Virus record (IMG/VR): IMGVR_UViG_3300025296_000044
Span: 1 to 40,314 of that record
Length of the DNA: 40,314 nt
DNA from: a virus
Lineage: Duplodnaviria; Caudoviricetes
Direction: 5' to 3' (one strand)
Part shown: positions 1 through 40,314 of the stretch, one piece after another
Numbering within the stretch: the stretch's first letter is position 1
How the letters are laid out: every line of letters starts with the position of its first letter
Program-made: the position numbers and the translations under genes
Notes under the pieces: model-generated
The model's input: only the letters and a program-made list of their open reading frames with translations
Told to the model about the DNA's origin: nothing
Database searches by the model: none

Positions 1-365
1 AAAAAGAAGTATATCATGCTGTGTGGCCTAATATAAATGATGCACTTGATTTTAAATATATGCGTGATTTAGAAAAAGAAGTTAGAAATTTAAGACAAGA
101 ACTAAATAATCTTGTAGCAAATAAATATACTCAAAGACAATGGGACAGAACTGTAGGATATGGTAAAGTTCCTGATGAATACAATACTGAAATAGAAAAT
201 ATTGCTTTAATTTTAAGACAACGTATCTTTAAACTTCAGCATGAAAATAAGATACTAAGGAAGATGATACATAGTTTATCCAGTGATACAAAAGAACAGG
301 TGGATAAGTTTATTGCTGTGGCCGTTGCCGTTGAGAAAATGGAGAAGTATAATTCTAAAGACTAG
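1..365 (+). CDS. Hypothetical phage protein, possibly 5'-truncated
   Basis: ORF 21..365. The frame stays open back to the window edge. Coiled-coil-like sequence, no recognised family. Confidence 0.6.
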   Translation, partial: KEVYHAVWPNINDALDFKYMRDLEKEVRNLRQELNNLVANKYTQRQWDRTVGYGKVPDEYNTEIENIALILRQRIFKLQHENKILRKMIHSLSSDTKEQVDKFIAVAVAVEKMEKYNSKD

Positions 366-372
366 AAAACGA

Positions 373-401
373 TTGACAAAATGAACAGGAACATATATTA
401 T
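373..401 (+). promoter_or_regulatory. Sigma70-type promoter, probably giving a leaderless transcript
   Basis: TTGACA (373-378), 17 bp spacer, TATTAT (396-401). The expected +1 falls at about 408, the A of the next ATG. No SD is present. Confidence 0.7.
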
Positions 402-407
402 ATATAG

Positions 408-800
408 ATGGATGATTTACTAGACATACCTAAATTTCTTCGCAAGGGAAAGAAAAGGGGAAGGCCCAGAAAAATTAAAGAATCCCCTCCTGAAATTAAT
501 CTCTATGAAGAATGGGATAAAATTAAACAAAAGAAATATGGTACAAAATATAATATCTTATTGGATAATAAATTTAGAAGGATAGGTACAGGATTAAGAA
601 TTATTTATGTATCAGAAAAAAGAAAGTGGGTGCATGTGGTCAGTCATGCAGGTAATCCTTACACTACACAACCTATACGAGTAAGGCTCTTGAAAAGAAA
701 ATGGGAAGATACAAAAAAATCTCATGAGAAATATGAAAATAGATGTAAGAAATATTTTGAAGGATTAAAAGATGGCACAAAAAAAACTGGAAAAGTTTAG
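408..800 (+). CDS. Small basic early protein with an N-terminal FtsZ-tail-like peptide and an AT-hook-like motif
   Basis: Begins MDDLLDIPKFLRK followed by GKKRGRPRK. Confidence 0.7.
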   Translation: MDDLLDIPKFLRKGKKRGRPRKIKESPPEINLYEEWDKIKQKKYGTKYNILLDNKFRRIGTGLRIIYVSEKRKWVHVVSHAGNPYTTQPIRVRLLKRKWEDTKKSHEKYENRCKKYFEGLKDGTKKTGKV

Positions 801-933
801 AGAACATTATGTTACAACAGAAGAACTGTTGGAAAGGATGCTACTCGATGATAGGAATGGCATATGTAAGGATGATGGAGATGGTCAACAAGGACAAGAA
901 ACACACAAGCAAAAACCCCTATGCAAGAATTAA
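772..933 (+). CDS. Small hypothetical protein, 53 aa (not in the ORF track)
   Basis: Manual translation MAQKKLEKFREHY...KPLCKN*. AAGGA at 760-764 precedes the ATG. Confidence 0.5.
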   Translation: MAQKKLEKFREHYVTTEELLERMLLDDRNGICKDDGDGQQGQETHKQKPLCKN

Positions 934-1027
934 GGAATGGAAACTCTTTCGTAAGAGGATTATACAATCCAAGAAAAAGTATGATCGTAATAAATTTAAG
1001 ATTGACAAGAGAAAGGATTTGGTATAA
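881..1027 (+). CDS. Small basic protein, 48 aa, weakly ArfA-like
   Basis: In-frame ATG at 881 of ORF 809..1027, with AAGGA at 868-872. Contains KNPYARIKEWKLFRKRIIQSKKKYDR. Confidence 0.55.
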   Translation: MVNKDKKHTSKNPYARIKEWKLFRKRIIQSKKKYDRNKFKIDKRKDLV

Positions 1028-1028
1028 T
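1002..1028 (+). promoter_or_regulatory. Candidate sigma70 promoter with extended -10
   Basis: TTGACA (1002-1007) and TG-G-TATAAT (1020-1028). The spacer is only 15 bp, so it may rely on the extended -10. Confidence 0.5.
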
Positions 1029-1251
1029 GTCTGGTCATATGACTGTTGTTAATTTTGGTTTATCAAGTTGTGAGTATACACAATTATGGTTGAAAGTAAA
1101 GAACAAACAGGCCGATGAAGAATTTTTTAAACTTGTCAATAAACTTATGCATGATCATTCTAAAATATTAAAAGAAATAATCAACTATCCTAATATAAAG
1201 ATAGTCTGGGATGATACTAACTGGGATGAGATTCATGGAAAAGAAAAGTAA
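1027..1251 (+). CDS. Hypothetical protein
   Basis: ORF coupled to the previous stop (TAATG). Alternative start at 1039. Confidence 0.55.
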   Translation: MSGHMTVVNFGLSSCEYTQLWLKVKNKQADEEFFKLVNKLMHDHSKILKEIINYPNIKIVWDDTNWDEIHGKEK

Positions 1252-1390
1252 AAGAAATAGAAAAGAATGGAAATGGAACAGGACAATAAAAGATAAATAT
1301 AAAAAGAGAAAGAGAATTTATTATGCAGAAGATACTAAACGAAGCAGAGATAGTCAAAGAAAAGAAAGGCTCCTTCAAGGTTTGGAGTAA
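1235..1390 (+). CDS. Small Lys/Arg-rich hypothetical protein, 51 aa (not in the ORF track)
   Basis: Manual translation MEKKSKRNRKEWKWNRT...LLQGLE*. Fills the gap between neighbouring ORFs. Confidence 0.45.
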   Translation: MEKKSKRNRKEWKWNRTIKDKYKKRKRIYYAEDTKRSRDSQRKERLLQGLE

Positions 1391-1562
1391 GGTTCACCTG
1401 TCTCTTCTGGAAGAGTGGACTTCCAAAGACTGGAAGAAATATAATAAAAGTAAGGATAGTTATTTCTTACATCCTTATAGATGGACTATGATTGCTGCTG
1501 GAAAAACCAAAGAAGAAGCAACAAAAAATGCAAAGGATATTATTTCTCGATATAGAAACTGA
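1323..1562 (+). CDS. Hypothetical protein
   Basis: 79 aa ORF in the tightly packed early region. Confidence 0.55.
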   Translation: MQKILNEAEIVKEKKGSFKVWSKVHLSLLEEWTSKDWKKYNKSKDSYFLHPYRWTMIAAGKTKEEATKNAKDIISRYRN

Positions 1563-3255
1563 TGGTCTGGATGCCACAAAGATATTTGTTTGTGTATGCA
1601 AAGACAAAGATACAGGAAATGTAACATGCCATACTGAACCCAGAACATTCAACAAACTTATTGAAGGCTATAATATTCTGGTGGGTCATAATATTTTATC
1701 CTTTGATGCTCCCATACTAAACAGGTTATGGAATTCAAACATAGGTCTGTCAAAAATACAGGATACATATATCCTTTCATGTCTATTCAATCCTGACAGG
1801 GAAGGACGACACTCTCTGGCAGCATGGGGCAAGAGACTGGGGCTGGATAAGATTGACTATCATGACTTCTCATGTTTCTCTCCAGAGATGTTGGAGTATT
1901 GTGAGAATGATATTCATATCACACATAAAATTTATGATTTTTTAATGGGAACTGAGAAGAAAGATTTCTCTGATAAATCAATAGCTTTGGAGCATAAGAT
2001 AAGGTATGTTCTTAACAAGCAAGAGAGTAAAGGTTTCTATCTCAATACTGAAAAAGCACACAAGCTAATGATGGAAGTCCTGAACAGGGCAACAGAGATA
2101 GAAGATAGTGTATTGAGTAAGGTTCCTCTCAGAGCCAGATTGATCAAGGAAATAGTACCAAAGATCAAGAAGGATGGAACACGTTCCAATGTAGGGTTGA
2201 AGAATTATGATCATGCTAATATTGTTGGGCCTTTTTCTGCATTTGAATATGAGAAATTTAATCTTGCATCACCAAAGCAAATCATTCAGAGACTGAATCA
2301 ATATGGATGGAATCCCATTGAGTTTACACCAAAGGGATCACCAAAGATCAGTGAGAAAAATCTGGAAACAATATCCTCTTCTGCACCGGAGGAGATCAAG
2401 AGGCTGGCAGAATGGAAGATGCTGAAGACCAGAGCCAAGACGATTGAAAGCTGGCTGGATGTAGTGGACAAGAACAATCGAGTACATGGCAAGGTCATCA
2501 CAATGGGTGCTGTGACAGGACGTATGGTCCATGCAGACCCCAACATGGCAAACATCGTGGCAAACCATAAGCCATATGGTGAAGATTCACGGTCTTGCTG
2601 GACAGTACCTGATGACAAGCATGTTCTGGTAGGTATGGACGCCAAAGGACTGGAACTGAGGATGCTGGCACATTATATGAAGGACAATGAGTACATCCAT
2701 GAGGTTCTGGAGGGTGATCCACATACCTACAATCAGGAACTGGCAGGTCTACCCACTCGAAATGCAGCAAAGACTTTCATCTATGCATTCATATATGGGG
2801 CAGGTAATCAGAAGATAGGCTCCATCGTTAATGGATCGTCCCATGATGGGAAAAAACTGAGAGAAAAGTTTCTGTCCAGTCTTCCCAAGCTGGATAAGCT
2901 CATCAAGAGCGTTCAAAGACATTCAACCAGAGGTTACATCAGGGGTATAGATGGCAGGAGGATACTGATTAGACGTGCTCATGCTGCCCTGAATACCCTC
3001 TTGCAAGGCGGCGGGGCTATCTGCTGTAAGCAATGGTCTATCTTCCTTGATGATGAAATTAAAGATAGACAACTCAGGGCATATCTGGTAAACACTATTC
3101 ATGATGAGCAACAGTATGAAGTTCATGTTGATGATGCAGAAGAACTTGTCAGCATTACTGATCCTTGCATGACCAGAGTATCTGACTTTTTCCAGATGAA
3201 TATTCCACTCAATGCAGATGCAAAGATAGGGAGAACATGGCAGGAAACTCACTAG
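1528..3255 (+). CDS. polA: DNA polymerase family A, T7 gp5-like
   Basis: Exonuclease motifs FLDIETDG, GHNILSFD and YCEND. Polymerase motif A DAKGLELR, motif B RNAAKTFIYAFIYG, motif C IHDE. Likely start is the ATG at 1528. Confidence 0.97.
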   Translation: MQRILFLDIETDGLDATKIFVCVCKDKDTGNVTCHTEPRTFNKLIEGYNILVGHNILSFDAPILNRLWNSNIGLSKIQDTYILSCLFNPDREGRHSLAAWGKRLGLDKIDYHDFSCFSPEMLEYCENDIHITHKIYDFLMGTEKKDFSDKSIALEHKIRYVLNKQESKGFYLNTEKAHKLMMEVLNRATEIEDSVLSKVPLRARLIKEIVPKIKKDGTRSNVGLKNYDHANIVGPFSAFEYEKFNLASPKQIIQRLNQYGWNPIEFTPKGSPKISEKNLETISSSAPEEIKRLAEWKMLKTRAKTIESWLDVVDKNNRVHGKVITMGAVTGRMVHADPNMANIVANHKPYGEDSRSCWTVPDDKHVLVGMDAKGLELRMLAHYMKDNEYIHEVLEGDPHTYNQELAGLPTRNAAKTFIYAFIYGAGNQKIGSIVNGSSHDGKKLREKFLSSLPKLDKLIKSVQRHSTRGYIRGIDGRRILIRRAHAALNTLLQGGGAICCKQWSIFLDDEIKDRQLRAYLVNTIHDEQQYEVHVDDAEELVSITDPCMTRVSDFFQMNIPLNADAKIGRTWQETH

Positions 3256-3692
3256 GAAGAACTAAAAAGTTTAATAAACAACTATATGATAAATCAGATA
3301 AGACATCTAAAGATGCTATTGTTTCTTATTTAAAGAAAAAGAAACATCATATTACTAATATAGTAGAGAAATTTTCTTGTGATATAGAAAGTATATCAGA
3401 GGAGGGTATAGTTTGTTTTTCAGAAACTGAAATTAAATACTCATGGAAGGGAGAGTGGCCCTCCTCTTGGAAAGATGTAAGGATACCCTATCGCAAACAG
3501 AAACTTCTTGACAGGATAAAAGAGAATCTTACATTCTATGTTCTTAGAGATGACTGTAAAGAAGCTTGGATTATTTCTGATATTGCACTGGAGAAATATG
3601 CAACAGTAATCGAGGTGCCTAACAGATATGTACCAGATGGAGAAAAGTTTTTCTCTGTACCTGTTGATAAGATATATAAAATAAGTCTTTAA
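3237..3692 (+). CDS. Hypothetical protein, possible PD-(D/E)XK nuclease fold
   Basis: CDI...ETEIK pattern resembles a restriction-endonuclease-like active site. Overlaps the polymerase end. Confidence 0.5.
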   Translation: MAGNSLGRTKKFNKQLYDKSDKTSKDAIVSYLKKKKHHITNIVEKFSCDIESISEEGIVCFSETEIKYSWKGEWPSSWKDVRIPYRKQKLLDRIKENLTFYVLRDDCKEAWIISDIALEKYATVIEVPNRYVPDGEKFFSVPVDKIYKISL

Positions 3693-3696
3693 ACAA

Positions 3697-4368
3697 ATGC
3701 TTGATTATATTGAATGGCTCAGTACCATTGAAGAAGAACCAGAGCTTGATGGTGCAGGTAAGTTACTCGCTCCTGTATTTGCTGAACTATTATATGACAG
3801 GAAAGTTAAAACAATATATGAATGGTGTTGTGGTCCTGCATGGATAGGTTTATGGTTACTGGAACAGGGTATATGTCAAGAACTTGTAGTATCTGATATC
3901 AATAAGAAAGCCATAGATTGTGTCAGACGTACCATAAATAGACATAATTATCCTGTTCGTTCTTACCTGAGTGATAACCTTAAAGGTATACCTGAACATG
4001 AGAAGTTTGATATTATAGTTGCCAATCCTCCCAACTATGTTAATATACAAGAGGATCACCCAATGGGTTTTCTCAGATATGATCTTAGACCATCAGATAT
4101 TGACTGGAAAATTCATAGAGACTTCTATAATAATATAAGAAAACATATGCATAAAGAAAGTGATATGTATATATCAGAAGTTGAACCATACAAGAAAGAA
4201 GTATGGCTTATGGGTAAGCTTTATGATAAAAGAGAAACAGAACCTATTAAAGATTTTAAAGAAATGCTTTCAGCAAATGAATTAAATTTAAATAGTGTAG
4301 AAACATATACAATGAACCAAGAGATTGAGATGGCAATCCTAGATATTTCTCTTGACATAAGAATCTAA
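3697..4368 (+). CDS. Class I SAM-dependent methyltransferase, HemK/PrmC or MTS-like
   Basis: Motif I YEWCCGPAWIG, VVSDIN, and FDIIVANPPNY. Confidence 0.85.
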   Translation: MLDYIEWLSTIEEEPELDGAGKLLAPVFAELLYDRKVKTIYEWCCGPAWIGLWLLEQGICQELVVSDINKKAIDCVRRTINRHNYPVRSYLSDNLKGIPEHEKFDIIVANPPNYVNIQEDHPMGFLRYDLRPSDIDWKIHRDFYNNIRKHMHKESDMYISEVEPYKKEVWLMGKLYDKRETEPIKDFKEMLSANELNLNSVETYTMNQEIEMAILDISLDIRI

Positions 4369-4380
4369 GCGTGGTAAGGT
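4352..4380 (+). promoter_or_regulatory. Sigma70-type promoter upstream of the SSB gene
   Basis: TTGACA (4352-4357), 17 bp spacer containing TG at 4372-4373, TAAGGT (4375-4380). SD AAGGAG at about 4402. Confidence 0.6.
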
Positions 4381-4413
4381 GGTATATTATTAACCAACAT
4401 TAAGGAGATAAAT

Positions 4414-4830
4414 ATGATGGCTGCACAGAAAGAGACTGCAATTATTTCAGGCAAAGCTTATTGGACCAAGCTCAACCGTAAGGATGAGTATTCCGATAAG
4501 TACCAATTGGACGTAGGTGATCTTTCTGACAAGAGTAAGGAAGTCTTGAATTCTCATGGAGTTAAGTTGAAGAACAAGAATGATGATCGAGGGGAGTTCA
4601 TAACTGCCAGAACTCAATACCTCGTTCCAGTCATTGACTCCGATAAGAAGACTATTGATCGAGATACTCTTATTGGTAATGGTAGTAGCGTCAGAGTGAA
4701 GGTTGACTTCAATAAGAATCATCCTTTTGCTGAGAAGTATGGTACGTCAATGTATCTCAAGAAGGTACAGGTGACTGAGTTAGTTGAGTATGCAAAAGAT
4801 GAGTTTGACGACGACGACGACATGGTCTAG
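4414..4830 (+). CDS. Single-stranded DNA-binding protein, T7 gp2.5-like
   Basis: GKAYW, IGNGSSVRV and VQVTELVEY motifs, acidic tail EFDDDDDMV, strong SD, replication-module context. Confidence 0.8.
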   Translation: MMAAQKETAIISGKAYWTKLNRKDEYSDKYQLDVGDLSDKSKEVLNSHGVKLKNKNDDRGEFITARTQYLVPVIDSDKKTIDRDTLIGNGSSVRVKVDFNKNHPFAEKYGTSMYLKKVQVTELVEYAKDEFDDDDDMV

Positions 4831-4918
4831 TCATGATATCAGGGCTTGTGATGAGCAATATTAATTTCGGAAACGCTCGTATGATCAAGAAGCATGGCGG
4901 GCGAGGGAGCGGGCAGCT

Positions 4919-5758
4919 ATGCATATTTCTACATTAGTAAACGATATATATGATCGTATTGCATCCAACAAGAAGGTCTCCAGAGAAAATCTGGAGGCTT
5001 TCTTGGAGGGTGTTTCTGCTGTTATCATTCAACATCTGGAGGAGGAAAGGAATACACCCAGTGAAAAACGTATTAGAATGTCTTCAATCGGCAAGCCAGA
5101 CCGTAAAATCTGGATGGAACTTAACGGTCCAAAGGTGGAAAGAGCGTATCAACCATCTACTCTCATCAAGTTTCTCTATGGTTCGATCATTGAAGAACTG
5201 GTTATCTTCCTTACGAAAGAGGCTGGTCACTCAGTACAGGAACCGCAGAAACAGTGCGAGATATTGGGAATAAAGGGACATCTTGATTGTAAGATTGATG
5301 GAGAAGTGGTAGATATTAAATCTGCCAGTGATTTTGCTTTCAGAAAATTCAAGACCGGATCAATAGAGTATGATGATCCTTTTGGTTATATAGCACAGGT
5401 CAGTGCATATGCTGAAGCAGAGGGTAAAGATGTTGGATATCTTCTGGCAATGAATAAAGTTTCTGGAGAGATAGTATTACTTGAGCTTGATGACATGACA
5501 CTGATCAATGCCACAGAGCGTATTAAAGATGTCAAGAAGATAGCAAAGAGTTCAAGTATGCCAGACTTCTGTTACCTGCCAGAACCGGAAGGCAAGTCAG
5601 GAAACATGAAGATTGCCAGAGATTGTGTCTATTGTGATTATAAGTGGACTTGCTTCCCTGACATGAGAGTGTTCAGATATCAGGAAGGATTTAAATATTT
5701 AACAACGGTGGAGAAAGAACCTAAAGTTCCTGAAATAACAGATAGTATGAGAGGATAA
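4919..5758 (+). CDS. PD-(D/E)XK exonuclease, Cas4/RecB-like
   Basis: RMSSIG, GHLDCKIDGEVVDIKS, QVSAY and C-terminal C...CVYCDYKWTC. Confidence 0.85.
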   Translation: MHISTLVNDIYDRIASNKKVSRENLEAFLEGVSAVIIQHLEEERNTPSEKRIRMSSIGKPDRKIWMELNGPKVERAYQPSTLIKFLYGSIIEELVIFLTKEAGHSVQEPQKQCEILGIKGHLDCKIDGEVVDIKSASDFAFRKFKTGSIEYDDPFGYIAQVSAYAEAEGKDVGYLLAMNKVSGEIVLLELDDMTLINATERIKDVKKIAKSSSMPDFCYLPEPEGKSGNMKIARDCVYCDYKWTCFPDMRVFRYQEGFKYLTTVEKEPKVPEITDSMRG

Positions 5759-5759
5759 A

Positions 5760-7352
5760 ATGTCTCACTTCGTAAGGCATGAGCCTTGCCCTGAGTGTGG
5801 TAGTAAAAATAACGTAGGAGTATATTCAAACGGATACAAACAATGTTATAGTGAAGATTGTCATTATAAAATTATGCCCGATTCAAATTATGAGGAAGAA
5901 GAATACATTATGACAACAACAAGGGCTGTAAGCACAGGTACAATTAAAGCCATACCCGATAGAAAGATCGAAGAGGATACCTGTAGGCGTTATGGAGCCA
6001 TGCTCAATGGAACAAAGCACTTCTATCCCTACTACAACAGGGAAGGAGAACATATAGCCAACAAGGTCAGGAATACAGAGAACAAGACGTTCTTCTCTGA
6101 GGGTGACATCAAGGGTGCTATGCTGTTTGGACAGAAGTCCTTTCAAGAGGGCGGCAAGTATGTCACGATCTGTGAAGGGGAGATAGATGCCATGTCTGCC
6201 TACCAGCTAATGGGCAGCAAATGGCCGGTGGTATCCATTCGTAATGGTGCTGCTGCTGCCACCAAAGATATTACAGATAATTATGATTTCCTCACATCCT
6301 TTGAGAATATAGTTATTTGTTTTGATAATGATGATGCTGGTCGTAAATCATCCACCAGAGTGGCAGAAATGCTGTCTCCCAAAGCAAAGGTGATGTCACT
6401 CCAGTATAAAGATGCCAATGAGTATCTTATGAACAATAAGAAGAATCAGTTTGTGCAGGACTGGTGGGCTGCAAAGACCTATACCCCAGAGGGTATCATA
6501 TCCGGCAACGAGATGTGGGATACAATTATTGAAGGGGCCACAGAGGCTGCTATCAATTATCCCTATCAGGGTCTACAGGATTTGACCTATGGTATTCGTA
6601 TGGGAGAACTTGTGACTGTCACGGCAGGTTCCGGTCTGGGTAAGTCTCAGTTCCTGCGAGAGCTTATCTATCATGTCTTCAAGAATACCGGTGACAACAT
6701 AGGTATGATGTTCATGGAGGAGTCGGTCAAGAGAAGTGGTCTGGCATTCATGAGTCTGGAAGCCAACAAATGTCTGCACCTGCCAGCAGAGTTTGCATCA
6801 GTATCTTCTGAAGACTTGAAGAAACACTTCGATAGTACGTTAGGTACTGGAAGGTTATTCTTCTACGATCACTTTGGTTCCAATGCTATTGACTCTATCC
6901 TGAACAGGATTCGATACTTTGCCAAAGCTCTGAACTGTAAGTATGTGGTACTGGATCATATAAGTATCATAGTTTCTGATCAGAATGTGGCTGATGAACG
7001 TAGAGCCATTGATGAGATCATGACAAAGATGCGTACCATTGTTCAAGAGCTTGACATTGCCCTGCTCATTGTATCTCATCTTCGTAGACCCATGTCTACA
7101 GGCCATGAAGAAGGGGCTGTAACGTCTCTCTCCCAGCTTAGAGGATCGGCCAGTATAGGTCAGCTATCCGATATTGTTATTGGTCTGGAAAGAAACGGGC
7201 AGCATGAGGATGAAGTGGAAAGACATACAACAACAGTACGGGTTATCAAGAACAGGTTTTCCGGTTTGACAGGACCAGCCTGTAGAGTATACTATGGTCG
7301 TGAATCAGGTAGGCTCACAGAAGTTCATGAGGAATTTGAAGAACTAGAATAA
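5760..7352 (+). CDS. Primase-helicase, T7 gp4-like
   Basis: Zn finger CPECGS...CYSEDC, TOPRIM motifs EGEIDA and FDND, Walker A GSGLGKS, LDHISI, LRGSASIGQLSD, KNRFSG. Confidence 0.97.
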   Translation: MSHFVRHEPCPECGSKNNVGVYSNGYKQCYSEDCHYKIMPDSNYEEEEYIMTTTRAVSTGTIKAIPDRKIEEDTCRRYGAMLNGTKHFYPYYNREGEHIANKVRNTENKTFFSEGDIKGAMLFGQKSFQEGGKYVTICEGEIDAMSAYQLMGSKWPVVSIRNGAAAATKDITDNYDFLTSFENIVICFDNDDAGRKSSTRVAEMLSPKAKVMSLQYKDANEYLMNNKKNQFVQDWWAAKTYTPEGIISGNEMWDTIIEGATEAAINYPYQGLQDLTYGIRMGELVTVTAGSGLGKSQFLRELIYHVFKNTGDNIGMMFMEESVKRSGLAFMSLEANKCLHLPAEFASVSSEDLKKHFDSTLGTGRLFFYDHFGSNAIDSILNRIRYFAKALNCKYVVLDHISIIVSDQNVADERRAIDEIMTKMRTIVQELDIALLIVSHLRRPMSTGHEEGAVTSLSQLRGSASIGQLSDIVIGLERNGQHEDEVERHTTTVRVIKNRFSGLTGPACRVYYGRESGRLTEVHEEFEELE

Positions 7353-7753
7353 TGCATTGGACTTATAAAAGAAAACCTTTCGTTCCCGATCTTGATAATA
7401 GGTTTGGTTTTGTATACAAGATAACAAATAAGAAAACCAAGAAGTCCTATGTAGGGTGCAAGCAATATTTTATTGGTATTAAAAAGAAATCTCGTAAGCC
7501 TTCCGGTTGGGAAACATATACAGGTTCTTCCAAACATCTTAATTCTGACATGGGAAAAATAGGAAAGAAGAATTTTGCATTTCAAATTATAGGGGAGTAT
7601 GAAAACAAAAGAAGTTTGAACTACTATGAATGCTTCTATCAAATGAAACTAAAAGTTCTTACCACTGTACTCAAAGGTACAGATGAACCGGCCTACTATA
7701 ATAATTATGTTGGTGGTAAATTTTACAGACCTATAAGAGTAGAGGAAACATAA
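7352..7753 (+). CDS. GIY-YIG family endonuclease
   Basis: GFVYKITNKKTKKSYVG, YTGSS and YYN motifs. Confidence 0.8.
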   Translation: MHWTYKRKPFVPDLDNRFGFVYKITNKKTKKSYVGCKQYFIGIKKKSRKPSGWETYTGSSKHLNSDMGKIGKKNFAFQIIGEYENKRSLNYYECFYQMKLKVLTTVLKGTDEPAYYNNYVGGKFYRPIRVEET

Positions 7754-8103
7754 TGCCAGTTGTCCTGCAACTGAGAGTTCATGAGAAAGACCTTGATCTT
7801 AATCCCGATGTATGGTATGTGTATACCGTTCATGAGAAACAAAAACTATCTGAAAGAAATATAATTACGATCCGTAATAAGAAATCTCTCACTACTCATT
7901 GGTCAGATTTAAACTTTGATGAAAACTCAGAAAAAATATTGGAGGATACAAATAAAATAATTTCTATTTTAACATCCCATAGTATAGTAATATTATCATT
8001 GGAAAAAATGACTAATGATCTTGCAGAAATGGAAGAACACTGTCCTAAAACAAAAGAGTTTCTTGAAAGGCAAGTGGAAAGGCTTATGAAATATGGCTAT
8101 TAA
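7753..8103 (+). CDS. Hypothetical protein
   Basis: 116 aa, TAATG-coupled to the upstream gene. Confidence 0.65.
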   Translation: MPVVLQLRVHEKDLDLNPDVWYVYTVHEKQKLSERNIITIRNKKSLTTHWSDLNFDENSEKILEDTNKIISILTSHSIVILSLEKMTNDLAEMEEHCPKTKEFLERQVERLMKYGY

Positions 8104-8422
8104 ACAAAAGGACTTCATGAAATTTCTTGGTATTCCAGATGAAGATTATGATCCTACCAAGAATCGTCTTGTTATTGTATTTGAAGAAGCTGACAATGAG
8201 GAAGAATTTGTAGTTCAAATATTTGATATCTCTGAAAATGAAACGAGAATATCTCTCATTAAAGAACTGGGATATGGTATCCTGTCTCATCTGTATGATG
8301 AAGATTTTGTGAATGCCATCAGAGAAGCTGGCCGGTATTCTTTCAATGCCAAGTATCCTCAATCTTCAGAAGAAAAGATTAATTACACGGATAATATAAT
8401 TGAGTTTAAAAAGTTACATTAG
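8093..8422 (+). CDS. Hypothetical acidic protein
   Basis: 109 aa. Ends NIIEFKKLH. Confidence 0.65.
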   Translation: MAIKQKDFMKFLGIPDEDYDPTKNRLVIVFEEADNEEEFVVQIFDISENETRISLIKELGYGILSHLYDEDFVNAIREAGRYSFNAKYPQSSEEKINYTDNIIEFKKLH

Positions 8423-8451
8423 TGGCTAACCTACTGGGAGTTTTATATAGT

Positions 8452-8697
8452 ATGTCTGATAGTATCAATCACCCTCCTCATTATAATAAAGGAAATATGG
8501 AAACCATAGAGCTTATTAGAAATGCCATGTCTTCCATAGAATTTGAAGGATATCTACAAGGAAATATTATTAAATATATATCCAGATATAAATACAAAAA
8601 TTCTCCTTTGGAAGATATACAGAAAGCAGAATGGTATATAAAAAAATTAATAGAGGAATTGGATATGCAAAATTATAAACCCAGTGATACGGAATGA
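8452..8697 (+). CDS. DUF3310 protein, T7 gp1.7 nucleotide-kinase-like
   Basis: DSINHPPHY, GNIIKYISRY and EDIQKAEWY. ATG at 8452 follows GGAG. Confidence 0.85.
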   Translation: MSDSINHPPHYNKGNMETIELIRNAMSSIEFEGYLQGNIIKYISRYKYKNSPLEDIQKAEWYIKKLIEELDMQNYKPSDTE

Positions 8698-9086
8698 TAC
8701 AAATGAAATCTGAAACTTTACAAACTAAACTTAATACTTTTCATAAAGCTTTTGGTCATCCAACCAATGCTGAGTATCTTCTCAGTCCTCTCAATGATAC
8801 AAAGTCTCTACGCATAAAACTTTTACAGGAAGAATTTGCAGAAGTTATGGCAGCTATATACTACAAGAAAGATAAAGCTGCTATCCTGAAAGAGCTTTGT
8901 GATCTTGTATATGTTTGTGTGGGATTTGCTGATACGTTTGGTTGGAATTTTGATGTAGCTTTTAATAGAGTACATGCTTCCAATATGTCCAAGTTGGGAG
9001 GAGATGGCAAGCCTATCTATAGAGATGATGGTAAGATTTTGAAGTCAACTCATTATAAAGAACCCAATTTGAAAGACCTGATATAA
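8694..9086 (+). CDS. MazG-like (PRA-PH type) NTP pyrophosphohydrolase
   Basis: LQEEFAEV, ELCDLVYV, VHASNMSK and DGKPIYRDDGKILK. Confidence 0.9.
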   Translation: MIQMKSETLQTKLNTFHKAFGHPTNAEYLLSPLNDTKSLRIKLLQEEFAEVMAAIYYKKDKAAILKELCDLVYVCVGFADTFGWNFDVAFNRVHASNMSKLGGDGKPIYRDDGKILKSTHYKEPNLKDLI

Positions 9087-9093
9087 ATATATA

Positions 9094-9312
9094 ATGGAGA
9101 ATAATACAATGAAGATAAGTGTAGAATTAATTAATGCTATCTTAAACTATCTTTCAAAGAAACCCTTCAATGAAGTGAATGGATTGGTGGGACAACTGAT
9201 GTTAGAAGTCAGGAAAGCACAAGAAGAAGATCAACAAGAGTTTTCTTTTCCTCCTGAAGAGAAATCTTCCAGCAATGAAAAAAAGGATACCAAGAAGAAT
9301 GCTTCCAACTGA
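9094..9312 (+). CDS. Hypothetical phage protein
   Basis: Contains ILNYLSKKPFNEV, which resembles a common small phage protein motif. Confidence 0.65.
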   Translation: MENNTMKISVELINAILNYLSKKPFNEVNGLVGQLMLEVRKAQEEDQQEFSFPPEEKSSSNEKKDTKKNASN

Positions 9313-11221
9313 TTACCAATCGTTCATACATCAATCCAGATATAGTCGTTGGCTGGAAGAGGAGGGAAGACGAGAGACATGGGAAGAAACTGTCACTCGC
9401 CTTCTCAACTTCTATAAAGTTTTTATTAAAGACAAACATGACTACTCCATGCCAAAGGAACTATTTACAGACTTGTATGTAGCAATGGTCACGCTGAAGA
9501 TCATGCCTTCCATGAGGGCCATGATGACTGCTGGCCCTGCACTGGAACGTAATCATATTGCTGCCTACAACTGCTCCTACCTGCCTGTGGACAGCCCCAG
9601 AGCTTTTGATGAGTGCCTCTACATCCTGATGCATGGAACTGGTGTAGGCTTCTCTGTGGAGAGACAGTACATCAATCAGCTTCCTCCAATACCTGATGTT
9701 GTTGAAGAGAGTGAGACAACAATCATCGTACAGGACAGCAAGGAGGGATGGTTCAAGGGCTTCAAGGAGCTTATCAACCTGCTCTATGCTGGTATGCTGC
9801 CCAGATGGGATATGTCCAAGCTACGCCCTGCTGGAGCTAAACTGAAGACCTTTGGTGGTAGGGCCAGTGGTCCTGACCCTCTGGATGATCTTTTCAGTTT
9901 CACCTGTAGTATGTTCAAGAAGGCTGCTGGACGTAGGCTGTCCAGTATCGAATGCCATGATCTAATGTGCAAGGTGGCTGATGTAGTGGTGGTGGGAGGA
10001 GTTAGAAGGTCTGCCCTGATCAGTCTGTCCAATCTATCTGATGACCGTATGAGACATGCCAAGTCTGGATCATGGTGGGAGACAGAACCTCATCGTGCTC
10101 TGGCAAATAACAGTGTCTGTTACACCGATGGATCAGCAGACATGGGATCATTCATGAGAGAATGGACAGCTCTCTATGAGAGCAAGTCTGGTGAACGTGG
10201 TATCTTCAATCGTCAGGCTGCACAGCAACAGGCAGCTAAGTATGGCCGTAGAGATTCCTCCATTGACTATGGAACCAACCCCTGTTCTGAAATTATTCTA
10301 AGACCGAAGCAGTTCTGTAATCTCTCTGAAGTTGTGATAAGAGCAGATGATACATCAGAAACTCTACAGAAGAAGGTGGAACTTGCCACCATACTGGGAA
10401 CCATACAGTCCTGCTTCACTGACTTCAAAGGTCTTAGCAGACAATGGATGAGGAATACAGAAGAAGAGAGACTTCTGGGTGTATCCCTGACAGGTATTCT
10501 TGATAGCAAGATGATGTCAAATGTGGGAAAAGAAAATATTACTTCTCTGTTGAGTAACCTTCGATTGACTGCTGTGTCCACCAATAGAAAATGGTCCAAG
10601 TATCTGGGCATTGAACCTTCTGCTGCCATTACCTGTGTTAAGCCTTCCGGTACAGTCAGTCAACTTGTGGATGCTGCCAGTGGTATTCACCCTCGACATT
10701 CCGATTATTATATTCGTACTGTCAGGGCTGACAAGAAAGACCCCCTGACAAAGTTCATGACAGAGAAAGGGTTTCCAGTTGAGGATGAACTCTTGAAGCC
10801 ACAGTCCATGTCAGTGTTTAGTTTCCCAGTGAAGGCACCCAGAGGAGCCTTGACAAGAGATAGTATATCTGCCATTGATCATCTCAAGATATGGCAGGTA
10901 TACTCAAATCACTGGTGCGAACATAAGCCTTCCATTACTGTTTCTGTACAGGAGAATGAATGGATGGAGGTTGGTTCATATGTTTATAAAAACTTTGATG
11001 CAATGTCAGGTATCAGTTTTCTCCCCATGAGTGAACATACCTATAAGCAAGCACCCTATCAGGATACCACCAGAGAGGACTATGAAGCTCTTCTGAAGAA
11101 GATGCCAAAGGATGTGGACTGGCAAGTCCTGTCTGAGTATGAAGAAGAAGATAATACTATGGGAAGTCAAACATACACCTGCTCTGGAGATGTATGTGAG
11201 GTGGTGGATATTGTACAATGA
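9299..11221 (+). CDS. nrdJ: Class II adenosylcobalamin-dependent ribonucleotide reductase
   Basis: MPSMRA, YNCSY, GGVRRSA, TNPCSEI, CVKPSGT, EHKPS and C-terminal CSGDVC. No beta subunit nearby. Likely start is the ATG at 9299. Confidence 0.93.
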   Translation: MLPTDYQSFIHQSRYSRWLEEEGRRETWEETVTRLLNFYKVFIKDKHDYSMPKELFTDLYVAMVTLKIMPSMRAMMTAGPALERNHIAAYNCSYLPVDSPRAFDECLYILMHGTGVGFSVERQYINQLPPIPDVVEESETTIIVQDSKEGWFKGFKELINLLYAGMLPRWDMSKLRPAGAKLKTFGGRASGPDPLDDLFSFTCSMFKKAAGRRLSSIECHDLMCKVADVVVVGGVRRSALISLSNLSDDRMRHAKSGSWWETEPHRALANNSVCYTDGSADMGSFMREWTALYESKSGERGIFNRQAAQQQAAKYGRRDSSIDYGTNPCSEIILRPKQFCNLSEVVIRADDTSETLQKKVELATILGTIQSCFTDFKGLSRQWMRNTEEERLLGVSLTGILDSKMMSNVGKENITSLLSNLRLTAVSTNRKWSKYLGIEPSAAITCVKPSGTVSQLVDAASGIHPRHSDYYIRTVRADKKDPLTKFMTEKGFPVEDELLKPQSMSVFSFPVKAPRGALTRDSISAIDHLKIWQVYSNHWCEHKPSITVSVQENEWMEVGSYVYKNFDAMSGISFLPMSEHTYKQAPYQDTTREDYEALLKKMPKDVDWQVLSEYEEEDNTMGSQTYTCSGDVCEVVDIVQ

Positions 11222-11400
11222 TGAAAAGGAAAACTAAATCTTATACTGCTGAAGTAAGATTGGAAGATTTTCTGGAGATGCAAAGAGAAGTTGGAATCTT
11301 GAGGAAAAATGTTAGAGATATTCAAGAACAACTACAAGAAGCTTACAAAAAAATTAAAGAGTTAGGAGAAAAACATGAGCCAACAACAAGAGAAAATTAA
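11218..11400 (+). CDS. Small coiled-coil hypothetical protein
   Basis: ATGA-coupled to nrdJ. Confidence 0.6.
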   Translation: MMKRKTKSYTAEVRLEDFLEMQREVGILRKNVRDIQEQLQEAYKKIKELGEKHEPTTREN

Positions 11401-11602
11401 AATACATCTGGCAGGTCTGGAGATGGAACGAACCTATCTTCTGGAGAATCTGGGTGACTACCACAGGATACAAAGAAAGAATGTACAGGAGTATCTCAGT
11501 GGTAGAATAGAAACACTGATGAATGATATTGAAGATGTTTCTTTTGCAGAGACAGTCCTTGAAACTAAGGGGCCAGTAATTGCCAAAAAGAAAACAGGAT
11601 AG
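11375..11602 (+). CDS. Hypothetical protein
   Basis: AGGAG SD before the ATG. Confidence 0.6.
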   Translation: MSQQQEKIKIHLAGLEMERTYLLENLGDYHRIQRKNVQEYLSGRIETLMNDIEDVSFAETVLETKGPVIAKKKTG

Positions 11603-11843
11603 CAATATTGCCACCCTGTTTAAGTTTGGTGTATTTCTAAATGATAAAGGTCAATTAGAAATTCAACGAGAGTATCTTCATCCCAGTGATTGGCTAACAG
11701 TCGTCAACGAAAACTTTCCCTCCTATGAAGACAAGGAGTTGATACATAGATTCCTTATTTATTCTCAAAACTTAATGGATCAGGTAGAGAGAGACCTCAG
11801 TACCTACAGTCCTATGCTTAAACCAACCCACCATCATACATAG
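11580..11843 (+). CDS. Hypothetical protein, last gene of the + arm
   Basis: TTG start after AAGGGG. The 3' end overlaps the convergent gene by 26 nt. Confidence 0.55.
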   Translation: MPKRKQDSNIATLFKFGVFLNDKGQLEIQREYLHPSDWLTVVNENFPSYEDKELIHRFLIYSQNLMDQVERDLSTYSPMLKPTHHHT

Positions 11844-13533
11844 GCTTTGTAGATGATGGTACTATGCCACCATCATACATAGGTCTTATTTGACCACCTC
11901 TGTATTTTCCCATTTCTTGTTTAGTTGGATCAAATCCTTCGGAAAATAAAGACTTTGCTTTTTCTGGATGAAGGGCCATAAAACTTATTTCTCCTCCTCC
12001 TTCTGCTTCATTCTCATATCCATATGCATCTGCACCCGTTTTATCTAAAATATTTCTAAGAAATTCAACCCATTGTTCATTACGTTTTTGATTCTCCGGT
12101 AGATCACTAAATTTTAAAGCTCCTCTAGTAATATCCTTCCATAGTTTCACTTTTGCTTCAAAAGGTATCACACTTTCTCCTTCTATATGAACATCAGGCA
12201 TTGACTCTGGTCGAATATTCATAAATATTTTCTCATCATATTCAGGATCGTCAGGATATAATTCAATTACTGATTCAGGATATTGAGTTTCTTGGGCTGC
12301 TGCATACTCATCCATTATTGTATCTATATCAACTTCTGAACCTTCATCATGAAAAGAAGAATAGACTTCATCAAACAGTTCTTCATTAAAAAACCGTCCC
12401 CCATCTGTAGTATAAGACATCTTCCTAATCCACTGTTCTGGATTTTTAAAACTCAGCATGTCAGGAACTTTAAGATACTTGTTTATATTTGCTTGAATAG
12501 GTATAGTATTCATGCCTTCTGGAAGAAGAATGTTTTCTGGATTCTTCATGTACTCATTAACAAAGTTATCAAGTTCATCCTTATTTTCAAGTTGATATTT
12601 ATCAAGAAGTTTTTCTGATACTAAATTCAATTCGGAGATAGCTTCCATATCTTCTTTTGTCCTAGCAGGTGCTATCGACTTAAATTTTGTGTCCGCTTGA
12701 AGTCTTTTTAGAATTTCCTGATATTTTTTTTCATACTCTTCTAAGACTCTATACCTTCCTATATCTGGGTCTTTCGTTTCTCCTTGTCTGGCTAAAAAAG
12801 CATCATACACATGAGGAGCATCTTCCTGAGATACCATATGAATACCAATATCAGAGACTCCAGATACACCACCTTTGCCCTCTGTAGGAATAATTCTTAG
12901 AATATCTTCTACTATTTCAGGATTTTTAGTAACATGCACGAGTTGTTGTCCAAATCCTTTAGATTTTGCTAATTCTCTTTGTGCATTATCAGGTTCTGTA
13001 ACGAACTTATGAATTTTTCCCAATTGGGTTTCGGTCAGATCATATTTTTTTGGACTAGCTTCATCTGTTTCTGTAGTTAAATTATTTTTAACTTCCTCCC
13101 ATAAATCTCCTACATATTCCTGACCAGATTTCTCTAAACCAAAAAGCTCATGTGTAGGTGTATTTTTTAAATAGTCTATGACAGCAGCTTTTGTTTCTTG
13201 AGGAATATGTTTAAGTACCTCTGATGCTATCTGTACAGCAGGAAGTCTTCTGGATAATGCTTTAACAGCAGTTCCTATAACTTTAGGTAACTTCCCCTCT
13301 AAATTTTTAGGAACAGGCTTTGTTGTTACGGGAAGCTGTTGTTCTGTTACTGTACTTGGACTTGGACGTTCTATAATATCCGGTATATTCTCTGCTCTTT
13401 GTCTTAAATCAATAGCTTTATCTTCAAGTTTTTTAAGTTCTTCATCAGGCTCACCACCCTCTGCCATATGCTGTACCATGCCACCATCATACATGGTCTG
13501 TGGTTCAGCCAACATTTCTTTCAGTGTGATCAT
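11818..13533 (-). CDS. Putative virion cargo protein with an ADP-ribosyltransferase-like domain flanked by GG motifs
   Basis: LVHVT, GIHMVS, IPIQANINK and GADAYGYENEAEGGGEISFMALHPEKAKS resemble ART-PolyVal-type domains. MYDGG/MAEGG repeats lie at both termini. Confidence 0.6.
   Translation of the reverse strand: MITLKEMLAEPQTMYDGGMVQHMAEGGEPDEELKKLEDKAIDLRQRAENIPDIIERPSPSTVTEQQLPVTTKPVPKNLEGKLPKVIGTAVKALSRRLPAVQIASEVLKHIPQETKAAVIDYLKNTPTHELFGLEKSGQEYVGDLWEEVKNNLTTETDEASPKKYDLTETQLGKIHKFVTEPDNAQRELAKSKGFGQQLVHVTKNPEIVEDILRIIPTEGKGGVSGVSDIGIHMVSQEDAPHVYDAFLARQGETKDPDIGRYRVLEEYEKKYQEILKRLQADTKFKSIAPARTKEDMEAISELNLVSEKLLDKYQLENKDELDNFVNEYMKNPENILLPEGMNTIPIQANINKYLKVPDMLSFKNPEQWIRKMSYTTDGGRFFNEELFDEVYSSFHDEGSEVDIDTIMDEYAAAQETQYPESVIELYPDDPEYDEKIFMNIRPESMPDVHIEGESVIPFEAKVKLWKDITRGALKFSDLPENQKRNEQWVEFLRNILDKTGADAYGYENEAEGGGEISFMALHPEKAKSLFSEGFDPTKQEMGKYRGGQIRPMYDGGIVPSSTKPMYDGGLV
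11828..11883. repeat. 17-nt direct repeat encoding PMYDGG, with a third related copy at about 13481
   Basis: ccaccatcatacatagg at 11828-11844 and 11867-11883. ccaccatcatacat at 13481-13494. Confidence 0.9.
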
Positions 13534-13802
13534 CAGTGCATTACAATATTATCTTGAAGGTGTACATATTCTTCTGATATCCCATGCTGGCACAATCCTT
13601 TTATATCCAATATTATGGAAGGTATATTACTCTTCCAGTAATCCATGAACTTATCAAAATAGGGGTAGTCAGGTGGAACATCAAAACCCTCATAGTTAAA
13701 CTCCTGAATTAAATGTGGGTAATCAGGAGTCTTGTATATTATGGTCACCAGAACTTTGCTCTGTGATAAATCAGTGGTCATTCCCATTTGTTTTCCCAGC
13801 AT
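13533..13802 (-). CDS. usg: Usg-like protein
   Basis: IIYKTPDYPHLIQEF...DVPPDYPYFDKFMDYW and terminal His match the alphaproteobacterial Usg pattern recalled as YxxPDHPxLLQ...DLAPxFPxLxxFLDFW...LH. Confidence 0.7.
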   Translation of the reverse strand: MLGKQMGMTTDLSQSKVLVTIIYKTPDYPHLIQEFNYEGFDVPPDYPYFDKFMDYWKSNIPSIILDIKGLCQHGISEEYVHLQDNIVMH

Positions 13803-14196
13803 CCTTTATCTGTTCTTTAAGTTCTTCAACTTGATCGTGTCTGGTCTTTTTCCTTACTGCTCTCTCCAGACCATAGGCCGCTCTGACAGTTTCATCATGC
13901 TCAATAAAATTTATTTCCAGTACCCTCACTCTATCAATGAGACGTATCATCATGATACGAAGTTCTTCCAATCTCTTTCCCAGTTGATCTCTGGTATCTC
14001 TTGTTTCCTCATCCAGTTCTTCTTTAAGAATATCAATGGCTTTGACAATATCTTTATGCTCATCATTGAGTTCTTGCTTGAAGCTTCCCGTGATCCATCT
14101 AATGAGCCACCACAGAGCATACCCTGCCGCTGCTGCCGTGAGGACAGGGATACCAACAGTTTCAAATAACTTTACAAACTGTGTTATGGACATCAT
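13771..14196 (-). CDS. Membrane protein with N-terminal TM helix and coiled coil, holin-like
   Basis: VGIPVLTAAAAGYALWWLIRWI hydrophobic segment followed by a heptad-rich region. Confidence 0.6.
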   Translation of the reverse strand: MMSITQFVKLFETVGIPVLTAAAAGYALWWLIRWITGSFKQELNDEHKDIVKAIDILKEELDEETRDTRDQLGKRLEELRIMMIRLIDRVRVLEINFIEHDETVRAAYGLERAVRKKTRHDQVEELKEQIKDAGKTNGNDH

Positions 14197-14622
14197 TTAT
14201 CTGGCAGCACTGGACCCAAAGTAAAAGCTGACAATGGCTGCAAGAGTATGCAGATACATGGGTGCAAGAGCTATACCTCTGACAGCTTGCCATTCTATTG
14301 TATCTGGTGACTGCCATATGAATGGGATGGAGAACCCGCCCTCCTTGACATGAGAAACCATGACTGGTATATCAAAGAAAGGAGCAGCGAAAGGAATTAC
14401 CACAATACAACCCACACATATCAAGGCTATGATCCTGCGAGTCCATGAGAAGTGTTTGTCCTTCTTGCCATGCTCTCTTACATCCTGTAGTACCTTGTGA
14501 CGGGCATTGAGAGCACTCAGCATTAGCTTGTGCTGCTCTGCTTTAGCTTTGACGATCTGCCCTATGAGGGTAGTGACAAAGCCCATTATGGAGCCGCCCA
14601 AGAGGGTTGTTACGAGTTCCAT
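14197..14622 (-). CDS. Holin-like multi-TM protein
   Basis: Three hydrophobic segments, SWTRRII and C-terminal IVSFYFGS, typical of 3TM phage holin-like proteins. Confidence 0.65.
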   Translation of the reverse strand: MELVTTLLGGSIMGFVTTLIGQIVKAKAEQHKLMLSALNARHKVLQDVREHGKKDKHFSWTRRIIALICVGCIVVIPFAAPFFDIPVMVSHVKEGGFSIPFIWQSPDTIEWQAVRGIALAPMYLHTLAAIVSFYFGSSAAR

Positions 14623-15062
14623 TATGTAAAGATTGCTCTTGATCCGGGGGCTGGTTGAATAGTTATTTGAGAATCTCCAGTAGCAGTACTCTCAGTTCCT
14701 ATACCTACACGTTGAGCCTCTCTTGCTCTACTTTCTGGACTCTGACCAAAGATTCTTCTACCAATACCTTCTCCAACATCTGTTAAAGCTTTTTCACTGG
14801 CAATTTGAGCAGGCTGTATTGGTTGTCCAAAATCTTTACTTCTAGGTACATTTGCTCTTTGTAAACTGGGAGGAGCAGCTATATTAGAAAAAGCTATACT
14901 TGGTATTCGTTGTGCCAATGTTTTTTGAAGACCAACATTAGCACTAATAGAAGTTGTTCCCAGAGAAGCCATTTTTAAAGTTGCAGCAGGAAAAGGAACT
15001 GATCCTGTTGATGCTCTTCTTCTGTATTTTGGGGCTGCTAAAGTTGATGAATATGCTACCAT
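14622..15062 (-). CDS. Hypothetical protein
   Basis: 146 aa, TAATG-coupled on both sides. Confidence 0.65.
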   Translation of the reverse strand: MVAYSSTLAAPKYRRRASTGSVPFPAATLKMASLGTTSISANVGLQKTLAQRIPSIAFSNIAAPPSLQRANVPRSKDFGQPIQPAQIASEKALTDVGEGIGRRIFGQSPESRAREAQRVGIGTESTATGDSQITIQPAPGSRAIFT

Positions 15063-15292
15063 TATGTGCTCCTTACAAAATTAGATATAACCCATATAAC
15101 AATTGATCCTATAACTCCCAGAACGGCTGCTGCTCCATAGACCATATGTCTATCCTTCTCCAGTTTCTTAATTCTTGTATCATGTTTTTCAATGGTATCC
15201 CATTGCTTCTCTGTTACAACCATCAAAGAATCAAGCTTACCTTCCAGCCTACCAAGTATAAGATACATATCCTTGTCAGAGATATTACTCAT
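15062..15292 (-). CDS. Small coiled-coil plus TM protein, XhlA/holin-like
   Basis: LGRLEGKLD...RIKKLE followed by a C-terminal hydrophobic helix. Confidence 0.65.
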   Translation of the reverse strand: MSNISDKDMYLILGRLEGKLDSLMVVTEKQWDTIEKHDTRIKKLEKDRHMVYGAAAVLGVIGSIVIWVISNFVRST

Positions 15293-18200
15293 CAGTCAAG
15301 TATCTCACGAACAGTTTCACTAATACTTTCTACAATATCTGCTGGTACTTCACCAAATTTTCTTTCTCTTCTTTTAAATCTTTTCGCCTGAACAATTCTT
15401 GCATTGATTAATATATCTTCCATGCGTTCCACTAATTCTTTCACTGCTTCCTTTGCTTCTTCTTCTTTATTTTTATATAATTCTGTACCATAATACTTGA
15501 AAACATCCTTTTCTTTTTTCTTTATTAAGGCTTTTAATTCTTTGACCTCTGTCTTGAATTCATTTGTAAATACAGCAGTGAGTTTTTCTTTATCAATAGG
15601 CCATATTTTAATACCTACTGTTTGTGCAAGAGCCATAAGAACAGGCAGGTCTGGTGCATAAGCAGAAGAATCTGGTCTTCTTTCCAGAGCATTCATTATC
15701 TTTTTATGTGCCCATGAATCATAAAAATCATTTCGCTCGTCAGAACCAAATAGTTTTTGTAATCCACTAAATCCCAACAGTGGATTATTGGGAACAAGAC
15801 GGGCCAATGTAAAGTGAAATCTTTCCCATGCATTTTCTGAAAGCTCTCTCCCCGTGAAAGGGTCTATACCCAAAATCATAGGCATAAATAATTCTCCTGC
15901 AAGACCGAAGGAAGGTTGGAAAGGTGCGGGTAATCCTGCAATCCTTCCTCCCTGTTCAGGTGTTGTTTGACCTAAAGCATCACCACCCGGAAGAAATCTA
16001 GTAGTATCTAAATAATAAGATGTTTGAGGAAGTTTATTGCCTTCTACATCTCTATCCAAACCCCAACCCAGAGCATAATCAAATCTTTGTTGTGCAAACT
16101 GTTCTGCACCTCTGAGAGGATCACCCATCTTTAGAAAAGTAGGTGGCATGACAGGAAGACCAAATGCACGGGCAAGTCTTTTTTCATCCATGAGTGCTCT
16201 CTCATATTCCGTTTCTTTCTTTGATCTTTCTCTTCCTGCATAATCAAGTGCATATCCAATAGATGCCCACTTGGCAAACTTAGCTGGATTTAACGTGGCT
16301 GTTTTTGCAAGCATGGGAATAACTCTGTAGGTATATGAGAAGAAAGGAAGTCCGGTATCCCTGAGAAAATTTATGAAAGGAGCTTGAATATTATAATCAA
16401 TAAATCCTTTTTTTGCTTCTTTAGCTGCTGATCTTTTTATTTGTTCAATAGCATTATTGTATTCTGATGATCCTTTCTTGAACTGTTTTAATTCCGGTAT
16501 TCTTTTCTGTACTCTATCAATGTAGAGAGCAACACGAAACATCTGATCTTCTCTTTGATAGAGATCAGTCAGTCCTTTATCGGCCCATTTCATAGGATTT
16601 TTAAGAAATTCTTTCCCTCTTGTTTTTTTACCAATAACTCCTTCACCTATTTTTGTTTTATCAAGCCAGTCAACATATTTTTGATAGGTTCTACCTGCAA
16701 TATTATTAGACATCTCAAGAGTATCTTCTATGTCTGCTATAGGATCATCAGTATCAGCAGTTACTTTTTTTCTTTTCAATTGTACTCTGAGAAATTCCCT
16801 AGCATACACTGTTTTCCAATCTTCCTGACCTACTCTGAGTTCTGCTTTAGCCAGACTGGCATCAAATACACCCAGTCTTACAAGGTCTTCATAAGTATTA
16901 GATTCTCCAAATCCTAGATCAAGTTTATTTAAATTGTCTTGTCCTTTCTTGGTAAATACCTTAAAACCATGATCTGCAAAAGTACCAAAAGGAACATTGT
17001 GCATATCCAATAAGAAAAAGTTTGATACAGTATTATTAGTGTGAACAGTAGGATTCCATGAAGTTTTACTTCTCTTCCACATAGAATTATAACGTCTGTA
17101 TGATCTAAAAAAATCAGGAAGATGACCTTTACCATGATAAAGCCAACCTAAAAATCCTTCTCCTTGAGAAAATTCTCTTTGTACTTTTATAGCATCTGCC
17201 ATATCCTTTGGTATATATTTACCTGCAAGATCACCATATCGTTCTAAACCTGTTTTCTTAATTTTATTACCATGCTTAAAGTGAAACATATCTGCCTGTT
17301 CTTCTGGAGAAAGTTGTTCAAAAGTTTTCTTGCCAGAATCTTTATAGGCTTTATACATACTTCTCGCAAAAGCTTTTTCATCTTTTGATGCTTTTTTACT
17401 TTTTGATATTTTAAGTAGTCTTTTTAATTCAGCATTATCCATATATCCAAACTTAGTATTAATATCTGAATAAAATTTATAGACAGCAAGATCATTAATC
17501 ATAAGATCACCCGTTGCCTTGATGGCAAAGGCTGCATCTTCTATTTCGTTGAGAGCTTTTCTTTCTTTAGCTGTAAGCTGTTTACGAAGAGTTTGTATTC
17601 CATTTTTTACTTTTCCTAGTTTTTTATATCCTTGTTTTTCTAGATTAGCTATTCTTCCTGTTTCTTTTGCTGGGATAGGTATTGGATGTCCTCTTGCCAT
17701 AAGTTCAACACCAACTAAACCATGTCTGCTTTCATCAGTGGCTTTAGTAAGTATTTCTCTTACTTCTACTCCTATAGCTTTTCTAAATTCAGGACTTAAT
17801 TTTTCTCCATATGTTCTATGAATATAGGTATTCATATTCTCATGAAACGTAGAAGGTTTAAGCATACCTGCATCAACCATTCTTTGACCTGTTTCTTGAA
17901 TAAGTTCTCTGGCTTCTGATCCTATTTCCCTAGCTTCTTTAGAAAGACCAGCTATATTATCTACCTGACCATCAAGAAAATAATACAGTATCTGTTTTTC
18001 ATTTACTGACAGAGCCTTTGCTCTTTCAGCAATATCTGTAAACTTATAGGCAACATCATTAAAATCCAGAAAAGCTCCTTCATGTAGCTTTACAAATTCA
18101 TCTGATAGCTTATAGTTATCTATAACTCTACGTCCAATAAAATCTTGTGCTGACTGTCCTTTAATTTTGATTTTCTTTGCTGCTCCAAATCCAAGAGCAG

Positions 18201-19128
18201 CACCTCCAAACATAAGAGTTGATTTCAGTGCAGTTCTCCAAGGACCACTATCCATATCATTTTCATCTTCAAGACGATTTATATATTTATCAATATCCTC
18301 TCCAAATACATAGTTGCCACCAAAAGCTCCTGCTCCTGCCCCTAGTGAAGCAATAGGATTATCCAATATAATTGGTTTGTAAACATATTTTCTTTTAAGG
18401 TCTTCATATTTTTGTGAGGCAGGTTGAAATTTTCCATAGTAAAAAGACTTGACACTATTTGTCAAGCTGGTTGTGTCAATACCTGTAAGTTCTTTTACAA
18501 CAGCTTGAGGATTATCAGTAAGTTGTTTGGGTGTTTTTGCTGCTATGAAACTTCCCAGAGCACCGGCAGGAAGACCAATGGCAGGAGCCAATACCGTCCC
18601 TGCCGCCATTCCTGTGATAGTATTAAAAACTCTATTGGAACTATCATTATCAACATAGGCTGTTAGACCACCAATTCCTCCCCACATAAAACCAGTACCG
18701 GCAAGTCTTTTGGCTTTCTGCCATTTAGTAAATTTATATCCTGCCTTGGCTAATTGAGCAGCTTTACTGGCAGGAGTTAGCCATCCTACAGGATCAAGAA
18801 ACATAGAACCAAAGTAAGTCCACTTTATATCAGCGCCCCATTCTGGATGTTCCATAAGTTTAGTGAGTAGTTTTTGATCAACGGCCATATCTACTTTATC
18901 AAATCCAGCCATTTGTTTGATGCCTCTATAGGAATCAGTTACACCCAATGTAGCGGCAAACATCATTGCATCTTCACGATCATACTCAGAAGCTTTTTCC
19001 TCCAGACCTCCACTAAACTGTCCAGCAATAGCATCAAGATCATTTTCAGTTTTATCAGAAAGTAAATCTTGAACTCTTATAGTAGGAATAGGTTGAAGAG
19101 ATTCCATTTGTTCTTGCAGAGAAGCCAT
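15292..19128 (-). CDS. Large internal virion (ejection) protein
   Basis: 1278 aa, helical, with Gly/Ala-rich hydrophobic segments near the N-terminus. Last of a run of genes after the tail genes, as for podoviral ejection proteins. Confidence 0.65.
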   Translation of the reverse strand: MASLQEQMESLQPIPTIRVQDLLSDKTENDLDAIAGQFSGGLEEKASEYDREDAMMFAATLGVTDSYRGIKQMAGFDKVDMAVDQKLLTKLMEHPEWGADIKWTYFGSMFLDPVGWLTPASKAAQLAKAGYKFTKWQKAKRLAGTGFMWGGIGGLTAYVDNDSSNRVFNTITGMAAGTVLAPAIGLPAGALGSFIAAKTPKQLTDNPQAVVKELTGIDTTSLTNSVKSFYYGKFQPASQKYEDLKRKYVYKPIILDNPIASLGAGAGAFGGNYVFGEDIDKYINRLEDENDMDSGPWRTALKSTLMFGGAALGFGAAKKIKIKGQSAQDFIGRRVIDNYKLSDEFVKLHEGAFLDFNDVAYKFTDIAERAKALSVNEKQILYYFLDGQVDNIAGLSKEAREIGSEARELIQETGQRMVDAGMLKPSTFHENMNTYIHRTYGEKLSPEFRKAIGVEVREILTKATDESRHGLVGVELMARGHPIPIPAKETGRIANLEKQGYKKLGKVKNGIQTLRKQLTAKERKALNEIEDAAFAIKATGDLMINDLAVYKFYSDINTKFGYMDNAELKRLLKISKSKKASKDEKAFARSMYKAYKDSGKKTFEQLSPEEQADMFHFKHGNKIKKTGLERYGDLAGKYIPKDMADAIKVQREFSQGEGFLGWLYHGKGHLPDFFRSYRRYNSMWKRSKTSWNPTVHTNNTVSNFFLLDMHNVPFGTFADHGFKVFTKKGQDNLNKLDLGFGESNTYEDLVRLGVFDASLAKAELRVGQEDWKTVYAREFLRVQLKRKKVTADTDDPIADIEDTLEMSNNIAGRTYQKYVDWLDKTKIGEGVIGKKTRGKEFLKNPMKWADKGLTDLYQREDQMFRVALYIDRVQKRIPELKQFKKGSSEYNNAIEQIKRSAAKEAKKGFIDYNIQAPFINFLRDTGLPFFSYTYRVIPMLAKTATLNPAKFAKWASIGYALDYAGRERSKKETEYERALMDEKRLARAFGLPVMPPTFLKMGDPLRGAEQFAQQRFDYALGWGLDRDVEGNKLPQTSYYLDTTRFLPGGDALGQTTPEQGGRIAGLPAPFQPSFGLAGELFMPMILGIDPFTGRELSENAWERFHFTLARLVPNNPLLGFSGLQKLFGSDERNDFYDSWAHKKIMNALERRPDSSAYAPDLPVLMALAQTVGIKIWPIDKEKLTAVFTNEFKTEVKELKALIKKKEKDVFKYYGTELYKNKEEEAKEAVKELVERMEDILINARIVQAKRFKRRERKFGEVPADIVESISETVREILD

Positions 19129-20294
19129 TATGGAGCCATCTCTTGAGCAGCTAAATCATATTGTTCTGCAAGGTAATCATAAATAGCATCCCTTGCTTTT
19201 TGTTCATTACCAGAAAGCCATCCCTGTCTATTAGAATAAGCAGTAAATAAACGATCTCTAAGCCTTTCTAAATGTTCTCTCCTATCTATAGGAGGATCAA
19301 GACTAAGAGCATTTACAATTTCTGATGCAAAATAGTCTTGATTAAAAGTATTATATAAATGGTTAGTAGCTTCTGTAGACATTATTTGTGTAGATGAAAC
19401 AGGTCGTCCCCCACTGGGAGGAGGATTCATTTTTTGATCTATACCAGTATCCATCATATTTTTAACTGCATTATGTATTTGATTGGTATCATCGGCAATT
19501 GCTTTTGTAATTTCTGGTGATGTACGTCCTTGATATTGTCTAAGTAGCTGTACCATAATTCTTTCATTAACGTCTGCACTATTTACAATAGTAAGTATTG
19601 CATCTGGACTATCTTTAGAAATACCCGCTTTTTTTAATATATCCATAGCTAGTTTACTGCTTTCATTCACTGTGTAACTACCCAATTCATCTGGAAAACG
19701 ACCTATAGTATCTCTTTTTTCATTAATAAGAGACATATATCCGGCAAGTTGAAATCGAGTTGCCATTTGTCGTCCTTTACCTTCTGCATATTCTCTTGCC
19801 AATACCATATCGCTAAGAGGAGTATTATTAAATACTACCATTCGTTTTTCCCTTAGTTCTTCAGGATTTTCTGCTGTAACATTTATTAAAGAAGTAACAA
19901 CTCTATGCAAAGCATTTCTTGCTTTATCTCCTTCTGTTAGGTCTTTAGGTTTTATATTAGCAATACCATATCCTGTACCTCCAACATTAAAAGGCATTCC
20001 TTCTCCTGTTGTAAAGATATCATAACCTGCTCCTTGAGCAGCAGCTAAATTAGAAATAGTGGTAGGATTAAAAACTGTTCCCATTTTCTTTGCAAGACTA
20101 TTTTTGTCTTCTGGAGAAACATCCCGCATAATTTTTGAGTTTTCAAAAAGTTGATTAAAAACAGTTACATTATTCTCTAATCTAATTTCTCTGTCAGCTT
20201 CTGCTGCTCTTAATCGGGCCAGTCTTGGACCTTCTATTGCACTATAGGTTTGTGCAAAACCGCTGGCAAAGCCTAGTAACGCATCACTTACCAT
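19128..20294 (-). CDS. Putative internal virion protein
   Basis: N-terminal LLGFASGFAQ amphipathic segment and synteny. Confidence 0.55.
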   Translation of the reverse strand: MVSDALLGFASGFAQTYSAIEGPRLARLRAAEADREIRLENNVTVFNQLFENSKIMRDVSPEDKNSLAKKMGTVFNPTTISNLAAAQGAGYDIFTTGEGMPFNVGGTGYGIANIKPKDLTEGDKARNALHRVVTSLINVTAENPEELREKRMVVFNNTPLSDMVLAREYAEGKGRQMATRFQLAGYMSLINEKRDTIGRFPDELGSYTVNESSKLAMDILKKAGISKDSPDAILTIVNSADVNERIMVQLLRQYQGRTSPEITKAIADDTNQIHNAVKNMMDTGIDQKMNPPPSGGRPVSSTQIMSTEATNHLYNTFNQDYFASEIVNALSLDPPIDRREHLERLRDRLFTAYSNRQGWLSGNEQKARDAIYDYLAEQYDLAAQEMAP

Positions 20295-20295
20295 C

Positions 20296-21117
20296 TTATA
20301 TTTCCTCTTCCATATCTAGAAAACTTCCCATGACAGGCTCTGGTTCCATCTCTGTCTCTTCCATACTGGGCATTCTCTTGATCATATTTGCTTCTTCTTT
20401 AATTGCACTAAATTCTTCAGGTTTTAATTCTTCCATGATATCCAGAACTGTTTCTTCACTTACCTCATCATCATCAAAGTCATTAAAGATTCTTGCAGTA
20501 AATCCTTCTTCCTGTGCATCTGCAACAAGATCAAGCATTAGAGGAATTACTAGAAGCTCACTAATATCAGGAGTCCAGAGTCCTTCCACAAATCCTTTAA
20601 AAGAAGTTGTTCTGGCAATGGCTTCTGCTGGTACTCCCGCATACATAAGTTTAAGAGTATTTTCTCTAGTTGGTGATTGATTTCTATTTTCTGATACAAA
20701 ATCAAAAGCATCCACAATACTTTCTATTTCAGGAGGAGTTTCCCAAGCATACTTTCCTAGTGTACCCCGATCTTGATTCTCTAAATCACCTGTCAGACTG
20801 GAACCCGGAACACTGGAAGAGATAAAGCTAGTAGGGTCTTCATCAGTATTTTCTTGAATATCTAAATTATCTGTAATATTATCATATTCTCCTTGATTTT
20901 CTTTGAAGTTTTTAATATCTTGTTTGTCTGCCTCTATCAGTTCTTCAACTTCTTCTAGACCTCCTTGAAATCTGGACATGACTTGAGACATAACAGATTG
21001 CATCTGCTCTAGTCCTACTTGTTGAAGAGGATCAGTTTGAGGCATCATGGGAGGTTCTGGCTGTCCTCCTGCCATATCAAGAAATCCCATACCTGCATCT
21101 TCCATTTGTTCTGGCAT
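20296..21117 (-). CDS. Acidic virion-associated protein
   Basis: PGSSLT...AWETPP and GFVEGLWTPD motifs, in the internal-protein cluster. Confidence 0.6.
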   Translation of the reverse strand: MPEQMEDAGMGFLDMAGGQPEPPMMPQTDPLQQVGLEQMQSVMSQVMSRFQGGLEEVEELIEADKQDIKNFKENQGEYDNITDNLDIQENTDEDPTSFISSSVPGSSLTGDLENQDRGTLGKYAWETPPEIESIVDAFDFVSENRNQSPTRENTLKLMYAGVPAEAIARTTSFKGFVEGLWTPDISELLVIPLMLDLVADAQEEGFTARIFNDFDDDEVSEETVLDIMEELKPEEFSAIKEEANMIKRMPSMEETEMEPEPVMGSFLDMEEEI

Positions 21118-21129
21118 ATTATTTTATCC

Positions 21130-23190
21130 TCATGAAAGTAATCCACTATAGTTTACTCTGAAGTATCCATCATCTGCCATCATAACAAGATCAGGACGAT
21201 ACTCAATAAGTTCTTGTGCCAATACTCCAACTGTAGGTTGATTATTAACACCTATCTTCTCTGCAACCTCATTCCATTCCCATTCGTAGAGATCAATAGT
21301 AGAATTAAATTCTCCAATCTTTTCTATATTAGTTTTAAGTCTAATATCAGAAAAAAGACCAGCAACAGCAGCACCTCCAGCTTTACTTGCTAAAAATCCT
21401 CCAGCAATAGAACCTATGGCACCAAAGATACCTGCTGTTTTGGATGCACTTTGATTACCTCTGGCAATAGCTGCCTGTTGAGCAAGAGCAGCCGTTGCCG
21501 CTTCTCTGTCCAAGGCACTTTCAACTGACTGGAAAATAAACGCTGCATCATCTCTGCGTTTTTGCCAAAGAGCATTATATTCCTTCTCTCTTAGCCCCAG
21601 AGTAGCCTGTGCGGCAAAAGAGTTAGAGGCCATTTGATTACCATTATTAATAGTAGCTATAGACCTGAACCAGTTAGCATTGGCTGCACGAATAGATGCA
21701 AGCTGATTAGAATTAAATGTTTCTCTAGATAATTCTTGATTTGCAATAAACTGATTAAATGCATTTGTTTCCCCTGCATTGAACTGTCTAATAGCTGTGG
21801 TTCTATTTGCGTTGGCTTCTGATACAGAGTTCTCCAGAGTTGAAAAAAACTGTTCAACCTGATTTGTGGAGGTTGCATTAAACTGTCTGGCTGCATTTTC
21901 TGCTGCCTGATTATTAAATAATTTTTGTGTAAAAGCATTAAAGCTTAATGTATTGGAAGCTTGTTTATTATTAAGATTTGCTGTATCTATGGCAAGAAAA
22001 TTCTGAGCATTATTTACTGCTCCTGTAAGTCTGGCATTAAGATTTTGTGTTCTCATTGCAGCAAGCATACTTGCATTCTGTAATGCCGTTGCTTGCCTAT
22101 TACTAAGATTTGATAATTGTATTCTTCCATAAGCCTCTGCATCTGCACTGGCAATGGGTAATCCGGCCTCAATGAGAGCTTGTGTTCTGGCAGATGCTGC
22201 CATAGAAGAAGCTCCCAGACCTCTTTGTAACATGAGAGAATCTGCATTTCTGGCAGCAGGTGCAGCCCATAGAGGTAGAGGTTGTCCCTCTTTAATAGAA
22301 TCTGTTATTTCTCCCAGTTGAAACTGAAGTGTGGCTCTCTGATCAAGTTCTCCCGTTGCAGCCACTGCCAGTTCTTCCGTGGGTATGGCTTCTTGTATAT
22401 CTCCAATAGTTCTGGTGGGTGCTGCCAATTGGGCAGCGGCAGCTTCTCCTGTATCTGCTATTTGTGCAGCAGTGGCCGTTGCTGCTGGTACTCTGGTAGG
22501 AGCAGCAGTAGTTACACCCGTTGTTGCTACTTGTTGTGCAGGAGCAATGGTAGGAGCCGTAGCAACTCCCAATCCTTGATCTGAAACAAGCTCATCTTGT
22601 CCAGCAGTGAAACTGGGTACTTCTACAGTAGGAGCAGTGGGCACAGTAGGAATAGCCAATTCTGGTGGAGTAGTCTGTTCAGCCGCTCTAATAGCTGCTG
22701 CACCACCCACTCTGGGAGCAAACTGTACAGGATCAAGGGTTTGCTGTCCCTGTTGTGCAGCAGTTGCAGTTCTACTTCCCGGTATCGCATCAAACTGTTC
22801 ATTTGTAAATGCGGGTAAACCAAATTCCCGTCTTTGTGCATTAATTGAAGCTCTTAATCTGTCTGTAATTGCAGCACTTCCAAATCGAGGGTCTGCTGGT
22901 TGAGGACCAGTTACAGTTGATCCCGTATCTTCAATAGGTATAAGACCTTGAATTTGTGCCTGTCGTCGTGGCGATAGCTGGGAAAATCTTAGTGCTTGAT
23001 CAACCTGTGGATCACCACCCTGATAACTCCTAACACCTTCCACAGCTTCCTGACCACTACCGCCCATAGACTTCAGATGAGCAGCTTCCTCTTCATTAAT
23101 GAAAGCTATCTGCTCACCTTCCGGTGCATTCTTTTCCAGCCATTCAATAGCCTTCTTTACATAGGCGGGAGTGTTTTTTGTTTTAGCCAT
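21130..23190 (-). CDS. Internal virion protein with C-terminal peptidase S74 intramolecular chaperone domain
   Basis: Ala/Gln/Asn-rich coiled coil, a glycine zipper, then FSDIRLKTNI...YEWEW...GVLAQEL...GYFRVNY. Confidence 0.75.
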   Translation of the reverse strand: MAKTKNTPAYVKKAIEWLEKNAPEGEQIAFINEEEAAHLKSMGGSGQEAVEGVRSYQGGDPQVDQALRFSQLSPRRQAQIQGLIPIEDTGSTVTGPQPADPRFGSAAITDRLRASINAQRREFGLPAFTNEQFDAIPGSRTATAAQQGQQTLDPVQFAPRVGGAAAIRAAEQTTPPELAIPTVPTAPTVEVPSFTAGQDELVSDQGLGVATAPTIAPAQQVATTGVTTAAPTRVPAATATAAQIADTGEAAAAQLAAPTRTIGDIQEAIPTEELAVAATGELDQRATLQFQLGEITDSIKEGQPLPLWAAPAARNADSLMLQRGLGASSMAASARTQALIEAGLPIASADAEAYGRIQLSNLSNRQATALQNASMLAAMRTQNLNARLTGAVNNAQNFLAIDTANLNNKQASNTLSFNAFTQKLFNNQAAENAARQFNATSTNQVEQFFSTLENSVSEANANRTTAIRQFNAGETNAFNQFIANQELSRETFNSNQLASIRAANANWFRSIATINNGNQMASNSFAAQATLGLREKEYNALWQKRRDDAAFIFQSVESALDREAATAALAQQAAIARGNQSASKTAGIFGAIGSIAGGFLASKAGGAAVAGLFSDIRLKTNIEKIGEFNSTIDLYEWEWNEVAEKIGVNNQPTVGVLAQELIEYRPDLVMMADDGYFRVNYSGLLS

Positions 23191-23211
23191 TATTGTTTAC
23201 CTTTATAGTTA

Positions 23212-23517
23212 TTAAACGTCTGACGCCCCGTCAAATACATCTTCAGTCTTGAGTTTAGTATAGGCCAGTGCAATAAGATTACTGCCAGTCTCATCACCCA
23301 CAGCATAGGCATACTTAAACTTGTCTATGGAAGGACAAGGAACAACTTCAGGAGCAGTTTTTGCCCTTTCATCTGCATCTTTATATACGGATACATCTAC
23401 CATGAGAAACCAATTATCTGCATTATCTTTTCTACATAGACGAGCATTCGTCACACGAACATATCCGTTGTTATGAGTGATACCGCCCTGTAGAGGAATG
23501 TTTACTTGTAGTGCCAT
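23212..23517 (-). CDS. Small tail-fibre-associated protein, possible chaperone
   Basis: Directly downstream of the fibre gene. Ends AYTKLKTEDVFDGASDV. Confidence 0.55.
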   Translation of the reverse strand: MALQVNIPLQGGITHNNGYVRVTNARLCRKDNADNWFLMVDVSVYKDADERAKTAPEVVPCPSIDKFKYAYAVGDETGSNLIALAYTKLKTEDVFDGASDV

Positions 23518-23532
23518 AGTTTATCCTTTCTC

Positions 23533-26500
23533 TTATATACTTACTGGAAGAGCGGGAAGATTTTGTTCTGCCAGCTTATCATTTAATTTTTTACTAAATC
23601 CGGGGAGCATTTCATCGCAGATTTCTCTCATAGTTTGAATTATTGACCACTGTTGCCAAATAGCTCCATTATGCAATCGTTGTAATTGAGATGCATTAAA
23701 TAATGGTCTTGCTCCATTTGCCTCATCTTCTTCCGACATTCTTGAAATTAAACCAGCAGCAATTAATTGTTCTTTTCTATCTTCACTATTTATGAAATCG
23801 TCCCATTTACTTTTAATAATGGATGAAGGATCAGCAAATTCCATATCAAATACTCTACAAACTGCTGTATCTGAAAAAGCATCCAATGCTGTATGTGCGT
23901 CGGTAGTTTGATGAACATCTCCATTACCTTTAAGCAACCATCTGGTAGTACTTCCGTTTCCCATTGCAACTATATTGCCGGTAGAACCATGAGTAGTATT
24001 ACCAGTGCCATCTTTGATTAGAGGAAATAGCCATATATTGGCAGTAGAATTGCTCGTATCGTCGGTTGTCTCCCCAGTAGCCACAGTTAAAATTCTTTGA
24101 GCAATAGTTCCTTCAGACAGAGCTAGAGTTTGCGCACCGCCCGGAGCGCCATCATATTTACTAATCTGATAGTAAGTATCGGTCTCTGCACTACCCGTTA
24201 CACCATGAGCCACATCAGAAGATTTTAAAGATAATATGGCATCATCGTTATGTGCTTGGTTTATTGTCAATGCTGCACCGGCTGCGCCAGTATTCGCAGT
24301 ATCAGATAAAAACAATCGTTGATCCGACAAACGCATCTCCTCAGTACCCTGCGATGTCCAACCCAATATTCCTGCGGATACCCAAAACATCCCCGTATCA
24401 GTATCAGATGTGAATGTATATGATGGTGACCCTGCACTACCGTCTCCTGTCCCAATAGTGGTAGCAGTCAGTGCTTGTGCAGCAATTGTACTGCCAGACT
24501 GTGCAGTGAAAGTATTTGCAGTAAACTGAAAGTCATCAGCACCAGCAATACGAATGTCTATTTGATCATCTGTATCTGCTGTAATGCTTGTATCTTGATC
24601 AGCATCAAGAATAAGTTCACCAGCATTCATGTCTATTGTGTTAGTTCCAGCATTCAAAAATGATCCAGTAGATGTAATTGACCATTTTGTAGCGGCTGCT
24701 TCAGAAGAACCTGTCATAAAATCTAATGAAGTTGCGTTGGAACTAGAACTGAAATCTCCTTCTGATCTTGCTTGAATTGCAGCAGCAACTAGAACAGCAT
24801 CTGTACCTGTGCCTTCATCGGGTGCTTGAAATGCAATTTTACCCATTACATCATCAGCAGCCATATCTGTTTCACCAGTTTGTAAAGTGAGAACTATAGG
24901 TTTATCATCAGCAGTAGCAGTATGTTTAAGATTTAATCCTGTATCATGTACATGAGTTAGAGTAATTTCAGAGTTAGCACCAAATGTTAATACAGCAGCA
25001 TCTGATATTAAACCTAAATCATCACTGATAGTTGCATCACCAGTAACAGCCAATGTAGAACCATCAAAGGTTAAATTACCTTCTGCATCCAATTCTGTAG
25101 TTGTAGAACCTATAGTTACAAGTTCATTTGCTGTAGCATTATTAATTGCTGTGACAGCACCAGAAGAAGCCGTTGACCAACTCAATGTACCACTACCATC
25201 AGTTTTTATAACTTGATTTGCTGAACCATCAGCATTAGGTAATGTCCATGTAACATTGGCAGAAATACTATCTGGAGCTTTAAATCCAATATAATGTGCT
25301 CCATTTGCAGCCAGTTCCTGAAACTGTAAAGGAGTAGTATTACCGGAACTTGTTCCATGAGGTGCCAATGAAACACCTGTTGAAGCTACAATTGCCGTAG
25401 TATCATTTCCATCTTCATCATATTCAATAGAGAAATCTTGATCACTTCCTAAATAAATTTTCTTATCATCTGCAATATATAAATCACCAAATTCCAGACT
25501 GGTTGAACCTAAATCTGCTCCACCTGATGCATCAGGTACAAAAGCAGTACTGGCAGTAATAGTGGTAGCTTCAAGAGTTCCAGAACCAGTAACATTGGCA
25601 CCACTGAAAGTAAGGGCAGTAGTAGTACCAGATTTAATAATTAAATTACCACTTGAATTAGTAGCACTACCAAATGTCGTACCATCATCTTTAAAGAAAA
25701 TATCTCCACCACCTGCATCAAGAGTAATATCAGTACCGGCATCAATGGTAGCTAAAGCAGAAGAGGATATCGTAAGGTCTGTCCCATCGCCTTCTATTTT
25801 TTCACCATCATCACCAAACGTAAGACCAATATCTGTTGGTATGTTAATGTCACCACCAGAGCCAACAGTTATGCTTAAATCTGTACCATCAGATTCAATC
25901 TTTTCTGCTGTAGCGAAAGTAATGCCAACTCCACTAGGAATATTAACATCGGCAGTAGCTGTGAGGTTAATATTGTTACCACTAATTGTAAGGTCTGTTC
26001 CATCACCTTCAATCTTTTCGCCATCATCTCCAAACGTAACACCAATGTTTGCAGGAATATTAATATCACCGCTAGAGCCTACAGTAATTGTAAGATCAGT
26101 ACCATCAGATTCAATCTTTTCAGCAGTAGCAAACGTAAGGCCCACACCACTTGGAATATTTACATCAGACGTTGCAGTAAGGTTAATGTTATTACCTGAA
26201 ATAGTAAGGTCTGTTCCATCACCTTCAATTTTTTCTGCATCATCACCAAACGTAAGACCTACGTTAGCTGGAATATTAATATCTGTAGTAGCAGTAAGGT
26301 TTAGATCAGCACTTGCACTGATTGTCAAATCTGTACCATCACCCTCAATTTTCTCACCATCATCACCAAATGTAATACCAATGCTTGCAGGTACATTGAT
26401 ATCACCACCTGAACCTACAGTTATACTAAGGTCCGTACCATCAGATTCAATTTTCTCAGCCGTAGCAAAGGTAATTCCTACTCCGCTAGGAATATTAACG

Positions 26501-27156
26501 TCAGCAGTAGCAGTAAGATTAATGTTATTACCACTAATTGTAAGATCAGTGCCATCACCTTCAATCTTTTCCCCGTCATCTCCGAAAGTAAGACCGATAT
26601 CCGCTGGAATATTGATGTCTCCTCCACTACCGACTGTAATTGAAAGGTCTGTACCGTCTGACTCAATCTTTTCTGCCGTTGCAAATGTGACACCCACCCC
26701 ACTAGGAATATTAACATCAGCGGTGGCAGTAAGGTTGATATTATTACCTGTAATAGTAAGATCAGTGCCGTCCCCTTCAATCTTTTCCCCGTCATCGCCA
26801 AAGGTTATCCCTTTATTTGCAGCTACGTTGATATCTCCTGAATCAATAGTTGCAATCGTGGCACTTCCCGCAACGATAGTGATCGTATCACTATCCGTAT
26901 AACTGGGTGCTCCACCAGAAATACTAATCGTTTCCACAGAGATTTTAGTATCATTATCACTATCTGATAGCAATGCATTATATCCGCCCATTGCATCACC
27001 GCCATCATGTCTGTGACCACTGGAGCTTGTACTGCTTGTTTTTGCAAATGCAGTAAAGATTTCTGCAAATTCATTTGTGAAGTATGCAGCTTCAATTACA
27101 TTTCCAGTAGCTATACTACTGTATGTTGCAGTTTTATCGTAACCTTGAATAGCCAT
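23533..27156 (-). CDS. Tail fibre with internal tandem repeats
   Basis: N-terminal anchor NEF...GHRHDG, Gly/Thr/Asp-rich beta repeats, TWTLPNADGSANQVIKTDGSGTLSW fibre motif. Confidence 0.88.
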   Translation of the reverse strand: MAIQGYDKTATYSSIATGNVIEAAYFTNEFAEIFTAFAKTSSTSSSGHRHDGGDAMGGYNALLSDSDNDTKISVETISISGGAPSYTDSDTITIVAGSATIATIDSGDINVAANKGITFGDDGEKIEGDGTDLTITGNNINLTATADVNIPSGVGVTFATAEKIESDGTDLSITVGSGGDINIPADIGLTFGDDGEKIEGDGTDLTISGNNINLTATADVNIPSGVGITFATAEKIESDGTDLSITVGSGGDINVPASIGITFGDDGEKIEGDGTDLTISASADLNLTATTDINIPANVGLTFGDDAEKIEGDGTDLTISGNNINLTATSDVNIPSGVGLTFATAEKIESDGTDLTITVGSSGDINIPANIGVTFGDDGEKIEGDGTDLTISGNNINLTATADVNIPSGVGITFATAEKIESDGTDLSITVGSGGDINIPTDIGLTFGDDGEKIEGDGTDLTISSSALATIDAGTDITLDAGGGDIFFKDDGTTFGSATNSSGNLIIKSGTTTALTFSGANVTGSGTLEATTITASTAFVPDASGGADLGSTSLEFGDLYIADDKKIYLGSDQDFSIEYDEDGNDTTAIVASTGVSLAPHGTSSGNTTPLQFQELAANGAHYIGFKAPDSISANVTWTLPNADGSANQVIKTDGSGTLSWSTASSGAVTAINNATANELVTIGSTTTELDAEGNLTFDGSTLAVTGDATISDDLGLISDAAVLTFGANSEITLTHVHDTGLNLKHTATADDKPIVLTLQTGETDMAADDVMGKIAFQAPDEGTGTDAVLVAAAIQARSEGDFSSSSNATSLDFMTGSSEAAATKWSITSTGSFLNAGTNTIDMNAGELILDADQDTSITADTDDQIDIRIAGADDFQFTANTFTAQSGSTIAAQALTATTIGTGDGSAGSPSYTFTSDTDTGMFWVSAGILGWTSQGTEEMRLSDQRLFLSDTANTGAAGAALTINQAHNDDAILSLKSSDVAHGVTGSAETDTYYQISKYDGAPGGAQTLALSEGTIAQRILTVATGETTDDTSNSTANIWLFPLIKDGTGNTTHGSTGNIVAMGNGSTTRWLLKGNGDVHQTTDAHTALDAFSDTAVCRVFDMEFADPSSIIKSKWDDFINSEDRKEQLIAAGLISRMSEEDEANGARPLFNASQLQRLHNGAIWQQWSIIQTMREICDEMLPGFSKKLNDKLAEQNLPALPVSI
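25765..26811 (-). repeat. Ten tandem EKIExDGTDL units in the tail fibre
   Basis: Alternating 39-aa A and 33-aa B units in the order A-B-A-B-A'-A-B-A-B-A(partial). Confidence 0.92.
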
Positions 27157-28718
27157 TAATATCTACCTCCGGGGGTATATTCTAATTGAAATCCTCTAAG
27201 TGAATAGGGAGTTGTACTTGCTGTATCTATAATATGTACTGCTGATGAAAAGCCTGATCCTTCAATTGATTTTCTAATCAGGGGAGACCCGAAAGAACCA
27301 AATACTGCTGTGGCAAAAGTTGACAGGGAATTACCAAAAACAGCAACACCTGATGTTTCAGATATAGAAATTGCAGAAGGCTGCGGCGTATCAGAGTTAT
27401 TATAGTTGTATCTCATATAGAGACTGAAATCCAGATCACCTTCCGATTCTACATTGAGAAGTATTCTTTGCATACTTTTTCTGACACCTGCATCACCAAA
27501 AGTAATATCTGGGCTTTTATATGCCGCTTCTATTGCAGTACCTGATGTACTATCACTGGCATCTCCGTTAAATCTATTTGTTTGTTCTTGACGATAGACA
27601 TATCCATCATAATCGCCATGAATTATATATTCCGTTGTTCCAAAGTACATTGAATCTGTACAGGCAGGTTTTACACCTTTGATATCTGCCCATTGAAATC
27701 CCACGTTACCTTCCAGATTTCTCTTGAGAGTACCAATAATTCCCTCTGCACTTGTCTCTACCTGATCGTCTTCAGGATAAAATAAACGATATTGACTCTT
27801 TTCTCTTATGACCAGAGATGAAATATTTTCAAAATTAATCTCGTTAATTCTTTTCTGAATAGCTTTGGAAACTGTGCCCAGTTCAATATCATCAATCTTT
27901 TCCGTACCGGCAACTGTTCTTAGTCCATCCGGTGCCAGAAAGATAATATCACCACCCACTTCCTGTATTGATCCTCTGTCCAGACAACCCAGTTTTCTCG
28001 TGATGGGTTTCATCTGAAAGTCTGCAATGCCCGTTCCTGTAATCTGATAAATTTCATCTGTGGAAAATACAATCAGCTTATCACGAAATGTTTTAAGACC
28101 TACTATCGGACTATCCACCTTGATAGACCCTGCTGCATTTGCAGCCGTGAAGTCATTCTCAGCAAAGGGTGCGGCAAATACTACTTCCTGTTTATTACTG
28201 CCCATGCCAGCAAAGAAAATATGGTTTCTGAATACTTCCACGCTTTCTGGATCGGAGGGTGCTCCTGTTGCTGTAATGGCTGTGGCAGTGGAACCATCAT
28301 ATGACATTGCAGCATTGGCTCCATCTGCCACGATAATCTTATTTGTACCGTTGAAGTTATATTTGGCAAATGTATACTTCTCTGCACTTGTTCTGCCTGT
28401 CTGTACCGAAGTCCATCCACTGCCGGTACTCTTGGCTATGATAGTACCTCTTCCTGCCAGAACCATATTTGTACCACCGGTAGTACTGAAGAGGGCCGTC
28501 ATTAACATGGCCCCTGATCCAGCACCGGAGATAGTGGCATTACTCAACTCGTTACTGTCATACTTTAATGTACCTTTGATACGACTGTATCCACCATCGG
28601 CATCCGGTTCATAGTTCTCCAGAATAACAGCAGCACCCGGAGGTATAGAGAAAGGATCACGATCCAGAACCAGACCTCCGTCTGTTGATATTGCAGATGC
28701 TTGTACGTTACTTGCCAT
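27156..28718 (-). CDS. Tail nozzle / tubular protein B-like
   Basis: GGL...LENY...GGYSRIKG start, beta-rich, LGCLDRGSIQEVGGDIIFLAPDGLR, position before the fibre. Confidence 0.75.
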   Translation of the reverse strand: MASNVQASAISTDGGLVLDRDPFSIPPGAAVILENYEPDADGGYSRIKGTLKYDSNELSNATISGAGSGAMLMTALFSTTGGTNMVLAGRGTIIAKSTGSGWTSVQTGRTSAEKYTFAKYNFNGTNKIIVADGANAAMSYDGSTATAITATGAPSDPESVEVFRNHIFFAGMGSNKQEVVFAAPFAENDFTAANAAGSIKVDSPIVGLKTFRDKLIVFSTDEIYQITGTGIADFQMKPITRKLGCLDRGSIQEVGGDIIFLAPDGLRTVAGTEKIDDIELGTVSKAIQKRINEINFENISSLVIREKSQYRLFYPEDDQVETSAEGIIGTLKRNLEGNVGFQWADIKGVKPACTDSMYFGTTEYIIHGDYDGYVYRQEQTNRFNGDASDSTSGTAIEAAYKSPDITFGDAGVRKSMQRILLNVESEGDLDFSLYMRYNYNNSDTPQPSAISISETSGVAVFGNSLSTFATAVFGSFGSPLIRKSIEGSGFSSAVHIIDTASTTPYSLRGFQLEYTPGGRY

Positions 28719-29053
28719 CAGGGTGTATAAATTTCCTCTATGAAAGCTGACACGGTAAGATCATCGGCTGCTCCTGCCTGTGCTTTAAGAATATCTGTTG
28801 CTTCCAGAACTATATTTGCACCTTCTATTCGAAGGTAACTATCTGCTGCCACAGACTTGGTGCTTATGATGGCAAATGTTGCACTGGCAGAAGTATCTGT
28901 CCACTTAACTGTGACATCAACTGCATTTGTACCATCCACATTTGTCAGCCAAAGTTCTTTCACTATGGCCCTGTGACTGGAAGGACAGGTATATACAGTT
29001 GTTAAGTTTGTATCTGACAGAGCAACAGCAGCATTGATAATTCTGGTTGCCAT
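28718..29053 (-). CDS. Small beta-rich structural protein
   Basis: TTVYTCP...IVLEATDILKAQA, a pattern common in podovirus tail regions. Confidence 0.65.
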   Translation of the reverse strand: MATRIINAAVALSDTNLTTVYTCPSSHRAIVKELWLTNVDGTNAVDVTVKWTDTSASATFAIISTKSVAADSYLRIEGANIVLEATDILKAQAGAADDLTVSAFIEEIYTP

Positions 29054-29373
29054 TAAGCTTTTAGTCTCTTAGGTTTTCTAACAAGATTACTATATTTACC
29101 CCTAAAAGGATCACGTCTAGGATCACGTTTAGCAGGTTTTTCTTTTAATTCGTCTATAGATTCATAAATATAATCAGGTACATTTCTCAGTTTATATTCA
29201 AGAGGAGTTTCTTTTTTAGATAAATTTTCTTCTTTCATAGATTTTTGATACTTTTTTCCCCATTTTCTTACTGGTGTTTCTTGTTTTTCTTCTTCTTCTT
29301 TTTTCTTTTTTAGTCGAGCTTTTTCAAAACTATCAATAGATTTTTGTATTATTGACTTGTTCTTTTTTGTCAT
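29053..29373 (-). CDS. Small Lys-rich protein
   Basis: Likely start is the ATG at 29373 (MTKKNK), just after the previous stop. Ends VRKPKRLKA. Confidence 0.6.
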   Translation of the reverse strand: MTKKNKSIIQKSIDSFEKARLKKKKEEEEKQETPVRKWGKKYQKSMKEENLSKKETPLEYKLRNVPDYIYESIDELKEKPAKRDPRRDPFRGKYSNLVRKPKRLKA

Positions 29374-29377
29374 TATC

Positions 29378-29947
29378 TTATCCTGCCTTATAATTAGCTT
29401 TTCTGGGTTGAGCATAGACTTTACCACCGCCCATGTAGCCATACTTCTTGACCTGACCACCTTTAGCTATTTCTACTCCTTGGAATGGTGTAGATATACC
29501 TGATGGACGATCCGCTGTTATGTGTTCTCTAGCAACTAGATTTGGACGATCAAATTTTTCTAAAGAACCAGATTCTCGTTGTGGAAGATCAGCAATTTTT
29601 TTAAGTTCAGCTATAAGAGCAGCAGCCCTCTCTCTCCTTCTCTTCTCTACAAGCCTAGCAGTTTTTCTTTCACCACTTTCTAAATCTCTTGCAGAAGGAG
29701 CCTCAAAGTGTTTTGCTAAGTTCCTCTCCTCTCTTTTTTCTTGAGCCTCTTTCCGTCTTTCAGCCCGTCTTTCTGGTGAAATTACTTTAATATTCGGCCT
29801 GTCAAGACGAGACATCTGATATTCTCTCATTTCTTTTTCTTTAGCTCTGAAAGCTTTGCGTTTTTCTGATGTCATGGCTCTTTTAACATCACGCATTTTT
29901 CTCTTAGCTTCACGGGCTGCTGCTTTTCTTTCTTCTTTATCTGCCAT
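29378..29947 (-). CDS. Arg/Lys/Glu-rich protein with C-terminal GG motifs
   Basis: Ends IAKGGQVKKYGYMGGGKVYAQPRKANYKAG. Confidence 0.7.
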   Translation of the reverse strand: MADKEERKAAAREAKRKMRDVKRAMTSEKRKAFRAKEKEMREYQMSRLDRPNIKVISPERRAERRKEAQEKREERNLAKHFEAPSARDLESGERKTARLVEKRRRERAAALIAELKKIADLPQRESGSLEKFDRPNLVAREHITADRPSGISTPFQGVEIAKGGQVKKYGYMGGGKVYAQPRKANYKAG

Positions 29948-29948
29948 A

Positions 29949-30125
29949 TTACTTTCCCCTTTTAGGTTTTCTTAAAGTTGTCAGGCCACCTCTACGGTAG
30001 TTATACTTCTTGGCCTTACCACCAGACTTCATCTTCGTGCCGAGTTTCAGTTTTTCCTGTGGAATATTCCTGCCAATATCAGGATGCAGTTGCTTTACTT
30101 TATCATCTTGTGGATTTACATACAT
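29949..30125 (-). CDS. Small basic protein, 58 aa, with GG motifs (not in the ORF track)
   Basis: Manual translation MYVNPQDDKVKQLHPDIGRNIPQEKLKLGTKMKSGGKAKKYNYRRGGLTTLRKPKRGK*. TAATG-coupled and fills the gap exactly. Confidence 0.75.
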   Translation of the reverse strand: MYVNPQDDKVKQLHPDIGRNIPQEKLKLGTKMKSGGKAKKYNYRRGGLTTLRKPKRGK

Positions 30126-31162
30126 TAGACAGACCTCATTATTTCATCTCTGTTGATAAGTTCAATTCTCATTCTTTCAATACCCTTTGCATATTCAGTC
30201 AGACACATTGATGCAAACTCTATATCACCTCTCAGCATATAGGCATAATATTTAGCTCTATTGACAATTATATCTTGATATCTAGTTGCCAGAGTTGGAG
30301 TATCATCATAGGCAGAAAGCTCAGTGTGAGTGGTCCAGTATTCAAACAGGACAGTATAGTTACCCCTGTCAGGTATTGGATGCAAACCAAACTTACCATC
30401 CTGAGTTGGATAAACATATTCAGGAGTATCATAGCTACTGGAATCAATGGATGCATCTGTCTCTCTGTAGTTTCTGGCAAACTCTTCATATGTAATATGT
30501 TTGAGTCTTTGAGGACTTGTATCTTCCGTGATATTAATAAAATCTACATTTGCCTGTGTGCTAGTTCCATTTTCCAGAGTTATATAAAGAGTAGATGCAG
30601 TTGCCCCAAAGGTTGTGGTATGTACCTCCCCTTCCCCTGTATTTGATATTGTAAAGTCTTCATTCTTGATTTGTGTTCCACCAGAACTTGTTCCCACTTT
30701 TAATGTGACTGTACTTCCTGTAATTCGGAAAGTAGCCTTGTACTGACGATTATCCACAAATGAGGTGATGGTTTGTTGTGCTGAATCATTCTGATCAAGA
30801 ACAAGAAAACCACCACTGATGGCACTACTGGAATGTGTCCAGTTTGCATCTGATGCAAAAGTATTTGTGGATACAAGTTGCGTTGGTGTTACAATGAAAG
30901 TATCATAGTCTACATGCCTGTAATCGGAAGGAAGAGAATATTCAGCAGTACCTGCTGTAGTTGCCTGTGTTCCATCCGAATGAAGGAAAGACCATTGAAG
31001 TTCTGAATTATAAATATCATTGATTGATTGATTTACAAAAGTCTTGACGGCAGTTTGAATACCTCTGGATGTACCAAATTCAGTTCCCGAATCAGAAGTT
31101 GAAAAGGTAACTTCATTGAGAGATTCCAGAACTCTATTCGATAATGTTAGATAATCTGCCAT
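30125..31162 (-). CDS. Head-tail adaptor / tubular protein A-like, with an inserted beta-sandwich
   Basis: YLTLSNRVLESLNE start, WSF...TAGTAEYSLP, HPIPD..YTVLFEY and synteny. Confidence 0.72.
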   Translation of the reverse strand: MADYLTLSNRVLESLNEVTFSTSDSGTEFGTSRGIQTAVKTFVNQSINDIYNSELQWSFLHSDGTQATTAGTAEYSLPSDYRHVDYDTFIVTPTQLVSTNTFASDANWTHSSSAISGGFLVLDQNDSAQQTITSFVDNRQYKATFRITGSTVTLKVGTSSGGTQIKNEDFTISNTGEGEVHTTTFGATASTLYITLENGTSTQANVDFINITEDTSPQRLKHITYEEFARNYRETDASIDSSSYDTPEYVYPTQDGKFGLHPIPDRGNYTVLFEYWTTHTELSAYDDTPTLATRYQDIIVNRAKYYAYMLRGDIEFASMCLTEYAKGIERMRIELINRDEIMRSV

Positions 31163-31642
31163 TCATAATTCACTTTCTAATAATGGATTTATCTGTTCAG
31201 CCAGACCTTCCTTTTGTTTATCCAAAGATTTTTGTAATTCTTTTATATCAGGAAGAATATAGGAAGAATTTCCACTGAACATTATACAAGAATATTCAGG
31301 AGAAAGATTGGGAACATTATAAGCTACGATAGTCCATGAACCTGTATTAAAACTTCTGAAAAGTATAAAATATAATCCTGAAGGATTTGATTTAGTCAAG
31401 ACAGAAAGTTCTGTTTCTTCAAATTTTCTTATACCTGAATGTATGATCTTTTTCGTGCCACAATATATGGGTGGACCACTTCTCATTTGTGGCTGTTGTG
31501 CATTCACCAATGCGCTATGTCCAAAAATAATTAAAAATACAAAAAGTATTCCTATTAGTACTGAATGTCTAGAGAAATATTTTTTTATAAATGCCATAAG
31601 TTTTGAATTTTCCATGAAAGTATAATAGATATATAATATCAT
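31163..31642 (-). CDS. Secreted or membrane-anchored host-like hypothetical protein
   Basis: Signal-peptide-like segment ending VNA-QQ, two Cys and TGSWTIV. AT-rich. True start uncertain. Confidence 0.6.
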   Translation of the reverse strand: MILYIYYTFMENSKLMAFIKKYFSRHSVLIGILFVFLIIFGHSALVNAQQPQMRSGPPIYCGTKKIIHSGIRKFEETELSVLTKSNPSGLYFILFRSFNTGSWTIVAYNVPNLSPEYSCIMFSGNSSYILPDIKELQKSLDKQKEGLAEQINPLLESEL

Positions 31643-31836
31643 CCTACAATTTTTAAAATTTTCTCCAGAGTATCCTGCATAGCATTAACTTTTTTTTCCA
31701 ATATCTCTACTTTATCTTCTTCCCTGTATACTTTTTGTGTACTTCTGGCATTCCAAACTGTATTTCCAGATTTGATGGTAGACGCATATCCATCATGTTT
31801 ATCAATATCAGTAATATTTAACTTTTCCACTGCCAT
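31639..31836 (-). CDS. Small hypothetical protein
   Basis: The ATG at 31836 follows a GGAGGT SD. The longer ORF start runs through the terminator hairpin. Confidence 0.65.
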   Translation of the reverse strand: MAVEKLNITDIDKHDGYASTIKSGNTVWNARSTQKVYREEDKVEILEKKVNAMQDTLEKILKIVG

Positions 31837-31853
31837 ACTATACCTCCTGTAGT

Positions 31854-31880
31854 AAAGGGGAGAACCCGAAGGCTCTCCCC
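31854..31880 (-). terminator. Intrinsic terminator after the capsid genes, probably leaky
   Basis: Minus strand GGGGAGAGCC-TTCG-GGTTCTCCCC-TTTAC: 10-bp stem, cUUCGg tetraloop, short U tract. Confidence 0.8.
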
Positions 31881-31893
31881 AGTACAATCATTT

Positions 31894-32349
31894 TTAGTTA
31901 TGATCCGTCTCGTCAACACCTGAGATGTCACAGAGAACAGCCCATACTCTAAACTTACCGGCTGTATCTTGAGCACCAGCAGTTAGAACATCAATGGTAT
32001 CTGCCGTCTTAACGATGAGCATTGCGGCTGCATCAGTGGCATCCATTGGAGCATGTCCAGTACCTGTGGCATCATAAGCATCCACAAAAGCATCAGGATC
32101 ATGATGTCCAGCAGTTGAACCCGTGATACCAAGATCAAAGGTCACTGAATTGGAACTTGCAGTTAGAACTTCAAGCCCTGCCGCCATAACCAGCGTTTCA
32201 GCAGGAACATCAATCATCTGAATGATGTCACCAGCAGCAGGATCATAGTCCGAAACGTCACTAGTATTTTCTACTAGGTAAGGTCTACGACCACCCGTTG
32301 AAGGATGACCTGTCGTACCGCCTTTACCCGTTTTATCATGAGTAGCCAT
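31894..32349 (-). CDS. Minor capsid / decoration protein
   Basis: Between the major capsid gene and the terminator, strong SD AGGAGG, beta-rich (GDIIQMIDVPAETLVMAAG). Confidence 0.65.
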   Translation of the reverse strand: MATHDKTGKGGTTGHPSTGGRRPYLVENTSDVSDYDPAAGDIIQMIDVPAETLVMAAGLEVLTASSNSVTFDLGITGSTAGHHDPDAFVDAYDATGTGHAPMDATDAAAMLIVKTADTIDVLTAGAQDTAGKFRVWAVLCDISGVDETDHN

Positions 32350-32364
32350 AAGTCAGTCCTCCTT

Positions 32365-33324
32365 CTAAGTATTCAGATCAGGGATGCCCTTATAGACACC
32401 CGTAAATCCAGTACCAGATGCACGAATTACCTTGCGACCAAAGACGTGTAGACCACGAACGATATCAGCAAAGCTGTCGGGGTCACGAATAACTTCAGTC
32501 TTGGCAATGGCAGAAGCGGTGCATGTCGAACTCTTATGACCACCAAGAACAATCGTCTCGCCACTTGTAGTGGAGGGTCCAAAAGTATGACTGGCAGCAA
32601 CACCTGCCGTACCAACAGTAATCGCATTAGTCTGATACAAACTAAAACCATGAACCTTACGACTGGTAACAGCACCGTTCAAGAGAGCGGAGGCATCTTC
32701 ACCAGTTACGCTTGAGTCCATTAACTTGGCATCAGCTTGCCGAAGAATTTCATAGAACTGTGGCGGTGCCACAATCCAACGATTGTCTTCAGGAACATCA
32801 GCCTCGTCCAGAAGACGGGAGAACGTACTAAGATAGTTAGCACACTCATTACCCGTATTACATGAAATAGCAGAACCTGCCGCACCGAGATTTGTAGTAT
32901 CGGTGGAGGCATTATCACTAATCACCTTCAGGACGTTATAATCATACGCCTTCTTCAAGCTATAGGCACCCGAAGAAGTCGAAAGAGCTTCCCAGTTTAC
33001 ATGACTCTGTCGCTCTTCCACATCATCAACCTTGAAGGCAAAGTAGTTACCCTGATCAACCGTCAAGGTAATTTGATTGTCCGCAAGATTCTGGGTGTTT
33101 ACAACAGCACCCCTAGTGTAGGACGACACAGTCACTGAAGGCTCTTTAATAATCTTTACAGTATCACCAAAGTTCTCAATCTCTCCAGCATAGTCGGTAT
33201 TGGTTACAGCTTCTGCAACCGAAGAACGCCGGAAGAATTTGAGTACTTTCTGACTGTAAATTGCCGGTACCCAATTACCCGAAGGTAAATTCTGATAACC
33301 AGCAGCTAAACTAAATTCAGCCAT
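32365..33324 (-). CDS. Major capsid protein
   Basis: PAIYSQKV, NTDYAGEIENFGDTVKI and RDPDSFADIVRGLHVFGRKV. Follows the scaffold gene, SD AAGGAG. Confidence 0.92.
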   Translation of the reverse strand: MAEFSLAAGYQNLPSGNWVPAIYSQKVLKFFRRSSVAEAVTNTDYAGEIENFGDTVKIIKEPSVTVSSYTRGAVVNTQNLADNQITLTVDQGNYFAFKVDDVEERQSHVNWEALSTSSGAYSLKKAYDYNVLKVISDNASTDTTNLGAAGSAISCNTGNECANYLSTFSRLLDEADVPEDNRWIVAPPQFYEILRQADAKLMDSSVTGEDASALLNGAVTSRKVHGFSLYQTNAITVGTAGVAASHTFGPSTTSGETIVLGGHKSSTCTASAIAKTEVIRDPDSFADIVRGLHVFGRKVIRASGTGFTGVYKGIPDLNT

Positions 33325-33345
33325 GATTAAGTCTCCTTGTGTTTA

Positions 33346-34206
33346 TTATGGTATAATTCTTCCTTCCCGATTTGCCTTATCAAGTTCCTTTTCAAGAGAC
33401 TCAAATTCATGTGGCTTTAATCGGGCAATTTCAGTGGAAGTCCAGATTTTCTTTTCACTTTCACTGGAAGTGGCAGAGGCTCTTTCTGTTCTAGTTACAG
33501 CCTTTGCAGCTTCAGCTTCAGTCTTTCTGGGTCTTCCTCTTTTCTTTTGACCAATATCTTTATCAGATTTATAGAGGTCTATCACTCTGGCAGCCCATTT
33601 AGAATCTGTTCTGTTCTTGTAGATACCATCAGCAATACTTGAAGGTTGTTCTTCCAGCCATGTGAGAAATTCAGAATCACTCTTGATCTCTAGAAAATCT
33701 GGATGTACTGAAAGTAGTTCCTTCTCTGCTGTTCTGACCTGTGCTTCCTGCTCTGCTTTCCGTAGAGATTCAATTCGATCCTCCACTTCTTTCATACGAG
33801 CATCCGCTTCAAGTCTGGACACGGTTTCCACAACATCATAAACATCAGGATATTCAGTCTTGAACTCTTCCAGTTCTTCAGTAGACTTTGGAAGATTTCG
33901 TGGAGTGGAAGCTTGCTGTTCAGCCAGTTTTAGTTTGGCCTGAGTAAGTTCCTGTTGTTGGAGCCATTCGTTATTCTTACGATCATGATAGCTCTTCAGA
34001 TCACTATAACGCTTTTTCCAATCATGCTCCTTACTGTCCTGTGCCTGTATCATTCCTTCAAGTTCTTGAGTATTTCCATCTGAAAGGTCAAGAAGTTCAG
34101 GGTCTGGTGTTTCAGGAGTAGGATCATCATCCATTAGTGTTCTCCTGTAGGCATTCTGGTATGGGGTAGGCTCTGGTGTTTCCTCTTCTGTGTTAATATC
34201 AGTCAT
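33346..34206 (-). CDS. Capsid scaffolding protein
   Basis: Acidic coiled coil, DWKKRYSDLK, C-terminal ELDKANREGRI, immediately upstream of the capsid gene. Confidence 0.8.
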   Translation of the reverse strand: MTDINTEEETPEPTPYQNAYRRTLMDDDPTPETPDPELLDLSDGNTQELEGMIQAQDSKEHDWKKRYSDLKSYHDRKNNEWLQQQELTQAKLKLAEQQASTPRNLPKSTEELEEFKTEYPDVYDVVETVSRLEADARMKEVEDRIESLRKAEQEAQVRTAEKELLSVHPDFLEIKSDSEFLTWLEEQPSSIADGIYKNRTDSKWAARVIDLYKSDKDIGQKKRGRPRKTEAEAAKAVTRTERASATSSESEKKIWTSTEIARLKPHEFESLEKELDKANREGRIIP

Positions 34207-34213
34207 GGTCTTT

Positions 34214-34291
34214 ACCTCCTATGGGGGCCAAGAAAACTTGGGTGTCCCTATTTGGTGTTAATGTCTGGGGCCGACTATCGGGTATCCAGAC
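34214..34291 (-). promoter_or_regulatory. Twin RNA hairpins with a shared internal loop, next to the scaffold SD
   Basis: Minus strand GTCTGG-ATAC-CCGA-TAG-TCGG-CC-CCAGAC and GGG-ACAC-CCAAG-TTTT-CTTGG-CC-CCC, then ATA-GGAGGT. Confidence 0.7.
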
Positions 34292-34299
34292 GAAATCTT

Positions 34300-36456
34300 T
34301 TAATTTTTACTTAAATAATAAGCAGCAGTTCCTTTTTTGTCTGCTAAAGTATTATATTTTTCTGCCCAAAATTTTGCTCTGCCTTCTATAGTAGCAGGAA
34401 TATCTTTCTCATCTATTGTAGATATGTATAATCTAGCAATAGTGGCATTTACCAAAGGATTCATCATATCTTTTCTTGAAAGATTTTCCCAATTAATATT
34501 TTTTCCCCAAGATGTTACTTTAAAGCTATCTAAATTTTTTCTTAATGAAGAAAATCTAGGATTAGTTTTCTTATTTTTACGATCTTTTTCATAGACTTCA
34601 AGTCTTCTTTTAATTTCTGTATAAGCTTGATTATCTCCCATTCCTACCTGCCACGGACCTAATATATTACTTTCTTTTTTATTCGTCTTTGGATTACCTC
34701 CAAAAGAACTTTCTGCATTAGCAATTTCTGTTAAAAATGTTGCTGTTCTTTCTTTATATTTAGGACTCCCACCTAATACTTTTGATACTGCTTCAATAGC
34801 AGCACTTATATTTCTTCTTTTATATGGTTTTCCTTCTGTATATTTTTTACTTTGTATATCCTTAATTGCAGTAGCAATTAAATTTTCATGTTCTCGTCTG
34901 TAACCTTCTCGAAGTTGTTCAGCCAATTCTTGTTGTGATGTAGGTGTTTTAGGTTGTACTGATGGTAATACTTCTGGTATTTCTACTTGTACTGGCTGTA
35001 CTTTCTTATCCAGAATATCATCCCCGCTGCCACCAAGAATAGTATCATCAGAAGATAACTGTTCTACTTCAGAAGAACTAGTCTTTACTAATGGTTCAGC
35101 ACGACTATTCATTACTGATGGTTCAGGCTTTTCTGGTTCAGTAGTTGACATAAATTTTTCCCATGCCTCTTCTGCATCTTTTCTTTGTGCATCTGCTTGA
35201 GACATAGGAATATCAAAATCTCCTTCAACCTCACCACCCCTATCCATAAGCTGTCCCATCTGCTGTTGCATAGGAGCTTCAGATGCTACTTGTTGCTGTT
35301 GTGGTGGCTGTTGCTGCTGCTGTTGAGCCATGAACTTTTCTTTTTGTTTCCTGAGTTGAAGACCTTTCTGGTTCCATTTCTCCAGCTTATCAAGACCAAT
35401 AATTTCTACCAACGCTTTAGGTATGATAGCTTCTCCATTAGAGATGCGAATAGGGACTTTATTTTGTGGATCATAGTCTGTAGGCACTTCTTTACCCAGT
35501 GCCACGGCAATAGAATATGCATCACGAATTACCTCATTTATATCTGAAATTCCAATTAACTGTACAGCTTCCGCATTAAGAACATAGGAACCTGCTTCTA
35601 CTTCCATATCTAGATCATCTTCAACTCCTGTACCTCCGCTAAAGGGACCGGGAGCACCATCAGCATCAGACACAACCCCCATAGGAACATTGGCAACTTC
35701 CATGTTTGTATCTGCATTCTCTGCTTCTCCTCCCGTTTGAAGATGCTGTATGAGAGCACCTACTCTTCCGCCAGTGTTAAAATAATCTCCACCCGGACTT
35801 TCGTGACCGGGAGCACTGGGAGCATCGACACCATGCTCACCATGTTGTCCCTCTGCGTGTGCTGCACCAAATGCTGCTGCACCATAACCTAAATCATCGT
35901 CTCTGCTACTACCTATTATTGTCGATTTAGCAGGTTCGGGTTCGGGCTTGGGTACTTGTTGTCCAACTCCATGTTCTCCTCTTTCTTGAGATATTTCTTC
36001 TGCATCTAAAACATCTCGATCAGATATCTCTCCTGAAAAACTTGTTCCCGGTAAACTATAAGAATTAGGACCACCTATATAACCATATGCAACGTCCCTA
36101 TTGGGATCAGAACGCTTGGATTCTTCAATAAGTGCTCCATATCTTTCTGCAAGAGTTTGACCCGGAGGAGGAGGTTCTCCAAAAGCATCAAATGCTTCCA
36201 CCAATGCTTTTCCATGTTTGTGTATACTCCTAACAGTTCCAATTACAGGTGTAAAAAACATAGCTATTTCCATGAGAGCTTTTGCTAAACTTGTTTGACT
36301 ATAATCAAAATTAGGATCAGGAGCAGCTTCAGGAGCAAGAGAACCTTCTCCTTGATCATATATAGTAGAATCAACTATAGAAAGAAGATATTCAGGAATT
36401 TCCTCTTTATTTTGTTCTGCAAATTCTTGCATTGCTATATAATCATTAATGGGCAT
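34300..36456 (-). CDS. Multidomain virion protein with a GG-flanked duplicated module and a C-terminal lysozyme/transglycosylase-like domain
   Basis: Central GTGVEDDLDMEVEAGSYVLNAEAV and VPIRISNGEAIIPKALV. C-terminal IANAESSFG...GPWQV...NPLVNATIARLY...FWAEKYNT. Confidence 0.65.
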   Translation of the reverse strand: MPINDYIAMQEFAEQNKEEIPEYLLSIVDSTIYDQGEGSLAPEAAPDPNFDYSQTSLAKALMEIAMFFTPVIGTVRSIHKHGKALVEAFDAFGEPPPPGQTLAERYGALIEESKRSDPNRDVAYGYIGGPNSYSLPGTSFSGEISDRDVLDAEEISQERGEHGVGQQVPKPEPEPAKSTIIGSSRDDDLGYGAAAFGAAHAEGQHGEHGVDAPSAPGHESPGGDYFNTGGRVGALIQHLQTGGEAENADTNMEVANVPMGVVSDADGAPGPFSGGTGVEDDLDMEVEAGSYVLNAEAVQLIGISDINEVIRDAYSIAVALGKEVPTDYDPQNKVPIRISNGEAIIPKALVEIIGLDKLEKWNQKGLQLRKQKEKFMAQQQQQQPPQQQQVASEAPMQQQMGQLMDRGGEVEGDFDIPMSQADAQRKDAEEAWEKFMSTTEPEKPEPSVMNSRAEPLVKTSSSEVEQLSSDDTILGGSGDDILDKKVQPVQVEIPEVLPSVQPKTPTSQQELAEQLREGYRREHENLIATAIKDIQSKKYTEGKPYKRRNISAAIEAVSKVLGGSPKYKERTATFLTEIANAESSFGGNPKTNKKESNILGPWQVGMGDNQAYTEIKRRLEVYEKDRKNKKTNPRFSSLRKNLDSFKVTSWGKNINWENLSRKDMMNPLVNATIARLYISTIDEKDIPATIEGRAKFWAEKYNTLADKKGTAAYYLSKN

Positions 36457-36703
36457 TATATTTATCTTGCTTTCTTAATATATCATCATTGGTAATATTA
36501 GACTGGACCACGTCCTTGAGGTTCTTGATCATTTCCAGTGAAGCCAGCTTCCCCTGCAACCGGCGGAACTCCAACTCCGATATTTCCACCCCCAACGCCT
36601 GATGGGTCCATTGGATTTGCTCCAGCAGGTACTCCTGCATTGGCTCCCATACCTCCGGGTTGTTGACTAGGTGTTGCAGCTTCCGGGCTATTAGTGGGTT
36701 CAT
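36446..36703 (-). CDS. Small post-portal protein overlapping the portal 3' end
   Basis: GAGGT SD before the ATG. FRRLQGKLASL motif resembles small proteins encoded after podovirus portals. Its stop overlaps the next start. Confidence 0.65.
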   Translation of the reverse strand: MNPLIARKLQHLVNNPEVWEPMQEYLLEQIQWTHQALGVEISELEFRRLQGKLASLEMIKNLKDVVQSNITNDDILRKQDKYNAH

Positions 36704-38573
36704 TCAGACCTCTCAGAATATCTGCAAATATTGCTGCCTCATCTGTATTATTCACAAGCTGATCAGGATCAATATCCTGAGAGATTGCAAGTTCTCTCAT
36801 AAGATTTGGAATCTTGATGAAAGGTGCCAGAAGAGGATTGGCAATTGTTTGCAACAGTGTTACAAGTCTTTGACTGCGGACTTCCTTTTGCATGACAGAT
36901 GCAACGCCCCTAGGCTTAATCTCAAGATCACCCATAATCTCGGCATTGTCATCATTAAACTGCATGTTCCATTGGAAGAATGCTTCTCCCAAAGGTCTTA
37001 ACAGATAGTCATCTATATTCTTGACAACAGTTTTAATCGAGAGTCCTGCCGATCCCATGATCATTGATAGACCAGCAGCGGTACGACCAGTTCCTGTTAC
37101 ACCCGTCTGTCCATGAGAGATAGAGGGTATCCCAGTTTCCTCATCTGCAAGCTGTCGTGCAGCCTGATACATTTGAAGGTTCTCTGGAGCCGTGTTGGGG
37201 AATTTAAGCCCGTTGACAGCAGTTCCAGTAACACCAGACTGCCGTCTGAAGATTTTGCCCGGATAAACTTCCATGTTCTGTCCGGGTACAAGTTGTGTTT
37301 CATCAATGTCAAATACCATGTTACCGGCCAGAGCCAGATTATCAATAGCCATTCTCATATGGCCGTTCATGAGAAGCTGTGCATCCTCCATGTTCTCTGC
37401 TATGCCCACACCAAAGAATTGGTAGGGATTAAGTTCATAGGGGAATGCATGATAGGGAATACGAGCAGGTACGAAAGGATTAAGTACGCAACGGATAATC
37501 TTATTATTGACTACCCATGCATTGATCTGTACTGAATCCATATGAGTAATACTGTCTGGTAATTCAAGTCCTATTTCTCTGGCAAGATGAAGGTCCAGTG
37601 TACCCCAGTATTCAAATACTTCATATCTATTTTCTGAATAGAGAGGGTCTTGGTCTTCTGAATAGATTGTATTCTCAAAGTATCTTTCCTGATACTGAGG
37701 ACCATACTCCAGAGCACTTTCAATGGCATCTTCATTAAAGAAGGGTCTGTTGGCAAGCTCTCTGAGTTGTTCCCGATTGTAACGATGCCTTTGTATTACA
37801 TATTCGGCATCTTCAATATTAGTGGCTGAAGGATCAGGATAGAAATTCCAGCAGGATACAGCTTCAATTCGAGGAACAGTCTTCACATATGGTTCAAATA
37901 TCTTCTCATCATCTTCCATCTTCCAGTTATGAACGGTCTTGTCAAAGTTGAATGGTCCCTTGATAATACCTGTACCTAACAGGGAAGATTCAAAGATTGC
38001 ATGTCTTAGAACATTCGTTGCATTGGTATCCAGTAACTGATCATGAATCTGCTTCTCCATATTACGAGCAGCAATAGCGGCTGGTTCGATCTGTGGAGAA
38101 CCCGGAATAACACTTGGTCCCTCTGTCAGACTGGTGGCATTGCCATACTTTTCTTCCAGTCCTCCCAGAAAATCATCAAGTTGCGACAGAGGTACGTTAC
38201 CTGCCTGTTGCATAATCATCTGTTCTTCTGGAGTTGCCAAATGAGCAAACTCGGCAATCCCTTCAGGAATTGGTGTATTGGAAACTGTAATGGGGAATTT
38301 ATTATTGGCAAAGAGGATATCGGAAATCTGTCCGAAGGATGCAAGAACCTTTACTTTGGTAATTCTTACAAATACTTTTGACTTTTCTGATGATCTGTAG
38401 GTAGAGGATGTATCATAGATACCTCTATAGTTCTTGTATGCCTGTAACCAGCGTCTCTCATCGGAAAGACGACCAGTTTCAGCATCAAGAAACTTACTAT
38501 TGATAAAGCCTACAAGACCCGGAAGTTCATCCTCTTCTACTTCTACAGCTTCAGGAAGTTCTTCGTCAGCCAT
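36498..38573 (-). CDS. Portal protein
   Basis: 691 aa between terminase and scaffold. SKVFVRITKVKV, LGTGIIKGP, NFYPDP and PYQFFGVGIAE motifs. Confidence 0.92.
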   Translation of the reverse strand: MADEELPEAVEVEEDELPGLVGFINSKFLDAETGRLSDERRWLQAYKNYRGIYDTSSTYRSSEKSKVFVRITKVKVLASFGQISDILFANNKFPITVSNTPIPEGIAEFAHLATPEEQMIMQQAGNVPLSQLDDFLGGLEEKYGNATSLTEGPSVIPGSPQIEPAAIAARNMEKQIHDQLLDTNATNVLRHAIFESSLLGTGIIKGPFNFDKTVHNWKMEDDEKIFEPYVKTVPRIEAVSCWNFYPDPSATNIEDAEYVIQRHRYNREQLRELANRPFFNEDAIESALEYGPQYQERYFENTIYSEDQDPLYSENRYEVFEYWGTLDLHLAREIGLELPDSITHMDSVQINAWVVNNKIIRCVLNPFVPARIPYHAFPYELNPYQFFGVGIAENMEDAQLLMNGHMRMAIDNLALAGNMVFDIDETQLVPGQNMEVYPGKIFRRQSGVTGTAVNGLKFPNTAPENLQMYQAARQLADEETGIPSISHGQTGVTGTGRTAAGLSMIMGSAGLSIKTVVKNIDDYLLRPLGEAFFQWNMQFNDDNAEIMGDLEIKPRGVASVMQKEVRSQRLVTLLQTIANPLLAPFIKIPNLMRELAISQDIDPDQLVNNTDEAAIFADILRGLNEPTNSPEAATPSQQPGGMGANAGVPAGANPMDPSGVGGGNIGVGVPPVAGEAGFTGNDQEPQGRGPV

Positions 38574-38581
38574 AAATTAAA

Positions 38582-38794
38582 TTATCCTGCCTTTGTAAAA
38601 TCAGAAGTCATCATCTTCTTGCCAGACTCGGAAGGAACATCGGCAGATTGCTTGAAATTTACATCGGTTGGACCCAGAAGGTCTTTCTCCAGTGCTTCAC
38701 GATAAAGAGCGCCATCAGGAACAGGACTCATGTCTCCCTGCTTCTCGGCCATTCCTTCAAAGTCTTTGGCAGTATAGGGTTTTAGATAGGGCAT
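38582..38794 (-). CDS. Small hypothetical protein
   Basis: AAGGAG SD, 70 aa. Confidence 0.7.
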   Translation of the reverse strand: MPYLKPYTAKDFEGMAEKQGDMSPVPDGALYREALEKDLLGPTDVNFKQSADVPSESGKKMMTSDFTKAG

Positions 38795-38805
38795 TAATTT
38801 CTCCT

Positions 38806-40023
38806 TTATTTAATTCTATTGGGTTTACGAACAGAGCCGCCTTTGGCATACTGTTTTATAACTTTGGCAGTACGATAAGACTTCGGGCGGCTGGATACTC
38901 GACCACCTCCCTTCTTTTTTACTTTTTTAATAATATCTTCTGCAAAAGAAGTTTTTCCAGCAGGACTATCTTCTTCACCTCTGGTTGGAGCATCTCTTGT
39001 ATATTCAGTTAGACTTCCCGCTCCTCCAAGAGCAGCATCTCTTTTTGCTTTATTTTCTGCATTCCAATCAGACCAATATTGATCTGCTTCTTCATCACGA
39101 CCTTGCATTTTTAAATCAGTGTATGTAACATCTCTATCTATTTCAGACTTGGAACGACGAAGACCAAACAGCTTTTGTCCAAATCCAGATTCAGCTACTT
39201 TTTTATATGGTGATAGTTCTGCTTGCGTAAATCTAGGACTGGCATCTCTTATAGCTGCTTTTTCTGCTGTTATTCTTCCATACCAATTCTGCATTTTTTG
39301 TCGCATTCTATCCTGAAAAATTTCTTCTCCTTCAGGTGTTGATCTGGTTAAATCAGGATATCCAGCAGAAATTCCGGGTGCTTTACGTCTATAATCCCAA
39401 GGAACATCTTCTCCTATTCTTTGTCTAAATTCGGTAGGTGTAAATCCTTCTGGTGCTTGTTCATCAGGGTCTAATTGTTGTCTATCCACTCTTTTTTGAT
39501 GTTCTTCTCTATATCCTGCTCTTATTTGTTCAGCAAATTCTTGTTGTGAAGTAGGAGCACTAGGTTTACGTCCTAGTTCTGCATCTATCATATCTTGTCG
39601 ATTTTCTGGTCGAGGAATACGGGGATCAACATATTCAGTATCCATATGTTCTAACAGAAGATTAGCCGTTTCAGGAACCATTCCTATACCAACTAATGCT
39701 GCTATAGTCTTCTTCTTAGACATACCTGCTTTAAAATTAGAGAAAATAGTAGCAGCTTTAGGATTTTTTGCTGCTTCTCTAAATGTTTTATTCCAGAAAG
39801 GTGTACCTTGTCCTACAGGTGTTATATGACTTGCTCTTGAAAGAGAACCATCTGCTCTAAAAACACCTCTTGGATTTTTATTTGTTGCTTTTAAAACAGG
39901 TTTTGTAGCACTCTTTACATGAGCAAAAACTTTAGGTAGCTGTTTTGCAGTTACTTTTGCCAATTCTTTTATAGCAAAACGTCCGCCTATCCATACTACT
40001 GCCCAAATTAAAGGTGCTGCCAT
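38806..40023 (-). CDS. Hypothetical late protein with C-terminal GG motifs
   Basis: Hydrophobic N-terminus MAAPLIWAVVWIGG. Ends KKKGGGRV...YAKGGSVRKPNRIK. Confidence 0.7.
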   Translation of the reverse strand: MAAPLIWAVVWIGGRFAIKELAKVTAKQLPKVFAHVKSATKPVLKATNKNPRGVFRADGSLSRASHITPVGQGTPFWNKTFREAAKNPKAATIFSNFKAGMSKKKTIAALVGIGMVPETANLLLEHMDTEYVDPRIPRPENRQDMIDAELGRKPSAPTSQQEFAEQIRAGYREEHQKRVDRQQLDPDEQAPEGFTPTEFRQRIGEDVPWDYRRKAPGISAGYPDLTRSTPEGEEIFQDRMRQKMQNWYGRITAEKAAIRDASPRFTQAELSPYKKVAESGFGQKLFGLRRSKSEIDRDVTYTDLKMQGRDEEADQYWSDWNAENKAKRDAALGGAGSLTEYTRDAPTRGEEDSPAGKTSFAEDIIKKVKKKGGGRVSSRPKSYRTAKVIKQYAKGGSVRKPNRIK

Positions 40024-40036
40024 TTTTTATTTCCTT

Positions 40037-40314
40037 TTAGTATCCAAAGACAGAATCTTCCATGGTAGGTGCAGAGTCGGTATGAAACTTAAAATTATAC
40101 AGGGACGAAGATGTTTGTCTGTTCATTACCATATATCTCAATGCATCATATGCATGGTCTTCTGTTCGTGTGTCTATATCTTCACTATTTGTCTTGGAGA
40201 TTGGAAGCGTGGGAAGTGTTCTGACAAGATTGGTGCAGGTATTGAACATCCTGAGTCTGGGATTACCATATGAATCTGTCTGTAGTCTTCGATGTACTTC
40301 TATCTTTCCATTCA
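40037..40314 (-). CDS. terL: Terminase large subunit, C-terminal fragment
   Basis: Frame open to the window edge: NGKIEVHRRL...PRLRMFNTCTNLVRTLP...EDHAYDALRY, the end of the nuclease domain. Confidence 0.9.
   Translation of the reverse strand, partial: NGKIEVHRRLQTDSYGNPRLRMFNTCTNLVRTLPTLPISKTNSEDIDTRTEDHAYDALRYMVMNRQTSSSLYNFKFHTDSAPTMEDSVFGY

Follow-up and report, generated by a model that had tools for sequence, protein, structure and literature searches.

Why would a phage begin a small basic protein with what reads as the C-terminal peptide of FtsZ? The question is raised by an open reading frame at 408..800 on the plus strand of a virus record (77% complete) that we call the window, meaning the whole stretch of 40,314 nucleotides analysed here. 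Its product of 130 residues (pI 10.2, 37 of them Lys or Arg) belongs to an unannotated family of marine phage proteins, and its gene is one of several small ones clustered ahead of the DNA polymerase gene; the N-terminus, translated from 408-473, is MDDLLDIPKFLRKGKKRGRPRK. FtsA, ZipA, MinC, SlmA and ClpX all dock on the FtsZ tail, as PMC7999717 describes it, and in Caulobacter it binds FtsA and FzlC according to bioRxiv 632075. The original prediction for this gene, made from the letters of the DNA, was that the peptide acts as a decoy for such partners. We found no published case of an FtsZ-tail mimic in a phage or mobile element, in a mostly open-access literature; the available portions of PMC5512222 and PMC12704722 describe none, and the family that carries the peptide is new.

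The gene, its start and its phage

Directly upstream of the gene lies a sigma-70-type promoter-like site, TTGACA-17-TATTAT (373..401, plus strand), which agrees with the consensus at 11 of 12 positions and bears out the near-consensus promoter that had been proposed there. It is the top-scoring of 20 promoter-like sites within positions 1-5000, a number at chance level (the shuffle mean is 18.7), so that only the score and the position of this site stand out. The site is also present in the near-identical phage of locus L001, and 7 of 39 distinct upstream regions of homologues hold a promoter-like site of at least 10/12. The -10 hexamer is 6 nt from the ATG and no Shine-Dalgarno sequence was found before that ATG, which suggests that the predicted start site falls on the ATG itself and that the mRNA is leaderless; among the homologues, a Shine-Dalgarno word precedes the ATG upstream of the motif in 25 of the 39 distinct upstream regions. 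An in-frame TAG immediately 5' of the ATG (405..407, plus strand) fixes the N-terminus. Further on in this frame, no start codon occurs before the TTG of codon 52, so that a product with the whole core domain also has the FtsZ-tail peptide. Promoter and gene position together point to early expression. On the reverse strand of L001, the translation of positions 2520-2600, upstream of the window's first open reading frame, resembles an antisense read of a tRNA gene.

The polymerase, of family A, is by context the first gene of the replication module (1492..3255, plus strand), and the window also encodes a primase-helicase, a Gp2.5-like SSB and a B12-type reductase. The isolates closest in polymerase are the Pelagibacter phages HTVC115P, 104P and 103P (42-43%), while the capsid reaches 62% to HTVC033P and 40% to HMO-2011, and the reductase 63% to roseobacter phages. 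Judged from these isolates, the host is likely a marine alphaproteobacterium. The reductase (9275-11221) is a B12-dependent class II ribonucleotide reductase. Its presence in a phage with a polymerase and capsid nearest to those of SAR11 phages is a hint that the host uses B12. Between polymerase and SSB there is a small SAM-dependent methyltransferase (3697-4368; Pfam MTS, E 7e-11), present in L082 and L091 and missing from several close relatives. A match in a Legionellales MAG was rejected as evidence on the host: the sole locus from the genome scan, L174 (2159 bp), is probably misbinned, being near-identical to the window phage with 31% GC, against 43% GC in the ftsZ region of that MAG.

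In close relatives the family gene keeps its place with the small genes ahead of the polymerase; in others it lies near the primase-helicase. We found the family in no cultured phage, and no FtsZ-tail mimic in the scanned parts of six cultured phages. Coliphage N4 is cited as targeting both FtsZ and FtsA, by way of an unpublished reference (PMC4496689, ref 74); bases 1-40,000 of N4 hold no tail-like peptide above 9.2 bits.

A copy of the FtsZ tail ahead of a basic core domain

The peptide spans residues 2-13 (DDLLDIPKFLRK; 411..446, plus strand) and is identified by profile, PDB search and conservation. Within it, LDIPKFLRK agrees with the E. coli FtsZ tail (taken from Table 1 of PMC8138137) at 8 of 9 residues, which reproduces the count first given for it, and the FtsZ tails of L331 and L333, of alphaproteobacterial type, are closer than that of E. 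coli, with 10 of 12 residues identical. We built a profile from 28 distinct 11-mers of FtsZ tails (which themselves score 18.5-37.1 bits), drawing ftsZ loci from the phylum around genome G001 and from the class around G153, which we infer from its long linkers and tail type to be the Alphaproteobacteria. On this profile the phage peptide scores 24.8 bits. The second-best 11-mer in the window, where 18,209 were scored, reaches 8.8 bits, and the maximum over 251,062 background 11-mers from non-family open reading frames of related phage loci is 12.4 bits; if letters are taken as independent, the probability of the peptide's score is 3.6e-9 per position. Ten of the 25 complete FtsZ tails in the G153 class carry the pattern DLL[DEQ]IPAFLRR. 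Searched against 177,635 PDB sequences, the N-terminal 22-mer gave one match at E<=10, and this was an FtsZ tail (2vam_A, 366-382, E 0.83).

The phage peptide thus has in common with the conserved C-terminal peptide of FtsZ (CCTP or CTC) the pattern D-x-L-x-I-P-x-F-L-R-[RK] and a place at the end of a protein, about 50 residues from the folded domain. However, the phage copy is N-terminal, with no free carboxylate, stands on a protein of 130 residues without a tubulin domain and is followed by an AT-hook-like basic run. As far as sequence can tell, the N-terminal position and the missing tubulin domain mark it as a mimic and not as an FtsZ. The hydrophobic core L-x-I-P-x-F-L is complete in the window (L5, I7, P8, F10, L11), and Asp6 and Arg12 are kept. 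The family, unlike FtsZ, relaxes the Asp and the first Arg: in a set of 56 family proteins with the motif, D/E occupies the Asp position in 30% (80% in 41 FtsZ tails) and T in 38%, and the Arg position holds R in 55% (95% in the FtsZ tails), K in 18% and I in 12%. The family also prefers D/E where FtsZ has A/T/S. Column entropies of family and FtsZ correlate with rho 0.64, a figure that is partly circular and to which we give no weight.

Behind the peptide, still on the plus strand, residues 14-25 (447..482) form an AT-hook-like basic segment. The AT-hook core noted in the original prediction is there in its letters, RGRP with basic flanks at residues 17-20, as in PF02178, but the Pfam AT_hook match (15.5 bits, E 0.015) falls below the gathering cut-off of 17.4 and the segment is limited to the main subfamily, with [RK]GRP in 36 of 48 long-form homologues and an AT_hook match at E<=0.05 in 15 of 79 family members. 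A variable linker with a predicted helix follows at residues 26-45 (483..542, plus strand; family comparison and model), and across the family the motif lies 46-57 residues from the core. The conserved core domain (543..788, plus strand), with the signature PRIGSGxR...EGRKW and rich in Lys, Arg and aromatic residues, is modelled by AlphaFold2 as four strands and a long helix at a mean pLDDT of 89-92; residues 1-20 are modelled with moderate confidence (76-81) as a short helix.

What kind of domain is this core? No Pfam or PHROG family was found above cut-off for the protein or for the 79 family members, a PDB profile search with family alignment A2 gave no match, and Foldseek searches of the whole model and of the core against the PDB gave zero matches at E<=0.001. 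In a fold search with the core, rows for COMM, FeoA/SH3-like, PUR, PC4, PipX and Whirly proteins tied for best at Z 4.2-4.3, among rows that ran from Z 3 to 4.3 and included ribosomal proteins; no fold family is assignable since these weak rows tie. The rows to PC4, PUR, Whirly, FeoA and PipX amount to a weak likeness to small nucleic-acid-binding folds of the PC4/PUR/Whirly or SH3/KOW-like kind. The single significant fold match in BFVD is an unnamed viral protein of 102 residues, and the ESM Atlas gave no usable match for the window protein and only unnamed clusters below 0.8 for the family member P0025. Fused family forms of 239-2000 aa were sought and none was found, which is weak evidence. 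The charge of the protein and its sub-threshold AT-hook-like run suggest that it may bind nucleic acid.

Conservation of the arm and its recurrence on other proteins

Homologue searches yielded 7 of 17 candidates, 21 representatives and 73 of 533 candidates. The motif stands within the first 45 residues in 53 of 81 homologous proteins, a count that omits P0001, P0007, P0015 and P0022 (self, truncations or false match) and in which many of the motif-less rows are short or cut gene calls. P0022, a protein of 1290 aa with AT-hook repeats, was dropped as a false match. A cleaner test of conservation starts from DNA loci, with 78 distinct open reading frames assigned to the family by the core alone, 48 of them long forms, with at least 50 residues from the first ATG to the core, and 30 short. 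[IL]PxFL is found at the N-terminus in 46 of the 48 long forms; of the two exceptions one has a degenerate copy and the other an unrelated arm. The motif is absent from 29 of the 30 short forms, and the single carrier is cut at a contig edge, so the core evidently works without the arm. Conservation extends down to about 30% identity: P0021, P0027, P0078 and P0080, at 26-32% identity and with unrelated linkers, have near-exact FtsZ tails. At the fixed positions of the motif all four Pro codons and all six Leu codons are used (39 DNA versions), so that selection acts on the peptide. On a tree of the core domain (53 rows), presence and absence of the arm require 11 changes (bootstrap 10-12), of which well-supported branches force at least 3, in a tree with few columns and many open forks; the arm thus appears, from this tree, to be a module that is gained or lost. 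The core alone occurs as proteins of 66-90 aa in varied marine phage contigs, one of them of 135 kb (L117, L128, L141, L142, L166, P0024, P0025 and P0082-P0085).

Is the peptide confined to this family? Two exact-pattern scans of IMG/VR returned 35 and 38 loci, with no ftsZ among them. After implausible frames were dropped, 31 loci were kept per scan, forming 14 and 13 protein clusters (a few may be common to both scans), one of which is the present family. The motif lies within 15 residues of a protein end in 11 of the 14 and 12 of the 13 clusters. A reversed-pattern control gave 5 loci in 2 clusters, none with the exact motif. An earlier, looser DNA pattern (F/S/N allowed) had given 40 loci, mostly chance or off-frame, which are excluded from these counts. 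Many of the 31 scanned carriers are unnamed and basic, and the named ones, mostly DNA-acting, include MT-A70 and N6/N4 methyltransferases, an ERF annealing protein, a helicase, a DUF1376 primosomal protein and phrog_11903. The last is a phage family of 308-316 aa and unknown function that starts with DLL[DE]IPxFLR (L268, L276, L279, L287, L293, L294, L296). In the MT-A70 and N6/N4 methyltransferases a low-complexity linker precedes the motif, which stands at the C-terminus or close to it (L227, L234, L236, L244, L248, L256, L264, L237, L229).

Cellular proteins give a simpler picture. Of 41 genomes of the G153 class, 30 contain the pattern and 0 the reversed control; 29 of these 30 have a single copy, and that copy is in ftsZ in all 28 that were checked (G238 left out). 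The exception, G207, has five further copies, all in one protein family that matches ParB_N weakly (E 5e-5, below cut-off). Since the motif is confined in these 41 genomes to ftsZ and one ParB-like family, it is not a common cellular tag. In the ParB-like copies (L367, L370-L373), which share one chromosome, a long acidic linker leads to a C-terminal LEIPAFLRRG or close variant.

A separate observation concerns a group of phages that have the short, armless form of the family. In these a different early protein, which gave no Pfam or PHROG family, has an acidic linker and then DPLEIPEAFRR at its end, a weaker C-terminal look-alike with an FtsZ-like linker architecture (L158:2310-3344, L160:399-1040, L164:2094-2663, L168:465-1277). 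This peptide is the top-scoring background 11-mer, at 12.4 bits.

The N-terminal FtsZ-tail mimic first proposed for the window comes through the two sequence checks named with it, since the peptide is conserved in homologues and translation cannot begin between it and codon 52. It is upheld as well by its profile score, its modularity and its presence on unrelated phage proteins, and the family is part of a wider convergent pattern of FtsZ-tail copies.

Possible roles of the arm

We think it probable that the arm binds a host protein that reads the FtsZ tail. Which one would it be? ZipA and SlmA are gammaproteobacterial, and since the host is likely an alphaproteobacterium, FtsA or FzlC are the likelier partners; of the partners listed originally, FtsA (or FzlC) is thus plausible, and ZipA and SlmA less so. 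In the FtsA complex the tail contributes salt bridges from its Asp, its Arg and its terminal carboxylate, whereas the contacts of ZipA and SepF with the tail are hydrophobic, as PMC3418248 and PMC5256927 describe them. Against FtsA stands the fact that the family relaxes both salt-bridge residues and that an N-terminal copy lacks the terminal carboxylate; the residue pattern of the family would fit a hydrophobic groove better than the FtsA salt bridges.

How could such an arm act in infection? In the mechanism we propose, it would dock on the FtsZ anchors of the host, in the groove that binds the tail (FtsA in the first place and an FzlC-type protein in the second), the AT-hook-like segment and the core are predicted to hold many copies of the protein on DNA, and this DNA-borne array would compete with FtsZ filaments for the anchors and delay host division during infection. 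FtsZ itself is said (Du et al. 2015) to gain avidity by polymerising. A single tail peptide, as reported in PMC10769210, binds ZipA weakly (20-35 uM), and for both reasons a decoy would need a scaffold, here the predicted DNA-binding body: a lone tail copy would be a weak competitor, and a DNA-bound array would not. The profile score (24.8 against 12.4 bits), the conservation in 46 of 48 long forms, the modular arm and the recurrence at protein termini likely speak for a decoy, and we hold the chances about even that the whole chain is right, from a DNA-borne decoy for FtsA-type tail readers to a delay of division.

Against the decoy speak the short forms, in which the core does without the arm, the lack of the family in cultured phages and of mimics in the scanned parts of six of them, and such carriers as methyltransferases and helicases, which one would hardly expect of an inhibitor pure and simple. 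The arm might instead be an address tag, docking on FtsA or another anchor so that phage DNA or proteins are brought to the membrane or to midcell while division stays largely intact. The peptide does occur on enzymes for which location would count for more than a target, namely methyltransferases, ERF and a helicase, and also on a ParB-like family; its spacing from the core, kept at 46-57 residues, is tether-like. We nevertheless regard this as unlikely, for PMC10769210 reports that fragments 354-383 of FtsZ from E. coli have an inhibitory effect in vivo, and a strong promoter before a small non-enzymatic gene would suit a titrating decoy. A portable tag at either end of unrelated proteins could also be explained by a protease handle, with the arm bound by ClpX(P) or by a tail-reading adaptor and serving as a degradation tag, a shielding decoy or a recruiter; in E. 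coli, ClpXP does recognise the tail, as PMC8138137 and PMC5256927 relate. Yet the Arg that matters for ClpXP (R379) is among the positions that the family relaxes, and what the family fixes are the hydrophobic residues, with the motif always N-terminal, all of which makes a handle decidedly unlikely.

The arm might also resemble the FtsZ tail without imitating it, as a short amphipathic stretch kept for folding, for oligomerisation or to bind a phage protein. A resemblance of this kind would accord with the AlphaFold model of residues 1-20 and with the family consensus, which has drifted from that of FtsZ to T in place of D, to D/E in place of A and to a variable residue in place of R. We judge it very unlikely: the most distant members keep exact FtsZ-type copies, the motif recurs at the termini of many unrelated proteins whereas the reversed control is nearly empty, and it is nearly absent from cellular proteins other than FtsZ. 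Finally, we give very little credence to FtsZ itself as the target, where the arm would be a trans-acting copy of an auto-inhibitory contact proposed for the tail near the GTPase site. AlphaFold fragment scans in PMC10769210 place tail fragments on the FtsZ GTPase interface, and the phage inhibitors described in PMC11897509 do hit FtsZ; but the auto-inhibitory mode is itself a prediction, and the solved complexes of the tail are with partners.

A DNA-borne decoy, the reading that we prefer, would differ from the phage inhibitors of division described so far. Lambda Kil, T7 Gp0.4, T5 Hdi and P1 Icd are likewise small phage proteins, and the purpose proposed here is alike. However, these bind FtsZ and block formation of the Z-ring, with helix-turn-helix or bow-tie folds (PMC11897509), whereas the present protein copies the ligand that FtsZ itself presents and has a core of four strands and a helix; neither it nor the 79 family members gave a Pfam or PHROG match to Kil, Gp0.4, Hdi or Icd. 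SlmA offers another comparison: it couples DNA binding to an interaction with the FtsZ tail and so stops Z-rings over DNA, in the account of PMC7999717. SlmA binds the tail, whereas the phage protein displays it and showed no likeness to SlmA in the sequence and fold searches.

More speculatively, and with less confidence than we attach to the decoy itself, phages and integrative elements of the Alphaproteobacteria may on repeated occasions have attached the FtsZ tail to DNA-binding proteins, to serve there as a docking tag that is portable. In the present family, DNA coated with the protein would then act as a false FtsZ filament, multivalent and able to capture FtsA, and as a checkpoint made by the phage that stops the septum during phage replication. 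If true, such a false filament on DNA would be nucleoid occlusion in reverse. While the phage inhibitors cited above bind FtsZ, a decoy that copies its docking peptide would attack a conserved hub from the opposite direction; the tail-binding groove is one that the host could not easily alter without breaking its own division. The natural variants of the family (T for D, D/E for A, display at the N-terminus) may tell which partner reads which residue and whether the carboxylate is needed, with the core domain, which occurs both with and without the arm, as a built-in control. As a short, searchable motif, the peptide may provide a lead to the function of many phage genes that are at present unannotated.

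Follow-up and report, generated by a model that had tools for sequence, protein, structure and literature searches.

A recurrent Gly-Gly tag on late proteins of an uncultured short-tailed phage, a candidate maturation cutting site beside a module related to tape measure proteins

Short signals common to packaged proteins that are trimmed at maturation are known from phage T4 and adenovirus. The T4 capsid targeting sequence is N-terminal only and is cut after Glu by the encoded protease gp21; the adenovirus protease cuts after Gly-Gly. Ejected proteins of tailed phages offer further parallels. The lambda tape measure protein gpH is cut near a unit at residues 733-785, with site and catalyst unknown since 1974 (available text of PMC12617516), and JBD30 gp46 carries a corresponding "hook" at residues 1022-1066 (available text of PMC11445458). 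T5 pb2 yields pb2* and pb2C, its channel part being split from a muralytic C-terminal piece, and proteomics together with mass spectrometry of intact masses placed the cut after R1127 (available text of PMC10038345); the site is disputed, since an earlier study gave V1148 ± 1 and trypsin can also cleave at R1127 (available text of PMC11937520). The crAss001 protein C1 (gp45, PF25725) is ejected and portal-bound; the model of its domain at the portal begins at residue 425, two modelled pieces lie 420 Å apart, one on each side of the portal, and cleavage is not mentioned in the available main text (PMC10172136).

Here, we describe a hydrophobic-x-x-Gly-Gly-x-Val peptide (the tag) that sits at protein ends and module joints of five otherwise unrelated late proteins (571, 58, 189, 405 and 718 aa) of an uncultured, short-tailed phage, in a 40,314-nucleotide stretch of DNA analyzed whole (the window). 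Like the T4 and adenovirus signals, it is short and common to proteins that are probably packaged, with trimming predicted; unlike them, it occurs at N-terminal, internal and C-terminal positions, and no protease gene was found. The window shares with tape measure proteins a homologous module and, as in those ejected proteins, tags (there A-x-G-G) on both sides; unlike there, the module is doubled, the podovirus gene that encodes it lies between those for portal and scaffold and is no long ruler of a long-tail gene block, and the tag is also found on other proteins without the module. In T5 pb2 the mapped but disputed cut falls at a matching motif, R|AEGG, but with one site in one protein and no profile homology to the module detected. 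C1 has A-x-G-G at its joints and a similar-sized domain with a Gly-Glu-Val core. A literature search found no description of the tag, the available text of the tape measure papers (PMC11445458, PMC12617516) does not describe it, and available literature on Xacm4-11, F-pyocin, JC1, DT57C, phiRIO-1 and phi24B gave no mapped tag site.

Tagged late genes and their enrichment

Podovirus adaptor and nozzle genes are present, and the capsid, portal and terminase block is related to the one found in HMO-2011-type phages, with identical gene order (PMC9038755); the capsid protein matches HTVC033P at 62% and HMO-2011 at 40%. The 587-aa polymerase of the window gave no DnaJ match and holds no DnaJ motif, an HMO-2011-type trait (PMC9038755).

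All features below lie on the minus strand. The last late gene encodes the 571-aa protein (11818..13533; no family), with two tags at the N-terminal end (MYDGGMV at aa 14, MAEGGEP at aa 23; 13447..13494) and three at the C-terminal end (KYRGGQI at aa 543, MYDGGIV at aa 552, MYDGGLV at aa 565; 11821..11907). The basic 189-aa accessory protein, between the adaptor and nozzle genes (29378..29947), and the 405-aa accessory protein, whose gene sits between those for terminase and portal (38806..40023), each carry tags (29450-29470 and 29417-29437; 38896-38916 and 38830-38850) followed by a basic tail, and the basic 58-aa accessory protein (29949..30125) carries tags at 30012-30032 and 29979-29999. 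The 718-aa protein, between portal and scaffold (34300..36456), consists of a variable N-terminal part, the tags FNTGGRV (aa 226) and LQTGGEA (aa 239; 35722..35781), a conserved doubled module (aa 257-385; 35302..35688), the tag MDRGGEV (aa 404; 35227..35247) and a variable C-terminal domain (34303..34869) that is lysozyme-like by eye only, with no family match. The portal (36498..38573) and the scaffold, assigned by position, with the major capsid protein (32365..34206) are untagged. None of the five tagged proteins matched a Pfam, PHROG or NCBIfam family.

All 14 tag copies listed in the first-pass annotation are present in the five open reading frames where it had placed them. Its consensus, [MYFLI]xxGGx[VIA], fits 10 of the 14 and misses MAEGGEP, KYRGGQI, YRRGGLT and KKGGGRV; two further matches lie in a 1278-aa protein that it had not listed, and the DNA polymerase has two, overlapping. 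Tag codons differ from gene to gene, which rules out one DNA repeat behind all tags. Internal translation starts with the Gly-Gly codons as ribosome sites were also ruled out (GGA is not enriched in tags, 26/297 vs 230/1,644).

The 28 late proteins of the window (9,466 aa) hold 12 consensus matches against 2.85 in shuffles and 3.22 in shuffles with glycines fixed (0/2000 reach 12 in each), and the 21 early proteins (3,904 aa) hold 2 against 0.49 (189/2000), a late-versus-early test that is circular, as the consensus was derived from the same window. Out of sample (dereplicated proteins from 160 related loci, window and four close relatives left out, glycines fixed), matches numbered 54 against 9.4 in the double-module family (25/34 proteins) and 104 against 19.7 in HMO-2011 gp49-like proteins (45/56 proteins), these two families being the portal-scaffold gene in relatives. 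Basic accessory proteins had 78 against 9.2 (45/117 proteins) and non-basic ones 21 against 12.9 (11/200 shuffles). For tail fibres the count was 20 against 8.4, for the post-capsid gene 10 against 4.1 and for the early genes of three cultured phages 7 against 2.8 (7/200), each a mild excess; nozzle/adaptor proteins had 3 matches against 9.6 expected, and no tag occurred in scaffold (0/40), capsid (0/9), portal (0/10) or TerL (0/10) proteins. Of two matrices trained blind on module-bearing relatives, one scored 0 window sites and the other 3 against 1.66 expected (235/1000), which points to P1' residues more varied in the window (Y, D, R, M, K) than in the family (A/Q).

The doubled module and its exchange seams

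The module doubled in the 718-aa protein spans ~45 residues, and D280, G302, S339, E342, G354, L358 and G365 are invariant. The first repeat retains Asp-Asp and the second Ser-x-Gly-Glu, which suggests that the doubled module forms one composite site. Profile comparison shows the module to be a homologue of a unit, GPGT-SD-IP-S.GE[FY]V-helix-helix, that tape measure proteins carry near the C-terminus; the link runs in two steps via a single-module family. The window core matches the HTVC115P-type single-module family at 95.8%, and that family matches the JBD30 "hook" at 97% and lambda gpH at 93% (E 3e-7; hhalign); direct comparison of the window repeats with lambda or JBD30 gives only 2-17%. 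PHROG columns are common to the chain of modules, and relatives occur in 751 phage records, mostly as tape measure proteins among the 60 matches listed. The TM27A module was found by tblastn (E 1e-3) and missed by HMMs. Tags flank the module on both sides in the window, and among 130 representatives an upstream tag is present in 107 and a downstream tag in 48.

An AlphaFold model of the doubled module has a small strand pair and four helices, and its pLDDT falls below 50-52 at the tags and along the Asp-Asp stretch; a monomer model of the single module forms no strands. Fold searches with the module models turned up no match at thresholds of E 0.001 or Z 5, and no solved relative was found by sequence. 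Ranked by language-model features, PF25725 comes closest among named families (0.81-0.85), which is no more than a lead; its HMM had no match in the window at E 10, and C1 was not among the matches listed in a fold search with a partly low-confidence model.

Besides its tape measure homology, the importance that the first-pass annotation had given to this central module finds backing in its co-occurrence with accessory tags: of 37 module-positive loci 14 carry such tags (29 tags in 23.9 kaa), against none of 10 module-negative loci (0 in 6.1 kaa), although the latter represent about three lineages, which weakens the comparison. In three module-negative loci the gene next to the portal still has tag-like motifs, and in phiM6, where no module was detected, one basic open reading frame is tagged (the phiM6 and TM27A rows of the capsid tree were disregarded as wrong open reading frames). 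The 170-190-aa gene of module-negative phages was rejected as a degenerate module (not significant; profile 2.3% or less).

Judged from alignments, the tags mark seams at which flanking domains, some of them muramidases, are exchanged. Among 75 homologues of the 718-aa protein, the N-flanks form 9 clusters and the C-flanks 9, the flanks reassort, 33/73 best alignments end at aa 400-419, and GH24 lysozyme or SLT Pfam domains occur in 4/75. In relative L255, a 946-aa gene with eight tags at module joints takes the position of the 571-aa gene, and a tag-bounded domain of it recurs inside gp49-like proteins (33%, E 1e-43). Known ejected proteins carry tags as well (crAss001 C1, lambda gpH, LKA5 gp58), and together with the seams and the family-specific enrichment this supports the earlier proposal that late proteins which are exchangeable and probably packaged have a signal in common.

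A proposed maturation cut and its alternatives

We favor the tag as a maturation cutting site splitting packaged proteins, the cut possibly being made by the module (rough probability, 0.45); this reading ranks first, with uncut docking as its nearest rival. The cut is predicted directly after the first residue of the tag, so that a released piece would begin x-x-Gly-Gly. At the T5 cut as mapped after R1127, pb2 reads R|AEGG; its 1,219 aa contain just one other A-x-G-G site, and P-R-A-E-G-G is retained in 12/12 distinct T5-like variants. In lambda gpH, the homologous module lies between F|ATGG and Y|ATGG, and a cut after F733 would give 79.6 and 12.5 kDa (reported pieces, about 78 and 14 kDa). 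Residue 425 of C1 is the A of N|AFGG, and 6/8 A-x-G-G sites of C1 lie at joints. A modelled C1 start at the tag is equally expected if the tag is simply the first strand of the domain. The T5 and C1 links are links of motif, because neither unit aligns to the module by profile (T5 unit past the cut, 0.5% or less, its relatives being too few or close for a deep profile; C1 domain, 2.4% or less).

Several observations count against cutting: P1' is other than Ala in 11/14 window copies, only 6-15 residues follow several tags, leaving little to release, and the C1 domain as modelled contains a further tag-like site, INEGG (444-448). The module is small and no peptidase fold or family was found for it, which counts against it as the cutter. 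A search of 28 late proteins, 19 early proteins and 20 open reading frames of extension L259 (about 2 kb of the genome unseen) gave no peptidase family, an S74 chaperone domain being the sole exception, and 18 HMO-2011 late proteins gave none either; an encoded maturation protease of the T4 gp21 or adenovirus kind was not found.

Under the favored cutting reading, the 718-aa protein would be an ejected protein that is loaded at the portal vertex, and its doubled module would bind tags both in cis and in other proteins and would make or license the cut. Polyproteins would thereby be split into muramidase and other payloads, basic tails would be trimmed to short peptides within the head, and acquiring a tag could let new payloads join. 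More doubtful as a whole is a self-processing peptidase of tailed phages that would cut siphophage tape measures (lambda gpH at F733|A734, T5 pb2 at R1127|A1128) and would have moved to podophage and crassvirus cargo as a tag reader; there, a portal-bound cargo protein would capture and cut any protein with the seven-residue tag, as an open plug-in system.

It is possible, though somewhat less probable than cutting, that the tag stays uncut as the first strand of the module; a free tag would complete the module, or a groove of the portal, in trans, and cargo would be chained up at the portal vertex so that loading and ejection follow an order. In tape measure proteins the first strand of the module is the tag itself, and in single-module proteins the tag position (F-T-G-E-G-E-V or F-A-D-G-G-R-V) runs straight into the module, as expected of a structural element; tandem pairs and triples resemble avidity, and copies at the extreme C-terminus make sense as handles. 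That no peptidase family was found fits as well, as does the C-terminal MRDGG of gpH, resolved uncut (818-849). Docking, however, leaves unexplained a T5 cut mapping exactly at a tag and, unless long linkers pass through the portal, the two-sided location of C1, and neither AlphaFold model orders the tags on the module.

We consider it improbable that the tags are relics of recombining module-gene fragments, flexible joints with no shared reader. Copies within one gene have 14-15 nt in common, the 718-aa and 405-aa proteins share a 27-aa segment (73 nt at 79% in the genes), and flanks reassort at tags; yet codons differ between genes, the last tag lies 17 residues or fewer from the C-terminal end in 30/45 tagged basic proteins, and some relatives have proteins consisting of tag repeats alone. 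Harder still to credit is that in the small proteins the tag belongs to a Lys/Arg-Gly-Gly repeat that condenses DNA in the manner of a protamine: the accessory proteins with tags have a basic character (median net charge, +0.15 vs 0.0), and (KKKMMRGGM)n proteins of 43-57 aa occur in relatives and HMO-2011, but in the 571-aa and 718-aa proteins the surroundings of the tags are acidic, and basic peptides are compatible with cutting as its products. A separate phage or host protease cutting after Gly-Gly, the adenovirus register of the first-pass annotation, is very unlikely despite copies with Hydrophobic-x-Gly-Gly (e.g., M-R-G-G repeats), as no protease gene was found among the proteins searched, the T5 and C1 anchors precede x-x-G-G, and the C1 model runs on across both G427-G428 and G447-G448.

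The favored cutting reading makes exact predictions on the lambda gpH cut site and catalyst, the correct T5 pb2 site and the two-sided crAss001 C1 pieces. The tag may serve for loading or release in protein delivery into bacteria. If the reading is true, injected proteins would be readable from the tag among unannotated genes, and one module would tie siphophage tail rulers to internal cargo in gut crassviruses and in the abundant podophages of marine waters.

Phage and genome setting

The record was 40.3 kb long, viral, and 77% complete, with replication genes (polymerase A, primase-helicase, class II ribonucleotide reductase) on the plus strand and late genes (portal, capsid, adaptor, nozzle, fibre, internal proteins) on the minus strand. 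Capsid identity was 62% to pelagiphage HTVC033P and 40% to HMO-2011. Polymerase A (1492-3255, +), with the primase-helicase downstream, lacked a DnaJ insert despite an HMO-2011-type structural block; because this insert is a defining trait of HMO-2011-type phages (PMC9038755), the phage is classed as an HMO-2011-like podophage rather than as a strict member of that group.

A second contig (L259) added about 10 kb to the same phage (terminases, Fe-S assembly gene, early ORFs). Its Fe-S cluster assembly gene (IscA/HesB-like, PF01521; L259:3688-4005, −) lay upstream of the small terminase, and a low-complexity tract separating the late and early arms (L259:5321-6175, +), reading as Ser-Leu-Pro-Gln repeats, is probably non-coding and perhaps an origin or genome end. 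The 1207-aa tail fibre (window 23533-27156, −) contained internal repeats, each of about 35 residues, arrayed over aa about 115-480, had no family match, and stood opposite a 446-aa shadow ORF.

Tag enrichment in the window and related loci

All 14 copies of a short hydrophobic-x-x-Gly-Gly tag reported by the first-pass annotation in five late proteins (571, 58, 189, 405, and 718 aa) were recovered, 10 of them matching its consensus, [MYFLI]xxGGx[VIA]. Late window proteins held 12 consensus matches (2.85 shuffled; 12 reached in 0/2000 shuffles) and early ones 2 (0.49 shuffled; 189/2000), but this in-window test was circular, so the consensus was then run on dereplicated proteins of 160 related loci, excluding the window and four close relatives. 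There, enrichment over shuffled proteins was strong in the two families of the gene between portal and scaffold (54 versus 9.4; 104 versus 19.7). Basic accessory proteins (small late proteins) had 78 tags against 9.2 shuffled, with 45/117 proteins tagged and the last tag ≤17 residues from the C-end in 30 of these 45. No tag was found in scaffold (0/40), capsid (0/9), portal (0/10), or TerL (0/10) proteins of related loci; a slight excess was seen for tail fibres and the post-capsid gene, and three cultured phages showed one in their early genes. A matrix trained blind on relatives bearing the module described below gave 0 matches to the window copies, and a second gave 3 window matches versus 1.66 expected, with the window copies not recovered. 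At the family level the tag is real, and the window copies are divergent.

LKA5, HTVC115P, and TM27A also have tagged large ejection proteins, and protamine-like proteins of 43-57 aa bear tags too. HMO-2011 has an unannotated 50-aa protamine-like ORF with Lys-Met-Arg-Gly-Gly repeats (L083:35629-35781, −); similar ORFs were 43-57 aa in several relatives and 180 aa in one. The window's 686-aa internal protein (21130-23190, −) ends in a Peptidase_S74 chaperone domain, and near its N-terminus aa 24-48 (G-E-x-I-A-F-I core, then GG) form a unit that looks module-like by eye; a 706-aa HMO-2011 protein in the counterpart position has two true tags. Neither the tag nor the module as a shared unit was found described in the literature covered, from which subscription papers were largely absent.

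A doubled module with exchangeable flanks

The module (aa 257-385 of the 718-aa protein) was conserved at 58-100% in 75 homologues, with 1,548 representatives at E 0.001, and comprises two related repeats (85%, repeat versus repeat). Among 24 diverse members, D280, G302, S339, E342, G354, L358, and G365 were invariant; Asp-Asp is kept in repeat 1 and Ser-x-Gly-Glu in repeat 2, and this complementary retention suggests, from sequence, one composite site. HMO-2011 gp49 and HTVC115P gp72 are one-repeat forms, and LKA5 gp57 is a two-repeat form. Searches for a family, a solved relative, or a similar fold were negative. Across 130 representatives there were 228 tags versus 68 shuffled, with 107 representatives tagged upstream of the module and 48 downstream.

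Module-positive loci had 29 tags in 23.9 kaa of accessory proteins (14/37 loci), and module-negative loci, from only about three lineages, had 0 in 6.1 kaa (0/10 loci), with 33 loci unclassed. Partial genomes gave 10 matches in 13.0 kaa for HMO-2011, 7 in 11.7 kaa for HTVC115P, 2 in 14.4 kaa for CHOED, 1 in 10.6 kaa for HTVC033P (without the module), and 1 in 15.8 kaa for phiM6, a partial exception. Tag-like motifs were kept in the portal-adjacent gene of three module-negative loci. The co-occurrence is suggestive, not strong.

In the 75 homologues, 60 N-flanks and 36 C-flanks, each in 9 clusters, reassort, and a GH24 lysozyme or SLT domain is present in 4. Of the best alignments to the window, 33/73 stopped at aa 400-419, the downstream tag, a count biased towards such stops by choosing homologues on aa 222-412. 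In a relative locus (L255), the gene in the 571-aa position encodes 946 aa with eight tags clustered at joints. Of the modules of this protein, the last resembles the 571-aa body (31%, E 3e-19) and the first is found again within relatives of HMO-2011 gp49 (33%, E 1e-43). A 73-nt segment (79% identity; 27 aa at 59%) common to the tagged 718-aa (34883-34955) and 405-aa (39494-39566) genes is a sign of exchange between them. The protein at L255:2500-2958 ends in a tag (YKYGGKV) that its window counterpart (14622-15062) lacks, so tags are gained and lost. A Usg-like protein (PF06233, E 1e-12; window 13533-13802, −) immediately before the 571-aa gene is kept in L255.

A possible cleavage site or docking strand

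By profile, an HTVC115P-type family aligned with the window module core (95.8%), lambda gpH (93%), and the JBD30 tape-measure "hook" (97%; hook described in PMC11445458), with support from shared PHROG columns. It matched 751 phage records, and the 60 matches listed were mostly tape measure proteins. Tape-measure-type units have the tag as their first strand (F-A-x-G-G-x-V-x-G-P-G); one family has F-T-G-E-G-E-V in its place.

A maturation cut at the tag is our leading, tentative prediction (probability about 0.45). The first-pass interpretation was thus supported in part, with another cut register: three anchors agree on the bond before x-x-G-G (slash) and speak against the adenovirus-protease-like register proposed earlier, after GG. 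T5 pb2, reported cut after R1127 (PMC10038345), reads R/AEGG there, and its 1,219 residues contain A-x-G-G just once more; a reply (PMC11937520) gives V1148 as the earlier assignment and R1127 as a trypsin site. The crAss001 cargo protein C1 (gp45) was modelled in two places, the tail (214-245) and the portal (425-552), in PMC10172136; residue 425 is the A of N/AFGG, and 0/4 peptide ranges named in the text cross a tag. Lambda gpH is cut into about 78 + 14 kDa, with site and catalyst described as not known in PMC12617516, and a cut at F733/ATGG predicts 79.6 + 12.5 kDa. Against a cut, the T5 and C1 units had no profile alignment to the module, no peptidase was evident in module or genome, and a tag forming a first strand would equally mark a domain start. 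That the tag instead serves as an uncut docking strand is the runner-up reading, only somewhat less probable. Docking and the maturation cut can be steps of one process, in which the tag would be bound and then cut.
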